Assembly (NCBI GenBank): GCA_964491475.1
Contig: CAZBFO010000003.1
Coordinates: 253,293-317,292 of the forward strand
Origin: an uncultured Gammaproteobacteria bacterium
GTDB lineage: Bacteria; Patescibacteriota; Patescibacteriia; SG8-24
Direction of reading: 5' to 3'
Length of the DNA: 64,000 nucleotides
Part shown: positions 1 to 64,000 of the stretch, piece after piece
Layout of the letters: each line of letters opens with the position of its first letter
Numbering within the stretch: position 1 is the first letter of the stretch
Made by a program: the position numbers and the translations under genes
Notes under the pieces: generated by a model
Database searches by the model: none
Told to the model about the DNA's origin: nothing
Seen by the model: only the letters and a program-made list of their open reading frames with translations

Positions 1-2
1 AG

Positions 3-1127
3 ATGAGCTACTTCGAGTTCCTGGGGGAGTTCTCCAAGGACCGCTGGACTATCGGCGTATCAGGTACCAACGGTAAAAGCACCACCACCGCGCTGTTGGG
101 GCTGATGTTGGAGCGCGGCGGGCTCGAACCGACGGTCATCGTAGGCTCCAAGGTGCCGACCTTCCCGCACAGGAACCTGCGCATCGGACGCAGCAAGTTC
201 TTCGTGGTTGAGGCCGACGAGTTCAACGCCCACATGCTGCAGCTGTCGCCGCAGATGATCGTGCTGACCAACGTCGAGGAAGACCATCTCGACTTCTACC
301 GCGACCTGGCCCACATCCGCGACACCTTCAAGGAATACGTCGGCAAGCTGCCGCCCGACGGCCAGCTGATCCTGAACGCCGACGACCATATCTGCTTCTA
401 CGAGCTGGCGCCCAAGGTGCCGTTCGTCACCTATGCCATGGACAATCCGGCCGATTACTCGGCGCGGCACGTCGCCGTGGCCACCGGCATGCAGTCGTTC
501 CAGATCGTGCGCACGCGCGGCGGCGCGGAGACTGCCGTGGCTGATTGCGCCATGCGCCTGCCCGGGAGGTTCAACGTGATGAACGCGCTGGCCGCCGCGA
601 CCGCCGCGCTGGAGCTGGGCGTCGCTCCGGACGCCGTCGTCGCCACGCTGCGCGAGTTCACCGGCATCTGGCGCCGCTTCGAGACCGTCGGCGAATGTCG
701 CGGCGCGACGCTGATTTCCGATTACGGTCATCATCCCACTGCCGTCCGCGGCACGCTCGAGGCCGCACGCAGCTTCTTCGGCGGACGCCGCATCGTCCTG
801 GCGTTCCAGCCGCACCATCACAACCGCACCCGCAACCTGTTCGACGAGTTCGTGGCCTCGTTCGACGGCGCCGACGTGCTGGTGCTGCCGGAAGTGTATG
901 ACGTCGCCGGCCGCGAGGAAGGCGGCCGCGTCAGCTCGCGCGACCTGGTCGCCGCAGCCGAGGCGCGCGACGCCGAGCGCGGTATCGACCGCCAGGTGCT
1001 GTTCGGCGGCACCGTTCCCGAAACGCAGAAGCTGCTCGAAGGGCTGATTCGCGACGGCGACGTGGTGCTGCTGATGGGCGCGGGCGACCTGTACACCATC
1101 GCCAAGAAGATGATCGACGGCAGTTAG
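3..1127 (+). CDS. murC: UDP-N-acetylmuramate--L-alanine ligase, 5'-truncated by the window edge
   Basis: Mur-ligase P-loop GVSGTNGKSTTTALLG near the start and a Mur-ligase middle/C-terminal layout (…DYGHHPTAV…FQPHHHNRTRNLF…). The ORF runs off the 5' end of the window and is followed 9 nt later by murB. Confidence 0.8.
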   Translation: MSYFEFLGEFSKDRWTIGVSGTNGKSTTTALLGLMLERGGLEPTVIVGSKVPTFPHRNLRIGRSKFFVVEADEFNAHMLQLSPQMIVLTNVEEDHLDFYRDLAHIRDTFKEYVGKLPPDGQLILNADDHICFYELAPKVPFVTYAMDNPADYSARHVAVATGMQSFQIVRTRGGAETAVADCAMRLPGRFNVMNALAAATAALELGVAPDAVVATLREFTGIWRRFETVGECRGATLISDYGHHPTAVRGTLEAARSFFGGRRIVLAFQPHHHNRTRNLFDEFVASFDGADVLVLPEVYDVAGREEGGRVSSRDLVAAAEARDAERGIDRQVLFGGTVPETQKLLEGLIRDGDVVLLMGAGDLYTIAKKMIDGS

Positions 1128-1136
1128 CCGCACCGT

Positions 1137-2123
1137 ATGTCCCATAGCACTGTCTTGCGCGAGAAGATTTCTCCTGACGTCAAGGAAGGGGAGCCGCTCG
1201 CAAAACACACCACCTTCAAGATCGGCGGCGCAGCCGAGTATTTTTTCGAAGCCAAAAGCGCGGAAGACGCGGTGAAGGCCATCCGCGCGGCGAATGATCT
1301 GGGCATCCCGCTGTTCCTGTTCGGCGGCGGCTCCAACATGCTGGTGGCGGACCAGGGCGTGAAGGGGTTGGTGATAAAGATGGCTAACCGCGACTTCACC
1401 ATCGAGGGCAATGCGATCGTCGCCCAAGCGGGCGCGCCGACCGGTCTGGTGTCGATGCGCGCCGCGGAGGCCGGGCTCACCGGATTCGAGTGGGCGGTCG
1501 GCGTGCCGGGGACCATCGGCGGCGCCGTGCGCGGCAACGCCGGCGCGTACGGCGGCGACATGAACGGCTGCGTCACCTCGGTGGTCGCCTTCAAGGACGG
1601 TCAAGTGGTCGAGATGTCGCACGCCGACTGCGGGTTCAGCTACCGCGACTCCGCCTTCAAGCGCAATCCCGGCTGGTTCGTACTTGCCGCGACCATTGCT
1701 CTCGCGCCGGCGCCGGACGTCGAGGCGGGCAAGGCCAAGCTCAAGAAGATCCTGCTCGATCGCAAGGAGAAGCAGCCGGTGGAGTTCCCCACGGCAGGCT
1801 GCATGTTCACCAACTGGAAACCGGACCGTCCCGAGCAGCTGGCCGAGATGTGGAAGTGGTTCGACCTGGACAAAGGCGAGCAGGTTCCCGTGACGACCGA
1901 AGGCACCGTACCCGCCGGCTGGATCATCGACCGGGCGCAGCTCAAGGGCACCAAGGTCGGTCACGTGCAGGTCTCCGAGAAGCACGGCAACTTCTTCATC
2001 AGCGACGGGCAGGCCAAGGCCGACGACGTGGTGGCGCTGACCGCCGTGCTCAAGACCCGTGTCCGCAACATGACCGACGGCAACGTCTTCCTGCACGAAG
2101 AAGTCGAATACGTCGGTTTCTAG
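1137..2123 (+). CDS. murB: UDP-N-acetylenolpyruvoylglucosamine reductase
   Basis: 328 aa. N-terminal FAD-binding signature TTFKIGGAAEYF…LFLFGGGSNMLV typical of MurB. Sits immediately downstream of murC. Confidence 0.85.
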   Translation: MSHSTVLREKISPDVKEGEPLAKHTTFKIGGAAEYFFEAKSAEDAVKAIRAANDLGIPLFLFGGGSNMLVADQGVKGLVIKMANRDFTIEGNAIVAQAGAPTGLVSMRAAEAGLTGFEWAVGVPGTIGGAVRGNAGAYGGDMNGCVTSVVAFKDGQVVEMSHADCGFSYRDSAFKRNPGWFVLAATIALAPAPDVEAGKAKLKKILLDRKEKQPVEFPTAGCMFTNWKPDRPEQLAEMWKWFDLDKGEQVPVTTEGTVPAGWIIDRAQLKGTKVGHVQVSEKHGNFFISDGQAKADDVVALTAVLKTRVRNMTDGNVFLHEEVEYVGF

Positions 2124-2186
2124 CCATATTGAGATTAGCGGCGGCCGCGGGTATACTTGTGGCATTCACCGCCTAACCGCATTTTT

Positions 2187-2540
2187 ATGAAACTCGCCAT
2201 CAAAGCCACCCACCTCACCCTCACCGACGCCATTAAGGCCTACGTCGAACAGAAGGTCGACGGCCTGGACAGCAAGGTCAAGCGCTTCGGCCCGAGCGTC
2301 ACTGCCGAGTGCGAGGTCGGCATGACCACCAAGCACCACAAGAAGGGCCCCATCTTCCGCGCCGAGCTGCACGTGCGCCTGCCGGGCAAGCTGGTCTACG
2401 CAGAGTGCGAGGACCTCAACCTCTACACGGCCATCGGAGAAGTGAAGCGTGAAGCCGAGCGCCAAATCGCCGATTACAAGGGCACGCTGACCGGCAAGAA
2501 CCTCCGCGCTGCCAAGAAGTCCAAGGGTGGACGGGAATAA
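2187..2540 (+). CDS. hpf: ribosome hibernation promoting factor / RaiA-family (sigma-54 modulation protein fold)
   Basis: About 117 aa from the internal ATG at 2187. MKLAIKATHLTLTDAIKAYVEQKV…AECEV…GPIFRAELHVRLPGK…YAE matches the short-HPF/YfiA pattern. Confidence 0.7.
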   Translation: MKLAIKATHLTLTDAIKAYVEQKVDGLDSKVKRFGPSVTAECEVGMTTKHHKKGPIFRAELHVRLPGKLVYAECEDLNLYTAIGEVKREAERQIADYKGTLTGKNLRAAKKSKGGRE

Positions 2541-2607
2541 CTCGCTTGCAAATTCACCGCACGCGGAATAGGTTGCGGGGCTCTTAATTCATGAGGGTCC
2601 CGTACTT

Positions 2608-2976
2608 ATGTATAAAGGCGACGATATTTCCCCAGTTGTTCCAGAGGGGCGCATCGAAGGGAAGATTTACCTCTTGAGGGGTAAAAAGGTCATGGTTGAC
2701 CATGATTTGGCGACGCTTTATGGGGTGGAAACTAAGGCACTGAACCAGGCCGTCAGACGTAACGCAGAACGGTTTCCCGAGGACTTTATGTTTAAATTAA
2801 CGCTAAGCGAAGCCGAGAACTTGAAGTCACAAATTGTGACTTCAAGTTCTGGTCACGGTGGCAGGCGGAAACCGACGCTCGCCTTCACCGAACAGGGCGT
2901 AGCCATGCTCTCTAGCGTTTTGCGGAGCAATCGGGCAATATTGGTGAACATTCAAATCATCCGCACGCACAAGTGA
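2608..2976 (+). CDS. ORF6N-domain protein (KilA-N-like; commonly mobile or phage associated)
   Basis: [47 protein letters not shown]…[20 protein letters not shown] is the canonical ORF6N motif set. The gene and its 5' flank are visibly more A+T-rich than their neighbours. Its stop TGA (2974-2976) overlaps the GTG at 2973 and sits just before the secA ATG at 2979. Confidence 0.7.
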
Positions 2977-2978
2977 CC

Positions 2979-5768
<2,790 letters not shown>

Positions 5769-5780
5769 ACCGAAAAAGAA

Positions 5781-5814
5781 AAACCGTCTCCGAAACAGGA
5801 GGCGGTTTGCGTTT
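5781..5814. terminator. bidirectional intrinsic terminator between convergent secA and the small minus-strand gene
   Basis: Hairpin AAACCGTCTCC-GAAACA-GGAGGCGGTTT flanked by A-rich and T-rich tracts. Confidence 0.5.
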
Positions 5815-5824
5815 GAATGGTCCT

Positions 5825-6073
5825 CTACACGAACACCTTGCACACCTTCATTCCCTCCGGCATGTGCGAACCGCAGCCGTCGACAAGGCGTTTGGCGTTC
5901 ACGGGGCTGGCGGTCCCGACCACGTGTTGCTCGTTGCCGGTCTTTTTGAAGACGTAGGAGCCGTTGCGGTAGCCGCCGTGGCCGGAGTCGTCTCCGTCCA
6001 ACGGGAAGCTGATGAAGTGGTCGCCGACCTCGAGTTCGGCGAAGGTGAGGGGTTTCGATTGCGTCGCGCTCAT
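5825..6073 (-). CDS. hypothetical small protein (82 aa)
   Basis: ORF preceded on the minus strand by GGAGG 4 nt before the ATG (revcomp of 6074-6090). It converges on secA. No recognisable domain (…GHGGYRNGSYVFKK…). Confidence 0.45.
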   Translation of the reverse strand: MSATQSKPLTFAELEVGDHFISFPLDGDDSGHGGYRNGSYVFKKTGNEQHVVGTASPVNAKRLVDGCGSHMPEGMKVCKVFV

Positions 6074-6155
6074 GAAAGACCTCCGTGTGAGTGGTGAGTA
6101 TCACGCGGCGGTGGTAGTGTCAACGCGTAACGATTGGCTTCTCCTTCCGCCGCAT

Positions 6156-6623
6156 ATGCAAAAACTCCTCCTCACGCTCTGTCTCATCCACCAGGACGAT
6201 CGGGTGCTTTTGGGCATGAAAAAACGCGGGCACGGGATGGGAAAATGGAACGGTTTCGGCGGCAAGGTCGAGGCGGGGGAGGAGATCGAGGCCGCGGCGC
6301 TGCGCGAGTTCCGCGAGGAGGCCGGGGTGGTGCCGACGGACATGCGCAAGCTCGCCGTCATGACCTTCGACAACGTCATGGACGACAAGGTGATGGAGGT
6401 GCACCTGTTCAAGGCGACTCGGTTCACGGGTGAACCGACGGAAAGCGAAGAGATGCTGCCGCGCTGGTTCGGCCTGGACGAGATTCCCTTCGAGCAGATG
6501 TGGCCCGACGACCGCATCTGGTTCCCGCTGATGCTGGCCGACAAGACGTTCACGGCGCGGTTCCAATACGAGGGCGAAACGCGGATCGTAAGTCATGAGA
6601 TACGGGAGGGAGTTACGGCCTAA
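6156..6623 (+). CDS. Nudix hydrolase, MutT/MTH1-like (8-oxo-dGTP diphosphatase family)
   Basis: Nudix box GGKVEAGEEIEAAALREFREEAGV. The N-terminus LIHQDDRVLLGMKKRGHGMGKWNGFGG resembles MTH1/MutT1-type enzymes. Start placed at the internal ATG 6156. Confidence 0.75.
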   Translation: MQKLLLTLCLIHQDDRVLLGMKKRGHGMGKWNGFGGKVEAGEEIEAAALREFREEAGVVPTDMRKLAVMTFDNVMDDKVMEVHLFKATRFTGEPTESEEMLPRWFGLDEIPFEQMWPDDRIWFPLMLADKTFTARFQYEGETRIVSHEIREGVTA

Positions 6624-6668
6624 CGTCCGGCGGTTGCTTATTGGCCGCCGCCGTGCTGAACTGAAGCC

Positions 6669-7454
6669 ATGGCACGAGAGAAACTGACCATCATTTCCCT
6701 GAACGCCTGGGGCGGACGTGCGCTGCATCCGCTGATGCGGTTTTTGCAGCGCCATGCGCCGACGACGGACGTCTTTTGTCTGCAGGAGGTCTTCAACACC
6801 GCCCAGAAGGCGGTAGAGCGGCGGCACCCGGACGAGTACGTCTGCGGCGACCTGTTCAACAAGATTTCGGCGGCGCTGCCGGACTTCTACGGTTCTTTCG
6901 CCCGGCACGAGGACAGCCCGCACCGCATGAGCTTGGCGATGTTCATCAAGGACACCGTCTCGCGCCGGCGCGGACCGAAGGACTTCGTGGTGCACGTGCC
7001 CGAAAAGCAGGTGCTCACGGGCAGCGCGATTCTTTCTTCGCGCCGCCTGCAGTACGCCACCGTCAACTTCGGCGGGGCCGGGCTGCTGATCGCCAACTAC
7101 CACGGCTTGTGGGTCAACGGTCCCAAGACCGACAACCCCGAGCGCATCCTGCAGTCGCAGCGGCTGCGGGCCTTCCTGGACTCCAAGACGCATCCGCAGG
7201 TGCTCTGCGGCGACTTCAACCTGCTGCCGCGCACCAAGTCGGTGGCCATCATCGCCGAGCACATGCGCGACCTGGTGGCGGAATACAAGGTCCGCAGCAC
7301 CAGGACGCCGCTGTATCGGCACTACCGCAATAAGGCGGAACCGAACTACGCCGACTATGTCTTCACCACCAAGGACGTGAAGGTCAACGCGTTCGAGGTC
7401 CTGCCCGACATCGCCTCCGATCACGCCGCGCTCCGCGTCGAGCTCGGTTGGTAG
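6669..7454 (+). CDS. endonuclease/exonuclease/phosphatase (EEP) family protein
   Basis: 261 aa. N-terminal LTIISLNAWGG and C-terminal SDHAALRVEL are EEP-fold catalytic hallmarks. Confidence 0.65.
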   Translation: MAREKLTIISLNAWGGRALHPLMRFLQRHAPTTDVFCLQEVFNTAQKAVERRHPDEYVCGDLFNKISAALPDFYGSFARHEDSPHRMSLAMFIKDTVSRRRGPKDFVVHVPEKQVLTGSAILSSRRLQYATVNFGGAGLLIANYHGLWVNGPKTDNPERILQSQRLRAFLDSKTHPQVLCGDFNLLPRTKSVAIIAEHMRDLVAEYKVRSTRTPLYRHYRNKAEPNYADYVFTTKDVKVNAFEVLPDIASDHAALRVELGW

Positions 7455-7538
7455 CGCCGCCCGTCATACGACTGGCGGTTTTTCGTATGCGGACCGCGTG
7501 CTATCATTTGCGCATTCATCACTTTTCAGTTCAGCACT

Positions 7539-7946
7539 ATGGACAATCGCATCAGCCTCATCACCCTCGCCGTCAAGGACGTCAAGAAATCAGCCGCATT
7601 CTACCAAAACGTCCTTGGCTTCAAGCCCAGCAAGTACAGCATGCCGGTCATCGCTTTCTTCGGCCTCAAGGGAACGTGGCTCGCCCTGTACGGCGCCAAG
7701 CATTTGGCGCAGGATGCCGGCGTGTCGGCAAAGGGGAGCGGCTTTCGCGGCGTGAGCGTTTCGCACAATCTGCGCAGCGCCAAGGAAGTAGACAAGCTGT
7801 TCGCGCGTCTCAAGAGGCATCGCGTCAAGATCGTGAAGCCGCCGCAGAAGGCGGAGTGGGGAGGGTACTCTGGCTATTTTGCCGACCCTGACGGCCATTT
7901 GTGGGAGCTGGCGCACAATCCTTTTTTCTGGATTGGGCCAAAGTAG
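7539..7946 (+). CDS. VOC (glyoxalase/bleomycin-resistance/dioxygenase) family protein
   Basis: ISLITLAVKDVKKSAAFYQNVLGFKP…DPDGHLWELAHNP is the typical VOC beta-alpha-beta-beta-beta signature. Confidence 0.7.
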   Translation: MDNRISLITLAVKDVKKSAAFYQNVLGFKPSKYSMPVIAFFGLKGTWLALYGAKHLAQDAGVSAKGSGFRGVSVSHNLRSAKEVDKLFARLKRHRVKIVKPPQKAEWGGYSGYFADPDGHLWELAHNPFFWIGPK

Positions 7947-7977
7947 TCCGCGCCGGCAAGAAAAAAGCCGGGCCATC

Positions 7978-8006
7978 TTGCCGTTTTCGGCATTTTCGGC
8001 TATATT
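7978..8006 (+). promoter_or_regulatory. candidate sigma70-type promoter for the ITPase gene (-35 TTGCCG, 17-nt spacer, -10 TATATT)
   Basis: TTGCCG at 7978-7983 and TATATT at 8001-8006. The ATG at 8016 would leave a very short leader. Confidence 0.35.
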
Positions 8007-8015
8007 CGCGGCACC

Positions 8016-8570
8016 ATGCGCATCATCGTAGGAAGCACCAACGAAGTGAAGATCGGTGCCGTCCGCCAGCTGGCGCCCGACTACCCGTGCATCGCCACGG
8101 CGGTCGTCGGCGGCATCGACGTGCCGAGCGGCGTCTCCGATCAGCCAAAGTCTCTGGAAGAAACCATGACGGGCGCGATGAACCGCGCCCGCGGCGCCTG
8201 GGACCGCGGCGGCCTGAAGGTCGATGACGGCGGCGACCTGTCCTTCGGGATCGAATCGGGGCTGTTCAAGGTGCCGTTCACCCGTACGGGCTACATGGAC
8301 GTGTGCGTGTGCGCGATTTTCGACGGCGTTCAGTTCGAGTTCGGCTTTTCGTCGGCATGGGAATCACCGGCCGAGGTCATGAAGTACATGATCGAGGACG
8401 GTCTCGACATGAACCAGGCCTATCACAAGGCAGGGTACACCGACGATCCCAAAATCGGGTCGTCGATCGGGACCATCAGCCTGGTCACCAAAGGCAGGCT
8501 GTCGCGAATGGCATATACTGCCGAGTCGGTCCGCACCGCGCTCATCGGCATCGAGGCAAGGCGGAAGTAG
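8016..8570 (+). CDS. yjjX: inosine/xanthosine triphosphatase, YjjX (non-canonical purine NTP phosphatase) family
   Basis: STNEVKIGAV…VPSGVSDQPKSLEETMTGAMNRA…IGTISLVTKGRLSRMAY aligns with E. coli YjjX (TNPAKI…[22 protein letters not shown]…IGVFTAGKLTRASVY). Confidence 0.7.
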   Translation: MRIIVGSTNEVKIGAVRQLAPDYPCIATAVVGGIDVPSGVSDQPKSLEETMTGAMNRARGAWDRGGLKVDDGGDLSFGIESGLFKVPFTRTGYMDVCVCAIFDGVQFEFGFSSAWESPAEVMKYMIEDGLDMNQAYHKAGYTDDPKIGSSIGTISLVTKGRLSRMAYTAESVRTALIGIEARRK

Positions 8571-8670
8571 GCTTTCATCCGGCGCATGCCGGATTTTTCT
8601 TTGCCGCGTTGACCGGAGCAGGCGCATCGCGTACCTTAGCGGTGGCGTTCTTTTGCCGAGGAGGTCACGC

Positions 8671-9129
8671 ATGGCTCGTGCCGTCATGTTGATGCTGTAC
8701 GCTTTTCCGCTGGTCTTGGCGCTGCTGATGCTGTTCACTGCCGCCGTCAGGTCGTTCCAGGCGCGTCGTCTGCGCCAGCCGCAGGAGTCGGTTCGTCGCG
8801 CACAGATGCTCGAGTATTACCTCAAGCGCCAGCTGCTTTGGAACCGCGTCGGGCAGGAGGTGGAGCGGAAGATCGAGGAGGAGGGGAAGCTTCCGGAAGC
8901 GCCCGTCGCCTACGTGCCCGCGCCCCACGACGAACTGAAGGCGCTGCTTCGCAAGAAGTACGCCCTGCAGCTGCTGATGGCCCGCAAGAAAGCGGAGCAC
9001 GTGACCGAGATGGAAGTCCTTGGTGGCAGCCTGCAGCTGCTCGACAGGGCCCTGCATGGCCGTTCGGACGCGGAGTTCGAAGAGGCCTTCGCCGCAGAAG
9101 GGCTGACCATACCGGAAGAGTATTCCTGA
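8671..9129 (+). CDS. hypothetical membrane protein
   Basis: GAGGAGG Shine-Dalgarno sequence before the ATG at 8671. Hydrophobic N-terminus MARAVMLMLYAFPLVLALLMLFTAAV followed by a charged, helical tail. Confidence 0.5.
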   Translation: MARAVMLMLYAFPLVLALLMLFTAAVRSFQARRLRQPQESVRRAQMLEYYLKRQLLWNRVGQEVERKIEEEGKLPEAPVAYVPAPHDELKALLRKKYALQLLMARKKAEHVTEMEVLGGSLQLLDRALHGRSDAEFEEAFAAEGLTIPEEYS

Positions 9130-9196
9130 CACCGCGCTCGGCGCGGTTTTTTTGTCGCCTTCACTCTTTCGGCAAAAGGCCGTATCCTTCAGGCGT

Positions 9197-9742
9197 ATGC
9201 ACGCATCCAAGCCAGCCGAAGCCATTTCCCTTGCGGCCGCCAAGCAGGACAAGCTGTTCTACTTCGTGGCCAACGTCGTCGTCTATCGCGAATCCGACGG
9301 GCGCTGCCTGCTGCTCAAGCGCGCCGAAACCGAAAAGGTGCACCCCGGCATCTACGCGGCCATCGGCGGCAAGCTTGAGTGGAACGACTTGCCGGTGGAG
9401 CGTCCGACCCGCCGCAACGGCGACGTGCTCGACTACGAGAACGCCGTCGAGTATCTGCTGGCCCGCGAAGTGCGGGAGGAAGCAGGCATCAGCATCGACA
9501 AGCAGCTCACCTACATCAACAGCGTCGCCTTCATCCGCCCCGACGGCATCCCCGTGGTGCTGGTGAAGTTCGCCGCGCGTTATGCCGGCGGCGAGGTGCG
9601 GCTCGAGGCCGGCGCCTTCACCGACCACGCCTGGGTGAACGGAGAGGAGGTCGACAGGCTGGAGTGCATCGAAGGCATTCCCGACGAAGTGCGCGCGGCC
9701 ATCGCCGCCTGCGCCAAGCAGCCCGCCGTTTCCCATGCCTAA
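9197..9742 (+). CDS. Nudix hydrolase
   Basis: Nudix box GGKLEWNDLPV…AVEYLLAREVREEAGI. Start placed at the internal ATG 9197; the true start is uncertain. Confidence 0.7.
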   Translation: MHASKPAEAISLAAAKQDKLFYFVANVVVYRESDGRCLLLKRAETEKVHPGIYAAIGGKLEWNDLPVERPTRRNGDVLDYENAVEYLLAREVREEAGISIDKQLTYINSVAFIRPDGIPVVLVKFAARYAGGEVRLEAGAFTDHAWVNGEEVDRLECIEGIPDEVRAAIAACAKQPAVSHA

Positions 9743-10080
9743 GCTTCCGCGCATCGCTTTCGTCGACTTGGAGAGGCTCGGTTTCGCGACCGAGCCTCGT
9801 TATTACTTTTACGGCTGGTCCGATTCGCCCCGGGTGCGCGGACGCAAGTCGTTGGCGGAGGCGCTGCTGCGGGCGAAGAAGCATTTGCCGAAAGGGTGCA
9901 ACTTCAAGATTTGGGACTGTCAGCGCGACCGCTACTTCCTCCGCGGCGAGGACGGCGAAATCGCTCCGCCCGATGGACAGGGAAGCCAAAAAGAATCGTC
10001 GGCTGCTCAAGAGAGTGATGCTCAAGGCGGGGTTCTATTCGTACGCCCCGGAATGGTGGCATTTCGGTTTCGAGCGATGA
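9735..10080 (+). pseudogene. VanX-type D-Ala-D-Ala dipeptidase (peptidase M15D) remnant with a frameshift and no zinc-binding core
   Basis: The 9735 frame carries LAEALLRAKKHLPKGCNFKIWDCQRD, matching VanX LAESLLKAK…GYGLLLWDGYRP. The C-terminal end MDREAKKNRRLLKRVMLKAGFYSYAPEWWHF, matching VanX NRRRLRSIMENSGFEAYSLEWWHY, lies in a different frame and ends at 10080. The central SxHxxGxAxD metal-binding segment is absent and the total length is about half of VanX. Confidence 0.45.
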
Positions 10081-10183
10081 ACGCAGTGTCGCTATCCACA
10101 CCCCGTCCACTTCTCAATGACGGGGTGTTTGTTATAGTGGAGGCTCCAAAAATCGCCGCCGATTCACGCTTAGCCTCACGAAC

Positions 10184-10615
10184 ATGCAAGAACTCAAAGA
10201 CGTCTTCGACCGCATCCAGCAGAAGAAGAAAGAGCGCAAGGAACTGACCAAGATGTTCCAGGACGAGCTCAAGCACGACGGCGAGTACCAGAAGATACTG
10301 GAGGACATCAAGACCTTGCGCGACAAGAAGAAGTCCATCGAGAACCAGGCCAGGGCAAACGCGCTGGCGGATGCCGAACAGCTCGACAACCTGGCCGAGG
10401 AGATCAAGGGATCGATCGAGCTGCTCTCGGACGTGGCGCTGTCCAAGCTGATGAACCGCGAGACCGTCGAGATCGTCGACGAGGCCAACGACATCCGCTA
10501 CGCGCCGGTGTTCACCGTGCGCTTCAAGAAGGAAGAAGGGGAGAGCTACCAGCAGAAGGCCGAAGCCGAGCGCGCCGAATCTCACAAGGAGGAGCGCACC
10601 TTCGCCCCGGCATAG
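10184..10615 (+). CDS. hypothetical coiled-coil protein
   Basis: 143 aa, highly charged with heptad-like KE-rich sequence (QQKKKERKELTKMFQDELKHDGEYQKILEDIKTLRDKKK). Confidence 0.5.
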   Translation: MQELKDVFDRIQQKKKERKELTKMFQDELKHDGEYQKILEDIKTLRDKKKSIENQARANALADAEQLDNLAEEIKGSIELLSDVALSKLMNRETVEIVDEANDIRYAPVFTVRFKKEEGESYQQKAEAERAESHKEERTFAPA

Positions 10616-10714
10616 CAGCAGCGCGCGCCGCCCGGAAGGGCGGCGTTTTGGTTCGTGGACAGAACCGCGGCGAATGGTTACGCTCTGGTCGCGTCCTTTG
10701 AAAGCGAGGAGAGA

Positions 10715-11386
10715 ATGGCGACTGTCATCGTGTTCATCCTGGTGATTGCGGCCATGGGCGGCGCGATCCTGTTCATCGATATCCAACGCTGGTACCGGCT
10801 GCGGCGGCTGGCATCTGCTCGACGCGATGCGCACGAGGCAGACGCGGGCGTTCCTACGGTGACGCACGAGGCCACCGACGTGCTCGAGGCGTACGTCCTC
10901 GACGACAGGAAGGTGCGGTATGCCTGCGGGCATGACTACGCCGTCCTGTTCGGACATGATTTCTACGGGGAGCGGCTGGACGTGTCCGACCAGTATGCGG
11001 CCAAGCGCGAGAAGTGCGGCGACTGCATGCTGGCGGAGATAAGGCCGCTGCTCATCCGCTGCTGTCATTGCGGCCGTGCGATCATGCCCGGCGAGCCGGT
11101 TGCCGCGTACGGCGACAACGGCATGTTCAGGAAGGAGTGGTGCACGGGCCTGCCGGACAGCGACGCGGTGCTCGGCTGCATGCGCTGGAACTGCTGTCCG
11201 AGCGGAGGGTTCTTCGCCGGGCATTGGTCGGTCCGCGGCTTCGTGCCGGCGTTCCCGGGCAAGGCGAACCTGATGGCCGAAGTATTGGCCGTCGGCAAGC
11301 CGGTGGTCGTGAGCGTCGGCGACGGCCGCGCGAAAGTGACGGTCCTCGACGACAAAAAGGGCAAGGACGGCGGCGATGACCGCTAG
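10715..11386 (+). CDS. hypothetical membrane-anchored Cys-rich protein
   Basis: GAGGAGAGA before the ATG at 10715. N-terminal transmembrane segment MATVIVFILVIAAMGGAILFI. Multiple Cys pairs follow (CGHDY…CGDC…CCHCGR…CMRWNCC), suggesting a metal-binding ribbon. Confidence 0.45.
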   Translation: MATVIVFILVIAAMGGAILFIDIQRWYRLRRLASARRDAHEADAGVPTVTHEATDVLEAYVLDDRKVRYACGHDYAVLFGHDFYGERLDVSDQYAAKREKCGDCMLAEIRPLLIRCCHCGRAIMPGEPVAAYGDNGMFRKEWCTGLPDSDAVLGCMRWNCCPSGGFFAGHWSVRGFVPAFPGKANLMAEVLAVGKPVVVSVGDGRAKVTVLDDKKGKDGGDDR

Positions 11387-12041
11387 CCCTTTCGTCGCGC
11401 TGCTGTCCGATCTCGACGGCACATTGGTCGAGACGGAACGCGTCCTCTACGCCGCCTGGGTCGAGCTGGGCCGCAGGGCCGGCGTCGACTTCCGCACCAT
11501 GGACTACGCCAAGATCATCGGTCGTCCGGACCTGGATTGCTGCGCCATCGTGGCCGCGCATTTCGGCCTGGCACGCGATCCGGCGGCCTGGTATCAGGAG
11601 TATCGCGTCATTGCCCTCGGCATGATGGACAAGGATCTGGACCTGCGGCCGGGCGTGCATGCCTTCTTGGCGACTGCCGACGCGGCATGTTTGCCCGTCG
11701 CTCTCGTGACTTCCGCCACGACCGAGCATGCCCGCAAGGCGCTCGACAAGTACGGTCTCTTCGGGCGGTTCCGCGCGCACGTCACCGCAGACACGCCGGG
11801 ACTTAAGGCTCGTAAGCCGGACCCGTCGCCTTACCTGCTCGCGGCGGCATTGCTGGGCGTCGATCCCAGGCGGTGCGCGGCTTTCGAAGACTCGCCCGCA
11901 GGGGTGGCTTCGGCGCTAGCTGCCGGCTGTCGCGTCTACGCCATACCGCACGAGCATTCGCCCGCGTCAGGGCTGATGAAGGCACACGTGCTGCTCGGCA
12001 GCATCGATTGGTTCAATCCGAATGACCCGCTGTATCCGTAG
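11376..12041 (+). CDS. HAD-superfamily hydrolase (beta-phosphoglucomutase/phosphatase subfamily IA)
   Basis: Motif I LLSDLDGTLVETE, motif II VTSAT, and a C-terminal K…(F)EDS(P)AGV motif. Confidence 0.75.
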   Translation: MTASPFVALLSDLDGTLVETERVLYAAWVELGRRAGVDFRTMDYAKIIGRPDLDCCAIVAAHFGLARDPAAWYQEYRVIALGMMDKDLDLRPGVHAFLATADAACLPVALVTSATTEHARKALDKYGLFGRFRAHVTADTPGLKARKPDPSPYLLAAALLGVDPRRCAAFEDSPAGVASALAAGCRVYAIPHEHSPASGLMKAHVLLGSIDWFNPNDPLYP

Positions 12042-12048
12042 CGCTTAC

Positions 12049-12078
12049 GAACTTCCGCCGTGGAAGTTCTTTTTATTC
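12049..12078 (+). terminator. intrinsic terminator after the HAD hydrolase gene
   Basis: GAACTTCC-GCCG-TGGAAGTTC hairpin followed by TTTTTATT. Confidence 0.45.
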
Positions 12079-12104
12079 CGGCGGCGGCATCGCGTCTGCC
12101 CTTA

Positions 12105-12133
12105 TTGACTTTGCGGCCATTTTCGGGTGCAAT
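12105..12133 (+). promoter_or_regulatory. candidate promoter for the permease gene (-35 TTGACT, 17-nt spacer, -10 TGCAAT)
   Basis: Motifs at 12105-12110 and 12128-12133. AAGGAGG Shine-Dalgarno sequence precedes the ATG at 12189. Confidence 0.3.
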
Positions 12134-12188
12134 GCTCTCTTCGTCCTTTTCATCATGAACGTTGAGGCTGCTTAGCAAGGAGGTCTCG

Positions 12189-13490
12189 ATGCAAAAGCAA
12201 CGCAAGCTCTCGGTCCGACACTTGATCGCCGCCACCTACTTCATGGTGGCCGGCGGCCCCTACGGGCTCGAAGAGATGATCGGAGCTGCCGGCTACTACG
12301 GGGCGATCATCGCGCTCCTGGTGACGCCGGTCATCTGGAGCCTCCCCACCGCCCTCATGGTCAGCGAGCTTTCCAGCGCGCTGCCCGAAGAAGGCGGCTA
12401 CTACGCCTGGGTCAAGCGCGGGCTGGGTCCCTTTTGGGGGTTCCAGGAAGCCTGGCTGTCGCTGATGGCCAGCATCTTCGACATGGCCATTTACCCGACG
12501 CTGTTCGTGCTGTACCTCGGCAGGCTGTGGCCCGCCGTGGCCAGCGGTCCGAACGCCGTCCTGGCCGGCCTGGCGATGATCATCGCCTGCACGCTCTGGA
12601 ACATCCGCGGCTCGCGGGCAGTCGGCGCTTCGTCGGTGGTGATGACCGTGCTGCTGCTGGCGCCGTTTGCGGCACTGGCCGTCTACGGCTTCACCCGGCC
12701 TGCCGCCGCGTGCGCTCCGGAGACGAGGCCGTTCGACCTGACCTCCGCGCTGATGGTCGCCATGTGGAACTACATGGGTTGGGACAACGCCTCGACCGTC
12801 GCCGGCGAAGTGGAGCGTCCGCAGCGGACCTATCCTCTGGCGATGATCGGCACGGTAGTCCTGGTCGCCGTCACCTACGTCATTCCCGTCGCGGCCGTCG
12901 CTACCGTGGGCATTCCGCTCTCCGTTTGGACGACAGGCGCGTGGGCCGACGTCGGCGGCGCGCTTGCCGGCCGATGGCTGTCAGCGGCCGTGGTCATCGG
13001 CGGCATCGTCTGCGCCGTGGGCATGTTCAACGCCCTGGTGATGTCCTATACGCGCGTGCCGCCGGCCTTGGCCGCCGACGGCTTCCTGCCCAAGGCGTTT
13101 GCCAAGACCACCAAGGGTTCTGGCGCGCCGTGGGTGTCGATCATCGTCTGCGCCACCTGCTGGGCGGCCTGCCTCGGCATGGGCTTCTCCCGCCTGGTGG
13201 CGCTCGACGTGATGCTCTACGGCTTGAGCCTGCTGCTGGAGTTCGTAGCCCTGGTCGCCCTGCGCGTCCGCGAGCCGAACTTGGCACGACCGTTCAAAGT
13301 GTGGGGCGGATTGATTGGCGCGGCGTTGGCCGGCGTGGGCCCGATGGTCCTCATCGCCGTGGCGCTGTACCGCAACATGCACGAACGCATCGCCGGCATG
13401 AACGTCCTGCTGTTCGGTGCGCTGCTCGTTGCCGCCGGACCGCTGGTCTACGGCTTGAGCAAGGTGCTGAAGAAGTCGGACAAGAAGTGA
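12189..13490 (+). CDS. APC-superfamily amino acid/polyamine permease
   Basis: About 433 aa with roughly 12 hydrophobic spans. N-terminal region AATYFMVAGGPYGLEE…SELSSALPEEGGYYAWV is typical of APC transporters. Strong Shine-Dalgarno sequence AAGGAGG. Confidence 0.8.
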   Translation: MQKQRKLSVRHLIAATYFMVAGGPYGLEEMIGAAGYYGAIIALLVTPVIWSLPTALMVSELSSALPEEGGYYAWVKRGLGPFWGFQEAWLSLMASIFDMAIYPTLFVLYLGRLWPAVASGPNAVLAGLAMIIACTLWNIRGSRAVGASSVVMTVLLLAPFAALAVYGFTRPAAACAPETRPFDLTSALMVAMWNYMGWDNASTVAGEVERPQRTYPLAMIGTVVLVAVTYVIPVAAVATVGIPLSVWTTGAWADVGGALAGRWLSAAVVIGGIVCAVGMFNALVMSYTRVPPALAADGFLPKAFAKTTKGSGAPWVSIIVCATCWAACLGMGFSRLVALDVMLYGLSLLLEFVALVALRVREPNLARPFKVWGGLIGAALAGVGPMVLIAVALYRNMHERIAGMNVLLFGALLVAAGPLVYGLSKVLKKSDKK

Positions 13491-13504
13491 CTTACCGGCA
13501 AACA

Positions 13505-13538
13505 AAAACCCCGACCGTGCGGTCGGGGTTTTCTTTTT
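13505..13538 (+). terminator. intrinsic terminator after the permease gene
   Basis: CCCCGACCG-TGC-GGTCGGGG hairpin followed by TTTTCTTTTT. Confidence 0.6.
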
Positions 13539-13540
13539 GA

Positions 13541-13830
13541 GGGTCTGAAGTCCTGATCAGGCTTTTCGTTTACGACATGCGTGACTGTTTCCTGCTGAAT
13601 CTTCGGGACCGTGCGTCCCTTCTTGTCAGATGACTCTCATTGAACTCTTGGCTTCAGGCCGAGCGCAGCATGGCGCGTCAGCGGAAGCGGGGCGGGGAGT
13701 GAAGATACTGGTCAGGCAAAACTTTTTACTCTGTCCTGCTGAATCTTCCGGACCTGTGCGTCCTACCGTTTAGGTCTCCCGCGCGCGAGGCACGAATTGC
13801 ACAAGACCTGAAGAATACCAGAAAACCGCC
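13541..13830. repeat. imperfect tandem duplication (about 75-150 bp units) between convergent genes; each unit contains a conserved small hairpin
   Basis: TGAAGTCCTGATCAGGC…GTTTCCTGCTGAATCTTCGGGACCGTGCGTCCC at 13545-13620 recurs as TGAAGATACTGGTCAGGC…CTGTCCTGCTGAATCTTCCGGACCTGTGCGTCC at 13700-13765. Both units carry a GGGAC/GTCCC or GGAC/GTCC stem. No ORF with a convincing start. Confidence 0.4.
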
Positions 13831-13882
13831 TGTTTGTCAACGGTTCCGGAGCTTTTTGGCCAAAATAAGGCTGTTTTTGCAC

Positions 13883-13911
13883 AAAAAAGCGCCCCGACGA
13901 TAGTCGAGGCG
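13883..13911 (-). terminator. intrinsic terminator for the minus-strand ctp gene
   Basis: The minus strand reads CGCCTCGAC-TATC-GTCGGGGCG followed by CTTTTTT (revcomp of 13883-13911). Confidence 0.5.
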
Positions 13912-13927
13912 TTGGCGTTTCGGTGAA

Positions 13928-15199
13928 TCACTTCCCCGTGGTGAGGTACTGCAGCGCGCGGCCCAGCTGCGTGTCCGCGCCTTTGGCGGCGTCCGCGGGA
14001 TCGGGCTTGACGATCTCGTCGGGCGTGATGCCCTTCTTGTGGATCGAGCGCCCGTTGGGGGTGAACCACAGGAACGAGACGATGATCAGCTCGGCGCCGT
14101 CCGGGAAGCGGACGACGCTTTGGCCGCAACCCTTGCCGTGGGTGGTCTCGCCGAAGACTCGGCCCTTGCCGTAGTCCTGCAGCGCGCCGGCCGTGATCTC
14201 GGAGGCGGAAGCGGAGTGGTTGTTCACCAGCACCGCCGCCGGAATGCCGGCGAAGGGCGCGTAGCCGCGGCAGAGCAACGGCTCGTCTTCCCTGCTGTCC
14301 TTGCGGCCGCCGAGGATGGTGAACGGTCCCTTGGGAATCCAGGCACAGGTGATGAAGCCGGCGACGTCCAGGCGTCCGCCACCGTCATCGCGCAGGTCCA
14401 GGATGATGCCCTTCGCATTGGCCTTGAGCGTGGCGTCGATGGCGTCCTGGAAAAGTCGGCGCGTGTCGTCGGCGAACTGCTCGACGGCGATATAGGCGAC
14501 GACCTTGCCGCCGGAGTTGATCATCCGCCATTTGACCGAAGGCGTGTCGATTTGCGCCCTTTCCAGATGGAAGATGATCGGGTTGTTGGCGGCGCCAGGG
14601 CGCTGGACGGTGACCTTGACCTTGGTTCCGGCGGCACCGCGGATGCGTTTGATGGTCGCCTCGGCCTCCTCGCCCTCGGTGGGCTTGTCGTCGACGGCGA
14701 CCACGATGTCACCGGCCTTGATGCCCGCCTTTTCGGCAGGGGAGCCGCTCATGGTCCCAGTGACCTTGAGCGTGCCGTCCTTGCCGTCGAGCTTCATGCC
14801 GACGCCGACGAAGTGGCCGGAACGCGATTCCTGCGATGCCTTGGCCTCCTTGGGATCCAAGAAGTGCGTGTAGGGATCGTTCAGCGCCTTCACCATGCCC
14901 TTCAAGGCGCCGTAGTACAGCTCCTTGTCGGTGGCATCGCTGGTGATGTGGATCTTGCGGATGAGCTTGTACAGCTCGCGCAGGTCCGTGGTGTCGGCGA
15001 ACGGCGGGATGTCCGAGAGCGGGACCGGCTTGGTGCCGTCGAGCTTCTGCAGGTCCTCGTCGGAGGTGGGCGGGATGACCCGCACCGTGGTCTTGCCCTG
15101 CTGCGGCAGGACGGGCTGGCGGGGGCCTCCCGTGGGAGTTCGCGTGCAGCCCGCGAGCACCATCAGGAGGATGGCGAGAAACGGTTTGAAAGACTTCAC
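13928..15199 (-). CDS. ctpA: carboxyl-terminal processing protease (peptidase S41, CtpA-like), lipoprotein-type signal
   Basis: N-terminus MKSFKPFLAILLMVLAGC is a lipobox. PDZ region GVGMKLDGKDGTLKVTGTMSGSPAEKAGIKAGD. S41 catalytic region ILDLRDDGGG…ASASEI. Confidence 0.8.
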   Translation of the reverse strand: MKSFKPFLAILLMVLAGCTRTPTGGPRQPVLPQQGKTTVRVIPPTSDEDLQKLDGTKPVPLSDIPPFADTTDLRELYKLIRKIHITSDATDKELYYGALKGMVKALNDPYTHFLDPKEAKASQESRSGHFVGVGMKLDGKDGTLKVTGTMSGSPAEKAGIKAGDIVVAVDDKPTEGEEAEATIKRIRGAAGTKVKVTVQRPGAANNPIIFHLERAQIDTPSVKWRMINSGGKVVAYIAVEQFADDTRRLFQDAIDATLKANAKGIILDLRDDGGGRLDVAGFITCAWIPKGPFTILGGRKDSREDEPLLCRGYAPFAGIPAAVLVNNHSASASEITAGALQDYGKGRVFGETTHGKGCGQSVVRFPDGAELIIVSFLWFTPNGRSIHKKGITPDEIVKPDPADAAKGADTQLGRALQYLTTGK

Positions 15200-15309
15200 G
15201 AGAACTCCGTTGCGTATGAGGGGCGTGAGAAATGAGCTGTATCGAGCTTGCTATGGGTGCCGGGCTTTGTCAAACAAAAATCCCCCGACGTGCATCGGGG
15301 GGAGGGGTG

Positions 15310-16509
15310 CTAGCGGCCGCCGGAAAGGTAGTCGATAGCTCGCTGGAGCTGGGCATCCTTGCCCTTTGCACGGTCTTCGGAGTCGTTGACGACCGTTTCG
15401 TCGGGCGTGATGCCGGTCTTGTTGATGGACCGGCCGTTGGGCGTGAACCACAGGAAGGAGGTCAGGGCAAGCTTGGCGCCGTCGGGGAAGCCGATGATGT
15501 CCTGGCCGCAGCCCTTGCCGTAGCTCTTCTCGCCGATCAGCCGCGCGTGCGCCATGTCTTGGAGCGCGCCGGCCGTGATTTCGGAGGCGGAGGCCGAGCC
15601 CTTGTTGATCAGGACCACCGTGGGCATGTCACGCAACGGTGCTCTGCCTCTGCAGCTGTACGTCTCACGCGCGCCATTCACGCGTTCCGTGATGAGAAAC
15701 GGTTGGTGCGAAATCCAGTTGCAGGATACCGCTTCGGCGGCGCCGAGGTAGCCGCCCGGGTCGTTGCGCAGGTCCAGGATGATGCCTGCGCCGCCCGCGT
15801 CGACGGCTTCCTTGGCCGCCTGGTCGAACAGCTCACCGGTGTCGTCATGAAAGCCGGTGACGGTCACGTGGAGCATGTGTTTGCCGTTGCCCGACCGAAC
15901 GGTCTTCCAGCGGACCGACTTCACCGTGACGGTGTCGCGGATGACGCGGAACTCGCGGATGCCGTCGGAACCGTCGCGGTCGACGGTGAGGGTGATCGGA
16001 GTGCCTTTGGCACCGCGGACCTTGGCTACCACGTCGGACGGCTGCATGCCGTAGGTGTTCTCGCCGTTGACCGTCATGATGACGTCCCCGGCGAGAATGC
16101 CGGCCTTGGCTGCCGGGGAGCCGTCGATGGGCGCCACCACCAGCGGTCGGCCGTCCTTGTTGTCGAGTTCCACGCCGATGCCGGCGAAGTTGCCGGCCAT
16201 ATCCTCGTCGTTCTGCTTGGCAGACGCGGGGTCCATGAAATGGGAGAACGGGTCGTCCTTCATGGCCTCGACCATGCCGCGGATAGCGCCGTAGTACAGT
16301 TCGTCGTCCGTGACGGGCTTCCCGACATGCTTGGCGCGAATCTGCTTCATGGTCTCGACCATGTCGTAGGTGTTCCGCTCGAACGGCGGGGCGTAGACTT
16401 GGTCGCGGGTGGCGAGTTCGGCTCCGTGGAGCAGGCAGACTTTCGCCAAAATAAAAGACCAGACGACGAACGCGATTAGGAGGCGAAGACCTCGAATTGA
16501 CAGCTTCAT
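15310..16509 (-). CDS. second carboxyl-terminal processing protease (peptidase S41), tandem paralog
   Basis: Same architecture as ctpA (GIGVELDNKDGRPLVVAPIDGSPAAKAGI…ILDLRNDPGGYL…SASASEI). Start placed at the internal ATG (MKLSIRGLRLLIAFVV) with an upstream GGAG. Confidence 0.75.
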   Translation of the reverse strand: MKLSIRGLRLLIAFVVWSFILAKVCLLHGAELATRDQVYAPPFERNTYDMVETMKQIRAKHVGKPVTDDELYYGAIRGMVEAMKDDPFSHFMDPASAKQNDEDMAGNFAGIGVELDNKDGRPLVVAPIDGSPAAKAGILAGDVIMTVNGENTYGMQPSDVVAKVRGAKGTPITLTVDRDGSDGIREFRVIRDTVTVKSVRWKTVRSGNGKHMLHVTVTGFHDDTGELFDQAAKEAVDAGGAGIILDLRNDPGGYLGAAEAVSCNWISHQPFLITERVNGARETYSCRGRAPLRDMPTVVLINKGSASASEITAGALQDMAHARLIGEKSYGKGCGQDIIGFPDGAKLALTSFLWFTPNGRSINKTGITPDETVVNDSEDRAKGKDAQLQRAIDYLSGGR

Positions 16510-16666
16510 CGGGAATCTCCAGTTTCTTCGGTAGAAAGGACGTCGGTCAGACCTCACCACAAAAGAGGGCCTTGGTCAATCCTGACGGCCTCGCACTCTT
16601 GATTTTTCGGCCAAATGTGCTACGGTCGCGGCAGGTTCGCTCACAACGCAAGTAAAGGAGAGAAGG

Positions 16667-18034
16667 ATGTCTTCATCTTCGTATGACGTGGTCATTGTCG
16701 GCGGCGGCGTCACCGGTACGGCGGCGCTGTACGCGCTTTCGCGATACAGCAACCTCAAGCGCATCCTGATGGTCGAGCGCCGTCACAATGTGGCGCAGGT
16801 CAACAGCAACGTGGTCAACAACAGCCAGACGCTGCACACGGGAGACATCGAGACCAACTACAGTCTCGAAGCTGCCCTCAAGGTGCGAGCTGGCGCCGAC
16901 CTGGTCGCCGGTTTCGTCGACAACTACGCATCCGACATCTGCCTGCGCATCCACAAGATGGTGCTGGGGGTGGGGGAGCAGGAAGTGCAGAGCCTCAAGG
17001 ACCGGCACAGGGAGTTCGCGGAGCAGTTCCCGGACCTTCGTCTGCTAGGCCGCGAGGAGCTGATCGACGTGGAGCCCATGACCGTCGTCGACCGCAAGGC
17101 GGACGAACCGGTTATTGCCCTGCATACTCACCGGGGGTATGCCGTGGACTACCGGCGGCTGTCCGAGTCGTTCGTGCGTATGGCCAAGGGCGGCGAAGCG
17201 CACATCGACTTCTGCTTCCACCTGGCGGTCAGTGGCATCGAGCGGCGGGAAGGCGGCTTCGTCATCAAAATGGGCGGGGACGAGGTCTTTGCTCGGGCTG
17301 TCATTGTCGCTGCCGGATCGCCCAGCCTGATGTTCGCCCAGGCGCTCGGCTACGGAAGGGAATACGCCATCCTGCCGGTGGCCGGGAGCTTCTACCTCTC
17401 CCGCAACCTTCTCAAGGGCAAGGTCTATACCGTTCAGAACCCGAAGATTCCCTTTGCTGCCGTCCACGGCGATCCCGCCGTCTACGACAGCAAGGAGACG
17501 CGGTTCGGCCCCACGGCGCGGCCCATGCCCCTGCTGGAACGTCACCACTACGCCACCTTCATGGAGTTCATGCGCACCGGCACGGCCACCCCACGCGGCA
17601 TCATCGCCGCCTTGCGGGTGGCAGGCGATTGGGACATCGCCAAGTTCCTCCTGCGGAACGCGGCCTACGACCTGCCCTACTTCGGGAAGCGCATCTTCCT
17701 GAAGGACGCCAAGAAGATTGTTCCGTCGCTGACCGCGGCGGACCTCACCCTCGATCGTGGCGCCGGCGGCATCCGCGGGCAACTGGTCGACAAGCGGGTC
17801 GGCAAGATCGCGCGGGGTCACGACAAGATCGTCGGCGAGGGCATCATTTTCATCATGGCGCCGTCGCCCGGGGCGTCGTATTGTCTCGGCAACGCCGTCG
17901 AGGATGCCCGCACGTTGGGCGCGTTCCTCGGTGACAGTTACCGCTTCGACGAAGAGGGGATGCGGCGCGACTTGGCCATCGATTCGGTGGCCGGACACGT
18001 CGGCATCGGCGCGGCGCGGACGATCACTCCGTAG
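16667..18034 (+). CDS. FAD-dependent oxidoreductase of the malate:quinone oxidoreductase (MQO) family
   Basis: GxGxxG dinucleotide fold DVVIVGGGVTGTAAL. ERRHNVAQVNSNVVNNSQTLHTGDIETNY parallels MQO [41 protein letters not shown] Shine-Dalgarno sequence. Shorter than typical MQO. Confidence 0.55.
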   Translation: MSSSSYDVVIVGGGVTGTAALYALSRYSNLKRILMVERRHNVAQVNSNVVNNSQTLHTGDIETNYSLEAALKVRAGADLVAGFVDNYASDICLRIHKMVLGVGEQEVQSLKDRHREFAEQFPDLRLLGREELIDVEPMTVVDRKADEPVIALHTHRGYAVDYRRLSESFVRMAKGGEAHIDFCFHLAVSGIERREGGFVIKMGGDEVFARAVIVAAGSPSLMFAQALGYGREYAILPVAGSFYLSRNLLKGKVYTVQNPKIPFAAVHGDPAVYDSKETRFGPTARPMPLLERHHYATFMEFMRTGTATPRGIIAALRVAGDWDIAKFLLRNAAYDLPYFGKRIFLKDAKKIVPSLTAADLTLDRGAGGIRGQLVDKRVGKIARGHDKIVGEGIIFIMAPSPGASYCLGNAVEDARTLGAFLGDSYRFDEEGMRRDLAIDSVAGHVGIGAARTITP

Positions 18035-18039
18035 CACAC

Positions 18040-18240
18040 GTCGTCCTGTACATCTGCAGGACGATTTTTTATTTTCGCAAATGCTGTATACATTTTTTGT
18101 TCAATTAAATGCTTTAAAACATTGCGATATATTTTAAGCATTAAAAAAAGTATTCAGCATTTTTCCCTGCGGGTGATGGGGGAGTGGCAGACGCGGGCCG
18201 AAACGTTTTGCCGAAACGCAAATGCGTGTTACGCTCCGCG
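18040..18240. other. strongly A+T-rich intergenic island in an otherwise high-G+C region
   Basis: Sequence such as GATTTTTTATTTTCGCAAATGCTGTATACATTTTTTGTTCAATTAAATGCTTTAAAACATTGCGATATATTTTAAGCATTAAAAAAAGTATTCAGCATTTTT. Contains a TGTATACA palindrome and reiterated (A)GCATT motifs. The downstream gene and the giant-gene leader are also lower in G+C. Confidence 0.6.
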
Positions 18241-18241
18241 C

Positions 18242-18841
18242 ATGATTGCTTCACGCGCAAAAATCACGCAGTTTCTCGGCCAGATATTGCCGTCGTTGGC
18301 GGTGCTTACTTTGGCCATTTTTTCCGCTTACGCGATGACGCAGCAATCGTTGCGCATGAGCGCCAATGATCCGCAGATTCAGCTGGCCGAAGACGTGTCT
18401 GCGGCGCTTGGCAGCGGAAAAAATCCCACCGATTTTTTCGGTGATTTGGCCACGGTGAATCTCGATAAAAGCTTGGCGACTTTCGTGGTGATTTACGATG
18501 CGCAAGGGCGCGCGCTGGCCTCGAATGCCAGCTTGTTCGGCTCGATGCCCAAGCTGCCGAAAGGCGTTCTCGATGCGGCCAAAATCGGCGGGCAAAATCG
18601 CGTTACCTGGCAGCCGAAACCGGGCCTGCGTTTTGCCACGGTGGTCGTTTCGTACGTGCAGCCCGGCGGCGATGCCGGCTTCGTGGTGGCGGGAAGGTCG
18701 TTGCGCGAGGTCGAAAAACGGTATGCGAATCTCGCCTGGATTTCTTTCGCGACCTGGGCGGCGGGCGCAGCATTTTTGCTCCTGTTTTTCGGATGGCTGT
18801 ATCCGCTATACATTGCGATGAGGTTGTCAAACAAACTGTGA
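18242..18841 (+). CDS. hypothetical membrane protein (N- and C-terminal transmembrane segments)
   Basis: MIASRAKITQFLGQILPSLAVLTLAIFSAYAM… with a C-terminal WAAGAAFLLLFFGWLYPLY. Visibly lower G+C than flanking genes. Start uncertain. Confidence 0.45.
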   Translation: MIASRAKITQFLGQILPSLAVLTLAIFSAYAMTQQSLRMSANDPQIQLAEDVSAALGSGKNPTDFFGDLATVNLDKSLATFVVIYDAQGRALASNASLFGSMPKLPKGVLDAAKIGGQNRVTWQPKPGLRFATVVVSYVQPGGDAGFVVAGRSLREVEKRYANLAWISFATWAAGAAFLLLFFGWLYPLYIAMRLSNKL

Positions 18842-18955
18842 ACTGATTGAGGATAACTGTGCGTGGCTGTCAGCGCGAATGAAAGACGCGCTGATTTTTT
18901 GAGCGAAACGAGCATAATAAAATCAAGCATTTTACGGAGTAATCCACATCACCTT

Positions 18956-18985
18956 TTGGAGGTGGAAGGGGTCTTGCTCTATAAT
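18956..18985 (+). promoter_or_regulatory. candidate promoter of the giant surface-protein gene (-35 TTGGAG, 18-nt spacer, -10 TATAAT)
   Basis: TTGGAG at 18956-18961 and TATAAT at 18980-18985, about 30 nt upstream of the ATG at 19016. Confidence 0.35.
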
Positions 18986-19015
18986 AGGCGTGTACTCATT
19001 TTTCGCGCCAAGTTC

Positions 19016-22000
19016 ATGCACTTTTGGCGGAACATTTTCCGAAAGCTGCTGTCGCTTGCGATAGGCGTCAGTTTTGTGTTTTTCGGTTTGGCGTCGGCGG
19101 CGAATGCGGCTGTCGGCGTGCCGAAGATTTTGAGCCACCAGGGTCGTCTCCTGGACGCCTCGCAGAACTTGCTCGGCGGTGCGGGCACGAACTACTGTTT
19201 CCGGTTCTCGCTGTACGACGACGCCGCCGTCGGCGGTCCTGACGTCCAGCTGTGGCCGGCCGGTGCGCCGTCGACCATGACGGTCAACGTCAAGAACGGC
19301 GTCTACAACGTCGGCGTCGGTGACGTGGCCGCCGGCGGCGACCTGCTCGACTACGACTTCCAGTCCGGCGATGCCGCCTACCTGAACATCGAGGTGGCCA
19401 ACAGCGTCGCCGGTTCGTGCGTCGGCGTGATCTCGTTCGAGAACCTTTCGCCTCGCCAGCGCGTCATGTCCGCAGGCTACGCCATCAACTCCGACACCGT
19501 CGACGGTTTCCATGCCAAGCAGTCAGCTGACGGCAACTTCATCCCGGCCCTGACCTCCGGCAACCTCATTCTGGGCGCCACCAATCCGCAGATCAACTCC
19601 ACCGGTGCCAACGCGCTGGTCCTCCAGGGCGGCGCCGCGACTGGCGACGTCCAGTTCTTCTCGTCACTGAACAAGCTGACCTCGGCCGGCGACCTGACCG
19701 TGGCCGGTACGGTGACCAACGCCGGCGTGATCATCAACGGCGCGACCACCGACATCAAGACGGGAGCAAACGAGGACTTGGCTCTCGACGCCTCGGGCAC
19801 GGGCAACATCGTCTTCGTGGGCGTGGACTGCTCCGGTTACGCCAACGGCGGCAAGCTGACCACCAACGCTTCGGGCGTGGTCACTTGCGCCAACGACGAC
19901 AGCACGTCTGGCGGCGGCACGGTTACCAGCATCGATGGCAGCGGCGGCACCACCGGTCTTACGTTTAGCGGCGGTCCGGTGACCACTTCGGGCACGCTGA
20001 CGTTGGGCGGCACGCTGGGTGCGGCCAACGGCGGTACCGGTCTGACCTCTTTCACCGTCGGTGACATCCTTTACGCTTCCGGTCCCACGACCTTCTCCAA
20101 GCTTGGCATCGGCTCTGCCGGCCAGGTGTTGAAGGTGGCAGGCGGCATTCCGACCTGGGGTACGGACAACAACACTACTTATACGGCGGGTACCGGCATC
20201 TCCATCAGCCTCGGCAATGTCATCTCGAATACTGGCGTGGTTTCGGAAGCGGACACCTTGGCGACGGTCACCGGCCGCGGCGCGACCACTTCTACGGCTT
20301 CTTCCTTCAACGGCGGCGCTTCGGTGCGCGGTCTGACGGTCGACTCCGCGACCGTCACCAACGATAAGATTTTGGTCAGCATCACCACCGTCGGCGGCGC
20401 CTCTTTCAACGGCACCATTACCAACGCCGACCTTACCGCCGCTCGTACCTACACGCTGCCCGACGTCACCGGCACCTTTATCGTTACGGGATCGGCTGCA
20501 GGCGGCGATTTGACCGGCACCTATCCGAATCCGACCATCGCAGCAGATGCCGTCGCTCTCGGTACCGACACCACGGGCAACTATGTGGCGACCGTTTCGG
20601 GCGGAGGTCCCATTTCCGTGAGCGGTACGGGTGAAGGCGCGGCTGTAACGGTTTCCTGTCCGACCTGTCTGGTTACGGGCGGTTCGCTTTGGACGCTTGC
20701 GGCCTCGGCCGGTTCCGATTCGACCATCTCGCAGGGCGACACCGCGACCTTCGCTGCGGGTTCCAGCAAGGTGACCACGACGAACGACGGCGCCGGCACC
20801 GTCTCTATCGACGTGGCCGAGGCCAATTTGAACTTGAACAACATCGGCGGCAGCCTCGACCTCTCCACCCAGACCACCGGCACCATCAGCCTGACCACCC
20901 AGGTGACCGGCGTCCTGCCTATCGCCAATGGCGGCACCAACGGCTCGTCGTTCACCACCAACACGCTGACGTACTTCGACGGCACGTCGATCGTTTCTAC
21001 CGGCATCAACCCGTCGAGCGTGGTGACCACCACTAACGTCAGCTCCAATGCCGTCACCTCGGTGACCGCGGGCAATGGCCTCACGGGCGGCGGCGGACCG
21101 GGCGCGATCACCGTCCATGTCGGCGCGGGCAACGGCATCGCCGTGGCAGCCAACGACGTCTCGGTTGCCGTCACTTCCAGCGGGACCACCGCCACGACCT
21201 CGTCGAACTCCGGCATCGAGTCCACCTCCACGGGCATCCGCCTGCTGGGCGGCTGCACTGGCGGTGAGATTCTGAAGTGGAACTCCGGCACGAGCACTTG
21301 GGACTGCTCTGCGGATTCGACTGCCGGTACGCTGACCGCACGCGAAACTGACGGCTCGCCGTCACTGGCAGCCACTACTATAGAGTTTGGCCCCACCAGC
21401 AGCTCCGATGATGAATTCGTCGTCACCAATGAGGGTTCCGGCGTCGCCCGCGTGCGCACGGGCACCAAGATCCCGCGCACTGACGTCGCGGCGACAGTCA
21501 CCGGCGGCTGGACTTTCAATTCGGCAACCTCCTTTACCTCGACCGTCGACGCTTCCGGTGCGACCTTCCTCGGCGCCACGCCCCTCATCTTTGAGGGCGG
21601 CACTGTCGACGCGTTCAAGACCGCCTTCAACATCACCGATCCGACTGCATCCAACACCATCACTTTCCCTGACGCTTCCGGTACGGTGGCCGTTTCGGCT
21701 TCGGGTCCGATTTCTTTGAGCGCGGCAGGCAACATCTCCTGTCCGACCTGTCTGGTGAGCGGCAGTTCGTTGTGGACCTCTGCCGGTGACGTCGGTTCGT
21801 TTGCGGTTTCGCAGGGCGGCACCGCCACGTTCGCAGGCGGCCTCGGCATCGACACTTCCGCAGCCGGTTCTACGGTGACCATTGCGGTAGATGAATCCGC
21901 CCTCGACCTCGCCAACATCGGCGGGTTCCTGGACCTTTCGACCCAGACCACCGGCACCATCAGCCTGACCACCCAGGTCTCGGGCGTCCTCCCGATCGCC

Positions 22001-25000
22001 AACGGCGGCACCAACAACACTTCCTTCACTGCCAACCGGCTGACGTACTTCGACGGCACCAAGATCGCCTCGACCTCGATCGATCCGGCCAACGTGCTCG
22101 TCTCTGGCGGCAGCCTGTACACTTTGGCCGCCACCAGCGGTTCGAACTCCACCATCAGCCAGGGAGGCACGGCGACCATCGCTGCGGGTACCGACATCAG
22201 CACGACGGGCAACGGCAGCGGCACCGTCACGATTGCTGACACCTCGACGCTCTCGAGCGTAACCGGCCGCGGTGCCTCGACCTCGACCGCCGTCTCCCTG
22301 AACGGCGGCGCCACGGTCCGCGGCCTGACGGTCGACTCGGCCACGGCCACCGAGGACCGCATCCTCACGAGCATCGCCGCCACCGGAGCGGCCCGCTTCG
22401 ACGGCACGATCACCAACGCCGACCTGACCGCAGCCCGCACCTGGACGCTCCCGAACGCCAGCGGCACCTTCGCGGTGTCGGCTTCCGCGCCCATCTCGCT
22501 CTCGGCGGCGGGCAACGTCTCCTGCCCGACCTGCCTCACTTCCGGCAGCACCGTGTTCACCCTCGCCGCCACCTCCGGCAGCAGCCAGGCGCTCGCCTCC
22601 GGCGACACCATCACCATCGCGGCCGGCTCCAACGTTACCACCACGGCCGGAGCGACCGACACCGTCACCGTCGCGGTCGTCAGCAACCCCACCTTCACCA
22701 CGGTGACCGCCACCGACGTCGACAACGCCGCCACGTTGAACCTCGGGGCCAGCTCGACCACCGTCAACATCGGCAATCCCTCTTCCACCACCAACATTTA
22801 CGGCACGCTCTCGCTCGCCGGCGACTTCGCGCCGTCGGTCGACAACACCTACGAGCTCGGCACCGCCAGTCTCCGCTGGAAGGACGTCTGGGTCGGACCC
22901 GGCTCGTACAAGCTGTCCTCGACCGCCGGAAACTCCGGTTCGGGCACGGACTACACGCTTGGCAGCCTGTCGTTCAGCGGTACCGACTTGGTGCTCAAGT
23001 CTGACGTCGTCGGTTTGGGTACGCAAGGCTCGCTCCGTCTCACCACGGCCAGCAACTACGGTGTCGTCGTCGGTCCTTCTGGCGAGGTGTCGGTCGGTTT
23101 CGGCGGCAGCAACCTCGGTGCGGGCATCGTCCACACCGACGCTTTCGGCGTGCTCTCAAGCTCGGCGCTCGACCTTACCGCTGAAGTTGGCACCAGCGTC
23201 CTGCCGATCGCCAACGGCGGCACCAACAACACTTCCTTCACGGCCAACCGCCTGACCTACTTTGACGGCACCAAGATCGCTTCGACGACCATTAATCCGG
23301 CCAACGTCTTGCTCTCCGGCGGAAGCCTGTTCACTGCTGCAGCGACATCGGGCTCCAATTCGACCATCTTGCAGGGCGGCACGCTGACGCTCGCCGCAGG
23401 CACCGACATCAGCACGACGGGCAGCGGCTCGGGTACGGTCACGGTCGCCGACACCTCGACCCTGGCCAGCGTCACCGGCCGCGGCGCGACCACTTCCACT
23501 GCCATTACCCTGACTGGCGGCGCGACCATTTCGGGCGGCGTCGACCTTAGCAGCGCCATCTTGGCCGGCACCAACCCATTGGTGTTCGATGGCACTACCG
23601 TCGATGCCAACACGACCGCGCTGTCGTTCGTGGATCCGACCGGCACCAACGTCATCACCTTCCCTGACGCCTCCGGTTACGTGCTGCTTTCGGGCGGAAA
23701 TCTGTTCACGCTGGCCGGTTCCTCTGGCAGCAACTCCACCATCAATCAGGGCGGCACCGCGACCGTCGCCGGTGCTTCCGGCCGCGTTTCCGCCACCGGT
23801 AACGGCAGCGGCACCGTTACCATCGACGTCATCGAGTCCGGTTTGAGCTTGGCCAGCATGGGCGGGTCGCTCGATCTGACCACCCAGGTCTCGGGCGTCC
23901 TGCCGATTGCCAACGGCGGCAGCAACAGCTCCGGTCCGTTCGTCACCGGTGAGCTGCTTTCCTTTGACGGGTCATCGTTCGTCTCCTCGGGCATTTCTGC
24001 GGCCAGCGTCGTCACCTCCGGCACGGCGGCCGGCGGCGACCTTACGGGCTTCTACCCGAACCCGACGGTTGCCGCGAATGCCGTCGCTCTCGGCACGGAC
24101 ACCACCGGTAACTACGTCGCCACCGTTGCCGGTTCCGGCCCGATTTCCGTCGCCGGCTCCGGCGGTGAGAGCGCCAACGTGACCGTTTCCTGCCCGACCT
24201 GCGTCACCACCTCCAGCAGCAACGTTTGGACGCTGTCCGGATCCACCGGTACTTCGACGGCCATCGGCTACGGCGACACCGCCACGGTCGCGGCCGGCTC
24301 CTCCAAGGTCTCTTCGGTCGGCGACGGTGCCGGATCGGTAGCCATCGACGTCGTCGAGGCCAACTTGAACCTCAACAACATCGGCGGCTCGCTGGACCTC
24401 TCCACCCAGACCACCGGCCAGATCGACCTGACCACCCAGGTTACCGGTGTGCTTCCGATTGCCAACGGCGGTACCAATAACACCGGTTTCACCACCAACC
24501 GCCTGGTGTACTTCGACGGTTCGCAGCTGACCTCTACCTCCATCAATCCCACCGATGTCCTTCTGTCCGGCGGCAGCCTCTTCTCAACGGCCGGCAATTC
24601 TGGCACCTCGACCATCTCGCAGGGCGGCACGCTCTCGATTCTCGGCGGCACCGACGTCACTACCACCGACGACGGTTCCGGCAACATCACCGTCGATGAC
24701 ACCTCGACCCTGGCTAGCGTCACCGGCCGCGGCTCGTCGACTTCGACCGCCGTCTCCCTGAACGGCGGCGCCTCGGTCCGCGGACTGACGGTCGACGACG
24801 TCACCGCCACGCACGACCGCATCCTGACCAGCATCGCCGCCACCGGAGCGGTCCGCTTCGACGGCACGATCACCAACGCCGACCTGACCGCAGCCCGCAC
24901 CTGGACGCTCCCGAACGCCAGCGGCACCTTCGCGGTGTCCGCCAGCGCTCCCATCTCGCTCTCGGCAGCCGGCAACATTTCCTGCAGCACCTGTCTCGTC

Positions 25001-28000
25001 TCCGGCGGCAGCCTCTTCAGCAGCCTCGGCGACACCGGTACTTCGTCCATTTCGCAGGGCGGCTCGCTGAAGATCGCCGGCGGCAGCAACATCACCACGT
25101 CCGACAACGGTGCTGGCATCATCACCGTGGCCACGTCGGCGAATCCGAGCTTCACCTCGGTCACTTCCGACACCTTCGACAGCTCCAGCACCACCCTGAA
25201 CCTCGGCCCGACCAACGCCACCACCATCAACATCGGCAACGGCGGATCGACCACCAACATCTTCGGCACGTTGGTGCTCGACGGCGGCTTCAACCCCGCA
25301 GTCGACAACACCTATGACCTCGGTTCCCCGGCGCTTCGCTGGAAGACCGTGTACGTCGGTCCCGGCTCGTATCATCTGACCTCGACCACCGGCACTTCCG
25401 GTTCCGGTGCCAACTACACCGACGGCTCGCTGGCGTTCGGAGGAACCAACCTGAAGCTCGCTACCGCCGCGGTCGGCACCGGCGCGATCGGTTCGTTGCA
25501 GCTCACGACCGGCAGCAACGCCGGGGTGAACGTCGACTCCACGGGCAAGGTCGGCGTCGGTACCGCCTCTCCGACTGCTCTCCTGTCCGTCGGTTCCGCC
25601 TCCGACTTCACCGTTGACAACTCCGGTAACGTCACCGCCTCTGGCGACGCGGCAGTGAACGGCGGCAATCTCACCACGACCGCCTCGACCGGCAATCTTT
25701 TCAGCACCAATGCGACCACCGTCAACCTCGGTGACGCCGCCGATACCGTGAACCTCGCGGGCGGCAGCGGCTCGACCGGTTGTACCATCGATCTCAACGG
25801 TAACTTCAGCTGCACGGGTTCGGTTACCGGCGGCGGCACCGTCGGCGGTTCCGGAGCGCAGTACCACACTGCGGTCTGGGCATCCGCCAACACCCTTGCC
25901 GACGTAGGTCCCGGCACTGCGGGTCAGCTGCTGATTTCCCAGGGCGGTTCGGCCTATCCGGCCTACACCACGGTATCCGGCGACGCGACCATTAACGGAT
26001 CCGGCGTGCTCACCATTTCCGCGAATGCCGTCGCCCTCGGCACCGACACCACCGGCAACTACGTTGCCAGCGTGTCCGCCACCGGGCCGATCTCGATTTC
26101 TGGCACGCCCGGCGAAGGTTGGACTCCCAACGTCTCCTGCCCGACCTGCGTGACCACCAGCAGCACCGGCGTCTGGACCCTGTCCGGCTCCACCGGCTCC
26201 AGCACCTCCATCAACTACGGCGACACCGCCACCGTCGCGGCCGGCTCCTCCAAGGTCTCCGCCGTCGGTAGCGGCACCGGATCGGTGGCCATCGACGTCG
26301 TCGAGGCCAACCTGAACCTCAACAGCATCGGCGGCTCGCTCGACCTGTCGACGCAGACCACCGGTTTCCTTAGCCTCACCACCCAGGTCACCGGCGTCCT
26401 GCCGATCGCCAACGGCGGCACCAACAACACTTCCTTCACGACCAACCGGCTGACGTACTTCGACGGCACCAAGATCGCGTCTACCGCCATCGATCCTTCG
26501 ACGGTGCTGGTTTCCGGCAGCGCGCTGTTCAACTCTGCCGGCGACACGGGCACGTCGAGCGTTTCGCAGGGCGATACGCTTACCTTTGTGGGCGGCACCG
26601 ACGTTTCGACTGCGGATGACGGCGCGCGCAACGTCACCATCAACGACATCTCGACGCTCGCCACGGTCACCGGCCGCGGCGCGACCACTTCTACGGCCGT
26701 CACGTTGACCGGCGGCGCCACCGTCCGCGGCCTGACGGTCGACTCCTCGACGGCCACCAACGACAAGATACTCACCTCCATCACCACTGTCGGCGCAGCG
26801 TCGTTCAATGGCACGATCACCAACGCCGACCTGACCGCCGCCCGCACCTGGACGCTCCCGAACGCGAGCGGCACCTTCGCGGTGTCGGCCTCGGCGCCGA
26901 TCTCGCTCTCGGCCGCGGGCAACATCAGCTGTTCGACCTGCGTCACGACCGGCGGATCGCTGTTCACGCTGGCGGGCTCGACGGGCAGCAACTCGACCAT
27001 CAGCCAGGGCGGCACGGCCACGATCGCCGCGGGCTCGAGCAAGGTGACCGCCGCGGGCAACGGCACGGGCACCGTCTCGATTGACGTCGTCGAGGCCAAC
27101 CTGAACCTCAACAACATCGGCGGCTCGCTCGACCTTTCTACCCAGACCACCGGCACCATCGACCTGACCACCCAGGTCTCGGGCGTCCTCCCGATCGCCA
27201 ACGGCGGCTCCAATGCCGACGGCACCGGCTACACCGCCAACCGCCTCCTGGCCTTCGATGGCACCAGCTTCGTGACCACTTCCATCAACCCCGCCAACGT
27301 CCTGCTCTCCGGCGGCAGCCTCTTCACCAGCCAGGGCGACAGCGGCAGCTCGACCATCAGCCAGGGCGGCACGCTCAAGGTGGCCGGCGGTACTGACGTC
27401 ACGACCTCCGACAGCGGTTCCGGCGTGATTACGGTCAACGACTCTTCGACCCTGGCCAGCGTGACCGGCCGCGGCGCGTCGACCTCCACCGCCTCGTCCT
27501 TCAACGGCGGCGCCACAGTCCGCGGCCTGACGGTCGACTCCGCCACGGCCACCGAGGACCGCATCCTGACAAGCGTCGCCGCCACCGGCGCCGCCCGCTT
27601 CGACGGCACCATCACCAACGCCGACCTGACCGCAGCCCGCACCTGGACGCTCCCGAACGCCAGCGGCACCTTCGCGGTGTCGGCCAGCGCTCCCATTGCG
27701 CTCTCGGCCGCCGGCAACATCAGCTGTTCGACCTGCGTCACCACCGCCACCACGCTCTTCAACTTCGCAGGTACCTCCGGCTCGGCCTCGACCATCACCT
27801 CGGGCGGCACCGCCACCGTCACCGCCGGCACCAACATGACCACCACCGGCAGCGGCGGCTCGGGTTCCGGCGCCGTCACCGTCGCGGTCGTCGCCAACCC
27901 CAGTTTCACCTCGGTCACCTCCGACACCTTCGACAGCTCTTCGACCACCCTGAACCTCGGCCCGACCAACGCCACCACCATCAACATCGGCAACGGCGGA

Positions 28001-31000
28001 TCGACCACCAACATCTACGGCACCCTCTCTCTTGCCGGCGACTTCAGCCCGTCGGTCGACAATACCTACGAGCTCGGCGCCGAGCAGCTCCGCTGGAAGG
28101 ACGTCTGGGTCGGACCCGGCTCGTACAAGCTGTCCTCGACCACCGGCACCTCCGGCTCCGGCACGGACTACACCCTCGGCAGCCTGTCGTTCGGCGGCAC
28201 CAACATGGTCCTGAAGACCGAGGCGGTCGGCGCGGGCGTAACCGGCAGCGTCCAGGTCACCACCGGTTCCAACGTCGGCCTGAACGTCGACTCGACCGGC
28301 AAGGTCGGCATCAACACCGCTTCTCCGTCGGCCGCCTTCGCTGTCGGCACTGGTTCGCCGTTCACCGTCGACAACTCCGGCAACGTCATCACTTCGGGCA
28401 ACGCCACCGTCAACGGTGACACCGCGCTCGGCGACGCCGCAACCGACGGCATCACCCTAACCGGCGAGGTTCGCGGCGCCAGCCCGATTCGCTTCGAGGG
28501 CGCCACCAACGACAACACCTACACGACTATCGCCGTGGTCGATCCGACCGCCTCGCGCACCATCAATCTGCCCAATGCCAGCGGCACCTTCGCCGTGTCG
28601 GCCAGCGCCCCGTTGTCTTTGAGCGCGGCCGGCAACCTGACCTGCAGCACCTGCGTCACCACCAGCAGCACCGGCGTCTGGACCCTGGCCGGCTCCACCG
28701 GCTCCAGCACCTCCATCAACTACGGCGACACCGCCACCGTCGCGGCCGGATCCTCCAAGGTCTCCGCGGTCGGCAGCGGCTCCGGATCGGTGGCCATCGA
28801 CGTCGTCGAGGCCAACCTGAACCTCGCCAACATCGGCGGCTCGCTTGACCTGACCACCCAGGTCACGGGTGTGCTTCCGATCGCCAACGGCGGCACCAAC
28901 AACACTTCCTTCACGACCAACCGGCTGACGTACTTCGACGGCACGTCCATCGCTTCGACGACCATCAATCCCTCGAACGTCCTGCTTTCCGGCGGCAGCC
29001 TCTTCACCGCCGCAGCCACGTCGGGCTCGAGCTCGACCATCTCGCAGGGCGGCACGCTGACCCTTGCGGCTGGCACCGACATTTCCACGACCGGCAACGG
29101 CTCCGGAACCGTCACTGTCGCCGACACCTCGACGCTTGCCACGGTCACCGGCCGCGGCGCAACCACTTCCACTGCGGTCTCGCTGACCGGAGGCGCCACC
29201 GTTCGCGGCGAGACTATCGACACCGCCACCGCAACTGACGACCTTATCGCGGTTTCCGTGACGGCCGGCGGCGCGGCCCGCTTTACCGGCACCGTCACCA
29301 ACGCCGACCTGACCGCCGCCCGCACCTGGACGCTCCCGAACGCCAGCGGCACCTTCGCGGTGTCGGCCAGCGCGCCGATCACCTTGAGTGCGGCAGGCGA
29401 TATCGGCTGTTCGACCTGCCTTACCACCGGCAGCAACATCTTCACGCTGGCCGGCACCTCTGGCTCGAATCAGACGCTTACCAACGGCGACACCATCACC
29501 ATCGCTGCGGGTACCAACATCACCACCACCGGCGGCGCCACCGACACCGTCACCGTGGCCACCGTCGCCAACCCGACCTTCAGCACCTCGGTAACCACGC
29601 CCTCGGTCGATAACGGCGCCTCTGGCATTACCATCGGTTCTGGATCGGGTACCACGACCATCACTTCGTCCAACTGGGGCGTGAGCTCGGCCGGCGCGAT
29701 TTCCGGCCTGACGGGCATCTCCAGCTCCGGCACCGTCACCCTCACCGGCCTGACCGCCAGCCGCTTCGTGACCACCGACGGCTCCTCGAACCTCACGACC
29801 TCGCAGAACTCCGCCGCCCTCTCCGCGACCCTCACCGACGAGACCGGCTCCGGCGCGGCCGTCTTCGGCACCAGCCCGGCCATCACCACCAGCCTGACCA
29901 CCGGATCGGCCAGCTTCGACCTCCTGAACGCCACGGCCACCACCGTCAACTTCGCCGGCGCGGCCACCACGCTGGCCATCGGCGCCGCGACCGGCACCGC
30001 CACCGTCAACAACGCCACGGTGACCCTCGCCAACGCCACCACCGTCAACGTCAACGGCGCCTCGCCGAGCATCGTCACCAGCTCGGCCGGCACCGCCAGC
30101 GTCTTCAACACCAACGCCACCACGCTCAACATGGGCGGCGCGGCCACCACCGTGGCGATCGGCGTCGCGGGAGCCTCCGGCACCATGAACCTCATGGGCG
30201 GCTCCGGCTCCACCGGCTGCACCGTCGACGGCTCCAACGGCAACTTGGCCTGCAGCGGCACAATCACCAGCACCGCCACCTCCGGCAACATCGGCTGGTG
30301 GAACCGCACCGGCACGACCCTTTCGCCCAGCAACTCGGGCGACAACGTCACCACCAGCGGCAACGTCAGCACGACCGGCTCCGGCACCATCACCTCGGCA
30401 GCCTTGCTGACCGCCTCCAACGGCTTCACCCAGACCACCGGCGCAACCAACGTCACCGGCACCTCCGGCTCGATCGCGCTGACCGGCTTCGGTTCCACCT
30501 CCATCACTTCCACCAACAGCGGCAGCAACGCCTTCAGCCTGTCCGACTCCGCGCTCACGACCGCCTCGCTGGCTTCGCTCACGTCGACCAACAACTCGGC
30601 CGCGAATACCGCCTGGTCCGCGGACGTCTTCAACGTCACCAACGCGCAGGGCACCACGGCCGTCAGCACCGGCAGCATCGCCGGCGTCGACGTCCAGTTC
30701 ACGCAAGGCACGACCGTTGCCGGCAACAACGACACCGCGCTGCGCGTGAACCTGGCGCAGAACAATTCGTCGTCGACTGACGCGACCTTGAGCTCGCTGG
30801 TCTCGCTGGCCAACAACGACACCGCCACCGGCAACCAGATCACCGTCACCGACGGCCTGAACATCGCCGGGGCCAACGTCACCAACGGCATCAACCTGTC
30901 GGGCACCTTCGGCACCAACCTGATCACCAGCTCCAACTTCAGCGTGACCCAGGCCGGCCTCGTCACCACCGCCGACGACATCGCCGTGAACGGCGCCGAC

Positions 31001-34000
31001 GTCACCACCACTTCCTCCGGCACCGCCACGCTCTTCAACACCAACGCCACCACGCTGAACGCGGGCGGCGCGGCCACCACGGTCAATGTCGGCATCGCCG
31101 GAGCCAGCGGCACCATGGCCCTGATGGGCGGCTCCGGCTCCACCGGCTGCACCGTCGACGGATCGAACGGCAACTTCACTTGCTCCGGCACAATCACCAG
31201 CACCGCCACCTCCGGCAACCTCGGCTGGTGGAACCGCACGGGCACGACGCTCTCGCCGGTCAACGCCGGCGACAACGTCACCACCACAGGCAACGTCAGC
31301 ACGACCAGCTCGGGCACTATCACTTCGGCCGGTACTTTGACGGCCAGCAACGGCTTCACCCAGACCACCGGAGCCACCAGCGTCACCGGCACCTCCGGCT
31401 CGATCGCGCTCACCGGCTTCGGTTCCACCGCGATCACCAGCACCACCGCCACGGGCAACGTCTTCAACCTTGCTGACACCAGCCTGACCACCGGCACCGG
31501 CTTCCGCTCGGCCACCACCAGCACCGCCACCACCAATACGGCCTTCTCGGCCAACGTCTTCGCGGCCACCTTCGCCCAGGCGACGGCAGCCAACACCTCC
31601 GGCGTCAACGGCCTCGACGTGCAGTGGACCCAGAACCCGACCGTCGCCGGCAACACCAATGAGTCGATGCTGCGCCTGCAGAACCAGCTCGTGAACAGCA
31701 CCACCGACACCAGCGTGGCCAACGGCCTGCTGATCGACAACGCAGACACTTCGGCCACCGGTTCGACGGCCATCACCAACGCCATCAACATCTCCCAGTC
31801 CGGCGGCCTCGCCACGACCGCGGCGTACACCAACTACCTGAACGCCACCAACTGGTCGGTGACCAGCGCGGGCGCGGAGACGCTCGCCTCCGACCTGGCG
31901 GTGAACGGCGGCAACCTCACCTCGTCCGCCACCACCTTCAACCTGCTCAACTCGGGCGTCACCACGCTGAACGAGGGCGGCGCTGCCACCACCGTGGCGA
32001 TCGGCATCGCGGGAGCTTCCGGCACCATGGACCTGATGGGCGGCAGCGGCAGCACCGGCTGCACGATCAACGGCTCCAACGGCAACCTGACCTGCAGCGG
32101 CACCATTTCCGGCACTTTCGCCGTGAAGTGGAGCGACCTGCAGAACCCGACGGCCAACGAGTCGCTGGCGATGGGCGCCAACACTTCGACCTTCACCTAT
32201 AACGCCACCACCGGCGCCGGCGTCAACCTCTACACCCTGGTCGACACCGCCTCGAACACCGGCACCGGCTACATCCTGTCGGCAGAAACGGCGGCCAGCT
32301 CGGCGGCCAAGCCGTTCCGGGTCGTCGCTCGCGCCAACACCATCATCGACACCACCTCCACCGGAGGCGTGACCATCGGTAACGCCACCGCAGCGCAGGC
32401 CGTGACCGTCGACGCGGGCACTGCCACGCTCAACTTCGGCAACTCCAACAACGCCAGGGCCATCAACATCGGCACCGGCACCGCCGTGGACACCATCCAC
32501 ATCGGCGACGGCGGCACGGGCGCCGACGTCATCACCATCGGTTCGAACGTCGCCGGACAGACTTTGGCGCTCGACGCCGGCACCGGCGCCGCGGCCATCA
32601 CCATCGGCAACAGCGCCACCGCCCATGGCATCCAGATCGGCACCGGCGCTGCCGTCCAGACCATCTCGATCGGCTCGACCAATTCGACCTCGGCCACCAC
32701 CGTCAGCGCCGGATCGGGCAACTTGGCCCTGACCGCCACCTCCGGCGGCGTCAACCTGTCGACGACCACCAGCGGCACCATCAACTTCCAGCCGCTCGGC
32801 TCGGGCACCACCGGCATCGTTCAGGTGGGCGCGGGCGGCGCAGGTTCCACCACGCCTGACCTCCTGGCTGTCGACGTGAAGTCGAACGCCGGCGACCCGG
32901 CCACCACCCAGAACGGCTACATGTACTACAACGGCAGCACCAACAAGTTCCGCTGCTACGAGAACGGCGCCTGGAAGGACTGCGACACCAACACCGGTTC
33001 CGCGCCGCGCCTCGACCAGATCATCGCCGCGACCGCCGCCAACACCATCGCCAACGCCAACTTCGCCCAGACTTGGAACTGGGGCACGCTCACGACCCAG
33101 ACCGCCATGACCTTCGGCGGCGGCTCGGCCATGACCACGGGCTCGGTGTTCAACTTGAGCGGCGGCACCTACGTTCACACCGGCACTGTCACCGAGACCG
33201 GCAGCTTGGCCACCTTGAACGTGACCGACTCTTCCTCAAATACGGGCGGCAACCCGGTGACCAACGGCCTGCTGATCACGCCGACGTTCAGCACTACTGC
33301 CAGCGCCGGCACCAAGGTGCTTAACGGCCTCAAGGTCGATCCGACCCTGACCTCCTGCGGTACCACCGCTGGCACCTGCACCTTGAGCGACATCGTGGCC
33401 AACACGCCGGCGCTGACGCAGACCACCACCAACACGATGAACATCAACGCCCTGCAGCTGCCGACGGCGGGCGCGCTGGTGCAGAACACGGCGGCCGGCA
33501 CCATCAACTGGAACGGCCTGACCATGCAGATGCCGAACATCACCCAGACCACCGGCACGGTCACCTCGACCGGCGTGAAGGTCACTGGCGGCACGGTCAC
33601 CTCCGGCACCTCGTATGCCTTCGTTTCGGACAGCAACGCCGGCAACGTAGGCGTCGGCACGCTTACGCCGACGCGCACTTTGGACGTGAACGGCAACATG
33701 GGCGGCAGTTCCGTCACTAGCGCCCAATCGCTGACCAGCACGCAGACGGTGACCGTCTCGACCAAGGCGGTGGCCTTCTACCTGTCCGAAGACTCCACCA
33801 CCACGAACTCCGACGTCGACATCACCTTCAATCTGACCGGCCTGCCCGACGTGGACGGCACCTACGCCTTCTTCTACCTGTCGGCCAAGAAGGGCGTGAC
33901 CACCAACGCGCACCTCACCACCGTCGATGTCAGCATCAACGGCAACGCCATCACCAACGCCCTGGTGAAGAGCTCCACCGCGACCGTCGCCTCGACCATC

Positions 34001-35683
34001 GACCGCAATTTCACCCTCGTCCGCATGAACGGCGCCTGGAGGCTCATCGGTTCGAGCGGCGACGGCACCGGCGGCGTCGGCTCCGGTTCGATTATCAAGT
34101 ACAAGTCCGCTGACCAAAGCAGCGTCACCACGACGCTGGCCAATGACTCCGACATGTTCTGGAACATCGGCGCCAACGAGAACTGGTCGGGATTCTTCGC
34201 TGTCCAAGTATTCTCCAACTCGAACAGCCCTGACTTGAACGTCGCCATCACCGCCCCGTCCGGCGCGACTTGCGACATGAGCTACACGCTTCTGAATACG
34301 CCCTCATCCGGAGCGCAGGCCAATCTGGGTTGCGGCACGCGCTCCGCGCAGATCGCTCTCGGCGCCAACACCGAAAACATCCTCTTCATCAGCGCCAACA
34401 TCAGCAACGGCAGTACTGCCGGCTCGGTCAACCTGCAGTTCTCGCAGGACACCGTTGACGCCACCCATGCGACCATCTTCCGACAGGGTTCCTACACCAA
34501 CGCCTTCCGCTCCACCGGCGCGGACGTCGCCGAAGCCTATTACACCGCCGACAGCAGCATGAATGCCGGCGACGTGGTCGCGCTCGATCCGTCGTTCCGC
34601 GCCGGCGTCCGCAAGACCGCCTCGGCCTACGATGCCGGAACCCTCGGCGTCATCACTAGCATGCCCGGACTGGCGCTTAGCGATCCGCTGCGTCCGCAAC
34701 CGGCCGGTACCCGCACCGTCTTCATGGCCCTTAACGGCCGCGTGCCGGTGAAGGTCAGCGACGAGAGCGGCCCGATTGCCGCCGGTGACTTCCTTGCCGC
34801 GTCTTCGACGCCCGGCGTGGCCATGAAGGCCGCCAAGGCCGGACCGGTCATCGGTCGCGCCCTCACGGACTGGGCCGGCACCGGTACGGGAAGCGTCGAC
34901 ATGATCATCTCGCCCGCGCAGCAGAACGCCATCGTGACGCGCGCTGCCGACCCGACCAAGACCGCCGACCAGATCAACTCGGACATCCTGGCCGCCGTTT
35001 CCGCGCAGACCTACGCGCCCGACCAGAGCACCACCGAGCTGAACGTCGACCGCGTGGTCGCCGGCCTGTCAATCATCTCCGACAAGGGCATCTTCAACGG
35101 CCTGACGGTCGACTCCATCGGTTCGCTGCATGACGCCATCACCCTGGCCTCGGATGCGGTCTTCATCGGCCGCCCGTACTTCAACAGCGACACTGCCGGC
35201 TTTGCGGTCATCACCCCCGGCGACAGCAGCGTCAACGTGACCTTCGACAAGCCCTACGAGACGACTCCCGTGGTCAGCGCCACCTTGTCCTTCGACGGCG
35301 ACGCGCCGAGCGACTGGCAGAACATCCGCTACGTGGTCACCGACAAGTCGGTCAACGGCTTCACCATCCGGATGTACCAGCCGATCGGCCAGGACGTGAA
35401 GTTCAGCTGGATCGCGCTGGCGGTAAAGGACGCGCGCACCGCAAAGTCGACTGGCACGACCGCTTCAGTCAGCGTGCCTGCTCCGAGCGGCACGCCGGCG
35501 GGGGATACGGGCACCGGCGACTCCGGCTCGTTCTCCTCGACGACGACCTCTGACGCAGCTCCTTCGAGCGATGCTTCGTCGTCCGATGCCGGCGCGGCGA
35601 GCGCGCCGGCAGATACGGGCGCCGCTGCGCCCACGTCCGATGCTCCTGCATCCGACGCGTCTGCGCCGAGCGCGACCAACTGA
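19016..35683 (+). CDS. giant secreted repeat protein (about 5,555 aa) with tail-fibre-like Thr/Ser/Gly beta repeats and a C-terminal H-type-lectin-like module
   Basis: Single uninterrupted 16.7-kb reading frame. Signal peptide MHFWRNIFRKLLSLAIGVSFVFFGLASAANA. Dozens of reiterated modules: …LDLSTQTTG.I.LTTQV(S/T)GVLPIANGGTNN…, …ADLTAARTWTLPNASGTFAVSASAPISLSAAGNISC(S/P)TC…, …TGRGA(S/T)TSTA…GGATVRGLTVDSATAT…ILTSIA…. A module NP(S/T)FT.VT…NIGN…T(T)NI(Y/F)GTL.L.G.F.P.VDNTY(E/D)LG…LRWKDVWVGPGSYKLSSTTG recurs three times. The C-terminal part contains NGYMYYNGSTNKFRCYENGAWKDC and ends with VNVTFDKPYETTPVVSATLSFDGD…NGFTIRMYQPIG…SWIALAV followed by an acidic Ala/Ser/Pro-rich tail. Confidence 0.85.
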   Translation: MHFWRNIFRKLLSLAIGVSFVFFGLASAANAAVGVPKILSHQGRLLDASQNLLGGAGTNYCFRFSLYDDAAVGGPDVQLWPAGAPSTMTVNVKNGVYNVGVGDVAAGGDLLDYDFQSGDAAYLNIEVANSVAGSCVGVISFENLSPRQRVMSAGYAINSDTVDGFHAKQSADGNFIPALTSGNLILGATNPQINSTGANALVLQGGAATGDVQFFSSLNKLTSAGDLTVAGTVTNAGVIINGATTDIKTGANEDLALDASGTGNIVFVGVDCSGYANGGKLTTNASGVVTCANDDSTSGGGTVTSIDGSGGTTGLTFSGGPVTTSGTLTLGGTLGAANGGTGLTSFTVGDILYASGPTTFSKLGIGSAGQVLKVAGGIPTWGTDNNTTYTAGTGISISLGNVISNTGVVSEADTLATVTGRGATTSTASSFNGGASVRGLTVDSATVTNDKILVSITTVGGASFNGTITNADLTAARTYTLPDVTGTFIVTGSAAGGDLTGTYPNPTIAADAVALGTDTTGNYVATVSGGGPISVSGTGEGAAVTVSCPTCLVTGGSLWTLAASAGSDSTISQGDTATFAAGSSKVTTTNDGAGTVSIDVAEANLNLNNIGGSLDLSTQTTGTISLTTQVTGVLPIANGGTNGSSFTTNTLTYFDGTSIVSTGINPSSVVTTTNVSSNAVTSVTAGNGLTGGGGPGAITVHVGAGNGIAVAANDVSVAVTSSGTTATTSSNSGIESTSTGIRLLGGCTGGEILKWNSGTSTWDCSADSTAGTLTARETDGSPSLAATTIEFGPTSSSDDEFVVTNEGSGVARVRTGTKIPRTDVAATVTGGWTFNSATSFTSTVDASGATFLGATPLIFEGGTVDAFKTAFNITDPTASNTITFPDASGTVAVSASGPISLSAAGNISCPTCLVSGSSLWTSAGDVGSFAVSQGGTATFAGGLGIDTSAAGSTVTIAVDESALDLANIGGFLDLSTQTTGTISLTTQVSGVLPIANGGTNNTSFTANRLTYFDGTKIASTSIDPANVLVSGGSLYTLAATSGSNSTISQGGTATIAAGTDISTTGNGSGTVTIADTSTLSSVTGRGASTSTAVSLNGGATVRGLTVDSATATEDRILTSIAATGAARFDGTITNADLTAARTWTLPNASGTFAVSASAPISLSAAGNVSCPTCLTSGSTVFTLAATSGSSQALASGDTITIAAGSNVTTTAGATDTVTVAVVSNPTFTTVTATDVDNAATLNLGASSTTVNIGNPSSTTNIYGTLSLAGDFAPSVDNTYELGTASLRWKDVWVGPGSYKLSSTAGNSGSGTDYTLGSLSFSGTDLVLKSDVVGLGTQGSLRLTTASNYGVVVGPSGEVSVGFGGSNLGAGIVHTDAFGVLSSSALDLTAEVGTSVLPIANGGTNNTSFTANRLTYFDGTKIASTTINPANVLLSGGSLFTAAATSGSNSTILQGGTLTLAAGTDISTTGSGSGTVTVADTSTLASVTGRGATTSTAITLTGGATISGGVDLSSAILAGTNPLVFDGTTVDANTTALSFVDPTGTNVITFPDASGYVLLSGGNLFTLAGSSGSNSTINQGGTATVAGASGRVSATGNGSGTVTIDVIESGLSLASMGGSLDLTTQVSGVLPIANGGSNSSGPFVTGELLSFDGSSFVSSGISAASVVTSGTAAGGDLTGFYPNPTVAANAVALGTDTTGNYVATVAGSGPISVAGSGGESANVTVSCPTCVTTSSSNVWTLSGSTGTSTAIGYGDTATVAAGSSKVSSVGDGAGSVAIDVVEANLNLNNIGGSLDLSTQTTGQIDLTTQVTGVLPIANGGTNNTGFTTNRLVYFDGSQLTSTSINPTDVLLSGGSLFSTAGNSGTSTISQGGTLSILGGTDVTTTDDGSGNITVDDTSTLASVTGRGSSTSTAVSLNGGASVRGLTVDDVTATHDRILTSIAATGAVRFDGTITNADLTAARTWTLPNASGTFAVSASAPISLSAAGNISCSTCLVSGGSLFSSLGDTGTSSISQGGSLKIAGGSNITTSDNGAGIITVATSANPSFTSVTSDTFDSSSTTLNLGPTNATTINIGNGGSTTNIFGTLVLDGGFNPAVDNTYDLGSPALRWKTVYVGPGSYHLTSTTGTSGSGANYTDGSLAFGGTNLKLATAAVGTGAIGSLQLTTGSNAGVNVDSTGKVGVGTASPTALLSVGSASDFTVDNSGNVTASGDAAVNGGNLTTTASTGNLFSTNATTVNLGDAADTVNLAGGSGSTGCTIDLNGNFSCTGSVTGGGTVGGSGAQYHTAVWASANTLADVGPGTAGQLLISQGGSAYPAYTTVSGDATINGSGVLTISANAVALGTDTTGNYVASVSATGPISISGTPGEGWTPNVSCPTCVTTSSTGVWTLSGSTGSSTSINYGDTATVAAGSSKVSAVGSGTGSVAIDVVEANLNLNSIGGSLDLSTQTTGFLSLTTQVTGVLPIANGGTNNTSFTTNRLTYFDGTKIASTAIDPSTVLVSGSALFNSAGDTGTSSVSQGDTLTFVGGTDVSTADDGARNVTINDISTLATVTGRGATTSTAVTLTGGATVRGLTVDSSTATNDKILTSITTVGAASFNGTITNADLTAARTWTLPNASGTFAVSASAPISLSAAGNISCSTCVTTGGSLFTLAGSTGSNSTISQGGTATIAAGSSKVTAAGNGTGTVSIDVVEANLNLNNIGGSLDLSTQTTGTIDLTTQVSGVLPIANGGSNADGTGYTANRLLAFDGTSFVTTSINPANVLLSGGSLFTSQGDSGSSTISQGGTLKVAGGTDVTTSDSGSGVITVNDSSTLASVTGRGASTSTASSFNGGATVRGLTVDSATATEDRILTSVAATGAARFDGTITNADLTAARTWTLPNASGTFAVSASAPIALSAAGNISCSTCVTTATTLFNFAGTSGSASTITSGGTATVTAGTNMTTTGSGGSGSGAVTVAVVANPSFTSVTSDTFDSSSTTLNLGPTNATTINIGNGGSTTNIYGTLSLAGDFSPSVDNTYELGAEQLRWKDVWVGPGSYKLSSTTGTSGSGTDYTLGSLSFGGTNMVLKTEAVGAGVTGSVQVTTGSNVGLNVDSTGKVGINTASPSAAFAVGTGSPFTVDNSGNVITSGNATVNGDTALGDAATDGITLTGEVRGASPIRFEGATNDNTYTTIAVVDPTASRTINLPNASGTFAVSASAPLSLSAAGNLTCSTCVTTSSTGVWTLAGSTGSSTSINYGDTATVAAGSSKVSAVGSGSGSVAIDVVEANLNLANIGGSLDLTTQVTGVLPIANGGTNNTSFTTNRLTYFDGTSIASTTINPSNVLLSGGSLFTAAATSGSSSTISQGGTLTLAAGTDISTTGNGSGTVTVADTSTLATVTGRGATTSTAVSLTGGATVRGETIDTATATDDLIAVSVTAGGAARFTGTVTNADLTAARTWTLPNASGTFAVSASAPITLSAAGDIGCSTCLTTGSNIFTLAGTSGSNQTLTNGDTITIAAGTNITTTGGATDTVTVATVANPTFSTSVTTPSVDNGASGITIGSGSGTTTITSSNWGVSSAGAISGLTGISSSGTVTLTGLTASRFVTTDGSSNLTTSQNSAALSATLTDETGSGAAVFGTSPAITTSLTTGSASFDLLNATATTVNFAGAATTLAIGAATGTATVNNATVTLANATTVNVNGASPSIVTSSAGTASVFNTNATTLNMGGAATTVAIGVAGASGTMNLMGGSGSTGCTVDGSNGNLACSGTITSTATSGNIGWWNRTGTTLSPSNSGDNVTTSGNVSTTGSGTITSAALLTASNGFTQTTGATNVTGTSGSIALTGFGSTSITSTNSGSNAFSLSDSALTTASLASLTSTNNSAANTAWSADVFNVTNAQGTTAVSTGSIAGVDVQFTQGTTVAGNNDTALRVNLAQNNSSSTDATLSSLVSLANNDTATGNQITVTDGLNIAGANVTNGINLSGTFGTNLITSSNFSVTQAGLVTTADDIAVNGADVTTTSSGTATLFNTNATTLNAGGAATTVNVGIAGASGTMALMGGSGSTGCTVDGSNGNFTCSGTITSTATSGNLGWWNRTGTTLSPVNAGDNVTTTGNVSTTSSGTITSAGTLTASNGFTQTTGATSVTGTSGSIALTGFGSTAITSTTATGNVFNLADTSLTTGTGFRSATTSTATTNTAFSANVFAATFAQATAANTSGVNGLDVQWTQNPTVAGNTNESMLRLQNQLVNSTTDTSVANGLLIDNADTSATGSTAITNAINISQSGGLATTAAYTNYLNATNWSVTSAGAETLASDLAVNGGNLTSSATTFNLLNSGVTTLNEGGAATTVAIGIAGASGTMDLMGGSGSTGCTINGSNGNLTCSGTISGTFAVKWSDLQNPTANESLAMGANTSTFTYNATTGAGVNLYTLVDTASNTGTGYILSAETAASSAAKPFRVVARANTIIDTTSTGGVTIGNATAAQAVTVDAGTATLNFGNSNNARAINIGTGTAVDTIHIGDGGTGADVITIGSNVAGQTLALDAGTGAAAITIGNSATAHGIQIGTGAAVQTISIGSTNSTSATTVSAGSGNLALTATSGGVNLSTTTSGTINFQPLGSGTTGIVQVGAGGAGSTTPDLLAVDVKSNAGDPATTQNGYMYYNGSTNKFRCYENGAWKDCDTNTGSAPRLDQIIAATAANTIANANFAQTWNWGTLTTQTAMTFGGGSAMTTGSVFNLSGGTYVHTGTVTETGSLATLNVTDSSSNTGGNPVTNGLLITPTFSTTASAGTKVLNGLKVDPTLTSCGTTAGTCTLSDIVANTPALTQTTTNTMNINALQLPTAGALVQNTAAGTINWNGLTMQMPNITQTTGTVTSTGVKVTGGTVTSGTSYAFVSDSNAGNVGVGTLTPTRTLDVNGNMGGSSVTSAQSLTSTQTVTVSTKAVAFYLSEDSTTTNSDVDITFNLTGLPDVDGTYAFFYLSAKKGVTTNAHLTTVDVSINGNAITNALVKSSTATVASTIDRNFTLVRMNGAWRLIGSSGDGTGGVGSGSIIKYKSADQSSVTTTLANDSDMFWNIGANENWSGFFAVQVFSNSNSPDLNVAITAPSGATCDMSYTLLNTPSSGAQANLGCGTRSAQIALGANTENILFISANISNGSTAGSVNLQFSQDTVDATHATIFRQGSYTNAFRSTGADVAEAYYTADSSMNAGDVVALDPSFRAGVRKTASAYDAGTLGVITSMPGLALSDPLRPQPAGTRTVFMALNGRVPVKVSDESGPIAAGDFLAASSTPGVAMKAAKAGPVIGRALTDWAGTGTGSVDMIISPAQQNAIVTRAADPTKTADQINSDILAAVSAQTYAPDQSTTELNVDRVVAGLSIISDKGIFNGLTVDSIGSLHDAITLASDAVFIGRPYFNSDTAGFAVITPGDSSVNVTFDKPYETTPVVSATLSFDGDAPSDWQNIRYVVTDKSVNGFTIRMYQPIGQDVKFSWIALAVKDARTAKSTGTTASVSVPAPSGTPAGDTGTGDSGSFSSTTTSDAAPSSDASSSDAGAASAPADTGAAAPTSDAPASDASAPSATN
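22680..29650 (+). repeat. mosaic coding super-repeats (about 2.5-2.8 kb units built from shorter ~0.6-0.7 kb modules) within the giant gene, with long near-identical DNA stretches
   Basis: For example, 25150-25270 and 27905-28025 are almost identical (…CACCTCGGTCAC(T/C)TCCGACACCTTCGACAGCTC…ACCATCAACATCGGCAACGGCGGATCGACCACCAACATCT…). GCCGACCTGACCGCAGCCCGCACCTGGACGCTCCCGAACGCCAGCGGCACCTTCGCGGTGTCG recurs at about 22425, 24885, 26826, 27625 and 29305. Boundaries are approximate. Confidence 0.6.
30110..32100 (+). repeat. second coding repeat family (three ~0.9-kb units) within the giant gene
   Basis: ATTLN.GGAATTV.IG.AGASGTM.LMGGSGSTGCT(V/I)DGSNGN..CSGTI recurs at about 30115, 31045 and 31955 with identical DNA cores (GGCGGCTCCGGCTCCACCGGCTGCACCGTCGACGG). 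Boundaries are approximate. Confidence 0.55.
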
Positions 35684-35733
35684 TTGACGGCGCGGGATGG
35701 TAGCCGTACCGTTGCACCGTAGAACACCCCTTA

Positions 35734-36162
35734 ATGCTGAAACGTATGAAATCGGTCCTCAAGTACCTCGGGGCGAGCGCGGTCATCCTTCTCCTTGCCG
35801 GTTCGCTGGCCGAAAATGCGCTGCAGTACGGGCAAATCAAGGCGCTCAAGTCCGATCCGGCCTACACGGCCTCGAAGGAAACCGCGTCGCTCATCGCCGC
35901 TGTCGGCCGCCTGATGGTCCTGCCGGACGAGACGCCGACCATCGCCACGGTCGACGACATGGACAAGCTGAAGGGTCAGGCGTTCTTCGCCAACGCCAAG
36001 AAAGGGGACAAGGTGCTGATCTTCACGAACGCCAAGAAGGCCGTGCTGTACGACCCCGTAGCCGACAAGATCGTCGAGTCGGCGCCGCTCTCCGCCGCCA
36101 GCGCCCCGGCATCGGATGACTCGACCAAGACGGATACCTCCCAAAAAGACACTTCGCAGTAA
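35734..36162 (+). CDS. hypothetical small secreted/membrane-anchored protein
   Basis: 142 aa, starting about 50 nt after the giant-gene stop. N-terminal signal/anchor MLKRMKSVLKYLGASAVILLLAGSLA. Ends in an acidic, Ser/Thr-rich tail. Confidence 0.5.
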   Translation: MLKRMKSVLKYLGASAVILLLAGSLAENALQYGQIKALKSDPAYTASKETASLIAAVGRLMVLPDETPTIATVDDMDKLKGQAFFANAKKGDKVLIFTNAKKAVLYDPVADKIVESAPLSAASAPASDDSTKTDTSQKDTSQ

Positions 36163-36171
36163 GCAACGCCG

Positions 36172-38691
36172 TTGCATGCCACGACGATGACGACTTGGAA
36201 ACGCGCAATCCGGTTGCTGGGCGGAATCGCGCTTGCCGTCGCAATGACGGCGGGCGCGACGTCCGTTGCGTTTGCCGACAATTACTCCAGCGCCAGCTTC
36301 ACCGTCAGCAACCCGGTCATCGACAACGGCGGGGGATTGTCGTCATCCGCGCACTTCCTGAACTATTCCAGTTTCGGACAGACCCAGTTCGAGGTGGAAT
36401 CCAGTTCCAACTTCATCGACTGCAACGGCTTCCTGTATTTCGAGTCGGCCAGCAAGCCCACGGTGACTTCGCTGACCGCCGGCAACGCCACGGTGACCCT
36501 GGGGTGGGCCACCTCTTTCGGCGTCTGCGGCAACGTCATCACCAAATACAAGATCGGCGTTTCCGGCGCCAGCGGCGGCCCGTACGTCTTCGGCGACGAG
36601 GTCGCCGGCAACGTGCTGACGTTTCCCAAGACCGGCCTCACCAACTGCACGCCCTACTACTTCGTGATCCAGGCGATTTCCGGCACTACGGTGCTGGCGA
36701 CTTCTGCCGAGGTCACCGGTACGCCTACCAATGGCAGCTGCAGCGGAGGGGGCGGAGGAGGGGGCGGTGGCGGTGGCTGCGGCTTGAACTGCGGCGACCA
36801 CATCTGCTGCATCAATTACGAGAACACCGCCTCGTGCCCTTCGGACTGCCCGGCCCCGCCGCCGTCGCCACCGGCTCCGGTGGTTACGCCTCCCGGCCCG
36901 CAGTGCGTGCCGCAATGTTCAAGCGTGTCTTATGACTTGTACATCGTAGACCCCGACGGTACCGAACGTCACAGCGGCACTTCCTGGACGCATGACCGCG
37001 CTATCGACGCTAGCACCGTCGAGCACGCCTTTGAGGACAAGGGCAACGACTTCGACTACAACGACGTCATCGTCGACGTCAACAAGGCCGACTGCCACAC
37101 TTTGTCCGCCAAGGTGGTCAGCATCGACGCCGGCTGGCACCACCAGATCTGGTTCGCGCTGTACTACGACGGCGTCAAGAAGCGCACCGTGATGATTTCG
37201 CCGGACTCTCACCAGGCGGCCGGTTCGTCGCTAGTCATCGACGGCGGCACGCCCGACATGTGCGGCGGCTCCAACGCCCTGACCGTGGTGGTCAGCGGCC
37301 CGGACGGCAAGCCTGAACCCATCCGCGAGGGCGACCTGATCAAGGCCGACCAGGACACCGTCTACTACTACGGCCGTGACGGCAAACGTCACCCTTTCCC
37401 GCATTTCAAGATTTACGACAGCTGGTACGGAGACAAGTTCGCAGCAGTCAGGCATATCGCGCCGGCCGATTTGGCCACGATTCCGGTCGGTCCGAACGTG
37501 CTCTACCGCCCGGGCAGCCGCTTGGTAAAGCTGCTGACCGATCCCAAGGTGTACGCGGTCGCGGCACAAGGCGTCTTGCGCTGGGTCACCACCGGCGACG
37601 TCGCCACCTCGCTGTTCGGCACCAACTGGAAGCGCTTCGTCGAAGACCTGAACGACGCTTTCTTCAACGACTACGTCATCGGCGCGCCCATCAACGCCCC
37701 GGGCGAATACGGCGCCGCGTCGGACTACGCCAAGTACAAGAGCATCGACGACAACCAGAAGCTGCCGACGACCTCGCCGCCGCAGCTGCCGCCGGTCAGC
37801 TCGACGGTGCTGCCTGCCTGCACGGTCGCCTCGCCTTTCGAAAGCATCCTCGGCGTCGGGGTGACCGACCCGCAGGTGCAGACGCTGCAGCAGCTGCTGC
37901 AGTGCCTGGGCTTCTTTCCTGCTGCGGTTACGCCGAACGGCATTTACGGTGCGGCCACCGAATCGGCAGTGAAGGACTTTCAGGACGCCAACGGCCTCAA
38001 CGTGGTCGGTTTCCTCTCCAATGAGACCCGTTCGATGCTGAACCGTTTCGTCCTGCCGCCCAACTCTGAAGTGATTCCCGAGACGCCGGTTCCGGTTCCG
38101 ACGCCGGTTCCCGCGACGCCCGTGGCAGCGGCGCCAACGCCCACCTGCACGGCTTCCTCACCGACGACGCACTCCTTCGGTGCCGGCAGCACGGATTCGC
38201 AGGTGCTTCCTATGCAGCAGCTGCTGCGGTGCCTGGGCTTCTTCCCCAAGACGGTCGCGCCCAACGGCGTGATGGGCCCGACCACCGTGGCCTCGCTCAA
38301 GGCCTTCCAGACGGCCAACGGCCTGACGGCGACAGGCGCTACCAACGATGCCACCAACACCAAGCTCAACAGCTACATTCCGGGGACGCCGACCGGCAAC
38401 ACCACGACCACGGGTTCCGCGTCGAGTTCCGCGCCATCTCCGGCTCCGACGGCCTGCACGGCGTCCGTGACGTTCAACAAGCAGTTGCAGGCCGGGGACG
38501 AGGATCCGCAGGCGCTGGCGTTGCAGCAGCTGCTGCGGTGCCTGGGCTTCTTCCCCAAGACGGTCGCGCCCAACGGCGTGATGGGCCCGACCACCGTGGC
38601 CTCGCTCAAGGCCTTCCAGACGGCAAAGGGCATCTCGGCCACGGGCATCATCGGTCCGCTGACGCAGGCGGCACTGAACGCCTACCGTTAA
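36172..38691 (+). CDS. secreted cell-wall-associated multidomain protein with three C-terminal peptidoglycan-binding (PG_binding_1-like) repeats
   Basis: Signal peptide …LLGGIALAVAMTAGATSVAFA. FN3-like beta region. Poly-Gly/Cys-rich segment CSGGGGGGGGGGGCGLNCGDHICC and a Pro-rich linker. GNDFDYNDVIVDV motif reminiscent of DUF4114. Three repeats of LQQLL(Q/R)CLGFFP…VAPNG.(Y/M)G..T…(V/L)KAFQ.ANGL. Starts 10 nt after the previous stop. Confidence 0.7.
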   Translation: MHATTMTTWKRAIRLLGGIALAVAMTAGATSVAFADNYSSASFTVSNPVIDNGGGLSSSAHFLNYSSFGQTQFEVESSSNFIDCNGFLYFESASKPTVTSLTAGNATVTLGWATSFGVCGNVITKYKIGVSGASGGPYVFGDEVAGNVLTFPKTGLTNCTPYYFVIQAISGTTVLATSAEVTGTPTNGSCSGGGGGGGGGGGCGLNCGDHICCINYENTASCPSDCPAPPPSPPAPVVTPPGPQCVPQCSSVSYDLYIVDPDGTERHSGTSWTHDRAIDASTVEHAFEDKGNDFDYNDVIVDVNKADCHTLSAKVVSIDAGWHHQIWFALYYDGVKKRTVMISPDSHQAAGSSLVIDGGTPDMCGGSNALTVVVSGPDGKPEPIREGDLIKADQDTVYYYGRDGKRHPFPHFKIYDSWYGDKFAAVRHIAPADLATIPVGPNVLYRPGSRLVKLLTDPKVYAVAAQGVLRWVTTGDVATSLFGTNWKRFVEDLNDAFFNDYVIGAPINAPGEYGAASDYAKYKSIDDNQKLPTTSPPQLPPVSSTVLPACTVASPFESILGVGVTDPQVQTLQQLLQCLGFFPAAVTPNGIYGAATESAVKDFQDANGLNVVGFLSNETRSMLNRFVLPPNSEVIPETPVPVPTPVPATPVAAAPTPTCTASSPTTHSFGAGSTDSQVLPMQQLLRCLGFFPKTVAPNGVMGPTTVASLKAFQTANGLTATGATNDATNTKLNSYIPGTPTGNTTTTGSASSSAPSPAPTACTASVTFNKQLQAGDEDPQALALQQLLRCLGFFPKTVAPNGVMGPTTVASLKAFQTAKGISATGIIGPLTQAALNAYR

Positions 38692-38761
38692 AAGCGCGGC
38701 GCTATGCCGGATGGTGCGGACCGTCCGGCATTTGCTATACTTCCCGTGGATAACAGGCCGC

Positions 38762-39493
38762 ATGGAGGCCGCTCCCCCAAGCAACATGCCAAAACTCCTC
38801 GAAATCATCGTGGTGCTCATCATTTCCACTTACACGGCAGTAATGGGCTATTCGTTCGGCGTGGTCACCGAGACTGACGCCTCCATTGCGACCTCGTTCA
38901 TGCGGCAGATCATGCATCGGCCGGGCGACACCTCCACCTACGCCACCCGCGATTGGAAGACTTGGAACGACGGCAGGTTCGATAACGCCGGCAAGACCTA
39001 CTCGGGATTCTCCGTCAAGTACCCGCGCGACTTCGAAGCGGTCCATGGAGAGGAGGCCAACGGTAATTTTGTCGGCAGGCCTTCGGTGAAGCTGTCCTTC
39101 CCTCGGGATGCCTACGCCACGCCCAAAACCAACTTCGGCGAGGCCTATATGACCATCAGCGTCGATGACGCCAAGGATGCCGTGCGGTCCTGCTACAATA
39201 ACCCCGACGCTGCCGCACCGGAAAAGACCCTTCAAAACGTGGTGACCGTGGCTGGCATCGGCTTCCATCGTGCCGAAGTACGTGACGCGGCCGCAGGCAA
39301 TCGCTATGATTCGCGCGTGTATCGCGTCTTGCGCGGTTCGCGCTGCTACGAAGCCGTGCTGACGGTCCATACCGGCGCCATCGGCAACTACGATCCCGGT
39401 ACCGTCGCCGAGTTCGACAAAGAGAAGGCGTTCTCCCTGCTGCAGAAGATGCTGACTACCTTCCAGTTCACCGACAAGGCGCCGACGCCCTAA
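38762..39493 (+). CDS. hypothetical secreted/membrane-anchored protein
   Basis: N-terminal transmembrane segment MPKLLEIIVVLIISTYTAVMGYSF. No recognisable domain. Start ambiguous (38762 or 38786). Confidence 0.45.
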   Translation: MEAAPPSNMPKLLEIIVVLIISTYTAVMGYSFGVVTETDASIATSFMRQIMHRPGDTSTYATRDWKTWNDGRFDNAGKTYSGFSVKYPRDFEAVHGEEANGNFVGRPSVKLSFPRDAYATPKTNFGEAYMTISVDDAKDAVRSCYNNPDAAAPEKTLQNVVTVAGIGFHRAEVRDAAAGNRYDSRVYRVLRGSRCYEAVLTVHTGAIGNYDPGTVAEFDKEKAFSLLQKMLTTFQFTDKAPTP

Positions 39494-39506
39494 CCTCCAT
39501 TCGCGC

Positions 39507-40073
39507 ATGCAACCCACTTCTTCCGGAAACCGTATCGCCGTGTTCGGCGGAGGCTGCTTCTGGTGCACCGAGGCTGTCTTCAAGATGTTCCGCGGCGTCA
39601 TCGCCGTTTCGCCCGGTTATGCCGGCGGCACCGTGATGAATCCCACCTACGACCAGGTGTGCACCGGGCGCACCGGCCACGCCGAAGTCGTGCGCATCGA
39701 GTTCGATCCCGCGCTGGTCAGCTACGAGACCCTGTTGACGGTGTTCTTCGCCACCCACGACCCCACGACGCTCAATCGCCAGGGCAACGACATCGGCACG
39801 CAGTACCGTTCGTCCGTGTTCTATGCCGACGACGAGCAGGCGGCCCAGGCCAAGGCGTACATCGCCGCCTTGGAGCGCGAGTCGCCGGGCGGGGATCCCA
39901 TCGTGACCACGCTGGAGCCGCTCAATGCCTTTTATCCCGCCGAGGACTATCACCGCGACTATTACGCGCGCAACAAGGACGCGGGGTACTGCCAGGTAGT
40001 AATCAACCCCAAGCTCAAGAAGGTCAAGGAGAAGTTCGCCTCGCTGCTCGATGCCGCCGCTTCGGCGGAATAG
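39507..40073 (+). CDS. msrA: peptide methionine (S)-sulfoxide reductase MsrA
   Basis: Active-site signature AVFGGGCFWCTEAVF and conserved GHAEVVRIEFDP, YHQ(R)DYY. Confidence 0.85.
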   Translation: MQPTSSGNRIAVFGGGCFWCTEAVFKMFRGVIAVSPGYAGGTVMNPTYDQVCTGRTGHAEVVRIEFDPALVSYETLLTVFFATHDPTTLNRQGNDIGTQYRSSVFYADDEQAAQAKAYIAALERESPGGDPIVTTLEPLNAFYPAEDYHRDYYARNKDAGYCQVVINPKLKKVKEKFASLLDAAASAE

Positions 40074-40142
40074 CGCGGGTGATGCTGAAAAAGAAAACCG
40101 CTCGCCTTAGGCGAGCGGTTTTGCGTCGTGCGGCGAGACGCC

Positions 40143-43100
40143 TTACTTGGAAAGCGTCTGCGAGTCGGTGGGGACGACCTTCACGTAGCCGCCGTTGGCC
40201 CAGTCGGCACTGCTGGCGCCCACTGTGGCGTCGTGCGGCGAGGCGGACTGGTCTGACCAGACGAACTCGGAGTCGGTGCCGTCCACGGCGAACGGATAGT
40301 GGGCGGTGTCGCCGGCGACGGTCAAGGCGCCGGTGTCGAGCAGGGTGGCGCCGTCGTCGCCCAGCAGATGGCCGGTGACGGAGGAGCCGACGGATGCCGC
40401 GCCGACGTTCAGGCGGATGTCGTAGGTGCGCGAGGAGCCTGCCGCGACGGTTTCCTCGTTCGCCAGGCGAAGCACCAAGGTGCAGGTCGCGGCGGCACCG
40501 CAGGCGGTCAGCGCCGAGCTGCCGGCGAGATTGGACGAATCGCCGACGCGGCGCAGCTGCGAGTCGCCGTTGCTGATGTTGGTGATGGTTCCTGACGTGC
40601 CGTTGTTGACCAGCATCGCCAGCCCCTTGAGCGCCACGTCGCCGCCGCCGGCCGAGACGGTGAAGCGCATGGCCACGTTTTGGCCTGCCGTGAGCGTGGC
40701 GGTGGGCAGCGCCGCCAGGCTGACCGTAGGAACGGCCTTGCGGACGATCTTGGCGTTGCCGACCATGTCGCCGCCGATCGAAGTGATCAAGGTGGAGCTT
40801 CCGGCGGAAGCGCCGCGGATTTCGAGCGTGCCGGCGGTGTCCTTGAGGGTGGCCGTCACGGCGGAGCCGGTGGTCGCGCCGCTCGGGCCGACGGCGTTCA
40901 AGGTTCCCTTGACGGTCAGGTTCTTGGAGCTGTCTTTGGCGATGACGAAGCCGGTGATGCCGGAGAAGTCGGCGTTTCCGGAACCGTCGACCGAGACGGG
41001 GCCGGCGATCATCGTGCCGCCGTCGTAGAGGGAGAGGCTGCTGACGGCGTTGGGCGTGGCCACGTTGATGCGGGCCTTGGTCAGCTTGAGGTCTTCGTAT
41101 TGGGCGCTGAAGCGGAATTTGGCGAGCGTGACGCTGCTGGCCGACCCCAGCAGCAGGCCGGCGTCCGTTTCGGTCGAGCTGTCGGACGAGACGGCGGTGG
41201 TGACGGTGCCGCCGTCGGTCAGGCGCATGGCGGGTCCGTTGGCGGTGCCCGTGGCGGCGAGGGCGTTGCCGTCGGCATCGGTGGCGCTGACGTTGCCGCC
41301 GGTCAGCTGGAATGAGACGTCATCCGGGAGCGTGCCGGCGGCCATCGAGGAAGCGAGGTTGCCCCGGAGCTGCAAGGTGACGGTTTGGCCGGAAGGGACG
41401 ATCAGGTTGAGGGTGTCGAAGGTCAGGCTGCCGTCCGTGCCCGAGGCGGGGGACTTGGCGGCGCCGAGCTGCGTCGAGCCGTTCCAGAGCGTCACGGTCT
41501 GGACGTCGTCGGCAACGGAGGCGCAGCCTGCCGGCTCGCGGCCGTTGGAGAAAGCGCCGTTCGGGGCATTGGTGCAGACGCCGGAGTTGTCGCTGGAGTC
41601 GATACGTCCCTGCAGCTGGAGCGAGCTGATCGTCACCGGAGAGCCGTCGCCGGCCTTGAGCGAGAGGCCCATCAGCGCGACGCCCTGGCTGCCCTTCACG
41701 TACGATTGCGCCACCGGCGTCGAAGCGGCCGAAACCGCCAGCGTGGCCGGTGCCAGGCTGAACTGGTTGCCGGCGATGACGGAATCCGGGACGTAGTCGG
41801 ACGAGGTCAGGTCCTGGTTGGTGTCCACGTTCTTGATGGCCGAGGCGAGCGCGCTGAACTTGTTGAGCGAGACGCGGAGCTTGGACAGCGGGCCGAGAAT
41901 GGAGGCGTTGGCGACGTCGGCGACCACCTTGAAGGTGCGTGACTGGCCGGCCGGCAAAGTGAACGTTTCGGAGAAGTCGAGCGTGGCGGAAGCGGCACCG
42001 ACCAGGTAGCCCGTGGCACCGGTGACGTCCTTGGGACCCAGCACCGTGGTGCCGCTGGCCGTGTCGATGACTTTGATGTTGGTGATGCGGGGCGAGCTTA
42101 GCGAACCGTTATCGAGCGCACTGGCGCCGTCGCCGGAGACCGCCAGCTGGAGCTTGCGCACGTCCAATTTGGCGAGGGCCGACATGGTGAAGTTGAACAG
42201 CTCGACGCTTTTGGCGGCCGCGGCCAGGTTCTTGGAGGCCGGACCGTTGAACGAGGTGGTCAGCGTGCCGGACTCGATGCGGGTCGAAGAGCAATTGCCT
42301 GCGCCCAGCGCGCAGCTGTCGCCGTCGTACGATGCGCCGTTGGCGGTGGTGGTCACGACGGCCGAAGCGAAGCCGTACACGTGGCCGTAGGCGGCGACGT
42401 CGACCGGGTCGTCCACGTACGTGAAAATCGTTTCCGCGGTGCCGCCGCGCGATTCGGGGGCGATGTCGGCGTACAGGCTGAAAGTGCGGCTGTTGTTCTT
42501 TGTAAGCGTCACCGGGGTCGCCAGGACGAAGGTGGCACGGTCATAACGGTCGTATTTGGCGACGGTCGCGAGCGCGTTGCCGGCGCTCTCCAGCGACAGG
42601 TTGGAGAGCCTCTCGCGGGCGACGGAGCCGCCGTGGGTCAGGGCCAGCGAGGCGAAGTCCATGTCTTCGGTGCCGTCCAAAGTGAACTTGAACTCGCCGA
42701 TTTTCTGATGCTTGCCGCCGGAGACTACGTTGGAGAGCGGTGCCGGTCCCGACTTGTCGACGCTCAACAGGCCGCTGTTCGCCGGAGACATGGTGAAGAG
42801 GTTGCCGTGCAGCGGCAGGCCGCGGGCTGTCAGGTTGCCGCTCTTGAGGTCGATCAGGTCGAGCGCGTGCTGGTTGGAGCCGCCGAGGAAATAATTGAAG
42901 CCGGCGATGACCGACAGCACTTCGGTGGTTCCCGGCGCGACGTCCAAAATGACGCTGTTGAAGGCGGCGTCGTTGCTGGTGGAGTTGATGGTGACCATGC
43001 TGGTCAGGCGGTCGTAGCCGTGGAACAGGTACAGGCCGGCGATGTCGGTGTTGCCGCCGGCGCCGCGGCGATGAAGAGTGACCGAGGTGACGGCCGCCGT

Positions 43101-43763
43101 CGTTGAACCGGTGTTGGTGACGGCGATTTCCATCATCGACACGCCGATGCCGCCGACGAAGGTGTTCGAGGGGGGATTAGTCGGGGCGAGGGCGACCGAC
43201 AGCTTTCCGGATGAAGCGGCGGTTCCGCCGATGCCTCTGTCCGCGTTGATCGAGGCGGCCGCGGCCGAGGCCGAGGCGGGCGAGAAGTCAGCGGCGGCGC
43301 TCAAGTCCGAGCCCACGGAGTAGTTGGTGAAGAAGGCGTCTGGAACGTCGACGATTTTCTTGTTCCAGTCCGAGCCGTACAGCGCGGCCGCGATCGCCTC
43401 CGACGGCACCCAGCGCAGGGTGCAGTTGCGGTCGACGGCGTACACTTTGGGGTCAGTCGTAATTTTGACCATCAGCGCGCCTGGCTTCATGCAGACGTTG
43501 CCGCCGACAGTCATGGCGGCGAGCTCGGCATCAGTAAGGGTAGTGACAGCGGAAAAGTCCGCATACCAGGTCTTGTAGGTGGTCTGGTTCGGGAAGACGT
43601 AGCGCTTGCCGTCGGCGCCGACGTAATAGACGGCGGGTGTCGAGGCTTTGACCAGCGCGCCAGAAGACGCGCCCAAGGCGGCGAGCGGGGCGAACAGGGC
43701 AGAAAGAGACAGCGACCAGGCAATTGTCGCCGAGACGACCGCGGCGGTGAGGGATTTGCGCAT
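40143..43763 (-). CDS. large secreted Ser/Thr/Ala-rich surface protein (about 1,206 aa; adhesin or S-layer-like)
   Basis: Signal peptide MRKSLTAAVVSATIAWSLSLSALFAPLAALGASSG. Long beta-rich low-complexity region with repeated TLT/SVS/TVT tripeptide-type segments. Start placed at the internal ATG 43763. Confidence 0.6.
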   Translation of the reverse strand: MRKSLTAAVVSATIAWSLSLSALFAPLAALGASSGALVKASTPAVYYVGADGKRYVFPNQTTYKTWYADFSAVTTLTDAELAAMTVGGNVCMKPGALMVKITTDPKVYAVDRNCTLRWVPSEAIAAALYGSDWNKKIVDVPDAFFTNYSVGSDLSAAADFSPASASAAAASINADRGIGGTAASSGKLSVALAPTNPPSNTFVGGIGVSMMEIAVTNTGSTTAAVTSVTLHRRGAGGNTDIAGLYLFHGYDRLTSMVTINSTSNDAAFNSVILDVAPGTTEVLSVIAGFNYFLGGSNQHALDLIDLKSGNLTARGLPLHGNLFTMSPANSGLLSVDKSGPAPLSNVVSGGKHQKIGEFKFTLDGTEDMDFASLALTHGGSVARERLSNLSLESAGNALATVAKYDRYDRATFVLATPVTLTKNNSRTFSLYADIAPESRGGTAETIFTYVDDPVDVAAYGHVYGFASAVVTTTANGASYDGDSCALGAGNCSSTRIESGTLTTSFNGPASKNLAAAAKSVELFNFTMSALAKLDVRKLQLAVSGDGASALDNGSLSSPRITNIKVIDTASGTTVLGPKDVTGATGYLVGAASATLDFSETFTLPAGQSRTFKVVADVANASILGPLSKLRVSLNKFSALASAIKNVDTNQDLTSSDYVPDSVIAGNQFSLAPATLAVSAASTPVAQSYVKGSQGVALMGLSLKAGDGSPVTISSLQLQGRIDSSDNSGVCTNAPNGAFSNGREPAGCASVADDVQTVTLWNGSTQLGAAKSPASGTDGSLTFDTLNLIVPSGQTVTLQLRGNLASSMAAGTLPDDVSFQLTGGNVSATDADGNALAATGTANGPAMRLTDGGTVTTAVSSDSSTETDAGLLLGSASSVTLAKFRFSAQYEDLKLTKARINVATPNAVSSLSLYDGGTMIAGPVSVDGSGNADFSGITGFVIAKDSSKNLTVKGTLNAVGPSGATTGSAVTATLKDTAGTLEIRGASAGSSTLITSIGGDMVGNAKIVRKAVPTVSLAALPTATLTAGQNVAMRFTVSAGGGDVALKGLAMLVNNGTSGTITNISNGDSQLRRVGDSSNLAGSSALTACGAAATCTLVLRLANEETVAAGSSRTYDIRLNVGAASVGSSVTGHLLGDDGATLLDTGALTVAGDTAHYPFAVDGTDSEFVWSDQSASPHDATVGASSADWANGGYVKVVPTDSQTLSK

Positions 43764-43820
43764 GGGGATGCGGTTAAGAGATTCGTGGTCAGTATAGCAG
43801 TTTTTCCCGATGCCATGGGC

Positions 43821-43848
43821 AAAAAAAGCCCCCGTTATGCACGGGGGC
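43821..43848 (-). terminator. intrinsic terminator downstream of the minus-strand serine protease gene
   Basis: The minus strand reads GCCCCCGT-GCATA-ACGGGGGC followed by TTTTTTT (revcomp of 43821-43848). Confidence 0.45.
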
Positions 43849-43852
43849 GGTG

Positions 43853-44623
43853 TCAACGCAGGTCTGCGCGGGTCACGCCGAGCGCGGCCAGGGCATGCTC
43901 GATGGGAACGAGCCGCAGGCGGCCGTTCTTGCCATACGGTCCCAGGGCGACGCCGACGATTTCGCCGCAGGCGTTCAGCACGGGGGAGCCGTTGTCGAGC
44001 GGCCTGCTCGGAATTTCGGCCTCGGCGAGACTTACGTCGCCGTCGCCAGCAACGTCGGCTTGCGCGATGGTGCCATTCACCAGCGGACCGTGGTCGCCGA
44101 GAAACCAGACGCGATCGCCAAGGATGACCTTGTCATGCCGAATGGCCATCGGCGGCGGCATGGAACCGCTGACGTTCAGCATCAGCAGCGCCAGGTCGGC
44201 GTCGCGCGAAGTGACCAGCGGCGTCGCCAACGCTTCGCGCGTTTCCTGGTAGCGGCCGTTCTCGGCAGGCGAGCGGAGGGTGACGGTAATGAGCTGCGCT
44301 CCCTGGATGACGTGATAGGCCGTCAGGACGTAGCCTTTCGAGCCGATGATCGTGCCGGAGCCGGTCAGGGCGGACCGGCCGGCTTCGCCGTTGTAGCGGA
44401 GACCTCGGACGGTCACCGTCGAGGCCACGGTCCGCCTTATGAACCCTTCCTCGCGGGCGCGGGCGGCGGCAGCCGAGACGTTCGGCTGGCCGAAGGCCAG
44501 GCACTCGGTGTCCTGGGGGCAGATGCCCGGCGCACGGACGTAAACGGTCTTGGTGCAGGCGGCCGCGAAGAGCACGATGCCCAATGTCAGCAGCCGCAGG
44601 AAATGAGCGAGAGGGCGGGCCAT
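43853..44623 (-). CDS. trypsin-like serine protease (S1 family, HtrA/DegP-like protease domain without obvious PDZ)
   Basis: Start at the internal ATG with AAGGAGG 5 nt upstream. N-terminus MARPLAHFLRLLTLGIVLFAAAC is a signal peptide, possibly a lipobox. Catalytic motifs GYVLTAYHVIQGA (His) and GDHGPLVN-type Ser region. Confidence 0.7.
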   Translation of the reverse strand: MARPLAHFLRLLTLGIVLFAAACTKTVYVRAPGICPQDTECLAFGQPNVSAAAARAREEGFIRRTVASTVTVRGLRYNGEAGRSALTGSGTIIGSKGYVLTAYHVIQGAQLITVTLRSPAENGRYQETREALATPLVTSRDADLALLMLNVSGSMPPPMAIRHDKVILGDRVWFLGDHGPLVNGTIAQADVAGDGDVSLAEAEIPSRPLDNGSPVLNACGEIVGVALGPYGKNGRLRLVPIEHALAALGVTRADLR

Positions 44624-44737
44624 ACGTGCCTCCTTTGCTTGGGGTACGGGCCGATGCAGGTATCCTTGCAGGACGGTCATGGCCAGTCAACTGTGCTATG
44701 CTCACAGCAGTCCTTTCCTCCGCTTGGAGAGGCCGAC

Positions 44738-45388
44738 ATGAGAAAAACCGTCAGCCTTCGGGTTCCGTTCTTTCCGCAGCCAAAGGGCGTGGGCTGGTGC
44801 GTGCCGGCCTGCCTGCAAATGGTCATGGCCTACCACGGCGACAAGGTACCGCTGCAGGAGATCGTCGATGACATCGGCGTGACAAGGCACGGCGGTCTCG
44901 ATGAGATGCACGCGGCCATCTACCTGCTTCGACGCGGGTACGGCGTGCGCCTCCTCGGCTGGCATCAGGGCTATCCCGCCAGCTTCTCCAAGGTGCGGGG
45001 CGAGCTTCCGGCGGGCACGTTCGTCGATTGGGCCTTTCGTGACGTGAAGCATCCTTCGATGTACCGCGTCGCCTGCCGCAGCTACTGCATGGAGTTCCTT
45101 GACCGCGGCGGCATCCTGGAACCGCGGCCAGCCAGCGTCGACGACCTGTACGGTGCCCTTGGACGGAGAGAGCCGCCCATCGTCATCGTGAGCGTCACCA
45201 CGCTCTGGCACACGGATTCGACGGGAACGCACGCCATCGTCTGTACCGGCATGAGCGAATGGACCGCCTCGTTCCTGGACCCGTCCCTTTCCGGGGGCAA
45301 ATCCAGCTACCGGCACGACGTCTTCCTGCACGCCTTTTACCGCGTGGAGGGGAGCGCGCTGCTGATCAGCCCGCCAAAACGCAGGTGA
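44738..45388 (+). CDS. standalone peptidase C39-like (papain-fold cysteine peptidase) domain protein
   Basis: GGAGAGG before the ATG at 44738. FFPQPKGVGWCVPACLQMVMAYHGDKVPLQEI resembles the catalytic Cys region of C39/C39-like domains. A later His (…HAIVCTG…) is plausible. There is no ABC-transporter partner in the window. Confidence 0.5.
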   Translation: MRKTVSLRVPFFPQPKGVGWCVPACLQMVMAYHGDKVPLQEIVDDIGVTRHGGLDEMHAAIYLLRRGYGVRLLGWHQGYPASFSKVRGELPAGTFVDWAFRDVKHPSMYRVACRSYCMEFLDRGGILEPRPASVDDLYGALGRREPPIVIVSVTTLWHTDSTGTHAIVCTGMSEWTASFLDPSLSGGKSSYRHDVFLHAFYRVEGSALLISPPKRR

Positions 45389-45528
45389 GCGTGACCTTTC
45401 TTCGCTTTCGCGTGAGCTTCGGCTCACGCTTTTTCGTCGGTGAGCAGTTTGCGGCCGCATTGACCGAAACGGCCCGACATGCTAGGTTTGGCAGTCATTT
45501 AAGACGAATCATTTTTTAACGCACGAAT

Positions 45529-46740
45529 ATGTACCCGCAGGTCACTCTCCAGTCCGGCAAGGAAATGAACGTCGTGTTCCGCCACCCGTGGATTTTCTCG
45601 GGCGCGCTGACCAAGCGCCCTGACACCATCGAGCACGGCGACCTGGTCCGCGTCACCGACGTGTCCGGCAAGATCCTGGGCATCGGCACCTACTCGGCCA
45701 AGTCTTCGATTGCCGTGCGCGTGCTGGCCTTCGGCGACGTCGACGTGCAGGTCAATCAGCAGTGGTTCGCAGCGCGCTTTGCCGAGGCGGAGGAGCGCAA
45801 GCGCCTGCTGGGCTTCGGCCCCGGCCTGGCCACGGACGGTTATCGCCTGGTGTTCGGCGAAGCCGACGGCATTCCCGGTTTGGTGGTCGACCGCTACCGC
45901 GACGTTTTCGTGATGCAGATTTCGACCGCCGGTATGGACCGCCTGCGCGATGCCATCGTCGGCGCGCTCAAGGCAGTCTTCAAGCCCGCGGCCATCGTGG
46001 AACGCAGCGACATCGCCGTGCGCAAGGAAGAAGCCCTGCGCGACGAAGTCGGCGTGCTTTTCGGCACCGTTCCCGAAGTCGTCGAGTTCAAGGAGAACGG
46101 CCTGACCTTCGCCGCCGACGTGATGAACGGCCAGAAGACGGGTTTCTTCCTGGACCAGAAGTCGCTGCGCCAGTCGATCGCCAAGCTGGCCAAGGGCCGC
46201 GAGGTACTGAACCTGTTCTCGTATTCCGGCTCTGCCTCGGTGGCCGCGATCAAGGGCGGCGCGACCAAGGTGACCAACGTCGACAGTTCCGCCGACGCGC
46301 TGGCCGCCGCTCGCCGCCATGCCGAAATGAACGGCATCGAGGAGCACGTCATGGTCAACGAGGAATCCGACGTCTTCCAGTACCTCTCCGGCAAGACCGA
46401 GCCCGCCTTCGACATGGTCATCGTCGACCCGCCGGCGCTCATCAAGGCGCAGCGCGACGAAGAAGAAGGTAAGAAGGCCTACCACTTCCTGAACCGCGCC
46501 TCGCTCCGCCTGGTCCGCGACGGCGGCATCTTCGTGACTTCCAGCTGCTCGCACTTCTTCTCGGAAGAGGACTTCGCCTTCACTTTGCGCCGCGCTTCGG
46601 TGCAGGCCGGCGTCCGCCTGGACCTGCTCGAGACTATCCATCAGGCTCCCGACCACCCGACCTCGGTGTATTTCCCGGAGTCGGCCTACCTGAAGTCGTT
46701 CGTGTGCCGCGTGACGCGGGAAGGCGGCAAGACTGCCTAA
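45529..46740 (+). CDS. rlmI: 23S rRNA (cytosine-C5)-methyltransferase RlmI (PUA + class I SAM methyltransferase)
   Basis: The N-terminus VTLQSGKEMNVVFRHPWIFSGAL aligns with E. coli RlmI [23 protein letters not shown]. Downstream SAM motif region VLNLFSYSGSASV and DMVIVDPP. Confidence 0.8.
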   Translation: MYPQVTLQSGKEMNVVFRHPWIFSGALTKRPDTIEHGDLVRVTDVSGKILGIGTYSAKSSIAVRVLAFGDVDVQVNQQWFAARFAEAEERKRLLGFGPGLATDGYRLVFGEADGIPGLVVDRYRDVFVMQISTAGMDRLRDAIVGALKAVFKPAAIVERSDIAVRKEEALRDEVGVLFGTVPEVVEFKENGLTFAADVMNGQKTGFFLDQKSLRQSIAKLAKGREVLNLFSYSGSASVAAIKGGATKVTNVDSSADALAAARRHAEMNGIEEHVMVNEESDVFQYLSGKTEPAFDMVIVDPPALIKAQRDEEEGKKAYHFLNRASLRLVRDGGIFVTSSCSHFFSEEDFAFTLRRASVQAGVRLDLLETIHQAPDHPTSVYFPESAYLKSFVCRVTREGGKTA

Positions 46741-46880
46741 AGTGCCCAATGGCTGCCAAAAATCGCCTCAACACAGGCGATTTTTTCGTTCTTGGCGGGT
46801 TGACTTTCAGTGACGGTTTTGATAGACCGATGGTGGCTCGTCATCGAGTCGGGGAGTTCCCTGCAAGGAGGCTGACGGCC

Positions 46881-49166
46881 ATGAAAAAGCAGATCTTTCG
46901 CATCGTTATCGCGGCTTTCGTGGTCGCTCTGGCATCATTCGGAGTCGTTACGTATAGGACCTGGCATTTGGCAAAGCAGACCCAACAGCTTGCCGAACAG
47001 CAGCGCGCGCTGCAGCAGAAGACGGAAGCGGACGCGAAGGCTTTGGCCGACGCCGCTCGTGCGATCGAGGCGCAACGCCGGCACATCAAGGTGCTGGTGA
47101 CGCCGTTCGAAAACGGAGCTGCCGCGCAGTCGCTTTCAGCCTTGTCGTTGGGCATCCCGACGCACATCGCCGAGCGGCTCGAGGACGATCCGTACATCGA
47201 ACCGATCAACGGTCCGCTGGTGCTGACGGATCAGCAGGCACAGCTGGTGACGCCCAAAGGCAAGGACTACGATCTTGCCAAGGCCAACCAGCTGGCAATG
47301 AACCGCGGAGCCAGCCACTTCCTCACCGGCCGTTTCTACGGTCAGGTGTGGACATGGACCTTCGAGGCGCATCTGTACAAGGCAGCGGCCATCGGTCCGA
47401 TTCTGGTCGGTTCGGGAAAAGCTTTCGGTGATCTCACCGGCCTGGTCCCTACGGCCAGCGGCAAGACGGTGCGCACCAACTCGGCGGCCAACATCTTCAT
47501 GCTGCTGGGCAAGGCGGTCGACGGGGCGTTCGCAAGCGCGACCTTCCCTCTCGAACCGCAGACGTCCAAAGCGGTGGCCACGCCGCCGACGCCGGACGCC
47601 TTCGCGTTCCTGAAGCTGTCGCGCGCCTACGTGCGCTACTTCACGAACGTCTCGGAAGACGGCGTGGACGACACGGCCATCGGCCTGGCGAAAGTCGCGG
47701 CCATCATCGATCCCAAGCAGTCGGAAGCGCAGCGTCTGTACGCCGCGCTGCTGCTCGCGGACGAGGAGGTCAAGCTGGCGCGGATTCACTACGAGTTCGC
47801 CATCGAGGCGCGTCCCCGCGACGTCCGCTCGCTGATGGCGCTGGGTAAGCTGGAGCTCGATGCCGGCAACGCCGACATCGCTTCCGGTTACCTGAAGCGC
47901 GCCACCGAAGTCCGCCCCAAGGACGGCGACACCTTCTACTGGTACGCCATGGCGCGGCTCAAGCTCGGCAAGACCGATGAGGCCATCGCCTCGCTGGAAA
48001 AAGCCCGGGACTTGCAGTGGTGGCACGCGCCCGCACGCAAGGAGCTGGCCAACCAGTACGCGCTGCGGCACCGCTACCGCGAAGCCGCCGCCGAACTGGA
48101 AGTGGTCGCCAACCGCATCCTGACCAACGACCCCGAACCCGTGTTCCTGCAGGCCGCTTGCCTTCGTGCAGCGGGCGACCGGGCCGCAGCGGGCTTGGTG
48201 CTCTGGCAGGCAAAGCGCCGCTTTCCCGGGGAATCTCGCATCTGGAAGTTTCGGGGCGATTTGTTCCTGCACGATGGCAACATCGAGCGTGCCACTAGCG
48301 AGTATCGAGTGGCCTACAGCAAAGCGAGGAACGACGCGCGCCTGAAGGCAATCCTCGGATACGAGACCGGCGGTCCGGTCCCGCTCGGCGGCGACACGCT
48401 GCTGCAGACCGTCGGTTCGGTCACCAACGATGCCGTAATCGTGGAGACCGCCCGTTCCGGATTTCAGAGGGCCGTCAACGACGCCGTCGCCGACCTGCAC
48501 TACAATGCGGAAAAAGCCTGTCTCGACGGCGGCGCTTCGTCCTCGGCGTTGCTCGCCCAAAAGCTGGGCCAGCAGCACCAAGAAATCGGCACGCGCTTCG
48601 TTAACGACAGCACCCGCATTTCGCGGGCGCTCAAGGATGGCGAGGGCTCCGCGCTGACGCCCGACGAGTTGGTCGCGGCGGAAAAAGCCATCGCAAGTTC
48701 GGCGGTGTCACAGCGAGACTCGCGCGAGATGCGCGGACAGTACATGGGAGTGTTCATTCCCCTGTACCGCCGCTTCAAGTGCGAGACCTACGACGGTCCG
48801 ATCAAGGCGGCAACCGTCGCCGACATCGACCGCCGCGACGCCGACCGCCAGGTGTCCCTGCCGCCGGTGCCGATTCCGCCGACGCTGATGTCCTTCACCC
48901 CGCAGCTCGACGTCGAGGAGGGGAGAGTCATCCGCTTTCTGGTGGACAACAAGGAGGGCACCAAGGAACAGGTGCTCACCTTGGACGACAAGGAGCTCGG
49001 TACCGTCCTTCCCGGACGCCAGCTGACCTTCTCGACGGAGTTCGGCTACCACCGCCTGTGCCTGCTGCCCAAGGGCAGCAAGTGCGGCGATGCGGCCACG
49101 CTCCGAGTGCCGTTCATTCATGACGGGTGGACCATCCGGGTCCGCAACTTGAAAACCGCCAAGTAG
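46881..49166 (+). CDS. membrane-anchored TPR-repeat protein
   Basis: AAGGAGG before the ATG at 46881. N-terminal transmembrane segment MKKQIFRIVIAAFVVALASFGVV. TPR-like helical repeats (…LYAALLLADEEVKLARIHYEFAIEARPRDVRSLMALGKLELDAGNADIASGYLKRATEVRPKDGDTFYWYAMARLKLGKTDEAIASLEKA…). Confidence 0.6.
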   Translation: MKKQIFRIVIAAFVVALASFGVVTYRTWHLAKQTQQLAEQQRALQQKTEADAKALADAARAIEAQRRHIKVLVTPFENGAAAQSLSALSLGIPTHIAERLEDDPYIEPINGPLVLTDQQAQLVTPKGKDYDLAKANQLAMNRGASHFLTGRFYGQVWTWTFEAHLYKAAAIGPILVGSGKAFGDLTGLVPTASGKTVRTNSAANIFMLLGKAVDGAFASATFPLEPQTSKAVATPPTPDAFAFLKLSRAYVRYFTNVSEDGVDDTAIGLAKVAAIIDPKQSEAQRLYAALLLADEEVKLARIHYEFAIEARPRDVRSLMALGKLELDAGNADIASGYLKRATEVRPKDGDTFYWYAMARLKLGKTDEAIASLEKARDLQWWHAPARKELANQYALRHRYREAAAELEVVANRILTNDPEPVFLQAACLRAAGDRAAAGLVLWQAKRRFPGESRIWKFRGDLFLHDGNIERATSEYRVAYSKARNDARLKAILGYETGGPVPLGGDTLLQTVGSVTNDAVIVETARSGFQRAVNDAVADLHYNAEKACLDGGASSSALLAQKLGQQHQEIGTRFVNDSTRISRALKDGEGSALTPDELVAAEKAIASSAVSQRDSREMRGQYMGVFIPLYRRFKCETYDGPIKAATVADIDRRDADRQVSLPPVPIPPTLMSFTPQLDVEEGRVIRFLVDNKEGTKEQVLTLDDKELGTVLPGRQLTFSTEFGYHRLCLLPKGSKCGDAATLRVPFIHDGWTIRVRNLKTAK

Positions 49167-49344
49167 GCGGCTTCCCCTGACTTTCCGTCAGGGGTTTTTG
49201 TTTGCGATCTTTTGCATGGCTGCGGCCAAATTGACAAAACCCCCCATTTGGCTCACCCTTCCCACGATGTTTGTGCAGGGGCTGTCCCTCCATAAACACG
49301 CCCTTTTCAGCAGGAAATCCTTCTCAATCAGAGGGGAGAGAACA

Positions 49345-51984
49345 ATGAGAGAAATGGTGCTTCGGACCGCTCGTCTGCTCGGGTGGCTGTTGGCCCTCGC
49401 GCTTCTGACGAAGTGGATCGTCTCTTCGGTCAACGGGGTTACGGGAAGTCCGTATTTGAGCTGGCCGGCGGCGGCGGTGTTCGCCGTCTCCGCGCTGTTC
49501 GCCGGGCAGCCGTACTGGCTGCGCGGACTGGACCGGCGCGGCTGGCGGATTCGTCCGCTGCCGAAGGTGCTGCGCACCTCGCGGCTTTCCAAGATCATGC
49601 CGTTGCGGCTCATCCGCGTGACGCTGCCGGGTAAACGCTTCGCGATTTTCCGGACGCTGGCGCTGACGACCGCCGTCACCGCGCTGTTCGGCACGGCGGC
49701 GATCCCGTACGTGCGGGCGCGCGTCGCCGAGGGGCTCCCCAAGGACCTTTCGGCGCTGCTGCAGTACAACCCGCCCGTCACCACGCGCGTCTACTCCGCG
49801 GACAACGAGCTCATCTGCACGTTCACCAACGAGAACCGAGTCCGCGTGCCGCTTTCGGCCGTGCCCAAGCACGTGCAGCAGGCGTTCATCGCGGCGGAGG
49901 ACAAGGACTTCTACGCGCACGGCGGGATCGATCCGATCTCGATGGTGCGCGCGGGGACCGTCAACTACCGCAGCGGGTCCGCCAAGCAGGGAGCGTCGAC
50001 GCTCACCCAGCAGGCGATCAAGCAGGTGGTGCTCAAGGACAACTCCAAGACGGTGGCGCGGAAGATCCGCGAGATCGTCCTGGCGGTCGACGTCGAGCAC
50101 CAGATGTCCAAGGACGCCATCCTCGAGGTCTACCTGAACCACGTCTTCCTGGGTCACAATGCCTACGGCATCGAGGCTGCGGCGCAGGCGTACTTCGGCA
50201 AAGAGGCCAAGGACCTGTCGCTGGCCGAGGCGGCGATGCTCGCGGGACTGCCGCGCGCTCCGTCGCACGACTCGCCCTACAGCCACTACGACCGCGCGCG
50301 CGTGCGCCAGGCCTACGTGCTGGGGCAGATGGTCAACGCCAAGTTCATCACCCAGGCGCAGGCTGACGCCGCGCTCAAGGAGGAGCTGGCCATCATCTTC
50401 CGCGAGGACGCGCTCAACCACACGGCGGCGCCGTACTTCTGCGACCACGTGCGGCGCGAGCTCAAGCGCCTGTACGGCAACGAGGCCATCTTCGAGAAGG
50501 GCCTGACCGTGCAGACCACGCTCGACATGCGCATGCAGCGCGCCGCCGAATCGGCGGTCCGTCGCGGCCTCATCGACCTGGAACGGCGCATCGGCTTCAA
50601 CGGTCCCGAAGGAAAGGACCCGAAGTACGCCGGATGCGTCGGACCAGGGGAGGAGATCATCGACGGCGTCATCGACATGGCCAAGGTGGCCGGCGTCGGC
50701 GCCGCGCCGACCGTCTGCATCAAGGGCAAGGCCTATCCGATCCATGCCGAGGATGCCGTGCGCATCGCCAAGTGGGAAAGCGAATCCCGCAAAAGCCTTG
50801 CGGTCGGCGACCTGATGTCGGTGCAGCTCGTGACGGTCACGCCGGACCCGCCCAAGGGCAAGCCCGGCGAACCGTCGCCTCCGGCACCGTCCGGCAAGCG
50901 CTACGCCATTTCGGCGCGGCGTACCAGCGGTCCCGGTCATCCCGAAGCGCTGCAGGCCGCGCTCATCGCAGCCGACCCGCATACTGGCGAGCTGCGCGCC
51001 TACGTTGGCGGCTACGACTTCGTCGAAAGCCAGTATGACGCGGCCTCCATGGCCCACCGTCAGCCCGGTTCTTCGATCAAGCCGTACGTCTACCTGACGG
51101 CGCTGGGTCACGGCCTCAAGGTCGACGACTTCGTGGTCGACGCGCCGTACTGCTACCCGTCGGCGTCCGGCACCTGGTGTCCGCAGAACTACAAGAGCCC
51201 GTTCGGAGGGCAGCAGTACTACGGACGCATCGGGTTGCGCATGGCGCTGGCGTTGTCGCTCAACTCGGTCTCAGTGCAGCTGGCCAACAAGGTCGGCATC
51301 GAGGAGGTCATCCGTACCATGCGTGCGCTCGGCATCACTTCGCCGCTGCTGCGCGTGCTGCCGCTGGCCGTCGGCGCGGCCGAGCTTACGCCCTGGGAGC
51401 ACACCTTCGCCTACACGGCGCTGGCCTCCGGGGGCAAAGTGCTTCCGCGTCATCCGGGTTCGCCGGACGCCGGCATCTTCATCCGAAGCGTCACCGACAA
51501 TTCGGGGAAGGAGCTTTACCGCTATCAGCCCGTTCCTCGCGAACAGTGGCCGCAAGCGGTCAACGCCGGCGACGCCTACGCCATGATGTACCTGATGAAG
51601 GGCGTCGTGGAGCAGGGTACCGGCAAGCGCGTCCGCGAGCTGCAGCGTCCCGCCGCCGCCAAGACCGGCACCACCAACGACTTCCGCGACACCTGGTTCA
51701 TGGGTTTCACCAATGACCTGGTGGTGGGAGTCTGGGTCGGTCGCATGACGCCTGCGCCGATCGTCAAAGAGGCGACCGGCGGCAGCGTCGCGTTGCCGAT
51801 TTGGCTGGCAGCGGTAAAGGAGATGCATCCGCAGACGCCGCCTCGGGACTTCAGCGTTCCGGACGACGTCATGCTGGTCGGCGGGGCCGTGCCTACCGAG
51901 GACTTGGTTCCTTACCAGCGCGGCCGGCTTCCGCTGCAGTTCCAAGGGACAGGCAGCGACACCGGCAATCTGACACCCAAGTGA
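49345..51984 (+). CDS. class A penicillin-binding protein (PBP1A; bifunctional glycosyltransferase/transpeptidase)
   Basis: GAGGGGAGAG before the ATG at 49345 and a signal anchor. GT51 motifs EDKDFYAHGGID and QQAIKQ. Transpeptidase motifs SSIKP (SxxK), SLNS (SxN) and KTGTTND (KTG). Confidence 0.85.
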   Translation: MREMVLRTARLLGWLLALALLTKWIVSSVNGVTGSPYLSWPAAAVFAVSALFAGQPYWLRGLDRRGWRIRPLPKVLRTSRLSKIMPLRLIRVTLPGKRFAIFRTLALTTAVTALFGTAAIPYVRARVAEGLPKDLSALLQYNPPVTTRVYSADNELICTFTNENRVRVPLSAVPKHVQQAFIAAEDKDFYAHGGIDPISMVRAGTVNYRSGSAKQGASTLTQQAIKQVVLKDNSKTVARKIREIVLAVDVEHQMSKDAILEVYLNHVFLGHNAYGIEAAAQAYFGKEAKDLSLAEAAMLAGLPRAPSHDSPYSHYDRARVRQAYVLGQMVNAKFITQAQADAALKEELAIIFREDALNHTAAPYFCDHVRRELKRLYGNEAIFEKGLTVQTTLDMRMQRAAESAVRRGLIDLERRIGFNGPEGKDPKYAGCVGPGEEIIDGVIDMAKVAGVGAAPTVCIKGKAYPIHAEDAVRIAKWESESRKSLAVGDLMSVQLVTVTPDPPKGKPGEPSPPAPSGKRYAISARRTSGPGHPEALQAALIAADPHTGELRAYVGGYDFVESQYDAASMAHRQPGSSIKPYVYLTALGHGLKVDDFVVDAPYCYPSASGTWCPQNYKSPFGGQQYYGRIGLRMALALSLNSVSVQLANKVGIEEVIRTMRALGITSPLLRVLPLAVGAAELTPWEHTFAYTALASGGKVLPRHPGSPDAGIFIRSVTDNSGKELYRYQPVPREQWPQAVNAGDAYAMMYLMKGVVEQGTGKRVRELQRPAAAKTGTTNDFRDTWFMGFTNDLVVGVWVGRMTPAPIVKEATGGSVALPIWLAAVKEMHPQTPPRDFSVPDDVMLVGGAVPTEDLVPYQRGRLPLQFQGTGSDTGNLTPK

Positions 51985-51993
51985 CACGAAGCT

Positions 51994-52018
51994 CATCGCG
52001 CTTGCGATGGGCTTTTTT
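51994..52018 (+). terminator. intrinsic terminator after the PBP1A gene
   Basis: CATCGC-GCTT-GCGATG hairpin followed by GGCTTTTTTGT. A second GC-rich hairpin (GGGGCCCG…CGGGCCCC, about 52061-52090) follows. Confidence 0.45.
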
Positions 52019-52380
52019 GTTTGTTCGGAAAGTGTGCGGAAAATAAAAATAAAATAAGAGGGGCCCGCAGCAAGCGCTACGGGCCCCGGTTCGAGGTTCG
52101 GTTTGGCGGGCGGTGGAGAGGGTCTCCCTTTTAGGAGACCCTTGTTACGTCGGGCTTCTGATCCTGACCATCGCTGGCCTCGTCGATGAAGGCGATCACC
52201 GTCGCGTTTCGGTGCGCGGTGAACAGGTTTCGGGGTGGACGTCGAGCCGCCGGCGGTGCGTTACTGAATGATCGAGGACTGGGAGCTTCGTCTCATCTGG
52301 GCCTCCTTGGCACGCAACCAATTGCGGGAGTGACACTACCGTATTTTTGCGTCTTTGTCAAGACTCGCCGCCGCGCCTGT

Positions 52381-52407
52381 AAAAAATCCCCGCACAAAGG
52401 CGGGGAT
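52381..52407 (-). terminator. intrinsic terminator for the minus-strand nuclease gene
   Basis: The minus strand reads ATCCCCGC-CTTTGT-GCGGGGAT followed by TTTTTT (revcomp of 52381-52407). Confidence 0.55.
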
Positions 52408-52415
52408 TTCCAGGT

Positions 52416-53031
52416 TCACCGATGACGGCGGTGCGGACGGTGCGACGGTGCGGGCGGGGGATCTTCCTGCGTGCAGGCCTGCGGGTCCCACAGGCCGCGC
52501 CGCGCATCTCGCGCTTCCGCTTCGGCGGTGCGGAACTGTTCGCGCTTGGCGTAGTTGCGGCCGTAGCCGTTCTCATGGGCGAAGCCTTCGCGGACCAGCA
52601 GCTCGTTCACGTCGGTGCCGTCAGCCAGGTAGACGTAGCGGAGCAGGCGTCCGTACTTGTCGCGGTCGCCGGCTTGCGGGTCCGCTTCCAAACGGACGGT
52701 CTTGCCTTCGACCAGCTCGTGCGTGCGTCGCGAAGCTTCCTTGCCGAAGCACTCCACCGGTTTGCGCGGGTCGACGGTTTCGGGCGTGTTGATGCCGATG
52801 AGACGGACCTTCTCGTTGCCGCCGGCCGTTGCCACTACGATGGTGTCGCCGTCGACGACGCGTTCCACCTGGAACGTGCCGATGCGACGGACGTCATCGG
52901 TCACGGCGGCCGGCCCGTTCCGGAGCCAGTGACCCAGAAAGATGCCGGCCGCGATTGCCACGGCTATCGCGGTGCCGATGAAGAGAATGCTCCTCTTCAG
53001 TCGCTCGGGAGAGAACAGCATGCAGTACCTC
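52416..53031 (-). CDS. membrane-anchored thermonuclease (staphylococcal/micrococcal nuclease, SNase-like)
   Basis: Start at the internal ATG with GGAGG upstream. N-terminal transmembrane segment ILFIGTAIAVAIAAGIFLG. SNase core VVDGDTIVV…VRLIGINTPE…GRLLRYVYL…DGTDVNELLVREGFA…KREQFRTAEAEARDARRGLW. Confidence 0.75.
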
Positions 53032-53191
53032 CTCGGGTGTCGCGTGCACGATTCGACGCTAGCCGAAATCGGCCCAAAAGTCAACCGGGCGGCAGGCATC
53101 TGACGATAAACTGTCAGGCCCTTGACATAACTTTCCGGATGTGCCTATAGTTTCGGCATAACTCGCGCATGGGCGCCCAAGATCAAAAAGC

Positions 53192-54997
53192 ATGCCTGGG
53201 AAAAATGCCGCAAAGAACGTAACCGGCAGTCGGGGAGCGTGGTCCGCCATCAGCAACGGCTCGTATGCCGTTCTCGACGAACGGACGCTTTCCGAAGCCG
53301 AATTGAAGGAAATCGCCGAGCAGATCAAGTCTTCGGATTCCTTCGGCACTCTTTTTCACCTTATCGGCGAAATTCCCGTGCGCGGCCGTACGTTTGACTG
53401 GAACGTGGGCGGGCTCCTTCAGCACTTCGACGCGGACGTCGCCTTGAGCGCATTGCAGCACGTTGATGACGCCGCGTCCCTGCATGAGTCGGTCGGTTTG
53501 GCGTGGGTCTTCGGCCAGTATCGCAACCGTCAGCAGGCGATCATCTCGCACCTGTACTCCGTCGTGGCCGAAGCGAAGTCCTCCGAAGCATGGTGGCAGG
53601 CCGCCTTTTCGCTCGAAAAACTGCATGCGGATGACGCGGTAAACCTGCTGAAACGCTCACTGAAGGCGTCCGAACTCAATACGGCCTCGTACTATCTCGG
53701 TCATCTCGAGGACAAACGCTCGCTCATCGGGATTCTTCTCGTCACCGACGAGGAAGCGCTTCAGGCCGTGTATGCCAAGGTGCGCGAGACCTTTTTGGGC
53801 AAGCCCTCCCAGGACGCGCTCGTCAATTGCTGCTGGCTCATCGGGCGTCTGCACCTTTTTGACGACCAGATTGCGGCGAAGCTGATTTCGCTGATGACCA
53901 GCGAGGTCTACTCCGTGAAGTATTACGCGTTCCTCGCGCTGCAGAACAACGCCACCGAAGGGCTCCGCGCTCCGCTCGAAGCGGCCTTGGGAGGCGACGT
54001 GCTTTCGCGCCGTCTGGCGGCACGGGCGCTCCGCGTCGTCTGCAGCGACAGGTCGCTGATCGCCCTCGAGGCCGCGCTCGTCTCCGAGAAGGAACCTGGT
54101 GTCGTTTCGGAAATCACCAAGACCATCTACCGCATCAAGAATCCGCCGCATCGCGAGCGGCAGACCGTCAAGCGGAAGACCAGCATCCTCGAAAACGGGA
54201 CGATGTACGACGAGAACGCCGATCCCTGCATTTACGATCTCTTTGCGCAGGCGCAGGACCCCGAGGGGCTGTGCTTCGATCTGATCCTGAACAGCCTGGG
54301 CAAGAAGCCGAGGGTCAATCCGGTGGTGGCCTCAATGCGGACAGGCGTCGCGCTGCGGAAGATGTTGGCCTCGATGCCCTTCGAGGGGACGCTCCTGGGG
54401 TTCGACCGGTCGCCGCGCATGTGCGCCTACGTGAAGGAAAAAGTGATGCATGAGCAGAAGTTCGCCAAGAAGGTCCGTGTCGTCACCGGCACGTTTTCCG
54501 AGGCGGTGCGGCGCGAAGGCGTCACTTCCGACCTGATCGTCCGCAGCTTCGGCCTTCCCGGCAGCATTCCCGGCGCGATGGCCGTGCTGGCCGAGCTTAA
54601 GGCGGTGCATGAGACGCTGAGCGAAAACGGCGAATACTGGACCATCGGTTGGGACGAGCTGTTCAACGACGGGCTCAATGCCATGGCCTTCAAGTACCTT
54701 CCCGACGGCATTCAGGCCAGGAACTTCGAGGAGTGGCGCGAAGAGCGGGCGCGCAAGGGCATGTCGCGCGACGCCACCGGCCTTACCTGGTTCAAGCGAG
54801 GCCTGCTGGTGCCCCTGCAGTACGGGTCGCTGCAGGATGCGGCCACCGCCATGGGACATCTGTTCGGGCGCGATGCGTCGCAGTACGTCATCAGGAACGT
54901 GAAGACGGAATGGAGCATGTCGGTAGGCATCACCCGGGATACCAAGAAGAGCCTGAAGCGGGTGATTGCCGAGCTGGAAGCGCAGATGGGGGAATGA
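53192..54997 (+). CDS. HEAT/PBS-lyase-like repeat protein fused to a possible class I methyltransferase-like C-terminal domain
   Basis: 601 aa. The N-terminal half has reiterated helical repeats (…SEAWWQAAFSLEKLHADDAVNLLK…LVNCCWLIGRLHLFDDQIAAKLISLMTSEVYSVKYYAFLALQNN…RRLAARALRVV…). The C-terminal half (…LLGFDRSPRMCAYVKEK…KKVRVVTGTFSEAV…DLIVRSFGLPG…) weakly resembles a Rossmann-fold methyltransferase. Confidence 0.45.
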   Translation: MPGKNAAKNVTGSRGAWSAISNGSYAVLDERTLSEAELKEIAEQIKSSDSFGTLFHLIGEIPVRGRTFDWNVGGLLQHFDADVALSALQHVDDAASLHESVGLAWVFGQYRNRQQAIISHLYSVVAEAKSSEAWWQAAFSLEKLHADDAVNLLKRSLKASELNTASYYLGHLEDKRSLIGILLVTDEEALQAVYAKVRETFLGKPSQDALVNCCWLIGRLHLFDDQIAAKLISLMTSEVYSVKYYAFLALQNNATEGLRAPLEAALGGDVLSRRLAARALRVVCSDRSLIALEAALVSEKEPGVVSEITKTIYRIKNPPHRERQTVKRKTSILENGTMYDENADPCIYDLFAQAQDPEGLCFDLILNSLGKKPRVNPVVASMRTGVALRKMLASMPFEGTLLGFDRSPRMCAYVKEKVMHEQKFAKKVRVVTGTFSEAVRREGVTSDLIVRSFGLPGSIPGAMAVLAELKAVHETLSENGEYWTIGWDELFNDGLNAMAFKYLPDGIQARNFEEWREERARKGMSRDATGLTWFKRGLLVPLQYGSLQDAATAMGHLFGRDASQYVIRNVKTEWSMSVGITRDTKKSLKRVIAELEAQMGE

Positions 54998-55092
54998 CGC
55001 CGCCCGAAGGGCGACGGCACGACGGGGCAAAGGAGGTTTGCCGGGTCGTGCCGTCGCCCTTCACACGACGGCGACACAGGAGGTGAGTTTCC

Positions 55093-55986
55093 ATGTCAAA
55101 CGTGCATATCTGCCAAGAGCATAACGACTACGTGTTCGGCATCGCCATGAAGGAGGCGGTCCGGCGGGCGGTCAGCGTCATCCGGCGACAGCGTTTCACC
55201 TTCGAGGCGCAGGCCAAAGAAGGCCTGAGCGGCGCCATGGACGACCTGGTGACCACTGCCGACATCGTGGCGCAGGAAACGTACGTCAAGACGCTGGGTA
55301 AGGCCTTTCCCGCCTGGGGCATCGTGGCCGAAGAAAACGGCCTGTCGGTGGCCTGCCGCATGGAAGGTACCGACGCCTACTTTACCGTCGACCCGCTCGA
55401 CGGCACCAAGGCGTTTGCGCGCGGGCAGTGGGACGGCGTAGGGACGATGATCTCCGCGGTCGTCGACGGGCGCGTGATCGCCGCCTTCGTCGGCGATGCC
55501 GGCGCTCCGGCGATCTACGGCTACCGTCCGAATTCCCCGCACGTGCACCGCGTCGGAGATTTCGACACGCCCGAGCTGCTTCGGATCGACGGGCGACGCC
55601 CGTTGGCGGAACAGAAGGTGCTGGTCCGCATGGACCTGGACATGTACGGCCCGCTGCTCCGCAGGCTGCTGCACCCGAGTTCCGGATCGTTCCGGTCGCT
55701 CGAGCGCGTCAACGGCAGCATCGGCATCGGCATCGCGCGGATGTGGAAGGGCGAGGTCGGAGGTGCGGTGATGGCGCGCGGCGTCACTACCCCGTGGGAC
55801 CTCTGTCCCATCATCGGCATTTCCGAACGGTTGGGTTTCGTCTTCCTCCGTTGCACCGAAAATGACCTGGTTCCGTACAAGCCCGTCGTCAGCAAGAAGA
55901 TCGAACGTGTCGACTTTGACACGCTGATCGTCCACGAGAGCCGCGTCGAAGAAGCGCGTAACGCGCTTCGGCGCATCAAGGCGTAG
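55093..55986 (+). CDS. inositol monophosphatase / FBPase / CysQ-superfamily phosphatase (candidate pAp or NADP(H) phosphatase)
   Basis: Metal-binding motifs GIVAEENG (EE), VDPLDGTKAF (DPxDGT) and WDLCPIIGI (WDxxA/P). GGAGGTGAG Shine-Dalgarno sequence before the ATG. Confidence 0.65.
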   Translation: MSNVHICQEHNDYVFGIAMKEAVRRAVSVIRRQRFTFEAQAKEGLSGAMDDLVTTADIVAQETYVKTLGKAFPAWGIVAEENGLSVACRMEGTDAYFTVDPLDGTKAFARGQWDGVGTMISAVVDGRVIAAFVGDAGAPAIYGYRPNSPHVHRVGDFDTPELLRIDGRRPLAEQKVLVRMDLDMYGPLLRRLLHPSSGSFRSLERVNGSIGIGIARMWKGEVGGAVMARGVTTPWDLCPIIGISERLGFVFLRCTENDLVPYKPVVSKKIERVDFDTLIVHESRVEEARNALRRIKA

Positions 55987-56097
55987 TCGTGCAGCCTTCC
56001 GATGAGATCGGAGGGCTTTTTTATTGACAAAATGCCCTAAAATGCCAAGCTGATTTTATCGCTCATTCCAAGCAAAAGCATAGACGGGAGAAGCCCA

Positions 56098-56760
56098 ATG
56101 AAACCACACGTCAGCGGGCGAGTCGCCATAATGGAAGGTTCAAAATTCAACCTTTCATTGGTGATGACCGCACATGAGTTCGTGCTCGACAATATCCTCG
56201 CCGACGCCGGCCCCATCCAGATGGCGATCGACATGGCTAAGGGCCGTAACCGCTTCGATTGGCCCGCACCCGGCAAGAAGATTGCCAGGCAGATCTGGGA
56301 AAGCCTCAAGGCGCTGCACGACGTCGATGCGCGACCGCTCATGCTGATTGGGCGCGACATTACCGTGCAAGTGCGGCTGCTCGGCAACACTTGGGTCATC
56401 CAGGACGTCGACTCCGGGGAGCTCAAGCTGCACGACGGTAAGCCGCTCACCAGCCTCAACCCTTTGCCGAACATCACGGTGCTTGGTCCTTGGGATGCGT
56501 CCAAAAACGCGTATCGGCTGATGACCGCGGAGCAAGTCGATCGCATCGGCGAGCTCGTCACCGGCCCGCTGGTGCGGCTGAAGCTGGACTTCGAACGCCT
56601 GACGACCGCAAATCATCAGACGCTCAAGTCCGGCTACACCGACTACGCGCGGATTTCGTTTCCGTACGTCAGGTACGGCCTGAGCCGCGAGATCATCACC
56701 GTTCGCTGCGTCTCTTCGGACGGCAAGGAACCGGATCCCACCAGTCACGTGGAGAACTGA
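56098..56760 (+). CDS. hypothetical protein, member A of a tandem paralog pair
   Basis: 220 aa, no recognisable domain. Clearly homologous to the next gene: FDWPAPGKKIARQIWE…ISFPYVRYGLSREIITVRCVSSDGKEPDP versus VDWPYPGKDKVLEAWE…VSFPHSIYGAGEDWLRVRCVRPDGSEVE. Confidence 0.5.
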   Translation: MKPHVSGRVAIMEGSKFNLSLVMTAHEFVLDNILADAGPIQMAIDMAKGRNRFDWPAPGKKIARQIWESLKALHDVDARPLMLIGRDITVQVRLLGNTWVIQDVDSGELKLHDGKPLTSLNPLPNITVLGPWDASKNAYRLMTAEQVDRIGELVTGPLVRLKLDFERLTTANHQTLKSGYTDYARISFPYVRYGLSREIITVRCVSSDGKEPDPTSHVEN

Positions 56761-56761
56761 G

Positions 56762-57433
56762 ATGCTTTTCGGAAAAAAGTCAGCGCCCGTCGTCATCGGC
56801 GGCGCGGCGCCCGTCTTCGGAGAAAAGTTCGACCTCGTCAAGGTGCTCTACGCCTATGAACAGCTGTTCGACGCCCTCACTGCCAGGTTCGGTCACAAGG
56901 GTTCGTCGAGAGTGCAGGGCAGTTACGCTGCCATCGCCGACGGCGTCGACTGGCCGTATCCCGGCAAGGACAAGGTCCTCGAAGCCTGGGAGTTCTGGTC
57001 GCAGCGCTATGACGTCCTGGGGGAGGGCGTGCTGCACCAGGTCGGTCCCGTCGAGTCGCGGGCGTTCGTGCTCGCCCGGAACCGGTACGTCTACGACGCC
57101 GCCAGCCAAAGGCATACGCTCAGCAACGGCCAGCCGCTCGAGTCCCTCGACTCCGGGCCGCAGGTGGCGCTCTATGGCAGGACGCGGGACAACGTCATGA
57201 TCGGCATGAACGAATACCTCGCGGAAAAAGTCCGCGCGATAGTGGTCAGCGATCTCGCCAAGTTCGGCTTCGACTACACCACCGCTTCGTACTCCCGCAC
57301 TCCCAACGTCATCGAAATCGTCGGCTCGGTTTCCTTCCCGCACTCCATCTACGGAGCAGGGGAGGACTGGCTGCGAGTCCGCTGCGTCCGACCCGACGGG
57401 TCAGAGGTGGAGAAGGCGATGGGCGGGAATTAG
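56762..57433 (+). CDS. hypothetical protein, member B of the tandem paralog pair
   Basis: 223 aa. Its ATG lies 1 nt after the TGA of member A (CTGAGATG), suggesting translational coupling. Confidence 0.5.
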   Translation: MLFGKKSAPVVIGGAAPVFGEKFDLVKVLYAYEQLFDALTARFGHKGSSRVQGSYAAIADGVDWPYPGKDKVLEAWEFWSQRYDVLGEGVLHQVGPVESRAFVLARNRYVYDAASQRHTLSNGQPLESLDSGPQVALYGRTRDNVMIGMNEYLAEKVRAIVVSDLAKFGFDYTTASYSRTPNVIEIVGSVSFPHSIYGAGEDWLRVRCVRPDGSEVEKAMGGN

Positions 57434-57517
57434 GACGGATGCGGCCTCCCTACTGGGGGCTGCTTTTTTGTTTCGGTTCCCGATGACGGTTTGCGATCGG
57501 GATGATTTGGGTCGGCG

Positions 57518-57561
57518 TTGACATTGTGCACAGTTTGAGCTACTTTGTGTATCAGTAACAC
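57518..57561 (+). promoter_or_regulatory. candidate promoter (-35 TTGACA, 17-nt spacer, -10 TACTTT) with an overlapping imperfect palindrome GTGTATCAGTAACAC, a candidate NrtR operator
   Basis: TTGACA at 57518-57523. The palindrome at 57547-57561 has half-sites GTGTAT and revcomp GTGTTA, placed at or near the predicted start site directly upstream of nrtR. Confidence 0.35.
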
Positions 57562-57572
57562 GAAGTACCTCT

Positions 57573-58250
57573 ATGCCTTCCGCCATGAATCCGCACCCCT
57601 CCTCGCAGGACATCAAGGTCGCCGCAGACGCGGCAATTTTCACCGTCCAGGACGGGAAGCTCAAGGTGCTGGTTATCGAAATGAAGAAGGCGCCCTTTGC
57701 CGGGCGCTGGGCGCTGCCAGGAGGCCTGATCGACGATCAGGAGACGACGGAGCGCACGGTGCGTCGCGTGCTCAAAGACGAGGCCGGAGTGACTGGTACC
57801 TATCTGGAACAGCTCGGTGCCTTCGACGCGCCCGGTCGCGATCCTTTCGGGCGGGTGGTCAGCGTGGCGTATTTCGCCCTGATTCCTTCTGGTTCCGTGA
57901 CGCTCAAGACCTCACCCAAGTACGCCGCCGTGCGCTGGGCGGCGATCCAGGGCCTCGTCAAGTTGGCGTATGACCACGACGAAGTGCTGCAGGCAGCGGT
58001 GGCCCGCGTCCGCGAACGGCTGGGCTACTCCAACGTGGCCTGGAGCCTGCTGCCGAAGGCCTTCACCCTGGCACAGCTTCAGGAAGTGTATGAGGCCATC
58101 CTCGGAGAGGGCGTGGATAAGCGTAATTTTCGCAAAAAAATCATCGCGTCGGGGCTGCTGGCCCCGACGGGCAAACTGGCGGTCGGCGGCGCACATAGGC
58201 CGGCCGAACTGTTCACTTTCAAGTCCCGTCGGACCGGGTTGACGAAATAG
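57573..58250 (+). CDS. nrtR: NrtR-family transcriptional regulator of NAD metabolism (degenerate Nudix domain + C-terminal winged-helix)
   Basis: Nudix-like box with substituted catalytic glutamates (GRWALPGGLIDDQETTERTVRRVLKDEAGV). C-terminal region LLPKAFTLAQLQEVYEAILGEGVDKRNFRKKI matches the NrtR DNA-binding domain. Heads a cluster of NAD salvage genes. Confidence 0.75.
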   Translation: MPSAMNPHPSSQDIKVAADAAIFTVQDGKLKVLVIEMKKAPFAGRWALPGGLIDDQETTERTVRRVLKDEAGVTGTYLEQLGAFDAPGRDPFGRVVSVAYFALIPSGSVTLKTSPKYAAVRWAAIQGLVKLAYDHDEVLQAAVARVRERLGYSNVAWSLLPKAFTLAQLQEVYEAILGEGVDKRNFRKKIIASGLLAPTGKLAVGGAHRPAELFTFKSRRTGLTK

Positions 58251-58348
58251 TGAAAATCGGCTAACGTCAGCTGTTCTCTTGCTGCATTCGGCGGCAAGGG
58301 GAGAGGCGCTCATTCCACGGCAAAATCCACGACGAAAAAGGAGACATC

Positions 58349-59185
58349 GTGACGAATACCTATCAGCGTGAAGTGTTCCGCGACGACGCGGGGTTCGTGA
58401 TTCGTTCGTTGGCTGCAGATACCAAGCTGGTGATCGGACCGGAGGACGCCATCCTCCATGTCGACATCCAGACAGCCTTCATGACCGACCACGTCCGCGA
58501 TGGCAAGACCATCAGCGGTGGCGGCCTGGGCGTTCCGGGCGGGCACTGCGTCGTCGACGTGGCCCTGCGCAACAGCTCGTTCTTCACGGACGGGCAGCGC
58601 TACTTCAGCCTCGACCGGCATCCGGAAGGGCACGTGGGCGACGTCAACTCGTACGAAGGCTTGGCGCCGTTCACCGACCTCACCGTCGACATGGTTACGG
58701 CCTGGCCGGACGGCAGCCGCATCGTCAGCCCGCACTTCGACCGCGAGTACCTGCTGCGGTATCTGGCCAGCACCCCGACGCACAGGCAGACGCTGTGGCC
58801 GAAGCATGCGCGCAGGGGAACGGCGGAGACCGAACGGCATCCGGCCATGCGGCACCTCACGTGCATGCGCACGCTCGTCAAGGGGCAAGACCCGCGGGTG
58901 GACAGCTACTCGCCGTTCCAGGACAACATCGGTCGTTCGACCGGTCTGGGACAGGAGATGAGAGCCGACGGCGTGAAGCGGCTGTTCATCGACGGCCTCG
59001 CCTACAACGTCTGCGTCGGTCACGCCGCCATCGACGCGTATCTGCTGTTCGGCTTCGAGACCTTTGTCATCAAAGACGCCACGCGGTCGGTGCAGATTCC
59101 CGGCCTCGAGGTGCAGATGGACAACGACCTGGGCCTGTGCCCCGGCGTGCACATCATCACCTCGGACATGTTGGCGTCGGCCTAG
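58349..59185 (+). CDS. isochorismatase-family cysteine hydrolase, candidate nicotinamidase (PncA-like), unusually long
   Basis: GTG start with AAAAAGGAGAC Shine-Dalgarno sequence. Catalytic-type motifs ILHVDIQTAFM (Asp) and RLFIDGLAYNVCVGHAAIDA (Cys). An insertion of about 70 aa is present relative to typical ~200-aa PncA. Its position between nrtR and the NAD synthesis genes supports a nicotinamidase role. Confidence 0.55.
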   Translation: MTNTYQREVFRDDAGFVIRSLAADTKLVIGPEDAILHVDIQTAFMTDHVRDGKTISGGGLGVPGGHCVVDVALRNSSFFTDGQRYFSLDRHPEGHVGDVNSYEGLAPFTDLTVDMVTAWPDGSRIVSPHFDREYLLRYLASTPTHRQTLWPKHARRGTAETERHPAMRHLTCMRTLVKGQDPRVDSYSPFQDNIGRSTGLGQEMRADGVKRLFIDGLAYNVCVGHAAIDAYLLFGFETFVIKDATRSVQIPGLEVQMDNDLGLCPGVHIITSDMLASA

Positions 59186-59375
59186 TTCCTTTCGTTGGTG
59201 CGGAGCACGTCGGTTTTTTGCCGACGCGCTCCGCGATCTTTTTCTTCCGCTGCCCGCGCTTCGGTTCGCAGCATGCCATGGCGCTCATCTTGCATGAGCG
59301 TCGCGGCGTGCCTCGAGATACGCTCGGGCGCAAGGTCATTGCATTTTCGGAAACAGCTACGACAAGGAGGCAGTC

Positions 59376-60791
59376 ATGCCGAAACGCGTCGCCATCTACG
59401 GCGGAAGTTTCAATCCGCCGGCGCATCATCGCGGCGTGGTGGAACGGGTGATGCAGCCTGCCTGCAGGCCCCGCATCGACGAACTGGTGGTGGTGCCTTG
59501 CGGCCCGCGACCGGACAAGCTCAAGAACGACGACACCGATCCGGCACACCGCGCCGCGATGTGCGACATCGCCTTTCGCGGGCTGAAGAACGTGCGCTTG
59601 GACCTGTTCGATCTCGAGAACAACGTCTTCACCAGACAGCTGGAGCTGCAGGAACGCTACGCAGCCGATGGAACCGAGGTATGGCACGTCGTCGGGGCCG
59701 ACCTGGTGAAGGGCGGCGCAAAGGGCGAGTCCGACATCCAGAAGAAGTGGACCCGCGGCGCCGAAGTGTGGGAGAACCTGAACTTCATCGTGGTGCGGCG
59801 TGAGGGGTATCCTCTCGATGATGCTGACCTGCCGCCGCGCTGCGAGATTGTCGGCGTGCAGGATGGCGACGGTGTGGATCGGGTTTCGGGGGCGAGCTCG
59901 AAGATTCGGCTAATGATTTACGATCGGGAGCCGTACAAGCATCTGGTGTCGTCAGAGATTCACGACTACATCGAGCGGTACAACTTGTATCGAGGAGCTC
60001 GCGTTGCAAAGACCACCTCCCTCAAGCTGCCTTCGCCGCGCCCGTTCTTCGTCATCGACGTTGGCAATCCCAAGGCCGAGGCGCTGGCGGCGAAGTACGG
60101 CGCCGCCGGAATCGGCGTCGATGAGGAGCGAGCCAACTGCATCGTCTCCGTCGGCGGCGACGGGCACATGCTGCGTACGGTGCGTCAGCACTGGCGGCGG
60201 CGGTTGCCGTTCGTGGGCATCAACGCCGGGCACGTGGGCTACCTGCTCAACGACCAGCAATTGTTCGGCGACCTGCCGGAGCTGCTGGCCGACCTGCGCG
60301 TGCATCTGCTCACGCAGCTGTCGGTCGAGGCGGAGGACTTGGACGGCAACGTCTCGCACCACTACGGGTTCAACGACGCCTGGGTGCGCGACACCGGACA
60401 AGCCGCCTGGCTCGATGTCACCGTGAATGGTCGCGTAGGCCGCATCATCGGCGACGGCGCGCTGGTCTCTACGCCTGCCGGCTCAACCGGTTATGCGTGG
60501 TCGATGGGAGCGCATCCCATTCTCGTCGACGGCGACGAGATTCTGCTGGTGGGCAACAACGTCTGTCGGCCGAGAGGCTGGCAGTTCATGCGACTGCCAA
60601 AGCACACCGTTATCGAACTGGTCGCCGACGGCGGCGACAAGCGCAAAGTCAGCGGATACGTCGACGGCATGCCGCTGGGCTTCGTTCGGAGGATGCGCTG
60701 CACCTCCAGCAAGATCGCTTCGGTCGAGCTGGCCTTCTCGCCGCAACGCGACTTGGCGGCCAAGTTGAGCGACCAGATGTTTCCGGAGTGA
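59376..60791 (+). CDS. bifunctional fusion: nicotinate/nicotinamide mononucleotide adenylyltransferase (NadD-like) + NAD kinase (NadK)
   Basis: N-terminal ~190 aa: VAIYGGSFNPPAHHRGVVE…(H)VVGADLV…VSGASSKIR, matching the nucleotidyltransferase (H/T)xGH and ISSTxIR motifs of NadD. C-terminal ~270 aa: IVSVGGDGHMLRTV (GGDG), FVGINAGHVGYL, and DGALVSTPAGSTGYAWSMGAHPIL (NAD kinase DGxxxxTPTGSTAY motif). Single continuous ORF of 471 aa. Confidence 0.7.
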   Translation: MPKRVAIYGGSFNPPAHHRGVVERVMQPACRPRIDELVVVPCGPRPDKLKNDDTDPAHRAAMCDIAFRGLKNVRLDLFDLENNVFTRQLELQERYAADGTEVWHVVGADLVKGGAKGESDIQKKWTRGAEVWENLNFIVVRREGYPLDDADLPPRCEIVGVQDGDGVDRVSGASSKIRLMIYDREPYKHLVSSEIHDYIERYNLYRGARVAKTTSLKLPSPRPFFVIDVGNPKAEALAAKYGAAGIGVDEERANCIVSVGGDGHMLRTVRQHWRRRLPFVGINAGHVGYLLNDQQLFGDLPELLADLRVHLLTQLSVEAEDLDGNVSHHYGFNDAWVRDTGQAAWLDVTVNGRVGRIIGDGALVSTPAGSTGYAWSMGAHPILVDGDEILLVGNNVCRPRGWQFMRLPKHTVIELVADGGDKRKVSGYVDGMPLGFVRRMRCTSSKIASVELAFSPQRDLAAKLSDQMFPE

Positions 60792-60886
60792 GCCGCGCGG
60801 GCAAGCGATCGCTTGCCCCCTTTCTTCCGACGACGAAACCTTTCGTCTGCGGAAGATCGGACCGTTCCTTCCAAAAGGGGGACAAC

Positions 60887-61624
60887 ATGGAAAAGAAAGT
60901 CAGCAGCGTGGGAGCGCTGCGCCCCAGCTACGAGCTGGAAGACATCAGGCTGGAACGGCGCGGCTACCTGTCGCTGTTCAGCTATCACGTCGACGGGTTC
61001 GCGCACCGCTTCGAAGTGCTCGATCGCGGGCAGGACGCCGTCATCGTGCTGCCGGTCGATTGGCAGCGGCGGGTGCTGTACCTGATCCGCCAACCGCGCC
61101 CCAACAAGGCGCTGGCGTCGGCCGTCGGCCGCTCCGCTTTGGACACGGCGCGGACCGACCGTTATGTCAGGTTTTGCGCCTCGGACGCCGACGTGCACAC
61201 GCTCGATTCGCCGGCAGGCATGATCGACGGCAAGGAAACTCCCGTCGACGCCGCGATACGCGAAACGTTGGAAGAAACGGGCTTCGTCATCTCCGCCGAA
61301 TCGTTGGCGCAGGTGTCGAGGCACTTCACTTCCACCGGCTGCTCCACCGAGCGGCACGTCTGCTGCTTGGCCTCCGTAACCAAGGACACCGAGCGGCGGC
61401 AGCCGGAAGGCGACGGCGACGAGCACATCGTCACCATCGAAGTGCCCTTCGACGAGGCCTTCGCCATGCTCGACGAGATGCGCGTGGAGCAGTCCACGCT
61501 GGCGGTGCTGCTGCGCGAGGTCAAGCTCCGCGAGCAGGCTCGTGCCATCGCCGAACTGGAATCGCGTTTGCGCGACCAGGCGCTGACCATTCGGCACCTG
61601 ACCGACATGGACGACGGCTTTTGA
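60887..61624 (+). CDS. Nudix hydrolase, ADP-ribose pyrophosphatase-like, with C-terminal coiled-coil tail
   Basis: AAAGGGGGAC before the ATG at 60887. Nudix box PAGMIDGKETPVDAAIRETLEETGFV. The N-terminal beta region (YLSLFSYHVDGFAHRFEVLDRG.DAVIVLPVD) resembles NudF-type ADPRases. C-terminus LREVKLREQARAIAELESRLRDQALTIRHL. Confidence 0.6.
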   Translation: MEKKVSSVGALRPSYELEDIRLERRGYLSLFSYHVDGFAHRFEVLDRGQDAVIVLPVDWQRRVLYLIRQPRPNKALASAVGRSALDTARTDRYVRFCASDADVHTLDSPAGMIDGKETPVDAAIRETLEETGFVISAESLAQVSRHFTSTGCSTERHVCCLASVTKDTERRQPEGDGDEHIVTIEVPFDEAFAMLDEMRVEQSTLAVLLREVKLREQARAIAELESRLRDQALTIRHLTDMDDGF

Positions 61625-61729
61625 CCGCCGACTTCGATTCCCCGGCAAGCTTCCCGCTTGCCCTTCTTCTTCCGCTCACGACTTCCGGTCGTGCGCGGAA
61701 ATCAGAAGGTTCTTTCCACGGAGGCGTTC

Positions 61730-62989
61730 GTGCCCATCATCACGTCATTGCTCGAGGTCGATTTCTACAAGTTCACGATGGCCCAGGTCATCCGCAGGCA
61801 CCATGCCGGCGTGCAGGTCCGGTTCGCCTTCAAGAATCGCAGCAGCAAGACCGACCTGATCGCAAAAGTGGTCGACATCGGCCGGCTGCGCGAGGAGCTG
61901 GAGCATGCGCGCAGCCTGCGGCTGACTCCCGAGGAGATCGACTATCTCCGGCACTGCCCCGGCTATCCCGCCGGGCTGTTCTCCGAGGAGTTTCTCGGGT
62001 TCTTGTCCGAGTTGCGGCTGCCGCCCATTGAGGTCGGCATGCGCGACGGCGAGATCAGCGTCGAGGCGACCGGCGATTGGGAGAGCGTCACCTTCTGGGA
62101 GACGATCGTCCTGAACGTGGTCAACGAGCTGTACTACGACGGCCTGCGCCAACGCGACGGCACGCAAGCCGCCATCGACGATGCCGCCTGGGACCTCCTC
62201 TATCACCCCTTCTGGGATGACGGGCGTCACAAGCTGCGGCAGAAGATCGAGCGCGTCAGGCAGATGCCGTCGGCGCGGATCATCGATTTCGGCAACCGCC
62301 GGCACCACAGCGCCTGGTGGCACGGCGAAGTGCTCAAGGAGCTGGTCAAGGGACTGCCCGGACAGCTGCTCGGCACCTCCTGCGTGCGCCTGGCGAAGAA
62401 GCACGGCATCAAGCCGATCGGCACCTTCGCGCATGAGATGTACATGTGCTATGCCGCGCTCGCGCCGACGTACGACGAGATGGTCCGCTCTCACGCCAAG
62501 GTCCTGAAGGACTGGCGCGAGACGTACGGCGACGAACTGTCCGTCGCGCTGACCGACACCTTCGGCAGCGGATTCTTCTTCCGCTGCATGACCGAGCGGA
62601 TGGCCAAGGACTGGCAGTGGCTGCGCCACGACTCCGGAAGTCCCTACGACTTCGGCGAGCGCGCCATCGGCTTCTACGGGGCGCACGGCATCGATCCCGC
62701 CACCAAGGGCATCGTCTTCAGCGACGGGCTGACGGTCGAGGTCATCGAGAAACTGGTCGCCCAGTTCGACGGTCGCATCAAGTTGGCCTTCGGATGGGGG
62801 ACGGACCTCACCAACGACCTCGGCTACCGGCCGCTGTCGCTGGTGATGAAGGCGGTTGAGGCGGACGGGTACGAGACGGTGAAGCTGTCCGACAATCCCG
62901 CCAAGGCGACGGGCTCGGCGGGCGTCATCAACCTTTACAAACGCCTCTTCCAGTACGAGGAAGGGGAGCGGGAGGAATGCACGTTCTAG
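61730..62989 (+). CDS. pncB: nicotinate phosphoribosyltransferase
   Basis: SLLEVDFYKFTMAQVIRRH parallels E. coli PncB LLDTDAYKLHMQQAVFHHY. A GGAGG precedes an in-frame GTG at 61730, the preferred start. The ORF-track ATG at 61658 is the alternative. Confidence 0.8.
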   Translation: MPIITSLLEVDFYKFTMAQVIRRHHAGVQVRFAFKNRSSKTDLIAKVVDIGRLREELEHARSLRLTPEEIDYLRHCPGYPAGLFSEEFLGFLSELRLPPIEVGMRDGEISVEATGDWESVTFWETIVLNVVNELYYDGLRQRDGTQAAIDDAAWDLLYHPFWDDGRHKLRQKIERVRQMPSARIIDFGNRRHHSAWWHGEVLKELVKGLPGQLLGTSCVRLAKKHGIKPIGTFAHEMYMCYAALAPTYDEMVRSHAKVLKDWRETYGDELSVALTDTFGSGFFFRCMTERMAKDWQWLRHDSGSPYDFGERAIGFYGAHGIDPATKGIVFSDGLTVEVIEKLVAQFDGRIKLAFGWGTDLTNDLGYRPLSLVMKAVEADGYETVKLSDNPAKATGSAGVINLYKRLFQYEEGEREECTF

Positions 62990-63091
62990 TCGCGTGCGAT
63001 TCGGTCGCGGTCCTCTTGGACCGCCCTTTTCTGGGGAAGCCGAGGCAACTCGGCTGTCCCATCCGAAGGATGTTCTTTGCAAGAGGAGCGA

Positions 63092-64000
63092 ATGATGTTG
63101 ACCGGCAGCTACGAGTCCGTGCTGTTCGTCGGCACCGGCGGCGGCAACGACGTTTTTTCGACGGTGTTGGCGTCGCACTGTTTGCGCGAATACGGGGTCC
63201 GCTGGGGACGCAGCGCCATCGCGGGCGTGGTCAGCCCGTTTCACCGTCATGAGCTGGGGAGCACCGTGTTTCCCGGCGTCGGGCTGGTGACGCCCACTTC
63301 CGTGCGGCGGCTTTCACGACGCGGCGACTTGCGCGAGATCGGCTTCGTCGACGCTCGCGTGTCGCAGCTGGTGCGCCGCGGCAGGATCATGACCGACTGC
63401 GTCTACGCGCTCTCGCTGGAGCGCGGCGCCGAAGGCATGGCCGAGTCGTTCGCTGCGCTTGCCAGGGAGTTCGAGCTGATCGTGCTGGTCGACGTCGGGG
63501 GAGACATCTTCTTTGACGGCGAGGACCCGCACGTCATCAGCCCGATGTTCGACGCCATGACGCTGCGCGGCTTCACCGACAGCGGCGCCAAGGGGGTGCT
63601 GTTCGAAGCCGGTCCGGGAACGGACGGCGAGATCGAACCGGAATCGCTGGTCTGCGCGCTGGATCACAGCGGCGGCCTGGCCGACGCGCACCCGATCCCG
63701 CTTGACGCGATGACCCGCTGGGCCGCGCTTTACGGGGAGCACGTCGCCCCGGTCCGTCCCGGCAACACCGTGCCGCGGACCATCGAGGCGTACTGCTCGT
63801 CGGAGCCGGTGCTCACGGTGCCGCACCGCCTGCGCGCGCACCTCGGCGACGTGCGGTGTCACGTGACCTTCACGCAGCGGATCGTCACCGACCTGTGCAA
63901 GAAGTTCTACCTGGTCGACCCCAAGCGCGTGCTCAACCCGTTCGCGGTGCCGTGCGACAGTCCGGCCAAGTGGTTCTGGCTGACGCAGGTGCTGTGGGGA
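63092..64000 (+). CDS. hypothetical protein, 3'-truncated by the window edge
   Basis: AAGAGGAGCG Shine-Dalgarno sequence before ATGATG at 63092. Open frame with no stop to the window end. N-terminal VLFVGTGGGNDVFSTVLA is a Gly-rich nucleotide-binding-like loop loosely reminiscent of CofD/YvcK-type folds (weak). Absent from the ORF track because it lacks a stop. Confidence 0.5.
   Translation, partial: MMLTGSYESVLFVGTGGGNDVFSTVLASHCLREYGVRWGRSAIAGVVSPFHRHELGSTVFPGVGLVTPTSVRRLSRRGDLREIGFVDARVSQLVRRGRIMTDCVYALSLERGAEGMAESFAALAREFELIVLVDVGGDIFFDGEDPHVISPMFDAMTLRGFTDSGAKGVLFEAGPGTDGEIEPESLVCALDHSGGLADAHPIPLDAMTRWAALYGEHVAPVRPGNTVPRTIEAYCSSEPVLTVPHRLRAHLGDVRCHVTFTQRIVTDLCKKFYLVDPKRVLNPFAVPCDSPAKWFWLTQVLWG

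Follow-up and report, generated by a model that had tools for sequence, protein, structure and literature searches.

The closest described counterpart of the locus presented here is the ordinary intergenic unit of a Rho-independent terminator, a sigma-70 promoter with an UP-like tract, and a palindromic operator. Other systems that share some of its properties are the A+T-rich targets of the xenogeneic silencers H-NS, MvaT, Lsr2, and Rok, genomic islands with tRNA or att repeats and an integrase, and intergenic repeats of the REP, MITE, and Correia types. Known silencers coat longer, markedly A+T-rich tracts, and we know of none described for Patescibacteria. To our knowledge, the promoters and regulators of high-G+C Patescibacteria have been little studied. 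The region described below adds footprinted candidate promoters and a possible operator from what is probably a high-G+C Patescibacteria lineage.

The analysed stretch of DNA (the window) is 64,000 nucleotides long and has a G+C content of 64.2%, with a mean of 0.642 and a standard deviation of 0.056 in 100-bp sliding windows. The A+T-rich patch interrupting high-G+C sequence, which the initial annotation had reported, is borne out by the sliding scan. The lowest 100-bp value, 0.21 at positions 18064–18163, is about 7.7 standard deviations under the window mean, and the island core is the sole 100-bp stretch below 40%. The second-lowest value, 0.40 at 18892, lies in the intergenic region between a small gene and a giant gene (44.8% G+C as a whole), and the rest of the window stays at or above 0.42. 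The annotated size of about 200 bp was generous, as the deep part of the trough is about 100–110 bp wide and is set within a 207-bp intergenic region of 42.5% G+C. The span from 18040 to 19016 (977 bp, 51.4% G+C) is essentially the lowest of its length: windows of 977 bp have a mean of 0.641, a standard deviation of 0.028, and a minimum of 0.511 at 18063, and the 21 of 63,024 that fall below the span each overlap it. The next independent low, 0.548, is at an ORF6N gene near 2.2–3.0 kb.

The sole close relative available for comparison, and the sole carrier of the island besides the window, is one fragment of a sister genome (L002), so that the footprint is a single pairwise comparison. Its Mqo-like protein is 88% identical to that of the window and its small protein 75%. 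The order S41-S41-Mqo-island-small-giant is the same in both; the L002 contig stops 1.6 kb into the giant gene, and synteny was tested at the left end only. The locus contains the following features:

16667–18034, + strand: gene of an Mqo-like or L-2-hydroxyglutarate-oxidase-like FAD oxidoreductase, 455 amino acids, with Pfam DAO and Mqo matches
18040–18075, + strand: intrinsic terminator T1 of the Mqo-like gene, from the terminator scan; stem at 18040–18065, then TTTTTTATTTT
18066–18165, no strand: A+T-rich island core, 22% G+C, 78% identical to L002
18079–18162, no strand: 84-nt imperfect palindrome, from the inverted-repeat search
18095–18110, + strand: conserved block 1, TTTTGTTCAATTAAAT, 16/16 identical in L002; its 3' end is the candidate -35 hexamer TTAAAT (18105–18110)
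18128–18133, + strand: candidate -10 hexamer TATATT, which is AATATT in L002
18129–18155, + strand: conserved block 2, ATATTTTAAGCATTAAAAAAAGTATTC, 27/27 identical in L002, beginning one base inside TATATT
18179–18188, + strand: conserved leader element GGGGAGTGGC, kept in L002, which can pair with ACGCUCC just 5' of the start codon
18208–18241, + strand: candidate promoter P2, with TTGCCG (18208–18213), a 16-nt spacer, TGT-TACGCT (18227–18235), and 6 nt to the A of the ATG
18242–18841, + strand: small gene, 199 amino acids; two predicted transmembrane helices flanking an extracytoplasmic PAS/PDC-like sensor fold, no output domain
18870–18900, + strand: intrinsic terminator T2 of the small gene; UCAGCGCG / CGCGCUGA stem, 9-nt loop, then U6; -16 kcal/mol
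18940–18985, + strand: putative promoter region of the giant gene, with TAATCCACA (18940–18948), TTGGAG (18956–18961), an 18-nt spacer, and TATAAT (18980–18985)
19016–35683, + strand: giant gene, 5,555 amino acids, with an N-terminal signal peptide; native composition

Terminator T1 begins 6 nt past the stop codon of the Mqo-like gene (18032–18034) and is composed of an 11-bp stem with five G-C pairs and a 4-nt loop (-16.5 kcal/mol, z -6.7). Its U-tract forms the left edge of the island and would close transcription of the Mqo-like gene there. L002 has a hairpin of other sequence at the same position (-12.5 kcal/mol), likewise with a U-run. The counterpart of T2 in L002 is a different 8-bp G+C-rich hairpin with U7 at the same place (-16.8 kcal/mol). 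Both elements have the hairpin and U-run of intrinsic terminators, and at both the position is kept in L002 while the stem sequences have changed. T1 and T2 bracket the small gene, which would form a self-contained transcription unit ended by its own terminator.

Between T1 and the small gene, the island displays an alternation of conserved and diverged segments. Blocks 1 and 2 are separated by a spacer (18111–18127) that is 17 nt long in both genomes and identical at only 6 of its 17 positions. The perfect runs of 16 and 27 nucleotides point to selection, because the flanking genes are only 0.57–0.69 (about 60%) identical at their third codon positions. The island thus appears to be under sequence-specific purifying selection and not merely to be kept A+T-rich. 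We interpret the pattern TTAAAT-N17-TATATT as the footprint of a promoter, P1, which would be of an A+T-rich sigma-70 type with an UP-like A/T tract and a start site near 18140. The -10 hexamer matches the consensus at five of six positions, of which A2 and T6 are kept in L002, and the spacing agrees with that of the ordinary TTGACA-N17-TAnnnT promoters in other intergenic regions of the window. The -35 hexamer, however, matches TTGACA at only three of six positions, and a consensus scan demanding at least four of six in each hexamer returned no promoter in 17800–19300. It also counts against P1 that -10-like hexamers come readily by chance in DNA of 22% G+C. Conservation of block 2 to about +15 of P1, together with a palindromic symmetry that includes three compensatory pairs at its end, exceeds the needs of a bare promoter. 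The 84-bp palindrome around P1 probably acts as an operator to which a symmetric DNA-binding protein would bind, or else as a hairpin.

We lean towards the interpretation that the island serves the small gene as its intergenic control region, and is neither a boundary nor a control site of the giant gene. From P1, transcription would produce a leader of about 100 nt that carries a second, proximal candidate promoter, P2, starting at the ATG itself. The motifs TTTTGC and CGTGTTACGCTCCGCGCATG are invariant in L002, and the P2 spacer differs and is 17 nt long there, so the surroundings of TTGCCG ... TGTTACGCT-N6-ATG have the same conserved, variable, conserved pattern as P1. The start of the small gene has no Shine-Dalgarno sequence, and P2 would yield a leaderless mRNA; elsewhere in the window, the gene at 8016 has a -10 box 9 nt from its ATG. 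The -10 hexamer of P2 matches the consensus at only three of six positions. In a consensus fold, the pairs between GGGGAGTGGC and ACGCUCC are retained in both sequences. P1 and P2 cannot each be the sole promoter, and were P2 the working one, the island would lie at -80 to -180, with a less obvious role.

Neither Pfam nor NCBIfam has a match for the small protein, which has more than 2,700 homologues. Its AlphaFold2 model has a pLDDT of 94, and the Foldseek matches are sensor domains of SrrB, CzcS, WalK, CqsR, and DcuS. Members of this unannotated family occur in Chloroflexota, Patescibacteria, and Dormibacterota, often beside a GT2 glycosyltransferase. The family is very widespread, its members are membrane proteins that stand alone and have a sensor-like fold, and it may merit a study of its own. 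The public gene call starts the small gene at an in-frame ATG at 18176, which is not conserved in L002.

The giant gene is separated from the island by two intrinsic terminators and one whole gene, and would be transcribed from its own TATAAT promoter. TAATCCACA, TATAAT, and GTACT are kept in L002 within a spacer that is otherwise 56% identical. Control of the giant gene by the island, as suggested in the initial annotation, is therefore unlikely, and the island most likely does not mark the 5' boundary of a giant-gene locus either. The compositional anomaly is confined to about 0.8–1 kb, and the gene order is the same in L002. The N-terminal domain of the giant protein has homologues in Patescibacteria only. 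In six further lineages (ten loci), whose Mqo-like proteins are 69–80% identical to that of the window, the Mqo-like gene is followed by neither the small nor the giant gene, and the downstream spacer, where there is one, has an unremarkable G+C content. The lack of the A+T-rich spacer in relatives without both genes ties the island to the small gene, as does the separate TATAAT of the giant gene. The ten loci have no synteny on either side and are uninformative on acquisition.

The palindrome could, alternatively, act as a hairpin and not primarily as part of a promoter. The hairpin might be a small or cis-regulatory RNA, might serve as an additional terminator or insulator, or might be a cruciform in the DNA. 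We regard this as unlikely. The palindrome is built from nested inverted repeats, with outer arms of 20 nt (18079–18098 and 18143–18162, 90% complementary) and inner arms of 14 nt (18105–18118 and 18132–18145, 86% complementary). It is predicted to fold as a long hairpin on either strand (z -3.1 on the + strand and -4.4 on the - strand), is in each genome more stable than shuffled sequences whichever strand is folded (z -2.4 to -4.4), and is exactly 84 nt long in L002 too. In the three outermost pairs both partners have changed with pairing preserved, and a U-A pair at the outer end has become U-G. The covariation signal is weak, however, as 74 of 500 shuffle controls reach it with two sequences only, chance alone would give about one double change in 20 pairs, and five other, one-sided changes make or break pairs. 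The wobble pairs conflict as to the strand: the outer U-G indicates the + strand, whereas the inner A-C mismatch is a U-G only on the - strand. The hairpin leaves no room for a promoter between itself and T1, and the U5 that follows it in the window is not conserved in L002. None of the Rfam 15 covariance models matches the window at its gathering score; between 17900 and 19200 there are only chance-level matches (E about 0.9), the sole one in the island being to a miRNA model (E 0.9).

The initial annotation singled out two motifs. TGTATACA has a single occurrence in the window, at 18085. The 101-bp core contains four copies of GCATT or AATGC where 0.15 would be expected after shuffling, and that count was reached in none of 20,000 shuffles. 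The left side has two AAATGCT and the right side two AGCATT, which are arms of the nested inverted repeats. These motifs are mostly not conserved: L002 retains one of the four GCATT copies and has lost TGTATACA. A narrower idea, about as unlikely in our estimation, is that the palindrome is a lineage-specific structured element, either a hairpin RNA or a cruciform-like site for an undescribed nucleoid or repressor protein of a high-G+C, Patescibacteria-like lineage, that gates an acquired extracytoplasmic sensor lacking an output domain and encoded immediately 5' of the 5,555-amino-acid surface protein. If this were true, the sensor and the giant surface protein would be functionally coupled, for example in the control of envelope glycosylation or adhesion.

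It is quite improbable that the A+T-rich tract is the nucleation site of a nucleoid-associated or xenogeneic-silencing protein repressing a horizontally acquired locus to which the giant gene belongs. In favour of this reading, no other part of the window is as low in G+C as the island, A-tracts and T-tracts recur across it, it adjoins a gene of foreign-looking codon usage, and the Mqo-like, island, small, giant order is limited to the clade of the window and L002. The lower G+C of the membrane-protein gene was correctly noted: the small gene has 56.5% G+C and a GC3 of 0.68, against 0.841 ± 0.039 for the 36 other genes (z -4.1). In synonymous-codon log-likelihood it falls 0.40 per codon short of expectation, the worst in the window (codon-fit z -8.1), and the L002 counterpart is also low, with a GC3 of 0.60 against 0.75–0.90 in its neighbours. 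The giant gene, by contrast, is compositionally native (66.4% G+C, GC3 0.877, codon fit 0.083 per codon better than expected); the lower G+C attributed to its start is limited to the first 90 nt (GC3 0.667), after which GC3 is at least 0.83. It is also shielded by T2 and by its putative own promoter. The tract of about 100 bp is not the extended A+T-rich DNA of a silencer target, the small gene being just 8 points under the genome average, and the 27/27 and 16/16 blocks speak for sequence-specific selection. A Pfam scan of about 45 window proteins detected no H-NS, Lsr2, MvaT, or Rok domain.

Horizontal acquisition, which the initial annotation proposed as one reading of the whole locus, would fit the island and the small gene and not the giant gene. 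The block from 18.0 to 39.5 kb was considered as a foreign island and rejected, because the giant gene is native in GC3 and codon fit. The Mqo-like gene, whose NCBIfam matches are all under the cutoff, also has a native GC3 (0.849), the genes at 35734–40073 have GC3 values of 0.77–0.86, and only the 600-bp small gene is atypical within the block. L002 carries the left end of the block at the same place. There is no tRNA or tmRNA in the 64 kb, no integrase or transposase Pfam domain in the window genes scanned, and no direct repeat of at least 12 nt joining the proposed edges; the few shared 10–12-mers are all within coding sequence. Conservation of the island in relatives and an unremarkable composition were named at the outset as jointly contradicting the annotation: the island is indeed conserved in L002, but its composition is remarkable. 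The island and the small gene would together form a low-G+C cassette of about 0.8 kb, already present in the common ancestor with L002. The cassette is possibly an old acquisition of foreign origin that has not fully ameliorated, or a segment kept A+T-rich by its regulatory function.

Very improbable is an origin of the island as the relic of a MITE- or REP-like element, or as a scar of the insertion of the small gene, with little present function. The island does contain an imperfect intergenic palindrome, adjoins the sole strongly atypical gene, and is missing 3' of the Mqo-like gene in every relative more distant than L002. Against this, the palindrome is single-copy in all sequence searched, with no further copy in the window at up to three mismatches, none in the other fetched loci, and no match of its 24-nt core in JGI metagenomes or IMG/VR. 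The island has no target-site duplications or flanking repeats, and its perfect 16-nt and 27-nt blocks against a neutral background of about 60% point to current function. That it is a replication origin or DNA-unwinding element is hardly credible: the tract is A+T-rich within a G+C-rich genome, the cumulative GC skew changes direction near 19 kb, and two DnaA-box-like 9-mers (8/9) in the next spacer are kept in L002, but the island has no DnaA box at up to one mismatch (only five occur in 64 kb), the window has no dnaA or dnaN gene, and the skew reversal coincides exactly with the coding strands, rich in C, of the giant gene and of the large reverse-strand gene at 40143–43856.

The compositional anomaly belongs to the small neighbour of the giant gene. 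The giant gene itself is native and appears to be independently transcribed, and should not be regarded as foreign or silenced DNA.

The locus is unsurprising in kind, an unusually A+T-rich case of ordinary intergenic architecture. Like the ordinary terminator, promoter, and operator unit, it has a G+C-rich hairpin and U-tract right after a stop codon, a pair of conserved blocks whose 17-nt spacer is free to diverge, A/T-rich DNA 5' of the -35 hexamer, and a dyad-symmetric core. It differs in the drop from 64% to 22% G+C, where other promoter regions of the window have 46–69%, in its weak -35 hexamer, and in conservation that extends about 15 nt beyond the inferred start, and its operator is only a possible one. 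With the targets of H-NS, MvaT, Lsr2, and Rok it shares an A+T-rich tract in a G+C-rich genome beside a gene of atypical codon usage; it measures about 100 bp, however, and not hundreds of base pairs to kilobases, its large neighbour is native, its conservation is sequence-specific, and no silencer gene is found among the proteins scanned. A sharp compositional break at one edge and a lineage-restricted gene order resemble those of genomic islands, which, unlike this locus, have tRNA genes, flanking repeats, and an integrase; here only about 0.8–1 kb is atypical, and it is common to the sister genome. The palindrome is similar to REP, MITE, and Correia-type repeats as an imperfect intergenic palindrome of 80–100 bp with a predicted hairpin, and differs from them in being single-copy, in the absence of a target-site duplication, and in the apparently strong purifying selection on its inner part. 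The small protein, finally, has the predicted arrangement of transmembrane helix, mixed alpha/beta sensor domain, and transmembrane helix of histidine kinase sensors with an extracytoplasmic PAS/PDC (sCache-like) domain, such as WalK, CzcS, SrrB, and DcuS, which however possess a cytoplasmic transmitter or output domain and are only 11–18% identical to it.

The A+T-rich island lies between the Mqo-like gene and a small gene encoding a protein with two transmembrane (TM) helices, upstream of the giant gene. The features of the region are as follows:

16667-18034, + strand: Mqo-like FAD oxidoreductase gene
18040-18075: intrinsic terminator T1, strong, 11-bp stem (-16.5 kcal/mol, z -6.7) followed by TTTTTTATTTT
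18066-18165: A+T-rich core, 22% G+C
18166-18241: leader of ordinary composition
18242-18841: small gene, 199 codons
18870-18900: terminator T2, 8-bp G+C-rich stem, 9-nt loop, U6, -16 kcal/mol
18901-19015: spacer before the giant gene, with TTGGAG-N18-TATAAT (18956-18985)
19016-35683: giant gene, 5,555 aa, with a typical signal peptide starting at the ATG

The A+T trough of the island is real and statistically striking. The G+C content of the window is 64.2%, and its 100-bp sliding windows have a mean of 0.642 (sd 0.056). The lowest of them, 0.21 at 18064-18163, is about 7.7 sd under the mean, and nowhere in the 64 kb except the island does a 100-bp window fall below 0.40. The second-lowest (0.40 at 18892) is located in the spacer between the small gene and the giant gene. 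Segment 18040-19016, with 51.4% G+C, is essentially the lowest 977-bp span of the window; the lower ones all overlap it (down to 0.511 at 18063, against a mean of 0.641 and an sd of 0.028). An independent low of 0.548 comes next, across an ORF6N-domain gene at approximately 2.2-3.0 kb. This gene (2608-2976, Pfam E 5e-34), positioned between a hibernation-factor gene and secA, has 50% G+C and a GC3 of 0.585. In G+C it is the window's second-lowest region, and its GC3 looks more foreign than that of any part of the 18040-19016 locus.

The compositional anomaly spans about 1 kb and comprises the small gene with the island before it and the spacer after it, without the 21-kb giant-gene block. The small gene has a GC3 of 0.68 (z -4.1), compared to 0.841 ± 0.039 in 36 other genes of the window, and in a leave-one-out likelihood test of synonymous codons it falls 0.40 per codon short of expectation, by a wide margin the poorest fit of any gene in the window. 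Its counterpart on contig L002, which belongs to the closest relative, is also low (GC3 0.60, against 0.75-0.90 in neighboring genes). The giant gene has a GC3 of 0.877 and a codon fit better than expected (+0.083 per codon). Its GC3 is low only over the signal-peptide codons, the first ~90 nt, and its unusual GC1 and GC2 reflect a Thr/Gly/Ser/Ala-rich sequence. Codon usage thus marks the small gene, and not the giant gene, as atypical. The initial annotation had described an A+T-rich stretch of about 200 bp with a lower-G+C flank; the stretch is a deep trough of about 100 bp, and the flank is borne out for the small gene and the beginning of the giant gene. The second-worst codon fit of the window (z -7.2) belongs to a Peptidase_C39-like ORF (43850-45388; GC1 0.73, GC3 0.75), which overlaps a reverse-strand 275-aa ORF (43853-44680) with better GC3, and may be a wrong gene model or an atypical segment.

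L002 carries genes for an amino-acid permease, two S41 peptidases, and the Mqo-like protein, then the small gene, preceded by an A+T-rich island, and the 5'-terminal 1.6 kb of a homologue of the giant gene; order and orientation are those of the window. The flanking genes are 0.57-0.69 identical at third codon positions, and the island core is 78% identical in the whole-region alignment. A conserved island of unremarkable composition had been named as evidence against a foreign locus; the island is conserved in L002 in the same gene order, with a composition (22% G+C) that is far from unremarkable. Homologues of the Mqo-like protein with 69-80% identity occur in six further lineages (L085/86, L104/105, L106, L107/108/112, L109, and L110/111). 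On contigs that are long enough, the gene that follows differs per lineage, encoding QRPTase, a TrmB-like protein, CDP-alcohol phosphatidyltransferase, or others; the L109 contig stops 88 bp past the Mqo-like gene. In L104/105 the next gene overlaps the Mqo-like stop codon, and the downstream spacers, where present, contain ordinary terminators and have an ordinary G+C content (0.46-0.63). Both the small gene and the giant gene are absent after the Mqo-like gene in these lineages. The upstream side differs as well, so the synteny is scrambled and provides no clean empty site. A giant gene follows none of 80 small-family loci, which are mainly from Chloroflexota and Patescibacteria; the small genes there are usually at or above the local G+C. 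Homologues of the giant N-terminal domain were found in Patescibacteria only, with no preceding small-family gene in the two contexts examined. The order of island, small gene, and giant gene is therefore specific to the clade of the window and L002, and older than their split. No second copy of the island was found in the window, the other fetched loci, or, by exact match to the 24-nt conserved core, the JGI metagenomes and IMG/VR. Our literature search found nothing relevant to the locus.

The conservation of the island relative to L002 is sharply bimodal. Block 1, TTTTGTTCAATTAAAT, is identical at 16/16 positions, the following 17 nt at 6/17, and block 2, ATATTTTAAGCATTAAAAAAAGTATTC, at 27/27. 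Block 1 ends with TTAAAT (18105-18110), and block 2 starts one base inside TATATT (18128-18133; AATATT in L002, with A2 and T6 kept). The diverged spacer between the hexamers is exactly 17 nt in both genomes. This conserved, variable, conserved pattern leads us to read the hexamers as the -35 and -10 elements of a candidate promoter, P1, with a putative start near 18140. Other spacers of the window carry ordinary TTGACA-N17-TAnnnT promoters, and the organism thus uses the standard promoter architecture. The dyad symmetry around P1 suggests a candidate operator. Downstream of the island, GGGGAGTGGC, TTTTGC, and CGTGTTACGCTCCGCGC-ATG are invariant. The elements TTGCCG (TTGCTC in L002), a 16- or 17-nt spacer, and TGT-TACGCT, 6 nt from the A of the ATG, repeat the pattern of P1 nearer to the small gene and, by their conservation, form a second candidate promoter, P2. 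Both P1 and P2 fail a consensus promoter scan. A transcript starting at P2 would be a leaderless small-gene mRNA, in keeping with the total lack of a Shine-Dalgarno sequence and the presence of another gene in the window with a -10 box 9 nt before its ATG. That gene, encoding a DUF84/NTPase protein, has TTGCCG-N17-TATATT (7947-8015 region) and no Shine-Dalgarno sequence, which suggests that some mRNAs of this genome are leaderless or nearly so, beside genes with clear GGAG(G) sites. L002 has different hairpins and U-runs at the positions of T1 and T2. Island motifs are not enriched upstream of 78 other small-family members, where the enriched k-mers are Shine-Dalgarno-like and TATAAT-like only. 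In the best-supported reading, which we favor by a modest degree, the island is a lineage-specific, unusually A+T-rich terminator, promoter, and operator region of the small gene.

The most interesting alternative is that the island is a structured-hairpin element. An 84-nt imperfect palindrome (18079-18162) makes up the A+T-rich core, with outer arms of 20 nt (90% complementary) and inner arms of 14 nt (86%). It is predicted to fold as a long hairpin in both the window and L002 (z -2.4 to -4.4), and at its outer end three pairs are changed on both sides with pairing kept. However, this covariation is weak with two sequences: a shuffle control gave 74/500, chance alone would yield about one double change, and pairs are made or broken by five further one-sided changes. 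The paired changes are therefore suggestive, not significant. Searches of the window found no Rfam family, tRNA, or tmRNA. The palindrome and reiterated GCATT of the initial annotation are present, TGTATACA once in the window, at 18085, and GCATT/AATGC in four copies within the 101-bp core (0.15 expected from shuffles). The GCATT repeats are the AAATGCT and AGCATTT arms of inverted repeats. As conserved binding motifs they do not hold, since L002 keeps one of the four GCATT copies and loses TGTATACA; both are more plausibly by-products of the inverted repeats.

Horizontal acquisition survives in a reduced form, as a cassette of about 0.8 kb comprising the island and the atypical small gene. 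The small protein is equidistant from its Patescibacteria and Chloroflexota homologues in a distance tree, which reveals no donor. It has more than 2,700 homologues; one is close, P0002 of L002 (75% identical), and the next is 52% identical. In the AlphaFold2 model (mean pLDDT 94), a mixed α/β domain lies between two long TM helices, one at each terminus. The fold is similar to that of the extracytoplasmic PAS/PDC sensor domains in SrrB, CzcS, WalK, CqsR, and DcuS (E 6e-4 to 1e-2, 11-18% identity). The protein lacks an output domain and matches nothing in Pfam or NCBIfam. The family is predicted to be a stand-alone two-TM PAS/PDC-like extracytoplasmic sensor fold without an output domain. Its more than 2,700 unannotated members, of ~190 aa with invariant ANDPQ, WQP, and GRSLRE motifs, are spread over Chloroflexota, Patescibacteria, Dormibacterota, and some Actinobacteria-labelled MAGs. 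In Chloroflexia, a GT2 glycosyltransferase gene is frequently next downstream, often overlapping. The publicly called N-terminal extension from ATG 18176 (221 aa) was rejected because the position is not a start codon in L002, where the frame is also broken by a 1-nt indel.

The proposal that the island bounds an acquired or silenced giant-gene locus, 18.0-39.5 kb, conflicts with the native GC3 and codon-usage likelihood of the giant gene, the absence of tRNA, integrase, and repeats, and the synteny common to L002. No direct repeats link the proposed edges, and the window proteins scanned contain no H-NS, Lsr2, MvaT, or Rok-type domains. Control of the giant gene by the island is unlikely too. 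Terminators at conserved positions bracket the small gene, with T2 intervening, and the giant gene is preceded by a -10 box and an upstream motif of its own, both conserved, so the island probably does not control it. The spacer before the giant gene is 56% identical to L002, with TAATCCACA, TATAAT, and the following GTACT conserved. A GTG start at 18863 was rejected, as Met 19016 opens the signal peptide, the added stretch would run through the terminator hairpin, and the gene calls in both genomes use the ATG. Two 9-mers agree with the DnaA box TTATCCACA in 8 of 9 positions: TTATCCTCA (minus strand, 18846-18856), just past the stop codon of the small gene, and TAATCCACA (plus strand, 18940-18948), ~30 nt upstream of the -35 region of the giant gene. 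Both are perfectly conserved in L002 within the 56%-identical spacer, and may serve the giant gene as a regulator site.

The remaining candidates were dismissed: a replication origin (the island lacks DnaA boxes, and the turn in GC skew at 19 kb matches the C-rich coding strand of the giant gene), dif, attC, or IHF sites (defining core sequences absent by eye), reverse-strand promoters (no acceptable -35/-10 pair on manual reading and no gene to drive), and an 18-codon ORF (ATG 18081 to TAA 18135; differences even over three codon positions, no synonymous-only changes, no ribosome-binding site, and a length not improbable for an open frame). L002 has a GTG-initiated counterpart of this ORF with the same stop.

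The giant protein has no Pfam domain except a weak H-type lectin match near the C-terminus, and its N-terminal ~250 aa are common only to fragmentary Patescibacteria proteins. In L083, from another Patescibacterium, a homologue of the giant gene likewise has near it a homologue of the 839-aa PG_binding/fn3 protein (36172-38691). The 839-aa protein itself and the 1,237-aa protein of the reverse strand (40143-43856) share a domain with NAGPA-annotated proteins found close to the Mqo-like gene in L106 and L109. In L104 (9428-11619) and L105 (4772-6963), the Mqo-like gene (protein 80% identical) comes after a CTP_transf_like-CoaE fusion and overlaps the start of the quinolinate phosphoribosyltransferase gene nadC. 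These neighbors hint at a possible L-aspartate-oxidase-like role for the Mqo-like enzyme in NAD biosynthesis. A cluster of NrtR, nicotinamidase-like, and NAPRTase genes is present in the window at 57.5-63 kb.

Read as the terminator, promoter, and operator region of the small gene, the island has an architecture that is known in kind.

Follow-up and report, generated by a model that had tools for sequence, protein, structure and literature searches.

A 5,555-residue secreted protein of a Parcubacteria-like bacterium is probably a giant phage-fiber-like surface fiber

We find that a single intact open reading frame at positions 19016-35683 (+) of the 64-kb stretch of chromosomal DNA that we analyzed (the window) encodes a giant protein of 5,555 amino acids, which its signal peptide marks as secreted. 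The gene is unusually large, real and native to the chromosome, and is neither an artefact nor part of a prophage. We think it fairly likely that its product belongs, with extreme length, to a very large and uncurated family of secreted Patescibacteria fibers that resemble those of phages and the mosaic adhesive trimer (MAT) fibers of Bdellovibrio. By analogy with MAT fibers, the protein is probably a Sec-exported, trimeric, phage-fiber-like fiber on the cell surface that serves in host attachment; we infer its trimerization, orientation and function, and a role in attaching to host or partner cells is reasonable in view of the phylum and the Bdellovibrio analogy.

The open frame extends from 18863 to 35683 (+), and the complete coding sequence runs from the ATG at 19016 to the stop codon at 35681-35683. 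Since random codons at 64% GC would include ~2.5% stops (by our own arithmetic), an open frame of 5,606 codons did not arise by chance. Moreover, gene calling done separately on a Logan short-read contig of this organism selected the same ATG (position 5350 of contig L001 corresponds to 19016 in the window). The first 31 residues (19016-19108, +) read as a signal peptide, or possibly a signal anchor (MHFWRNIFRK-LLSLAIGVSFVFFGLA-SAANA|AV), made up of a basic n-region, a hydrophobic core and an AxA site with predicted cleavage at ANA|AV; this is the sole hydrophobic segment of the protein, and residues 2-24 form a helix in the AF2 model. The protein is rich in Thr (17.4%), Gly (13.5%), Ser (12.7%) and Ala (12.0%), such that Thr and Ser together account for 30% of residues, and all of its cysteines (40/40) occur in pairs. 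Thus, the original prediction of a single 16.7-kb gene for a Thr/Ser/Gly-rich protein with a classical signal peptide was borne out. Of the two features it had placed directly upstream, the AT-rich island is present (intergenic region 18842-19015, +; GC dip to 42-45% at 18800-19000), but the candidate promoter did not hold up: although the region contains a perfect TATAAT at ~18977, no sigma-70-type promoter passed the consensus scan (0 found vs 0.5 expected). No terminator was found near the gene, and Rfam and tRNA scans of the 64-kb window yielded no match.

The window is ordinary chromosome, with genes encoding SecA, MurB, a Mur ligase, a class A PBP and two S41 peptidases. With 83% identity to a Parcubacteria protein, 70% to that of Parcubacteria SG8_24 and 60-66% to those of Uhrbacteria, SecA points to a Parcubacteria-like member of the Patescibacteria (64% GC). 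We also considered that the giant protein might be the target protein of a diversity-generating retroelement (DGR) and rejected this candidate, since the gene has no DNA similarity to the rest of the 64-kb window and thus no nearby template repeat for a variable 3' region.

Immediately after the signal peptide lies the β-sandwich domain that defines the family (aa 32-165; 19109-19510, +), which is confidently modeled over aa 37-150 and conserved family-wide. Searches with this domain returned 67,212, 38,784 and 2,970 cluster representatives at E<=1e-3, 1e-10 and 1e-30, respectively; these are counts of 50%-identity clusters, and the total depends on the E-value cut-off. Where named, the matches are almost all from Patescibacteria, with no Bdellovibrio name among them, and the domain is at the N-terminus in 150/150 of the best matches listed. 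Its profile (A2) had no match in the PDB, and none was found in IMG/VR viral contigs with a search that detects close relatives only. The same C-terminal block is present in 134 relatives, and species-representative genomes contain at least 536 family loci, of which the best 80 are almost all from Patescibacteria. Some relatives with the N-terminal domain have collagen-like shafts, and some carry SH3_3 domains downstream of the predicted cut described below. The giant protein is the largest family member among those examined (complete relatives are at most 3,429 aa; incomplete ones reach at least 3,987 aa). Consistent with the earlier view that it fits no named bacterial surface-protein family, searches of the whole protein against Pfam, PHROGs and NCBIfam gave nothing above threshold, and PDB sequence searches with both halves gave no match; weak matches to TIGR03557, RS4NT and Spo7 are compositional noise. 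We found no earlier description of this CPR fiber family in the literature searched, which is not proof of absence.

We recognized ~20 modules of four types in the protein, and thus the claim of dozens of modules was right about their recurrence and slightly overstated their number. The mosaic shaft (aa ~340-3550; 20033-29665, +) consists of three shuffled types: module A (~160 aa, 8 copies; CxxC...LPIANGGTN), module B (~180 aa, 6 copies; VTGRG...NADLTAAR...SCxTC) and module C (~170 aa, 3 copies; DNTYxLG...LRWK). The corresponding motif counts are 8 for LPIANGG, 6 for NADLTAAR and 3 for DNTY[ED]LG...LRWK, while the SC[SP]TC motif, with the Cys pair that the original prediction had considered conserved, occurs in 8 copies plus 2 CxxC variants. 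Three ~310-aa repeats (family D9; aa 3658-4582; 29987-32761, +) each have a Cys-pair loop (GGSGSTGCT...C), and at aa 4571-4668 (32726-33019, +) there is a widespread family module (GAGGAGSTTPDLL..DVKS..GDP..GYMYYN..KFRCYENGAWKDC), also with a Cys pair, that is 45-72% identical to many relatives and present in several copies in many of them. The distal shaft (aa 4669-5026; 33020-34093, +) is unique and has no match in cultured phages. The modules were assigned to no characterized family: in PDB profile searches, the internal repeats (profiles A3, A4 and A5) had nothing but chance matches (dehydrogenases, antibodies), and Pfam and NCBIfam gave none. In tblastn against cultured phages, the full super-repeat matched nothing beyond a 55-aa stretch, which resembles a Flavobacterium phage virion protein. 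Thus, the proposed likeness to phage fibers is supported by the C-terminus, but not by the LPIANGGTNN, SCxTC and DNTYxLG...LRWK motifs on which it had been based, which have no detectable relatives of solved structure.

The connection to phages lies in a domain at aa 5169-5300 (34520-34915, +), which, on the evidence of PDB profile, hhalign and motif comparisons, is homologous to the intramolecular auto-chaperone (MEROPS G2-type) of phi29 gp12, with a modest link at the sequence level. The sole PDB profile match of the C-terminus was the C-terminal fragment of phi29 gp12 (3gqh; aligned from residue 1, E 0.43), whose fold the domain shares; hhalign against gp12 gave an E-value of 1e-4 and a probability of 57.7%, with ADVAEAY of the giant protein aligned on S691-D692-FAE695-Y. 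The Asp and Glu found at the gp12 cleavage junction (S691|D692, E695) are both conserved, as D5170 (34523-34525) and E5173 (34532-34534), and place the predicted self-cleavage at A5169|D5170. In an alignment of relatives (A1), the D, E and Y of the junction are invariant, and DxxE is kept in 112/118 chaperone domains; the exceptions are internal second copies and the one relative with an S74 site upstream. The Pfam model for this domain (PF11962, Peptidase_G2) did not match the giant protein at E<=1, matched 3/16 aligned relatives weakly (best E 0.0015) and is precomputed in one relative, P0069. From homology and motif conservation, we predict both autocatalytic cleavage and chaperone activity. 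Without the rest of the giant protein, the chaperone domain occurs in 14 jumbo phages and 71 IMG/VR contigs; in jumbo phage PA5oct it forms the extreme C-terminus of a virion structural protein encoded beside the long-tail-fiber gene. Some relatives have an S74 SDxxxK chaperone (PF13884) in place of the G2-type domain, as in P0038, P0039 and P0080, in which an SDxRLK S74 domain occupies the equivalent position.

Directly before the predicted cleavage site is a β-sandwich head domain (aa 5027-5166; 34094-34513, +), which we provisionally describe as a TNF/C1q-like trimeric jelly-roll. The C-terminal model appears to contain a jelly-roll of this type, which is typical of fiber tips and is provisionally placed in this domain; Foldseek comparison of this model to the PDB gave weak matches (best E 5.7e-3), and the head-domain profile (A6) found nothing significant in the PDB (best, the "gp76" chain 9zdk_S, E 0.011). 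Relatives differ in the segment that immediately precedes the chaperone, which is TNF-like in some and unrelated in others; the family combines a variable, putatively adhesive tip with a predicted self-cleaving chaperone that may or may not be of the S74 type. Beyond the chaperone, a low-confidence linker (aa 5301-5393; 34916-35194, +; pLDDT <50), whose length varies widely among relatives, leads to a β domain (aa 5394-5468; 35195-35419, +; pLDDT ~90) that is H-type-lectin-like by a borderline PF09458 match (24.3 bits on a 474-aa fragment vs 20.5 on a 1,955-aa piece; cut-off 24). PF09458 also matches 5/16 relatives and is precomputed in P0019, P0025 and P0080, and PF21882, which describes phage gp53-like fiber C-termini, matches the same domain weakly. 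The protein ends with a low-complexity Ala/Ser/Thr/Asp/Pro tail (aa 5469-5555; 35420-35680, +).

Among known systems, we compared the protein with the MAT fibers of Bdellovibrio bacteriovorus (e.g., Bd2734, Bd2439, Bd3182), which consist of a signal peptide, a conserved ~130-aa β-rich N-domain and a trimeric shaft with tips that vary and in some cases have TNF-like folds, together with an optional self-cleaving chaperone. MAT fibers are displayed on the surface and play a part in the handling of prey (Caulton et al. 2024, PMC10769870). Both are encoded on the chromosome rather than carried by a phage, both begin with a signal peptide and a ~130-aa β-rich domain (compared by architecture only), both come from bacteria that live by contact with other bacteria, and in both families a subset has a self-cleaving phage-type chaperone. 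In contrast to the MATs, the giant protein belongs to a different phylum (Patescibacteria), has a phi29-gp12 G2-type chaperone where MATs have S74 or none, carries an extra lectin-like domain past the chaperone, and is ~5 times as long (the longest MAT residue number cited is 1,151; PMC10769870). Nor could its shaft modules be matched to any fiber of solved structure.

The pre-neck appendage (tailspike) protein gp12 of phi29 (3gqh, MEROPS G2, PF11962) likewise has its chaperone after the fiber or spike body and a junction of the form S/A-D-x-A-E-x-(Y/F), matching S691|D692...E695, but it is an 854-aa virion protein with a β-helix body and no signal peptide, whereas the giant protein continues for ~255 residues past the chaperone (linker, lectin-like domain and low-complexity tail). 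ATP is required to release the phi29 chaperone after cleavage; outside the cell there is none, and such release is implausible for the giant protein. The S74 fibers and endosialidases (T5 pb1, K1F; PF13884) follow the logic proposed for it, with a C-terminal trimerization chaperone, self-cleavage and an exposed receptor-binding tip, but use a Ser-Lys dyad in another fold; the giant protein has no S74 domain. BclA, C1q and other TNF-like trimeric heads (of the Bacillus exosporium nap, complement C1q and the lectin PLTL) sit on fibrous stalks; the giant protein lacks the collagen Gly-X-Y stalk that some of its relatives have, and its provisional head domain has no sequence similarity to them. 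To the H-type lectins (Helix pomatia agglutinin, discoidin; PF09458), the giant protein is linked by a small β-sandwich near its C-terminus, with the borderline score given above, but this lectin-like domain falls past the predicted cleavage site. H-type lectins and phage gp53-like fiber C-termini are trimer-forming glycan binders.

We propose that the N-terminal signal peptide directs the chain into Sec export and that the N-terminal β-sandwich stays close to the cell, where it would be held at the envelope either by a signal anchor that is not cleaved or by a partner in the wall to which it docks, for example the PG-binding/FN3 neighbor described below. The ~5,000 Thr/Gly/Ser/Ala-rich residues would form a three-chain shaft, in which the regularly spaced CxxC pairs might be inter-chain staples or metal sites. 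The T4 long tail fiber measures ~0.06 nm per residue (our own estimate); scaled from this value, the fiber would be ~0.3 µm long, about the size of the cell. Folding would start at the C-terminus, nucleated by the phi29-gp12-type intramolecular chaperone, which would trimerize and then cut itself at A5169|D5170 by means of D5170 and E5173, leaving the TNF/C1q-like jelly-roll as the mature distal tip. The ligand bound by this tip on the host or partner cell would probably be a glycan. The H-type-lectin-like domain past the cut would be part of a removable cap, or of a cap held non-covalently; since both this domain and the SH3_3 of some relatives come after the predicted cut, a released cap would take them with it, which is awkward if they are adhesive. 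Both predicted models are of monomers, and the shaft is modeled at low confidence.

We considered whether the fiber might instead be a surface coat or "hair-like nap" protein similar to BclA, in which glycosylated fibers would make up a structural or protective layer, such as a shield or decoy against phages or predators, and not a host-recognition adhesin. Its assembly would be unchanged (a trimeric fiber with C-terminal nucleation) and only its purpose would differ. The Thr/Ser content of 30% suits heavy O-glycosylation, the collagen-like shafts of some relatives recall BclA, and the family is very abundant; however, a conserved chaperone preceded by variable tips marks receptor-binding proteins rather than a uniform coat, lectin-like and SH3-type domains are present in the family, and a 5,555-aa subunit would be costly as bulk coat for a very small genome. 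We consider a coat unlikely. The phage-type features also raise the question of a chromosomal prophage or tailocin tail-fiber gene, given that the C-terminal chaperone is common to phage virion proteins, that NCBI labels one relative a "tail fiber domain-containing protein" and that the 55-aa stretch matches a Flavobacterium phage virion protein. However, phage virion tail fibers and tailspikes are encoded among phage structural genes and lack a secretion signal, whereas this protein has a Sec signal peptide, and its gene has 10 neighbors with no phage structural, packaging or integration gene among them. These neighbors are housekeeping genes, and therefore the gene is not in a prophage. In addition, its codon usage is native, PHROGs found no match, and in viral contigs IMG/VR matches are limited to the chaperone domain, with the N-terminal domain absent in the close-relative search. 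We regard a phage gene as extremely improbable. A classical monomeric β-helical or repeat adhesin (autotransporter or TAA, FhaB-like two-partner secretion, RTX/Bap-like or LPXTG) that is too divergent to recognize would also be giant, repetitive and secreted, and JGI labels one relative a "fibronectin-binding autotransporter adhesin". Against this, Pfam and NCBIfam gave no autotransporter, TPS, RTX, Big/Cadherin or YadA match, and thus neither the C-terminal β-barrel anchor nor the N-terminal TPS domain expected of such systems; nor does the protein contain an LPxT[GAS] or NPxTG motif or a C-terminal hydrophobic anchor, and so it does not fit the pattern of C-terminal LPXTG, hydrophobic segment and basic tail of sortase-anchored adhesins. 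Autotransporters and TPS systems require an outer membrane, which to our knowledge Patescibacteria do not have, and the C-terminal modules belong to trimeric fiber systems. This makes a classical adhesin very unlikely.

A different concern is that the gene is real, but that the number and order of its modules are partly a product of assembly, through collapse, expansion or the joining of paralogous fiber genes. An independent short-read assembly covers 13667-20293 of the window with zero mismatches and ends exactly in the first repeat module, and a metagenome scan for a second assembly of the gene interior returned only other family members; therefore, interior module order and copy number rest on one assembly. 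Moreover, the gene contains 78 different 55-mers in more than one copy, its longest exact repeat spans 87 nt, 41/80 related loci break off within the gene, and no complete relative exceeds 3,429 aa, though incomplete ones attain 3,987 aa or more. However, the frame is unbroken across 5,555 codons, and the module copies are 60-87% identical at the DNA level and all in register with it. Their divergence (dS 0.24-0.77; dN/dS mostly 0.1-0.6) resembles that of old duplications under selection, and we conclude that the copies date from long ago and that purifying selection acts on most of them. GC3 is uniform and native (0.877 vs 0.884 for SecA), and the N- and C-terminal domains occur once each, in the canonical order of the family. 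We thus consider a substantial contribution of assembly quite unlikely.

Building on the preferred reading of a secreted, trimeric, phage-fiber-like surface fiber, we put forward, as a tentative possibility, that Patescibacteria have domesticated phage assembly modules (self-cleaving chaperones of the G2 and S74 types, and tips that are TNF-like or lectins) on a lineage-specific N-terminal anchor domain, that the resulting tens of thousands of hypervariable surface fibers chiefly determine to which host cell an episymbiont can attach, and that the giant protein is a "fishing line". On this cell-length (~0.3 µm) fiber, the cap with its lectin-like domain would be a first-contact sensor, and its loss would unmask the TNF-like tip; outside the cell, the cap would stay bound because there is no ATP to release it.

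Host recognition and attachment by ultra-small Patescibacteria (CPR) are largely an open question; work on cultivated Saccharibacteria has pointed to type IV pili and a few adhesins (PMC10633639). Here, a huge family for which Pfam, NCBIfam and PHROGs offer no model (2,970-67,212 50%-identity clusters across the E-value cut-offs used) is designed along the same lines as phage receptor-binding proteins and the prey-recognition fibers of Bdellovibrio. If its fibers are host-range determinants, they would offer a sequence-based handle for predicting CPR-host pairings and a concrete target for cryo-ET and binding studies, and would represent the reuse of phage assembly modules by cells on a very large scale. 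D5170, E5173 and the domain boundaries are directly testable.

We also note a recurrent neighbor of the fiber gene, which in the window (36172-38691, +) encodes a secreted 839-aa protein with a conserved N-terminal motif, an FN3-like domain and then three PG_binding_1 domains (Pfam). This protein may be an adaptor or anchor for the fiber. Homologs of its first ~185 aa are encoded just downstream of the fiber gene in 11/80 Patescibacteria loci, and in those 11 loci they end with a dockerin instead of the PG_binding_1 domains.

The original prediction had been of one giant gene for a secreted protein, and we found an unbroken open frame at 18863-35683 (+), with an ATG at 19016 that gives a product of 5,555 residues. 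The same ATG was chosen by the gene caller on an independent short-read contig from the same organism (L001, position 5350, equivalent to window 19016). Since random codons at 64% GC would include ~2.5% stops (by arithmetic from the window composition), a frame of this size cannot be chance. The predicted signal peptide is borne out by a textbook Sec signal with a basic n-region, a hydrophobic core and an ANA|AV site, and it is the sole hydrophobic stretch of the protein. Together, Thr, Gly, Ser and Ala account for 56% of the residues, and all 40 cysteines are paired, ten as CxxC. The recurring motifs that had been noticed are also present: LPIANGG and SC[SP]TC (eight times each), NADLTAAR (six) and DNTY[ED]LG...LRWK (three).

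No curated family in Pfam, PHROGs or NCBIfam covers the giant protein, and a PDB sequence search detected no solved structure for it. Parts of its last 1,156 residues are shared by 134 proteins, of which the named ones are nearly all from Patescibacteria. The C-terminal block (a predicted head beta-sandwich, a gp12-like auto-chaperone domain, a linker and a lectin-like domain) occurs in at least 536 loci of species-representative genomes; the best 80 are almost all from Patescibacteria, in more than 15 candidate phyla. In these relatives the order of parts is fixed: signal peptide, conserved N-terminal domain, variable modular shaft, variable domain before the chaperone, and conserved C-terminal block. 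Complete relatives measure 754-3,429 aa, with truncated ones of up to at least 3,987 aa, the giant protein being the longest seen. HMMER, run exhaustively against 1.84 billion cluster representatives, found the family-specific N-terminal domain in 67,212 proteins at E<=1e-3 (a tier that may include compositional matches), in 38,784 at E<=1e-10 and in 2,970 at E<=1e-30. It lay at the N-terminus in all of the best 150 matches listed, and the named matches were from Patescibacteria, apart from a few outliers with collagen-like shafts, such as a Polyangiaceae protein.

By self-comparison, the giant protein divides into a unique N-terminal part (aa 1-340), three module types shuffled into a mosaic, with copies 45-80% identical (aa ~340-3550), a short repeat-free stretch (aa ~3550-3657), three ~310-aa repeats (aa ~3658-4582) and a unique C-terminal part of ~1,000 aa. 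The shaft modules recur in other family members. The proposed likeness of the repeats to phage fibres stood only in part, in that one 55-residue stretch has a phage match and no relatives of the modules are detectable among solved structures. This stretch, aa 2317-2371 (window 25964-26128; ...AVALGTDTTGNYVA.V...GPISISG...), shares 53% identity with a virion structural protein of Flavobacterium phage vB_FspM_immuto, and is the only shaft segment matched in cultured phages.

The AlphaFold model of the C-terminal block (16-sequence alignment) has three confident beta domains with a disordered linker between. Against the PDB, the family profile had one match only, 3gqh, the C-terminal piece cleaved from gp12, the pre-neck appendage of phage phi29 (E 0.43), and the alignment begins at the first residue of 3gqh. 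D, E and Y never vary in the chaperone alignment, and in a survey of this junction in 118 gp12-like domains from 467 retrieved proteins, DxxE was kept in 112. The exceptions were four domains with an unaligned N-terminal segment (three of them second copies within one protein), one SxxQ protein, and P0039. The giant protein falls below the Pfam G2 HMM threshold; it has the gp12 fold and the conserved cleavage motif at the junction. S74 chaperones also occur in relatives, and P0039 (Candidatus Daviesbacteria, 1,639 aa) is the only surveyed protein with an S74 'SDxRLK' site upstream of its gp12-like domain: an S74 chaperone (TSDERLK) is followed there by a gp12-like domain without DxxE. As a natural control (n = 1), the sequence of this relative is consistent with DxxE being needed only where the gp12-like domain does the cutting. 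The gp12-like domain alone ends a mass-spectrometry-confirmed virion protein adjoining the long-tail-fibre gene of jumbo phage PA5oct, and in 71 uncultivated viral contigs it is likewise found alone.

Fold matches to trimer-type tips (C1q, BclA and cyanophage fibre tips), whose aligned ranges were not reported, were provisionally assigned to the predicted beta-sandwich at aa 5027-5166, before the predicted cut, because, on one and the same domain, unrelated folds would not be expected to outscore a true homologue; a TNF/C1q-like assignment of this region found no support from sequence profiles. The relative P0001 ends with the equivalent domain, a position that would fit a distal-tip role. The last domain of the giant protein scored 24.3 bits against Pfam H_lectin on a fragment (threshold 24) and 20.5 bits in a longer piece.

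We propose, as the likeliest mechanism, that giant-protein chains would be exported by Sec, and that the C-terminal chaperone, the last part to emerge, would nucleate a three-chain fibre and then cleave at A5169|D5170. The N-domain would keep the fibre at the envelope and the jelly-roll tip would bind a surface glycan of a host cell. Scaled from the T4 long tail fibre (~0.06 nm per residue, our own estimate), the fibre might be roughly 0.3 um long. Two points count against this model: release of the phi29 chaperone needs ATP, and the lectin-like domain, like SH3_3 in the relatives P0019 and P0025, lies downstream of the predicted cut. The giant protein might instead form a protective nap like that of BclA, a reading that we consider unlikely. 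The putative tip folds are of the trimer type, and a classical monomeric adhesin seems very improbable. We rejected a phage virion protein, since the neighbours of the giant gene gave no match to phage structural, packaging or integration families and a Sec signal is present; that the gene encodes a prophage fibre is extremely unlikely.

It is also improbable that the giant gene is partly mis-assembled. The independent assembly (Logan contig SRR12313479_96687) corresponds to window 13667-20293, with 100% identity over 6.6 kb (0 mismatches), and stops inside the first repeat module (20293). No further assembly of the interior turned up in a metagenome scan; thus, the gene is real, and its exact module count comes from a single assembly. 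Module copies are 60-87% identical in DNA, their spacings are multiples of three, and the longest exact repeat is 87 nt; dS between copies is 0.24-0.77, and dN/dS is mostly 0.1-0.6, near 1 in some segments only. These comparisons argue for genuine coding repeats, with copies that are old duplications under selection. GC3 is close to that of SecA (0.877 vs 0.884), and therefore the gene is native. Of 80 related loci, 41 are cut short inside the fibre gene, either where the contig ends or at the 10-kb flank limit; short-read assemblies probably break up this family's genes systematically, leaving their true lengths under-reported in databases.

In its mode of working, the giant protein as proposed is most like the mosaic adhesive trimer (MAT) fibres of Bdellovibrio, and phage receptor-binding proteins with intramolecular chaperones are likewise among the closest. 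An autotransporter was rejected in comparison with known systems, as was an LPXTG adhesin, since the LPXTG motif is absent. Fibres of phage type are already known from bacterial cells, and the giant protein adds a very large new variant to them, one that differs in its chaperone and is extreme in length. We found no prior description of a Patescibacteria fibre family in the searchable literature, and papers on giant prokaryotic proteins deal with other phyla.

The window is ordinary chromosome, encoding SecA, MurB, a Mur ligase, a class A PBP, two S41 peptidases, an amino-acid permease and an FAD oxidoreductase. The SecA sequence shows 83% identity to a 'Candidatus Parcubacteria' protein, 70% to that of Parcubacteria SG8_24 and 60-66% to those of Uhrbacteria; thus, the organism is a patescibacterium, one of high GC. 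When clustered at 90% identity, its proteins are singletons, and they lie on an NCBI contig of 335 kb. The tandem S41 genes, at 13928-15199 (-) and 15310-16560 (-), encode CtpB-like, PDZ-containing C-terminal processing peptidases and are found 2.5-5 kb before the giant gene; they are not conserved beside the fibre gene across the 80 related loci.

Several compositional features were noted. GC skew is strongly and persistently negative across the giant gene (to -0.24 within 20000-40000, the cumulative skew falling by ~1.5), probably owing to codons rich in C, ACC (Thr) and GCC (Ala) among them, and it could pass wrongly for a replication-related shift. Very long antisense ORFs overlap the gene (up to 1,573 aa, including 28457-33178 (-)); a GC-rich composition with few stops is expected to produce such frames, and annotating them as genes would be a mistake. 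A sharp AT-rich island at 18050-18149 (GC 25%) goes deeper than the dip just before the giant gene (GC 42-45%), and lies upstream of a 239-aa ORF (18122-18841) with no family match.

The next gene after the giant gene, at 36172-38691 (+), has a secreted product that carries a conserved N-terminal motif ('SSxxF...GGG...SSxxF...GQ'), an FN3-like domain and three peptidoglycan-binding (PG_binding_1) domains. Homologues of its first ~185 residues lie just downstream of the fibre gene at 11 of the 80 Patescibacteria loci, in several lineages (L003, L005, L006, L013, L022, L049, L062, L064, L076, L080 and L082), and at these loci they carry FN3, Big_6 and a C-terminal dockerin. This recurrence suggests that the fibre gene and its neighbour are a functional pair, in which the neighbour may be a wall-bound adaptor or anchor for the fibre. 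Further downstream, 40143-43856 (-) encodes a 1,237-aa secreted protein, of which aa 65-185 (a ~120-aa domain) are 45% identical to aa 386-507 of the peptidoglycan-binding neighbour; at another family locus, L007, a region that precedes the fibre gene is matched by both copies.

Follow-up and report, generated by a model that had tools for sequence, protein, structure and literature searches.

A candidate trimerisation and maturation cassette with an H-type-lectin fold at the C-terminus of a giant Patescibacteria fibre protein

A giant secreted protein with a lectin-fold end

The last ~385 residues (nt 34523-35680) of a giant protein encoded in the window (the whole stretch of 64,000 nucleotides that was analysed) may serve a trimeric Patescibacteria (CPR) surface fibre as a C-terminal cassette for trimerisation and maturation, a reading to which we assign a probability of about 0.5. 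The cassette would comprise, in this order, a G2-type chaperone starting at Asp-Val-Ala-Glu, a short conserved linker, a beta-sandwich with the H-type-lectin fold and a disordered acidic tail. These are known domains in a new arrangement, and for the lectin-fold domain the role of a detachable end-cap that forms trimers is more probable than that of a sugar-binding tip on the mature fibre.

The protein is read from a forward-strand ORF (18863-35683) that is open from a GTG at 18863:

19016..35683, + strand: giant secreted fibre protein, 5,555 aa from the probable start ATG 19016 (M52)

Residue numbers of the Cys pairs and of the cleavage site (e.g., Ala5220) are counted from the GTG. The N-terminus carries a signal peptide (hydrophobic core at ~aa 58-80, ...ASAANA↓AV), which is the only hydrophobic stretch of the whole protein (19-aa windows, mean Kyte-Doolittle >1.8). 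Self-comparison in 100-aa windows confined the internal repeats to about aa 401-4420 (E<=1e-3) and returned zero internal matches for windows from aa 4501 onward. The last ~1,100 aa of the ORF are unique sequence, and the similarity of the last 960 aa to the first 4,646 aa was not significant (best E=1.6). The switch from repeats to unique sequence noted in the preliminary description is therefore real and begins at about nt 32120-32360, slightly upstream of the position 32800 given there. All of the strings quoted in that description were recovered in the + frame of the ORF, including YYNGSTNKFRCYENGAWKDC (nt 32924-32983), VNVTFDKPYETTPVVSATLSFDGD (nt 35228-35299) and SWIALAV, the last nucleotide of which is 35428.

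PHROGs and NCBIfam gave no matches to the C-terminal 1,027 aa, and a Pfam scan of the remaining ~4,600 aa returned no significant families. A related-locus search with the single protein as query matched three Patescibacteria loci in genome contigs and no related loci in viral contigs. The next sizeable downstream gene codes for a product with three PG_binding_1 domains.

The end of the protein has three parts:

35015..35155, + strand: linker with a conserved DRVVAGLSIISDKGIFNGLTVDSIGSL motif, low-confidence model
35156..35440, + strand: H-type-lectin-fold domain, six predicted strands with pLDDT >90; Pfam match at nt 35231-35416
35453..35680, + strand: acidic Ala/Ser/Thr/Gly/Pro/Asp low-complexity tail of 76 aa, followed by the stop codon at 35681-35683

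The final folded unit had been proposed to be an H-type-lectin-like domain from its likeness to the family consensus, and both profile and structure bear this out. The Pfam family H_lectin (PF09458) matched the domain alone with 27.6 bits (E=3.2e-6), above the gathering cut-off of 24 bits, and the score varied with the fragment submitted (25.4 bits for 227 aa, 24.6 bits for 331 aa and 21.6 bits, below the cut-off, for 1,027 aa). The score is borderline yet reproducible; 10 of 29 homologues matched H_lectin (E<=1e-3) and no competing families were found. The AlphaFold model is a six-stranded beta-sandwich that Foldseek matched to coral SLL-2 (3wmp, E=5.8e-3, TMt 0.54), the snail lectins HPA (Helix pomatia agglutinin; 2ccv and 2cgy) and HAA (Helix aspersa agglutinin; 4q56) and Dictyostelium discoidin II (2vm9), all with a probability of ~1.0. 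The same search also retrieved end domains of pyocin fibres and tailspikes (6cl6, 6ct8, 7eea, 4ru4, 2vbm). Against the PDB, a profile of the whole cassette reached discoidin II at E=0.0067, and the weaker lectin-only profile reached HPA and discoidin II at E=0.14-0.25. The domain shares the F..P.V, GF and SW(I)A core motifs with HPA/HAA, the C-terminal domain of discoidin I/II and SLL-2.

H-type lectins are obligate trimers. The lectin-fold domain may likewise be trimeric, by analogy with its D4-like and TNF-like neighbours (see below) and with the collagen repeats of the homologues P0018 and P0032, all structure predictions being of the monomer. Two features set the fibre family apart from these lectins: an additional N-terminal strand that is conserved (GRPYFNxDTAG) and a beta3-beta4 loop of hypervariable length. 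The GalNAc contacts of HPA, which we take to be Asp26, Arg63, Trp83, His84 and Tyr89, do not appear to be conserved in the fibre domain. In the HMM alignment to HPA, the positions of W83 and H84 are Pro and Ile, Y89 falls in a 3-residue gap, and the alignment begins after the N-terminal part that bears Asp26. The Arg of the fibre domain (NIRYVV), which the family does not conserve, lies 10 residues before GF; in HPA and discoidin II the distance is 12.

The tail is low in complexity and acidic (A19 S18 T11 G8 P8 D8, with no K, R or E), as had been described. The accompanying suggestion of a wall-spanning or sorting segment fared less well: a sequence scan of the tail detected neither an LPXTG nor a hydrophobic segment nor a basic end, and NCBIfam had no match to it. 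We rejected a sortase/LPXTG signal, a membrane anchor and a known wall-binding domain in the tail as unsupported. Homologue tails are rich in Pro, Thr, Ser and Glu, and the sequence after the lectin fold has a median of 98 aa.

A G2-type chaperone and a probable TNF-like knob upstream of the lectin fold

The preliminary description was silent on two domains that lie between the repeats and the lectin fold and meet at a predicted cleavage site:

34088..34522, + strand: predicted TNF-like jelly-roll knob (ct ~430-574) with the conserved Cys pair C5137/C5157
34520..34534, + strand: predicted autocleavage site Ala5220↓Asp5221-Val-Ala-Glu5224, from alignment to D4 domains (PMC13317679)
34523..35014, + strand: G2-type (phi29 gp12 D4-like) intramolecular chaperone, ~164 aa in total, as large as gp12 D4

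The conserved motif G-A↓D-V-A-E (the arrow marks the predicted cut) sits at the start of the G2 domain (nt 34523). Its D5221-V-A-E5224 aligns with residue 1 (DFAEYF) of the released D4 domain of the phi29 pre-neck appendage protein gp12 and with DYAEYF in D4 of Dpo31, the tail-spike of a marine podovirus. The cassette family profile matched gp12 in the PDB (3gqh, E=5.4e-5) from the first residue of the released C-terminal domain, pairing DFAEYF with DVAEAYY, and also matched Dpo31 D4 (28nb, E=0.006). Pfam Peptidase_G2 (PF11962) did not match the fibre protein's own sequence at E<=1, and phmmer with its G2 region alone retrieved no D4 structures from the PDB, so that the link to gp12 D4 requires a family profile or a fold comparison. 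Peptidase_G2 matched three of nine close homologues (best 1e-7), and P0072, P0032 and P0110 scored above its cut-off.

The predicted fold agrees with this assignment. The AlphaFold model, with pLDDT >90 over both the G2 and the lectin-fold domains, has a beta part (ct 576-703, pLDDT >90) followed by helices (ct 709-738). Its G2 part resembles pre-mature gp12 (3suc, Foldseek E=5.5e-3 over 188 columns) and phage proteins in BFVD, some of them named 'Preneck appendage protein' (E~1e-10 to 4e-10, rmsd 2.3-2.8 A over ~135 residues). The D-x-A-E motif is invariant in the family alignment A1. The Asp and Glu of D-x-x-E are, as we take it from the gp12 literature and MEROPS, the catalytic pair, and autocleavage between Ala5220 and Asp5221 is predicted.

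Like the D4 domains of phi29 gp12 (3gqh, 3suc) and Dpo31 (28nb), the domain has ~164 aa, starts with D-x-A-E right after the last fibre domain, and is similar to them in profile and fold. Those D4 domains are trimeric and are removed once the trimer has folded (PMC3357383, PMC4690869, PMC13317679). Unlike in gp12, Ala rather than Ser precedes the Asp here, and the Pfam model does not reach the fibre sequence. Unlike in gp12 and Dpo31, the domain is not at the extreme C-terminus and ~220 residues (linker, lectin fold and tail) follow it. Known G2 and S74 fibres have the chaperone as their very last domain, which runs counter to a cassette of this kind.

The knob adjoins the predicted cut immediately upstream. 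Its model (pLDDT ~80 for the domain, 65 overall) matched the TNF-like lectin PLTL best in Foldseek (9ib7, E=2.7e-4, probability 1.0), followed by 4-1BBL, 8ke9, 8okw and 9eul, at an identity of only ~10%. Model comparison relates the fold to the fibre tips of cyanophage A-1(L), Bdellovibrio Bd2734 (8okw) and phage phi812. PLTL and these phage and Bdellovibrio tips (8ke9, 9eul, 8okw) are trimeric tip and ligand-binding domains, and the likeness to them is at the level of fold, given the ~10% identity and the moderate confidence of the model. In homologues, G-A↓D-L-A-E always stands directly after the knob (seen in P0116 and P0117), and the knob-aligned stretch of P0001 ends in ...G-A directly ahead of its G2-like domain. 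A word-index search for homologues of the knob region added only two new proteins.

Three further segments lead up to the knob:

32783..32983, + strand: conserved junction motif (...VQVGAGGAGSTTPDLLAVDVKSNAGDP...NGYMYYNGSTNKFRCYENGAWKDC) with the Cys pair C4698/C4707
32984..33697, + strand: unique beta-rich shaft segment (ct 62-299) with the Cys pair C4832/C4839 and the terminal motif VGVGTLTPTRTLDVNG
33698..34060, + strand: first beta-sandwich domain (ct ~300-420), low-confidence model

The junction motif (YYN) shares 50-78% identity with its copies in other proteins, certain of which hold 2-3 copies, and the sequences of proteins that share it diverge directly past it. Relatives of the motif were absent from Pfam and PDB scans, its profile had no significant match in the PDB, and Pfam scans of the proteins that carry it were uninformative. 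The shaft segment is about 50-64% identical to segments in several other fibre proteins. The first beta-sandwich domain has few homologues (P0001, P0005).

Pairing of the lectin fold with a chaperone in Patescibacteria

An exhaustive search with the lectin-only profile found the lectin-fold domain in 3,146 protein clusters, and the named relatives that carry it are all Patescibacteria. We counted domain pairing among the best 150 representatives of this search, which gave 137 new entries, 90 of them with at least 330 aa upstream of the lectin fold. In 85 of these 90 assessable proteins the lectin fold follows a chaperone domain (82 G2-like and 3 more with S74-like features). Of the 83 G2-like domains that were aligned, 77 retain D-x-[AG]-E. 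In P0031 a Pfam Peptidase_S74 domain replaces G2 ahead of the same lectin-fold end. Between the end of the G2-like domain and the lectin fold, homologues have 40 to 477 aa. Many G2-like homologues stop right after the G2 domain, which marks the lectin fold as an add-on.

The remaining 5 of the 90 proteins, such as the 5,555-aa P0125, have the lectin-fold end without a chaperone domain, which means that their mature forms must retain the lectin fold. The motif is also lost from some G2-like domains (LAQIF in P0006 and FAQIF in P0137), and non-cleaving versions thus exist. The N-terminal ~200 aa are conserved between P0125 and the fibre protein.

A proposed route to the mature fibre

Once three chains have been exported by Sec, their cassettes would come together. 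D4 domains are trimeric, as are H-type lectins and TNF-like knobs, and the associated cassettes would therefore set the register of the chains and start the folding of the ~5,200-aa shaft at its C-terminal end. Next, the Asp/Glu pair would cut each chain between Ala5220 and Asp5221, leaving ...QGSYTNAFRSTGA as the new C-terminus and DVAEAYYTADSSMNAGDVVALDPSFR as the new N-terminus, with a predicted downstream fragment that begins DVAEAYYTADSS. Once the cut is made, the mature fibre would have the knob as its covalent distal tip, and the knob is likely the specificity determinant of the fibre. The lectin-fold trimer and the tail would form a cap that is either shed or held non-covalently. Release of phi29 D4 needs ATP. 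Unlike phi29 gp12, the fibre protein is a Sec-exported cellular protein and would fold where ATP is absent, so the cleaved cap might remain bound.

The likening of the protein to a tail fibre in the preliminary description is apt. Its placement of a carbohydrate-binding tip at the lectin fold of the mature fibre is harder to maintain, because the domain follows, ~210 aa downstream, a D4-type chaperone with an intact D-x-A-E, because the TNF-like knob stands directly before the predicted cut, and because the HPA sugar contacts do not appear to match conserved residues here.

Alternative readings

The lectin fold could nonetheless stay in place as a distal ligand-binding tip, with the G2 domain uncut or the cassette retained, and bind a glycan or a peptide. 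We regard this as possible but doubtful. It is in keeping with a domain that passes the H_lectin cut-off and shares its fold with HPA, discoidin II and SLL-2. A similar small beta-sandwich forms the extreme C-terminus of trimeric fibres in R-type pyocins (6cl6, 6ct8) and in the tailspikes of Sf6, LKA1 (gp49) and cyanophage Pam1, but those end domains are kept in the mature fibre and have no self-cleaving chaperone before them. CofB, a minor pilin of ETEC type IVb pili, offers a second parallel as a bacterial fibre ending in this fold: its trimeric H-type lectin domain sits at the pilus tip as an assembly initiator and has as its ligand a peptide from the secreted CofJ rather than GalNAc (PMC6048534). 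In CofB, however, the fold is part of the pilin and has no autoproteolytic domain upstream, and it serves as a case of the fold without sugar binding. The wide range of G2-to-lectin spacing and the hypervariable beta3-beta4 loop seem to suit a functional module on display better than disposable packaging, and the proteins that lack the chaperone (P0125) or its motif (P0006, P0137), few as they are, point the same way. On the other side, both the fibre protein and ~93% of relatives keep the catalytic D-x-A-E, which speaks for selection in favour of cleavage. The occurrence of the lectin fold on fibres with unrelated shafts across the 3,146 clusters is the pattern of a generic module, whereas the knob before the cut is the rare and variable part. 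The apparent replacement of W83, H84 and Y89 by Pro, Ile and a deletion and the lack of a conserved Arg at R63 weigh further against a sugar-binding tip.

It is improbable that the lectin fold and tail instead hold the cell-proximal end of the fibre to the cell wall non-covalently, as an anchor from which the G2 domain frees the fibre in the manner of the MYRF ICA domain. Pro/Thr/Ser-rich tails are typical wall-spanning spacers and a family-wide feature here, and the downstream gene for PG_binding_1 domains would suit such a role. There is also precedent in MYRF, where an internal chaperone lies between an N-terminal trimer and a C-terminal anchor (PMC3742440, PMC3742443). As in MYRF and Dictyostelium MrfA, cleavage in the fibre protein would part an N-terminal trimer from a C-terminal remainder; the MYRF/MrfA chaperone is, however, of the S74 type, the remainder is a membrane anchor, and the proteins are eukaryotic and intracellular. 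Against an anchor, the scans found no LPXTG, transmembrane segment, other anchor or known wall-binding family, severing it in ~93% of the family would shed the fibre, and the N-terminal region shared with P0125 could just as well be the proximal end. Less probable still is a chance resemblance of a generic beta-sandwich to H_lectin. A borderline, context-dependent score (21.6 to 27.6 bits), the E-values of the lectin-only profile and a Foldseek TM of ~0.5 would fit such a coincidence, but the Pfam match (E=3.2e-6) has no competing family, 10 of 29 homologues fall in the same family, the cassette profile matches discoidin II, and the best fold matches include four H-type lectins (probability 1.0) with the same count of six strands.

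Implications for Patescibacteria fibres

CPR bacteria (Patescibacteria) are mostly uncultured episymbionts whose attachment to their hosts is poorly understood, and large surface fibres are prime candidates for that attachment. The analysis gives a concrete, testable anatomy for the working end of one such fibre, with a predicted Ala↓Asp-Val-Ala-Glu cut and a knob as the probable specificity determinant. It also cautions against equating a C-terminal lectin fold with a sugar-binding tip when it stands behind an autoproteolytic chaperone, and it records the reuse of phage fibre-assembly modules in cellular surface proteins. The cap with the H-lectin fold recurs in >3,000 protein clusters. We tentatively suggest that a phage-derived self-cleaving chaperone (G2, sometimes S74), an H-lectin-fold trimer and a Pro/Thr/Ser-rich tail together could be a widespread, undescribed extracellular fibre-maturation device of Patescibacteria, which would register three Sec-exported chains, mask the receptor-binding knob and detach without ATP, the cap then being shed as a soluble trimeric lectin-like factor or kept as a second, non-covalent binding head. 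If so, the maturation and host-attachment chemistry of the fibres of thousands of uncultured episymbionts would become directly testable.

The giant protein and its genomic setting

The region singled out in the preliminary description is the 3′ end of a single very long open reading frame (ORF 18863–35683, plus strand), and every string quoted there was found in it at its reported position. The giant protein probably starts at the ATG at 19016 (M52, counted from the GTG at 18863), which gives a length of 5,555 aa. A signal peptide of the classic type follows M52 and is the only hydrophobic segment in the entire protein. The window is cellular DNA, with about 64% G+C and ordinary housekeeping genes, and the nearest relatives of the C-terminal region are from Candidatus Harrisonbacteria, Saccharibacteria, Uhrbacteria, Minisyncoccia, and unclassified Patescibacteria. 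Long minus-strand ORFs inside the giant gene (28457–33178 and others, reaching 1,573 aa) are most likely composition artefacts, because the G+C content is 64–68% and the plus-strand product has many homologues.

Genes near the giant gene (positions in the window)
13928–15199 and 15310–16560, minus strand: two tandem PDZ/Peptidase_S41 (CtpB-like) proteases (gene calls of an identical public contig)
35734–36162, plus strand: small ORF with an N-terminal hydrophobic segment, immediately downstream of the giant gene
36172–38691, plus strand: 839-aa protein with three PG_binding_1 domains and a weak fn3 match, in the directly downstream region
40143–43856, minus strand: 1,237-aa ORF with only a weak Fn3-like match (Pfam)

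The small ORF and the PG_binding_1 protein may represent a fibre partner associated with the wall, and the 1,237-aa ORF may encode a further large surface protein close to the giant gene. Plus-strand ORFs overlapping the CtpB-like protease genes have no Pfam matches and are probably spurious.

A windowed self-comparison of the giant protein confined its internal repeats to about aa 401–4420, with none from aa 4501 on, and the first 4,646 aa contain nothing significantly similar to the last 960 aa (numbered as ct, with ct1 at nt 32801). The shaft repeats (window ~20063–32120) are large and 60–88% identical among copies. Within them, C[PS]TC occurs ten times, in a context that repeats (...PNASGTFAVSASAPISLSAAGNISC[PS]TC...), and GCTxDGSNGNxxC three to four times, a pattern that suggests disulfides at regular spacing along the shaft. 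The ~200 aa following the signal peptide (AVGVPKILSHQGRLLDASQNLLGG...YCFRFSLYDDA...; window 19037–19636, aa ~59–258) share 58% identity with the N-terminus of P0125, a related protein of 5,555 aa whose middle is unrelated to the giant protein. The two proteins have this N-terminus and the C-terminal lectin-fold end in common. Both ends look like generic modules flanking a variable shaft; at the N-terminus, the module may serve for attachment at the cell-proximal end.

We also identified a motif of ~65 aa (YYN motif) that ends in YYNGSTNKFRCYENGAWKDC and includes a Cys pair (consensus ...VQ[IV]GAGGAGSTTPDLLxLDVKSxxGDPxGxNGAMYYNxxxNKFRCYENGxWxDC). About two dozen other fibre proteins carry copies at 50–78% identity, in some cases two or three per protein, and beyond the motif the sequences diverge completely. 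The motif behaves like a junction where exchangeable distal modules join a conserved shaft. It matched no Pfam family and, in profile searches of the PDB, no relative of solved structure.

A G2-like chaperone domain and a TNF-like knob

BLAST comparisons with homologues revealed a modular C-terminal region in which one conserved block (ct 565–883) aligns over many otherwise unrelated proteins. The first half of the block begins with an invariant D-x-A-E motif (here G-A-D5221-V-A-E5224), and its profile matches the released C-terminal D4 auto-chaperone of phi29 gp12 from D4 residue 1 (DFAEYF; 3gqh, E = 5.4e-5) and also Dpo31 D4 (28nb), the chaperone domain of a tail-spike. Pfam Peptidase_G2 scored above its cut-off in several family members and had no match in the giant protein's own sequence. 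Among PDB structures, the G2-like part of the structural model (pLDDT >90) matched pre-mature gp12 (3suc) and cement/decoration proteins of phages; its matches in BFVD include phage proteins, some named 'Preneck appendage protein' (E ~1e-10, rmsd 2.3–2.8 Å, ~135 residues). Counting two trailing helices, the unit is as long as gp12 D4, at about 164 aa. In both gp12 and Dpo31, D4 forms trimers and aids fibre trimerization before being removed by a cut at the motif Asp (PMC3357383, PMC4690869, PMC13317679). Two related proteins (P0006 and P0137) have (S)LAQIF or (S)FAQIF in place of D-L-A-E and retain the lectin-fold end; their cassettes are apparently non-cleaving variants. Another (P0085, 510 aa) has the unusual tandem of two self-cleaving chaperone types, a G2-like domain followed by Pfam Peptidase_S74, and comes from a 5-Mb contig, far too large for a CPR genome.

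The ~145 aa before D-V-A-E (ct ~430–574) form a knob domain with a conserved disulfide. Knob-type domains of two relatives (P0116 and P0117) continue directly into G-A-D-L-A-E, and the stretch of P0001 aligned to the knob ends in ...G-A, adjoining its G2-like domain. The knob model, of moderate confidence (~80 pLDDT for the domain), has its fold matches among trimeric jelly rolls of the TNF-like type, namely the Photorhabdus lectin PLTL, 4-1BBL, the binding domain of the cyanophage A-1(L) short tail fibre, the fibre tip Bd2734 of Bdellovibrio, and the phi812 knob. In phage fibres, the receptor-binding domain sits directly upstream of a removable chaperone, the position that the knob has in the giant protein.

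An H-type lectin fold at the C-terminus

The preliminary description had likened the final domain to the H-type lectins, and we accept both the fold and the family despite a borderline score. The Pfam H_lectin (PF09458) match spans nt 35231–35416 and reaches 27.6 bits on the domain alone (E = 3.2e-6; curated cut-off 24). The score varies with flanking length, from 25.4 (227 aa) and 24.6 (331 aa) to 21.6 bits (1,027 aa), the last being under the cut-off. No competing Pfam family matched the region, and 10 of 29 homologous domains matched H_lectin (E ≤1e-3). The whole-cassette profile retrieved discoidin II (E = 0.0067), with the coral lectin SLL-2 and Helix pomatia agglutinin (HPA) at 0.06–0.1. 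An AlphaFold model (31 sequences, mean pLDDT 81) has six strands in this part (pLDDT >90), and its Foldseek matches include four different H-type lectins (SLL-2, HPA, the H. aspersa agglutinin HAA, and discoidin II) as well as the domains that end R-type pyocin fibres and the Pam1, LKA1, and Sf6 tailspikes at their C-termini.

HPA contacts GalNAc through Asp26, Arg63, Trp83, His84, and Tyr89. In the HMM alignment, Pro and Ile replace Trp83 and His84, Tyr89 falls in a three-residue gap, and the giant protein's Arg, unconserved in the family, does not line up with Arg63. The comparison leans, tentatively, against a conserved GalNAc site. The fold is shared with CofB of the ETEC pilus tip, which does not bind GalNAc, holds a peptide in its groove, and doubles as a trimeric assembly initiator (PMC6048534).

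Spread of the arrangement among relatives

An exhaustive profile search restricted to the lectin-fold domain gave 3,146 cluster representatives at E ≤1e-3 (328 at ≤1e-30), with the domain always about 100–250 aa from the C-terminus; the longest of these proteins has 5,555 aa. Architectures were counted in the 137 new entries within the top 150 of these representatives, 90 of which were assessable (at least 330 aa upstream of the lectin fold). A G2-like domain precedes the fold in 82 of the 90, S74-type features take its place in 3, and 5, including P0125, have neither. D-x-[AG]-E is intact in 77 of 83 aligned G2-like domains, usually after an Ala. The domain order, motif conservation, and co-occurrence statistics are direct observations. 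Many G2-like relatives terminate directly after the G2 domain, making the lectin fold an optional add-on to the chaperone. One relative (P0031) has a bona fide Peptidase_S74 domain at the G2 position and the same lectin-fold end. Two others (P0018 and P0032, on contigs of about 1.0–1.2 Mb) have collagen triple-helix repeats, then Peptidase_G2 and the lectin-fold end; the cassette therefore caps collagen-like as well as beta-structured fibres.

A proposed trimerization and maturation cassette

Four features, counted as independent, speak for a trimeric fibre: the D4-like domain, the H-lectin fold, the TNF-like knob, and the collagen repeats of P0018 and P0032. The last ~385 aa of the giant protein are best read as a trimerization and maturation cassette. 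Once exported, three chains would associate through their cassettes and so set the register, and shaft folding would proceed from the C-terminal end. The Asp/Glu pair would then cut between Ala5220 and Asp5221, leaving the knob as the covalent tip of the fibre and the lectin-fold trimer with its tail as a cap. We infer this cleavage and the later fate of the cap.

The predicted self-cleavage domain upstream of the lectin fold makes doubtful the role proposed in the preliminary description, a sugar-binding tip on the mature fibre. Retention of the lectin-fold domain as the distal tip is nonetheless a serious rival, if a tentative one. Several features argue against a cap that is simply discarded: the chaperone is followed by about 220 aa, which is not so in known G2 and S74 fibres; the distance from the G2-like domain to the lectin fold varies from 40 to 477 aa among homologues; the fold has a hypervariable loop; and the 5 of 90 proteins that include P0125 have the fold and no chaperone domain. 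Furthermore, D4 release in phi29 reportedly requires ATP, which is absent outside the cell; a cap that has been cut may therefore remain bound. The tail does not provide the sorting segment suggested earlier, as it lacks an LPXTG motif, a hydrophobic helix, and a basic end. It looks like a high-G+C version (Ala/Ser/Thr/Asp) of the Pro-, Thr-, Ser-, and Glu-rich sequence after the domain in homologues (median 98 aa). A MYRF-like wall anchor is a possible but weak alternative, which we consider improbable.

Literature searches returned no description of the order knob, internal G2 chaperone, lectin fold, and tail. All the single domains are of known kinds; their arrangement, widespread in Patescibacteria, is new as far as could be found.
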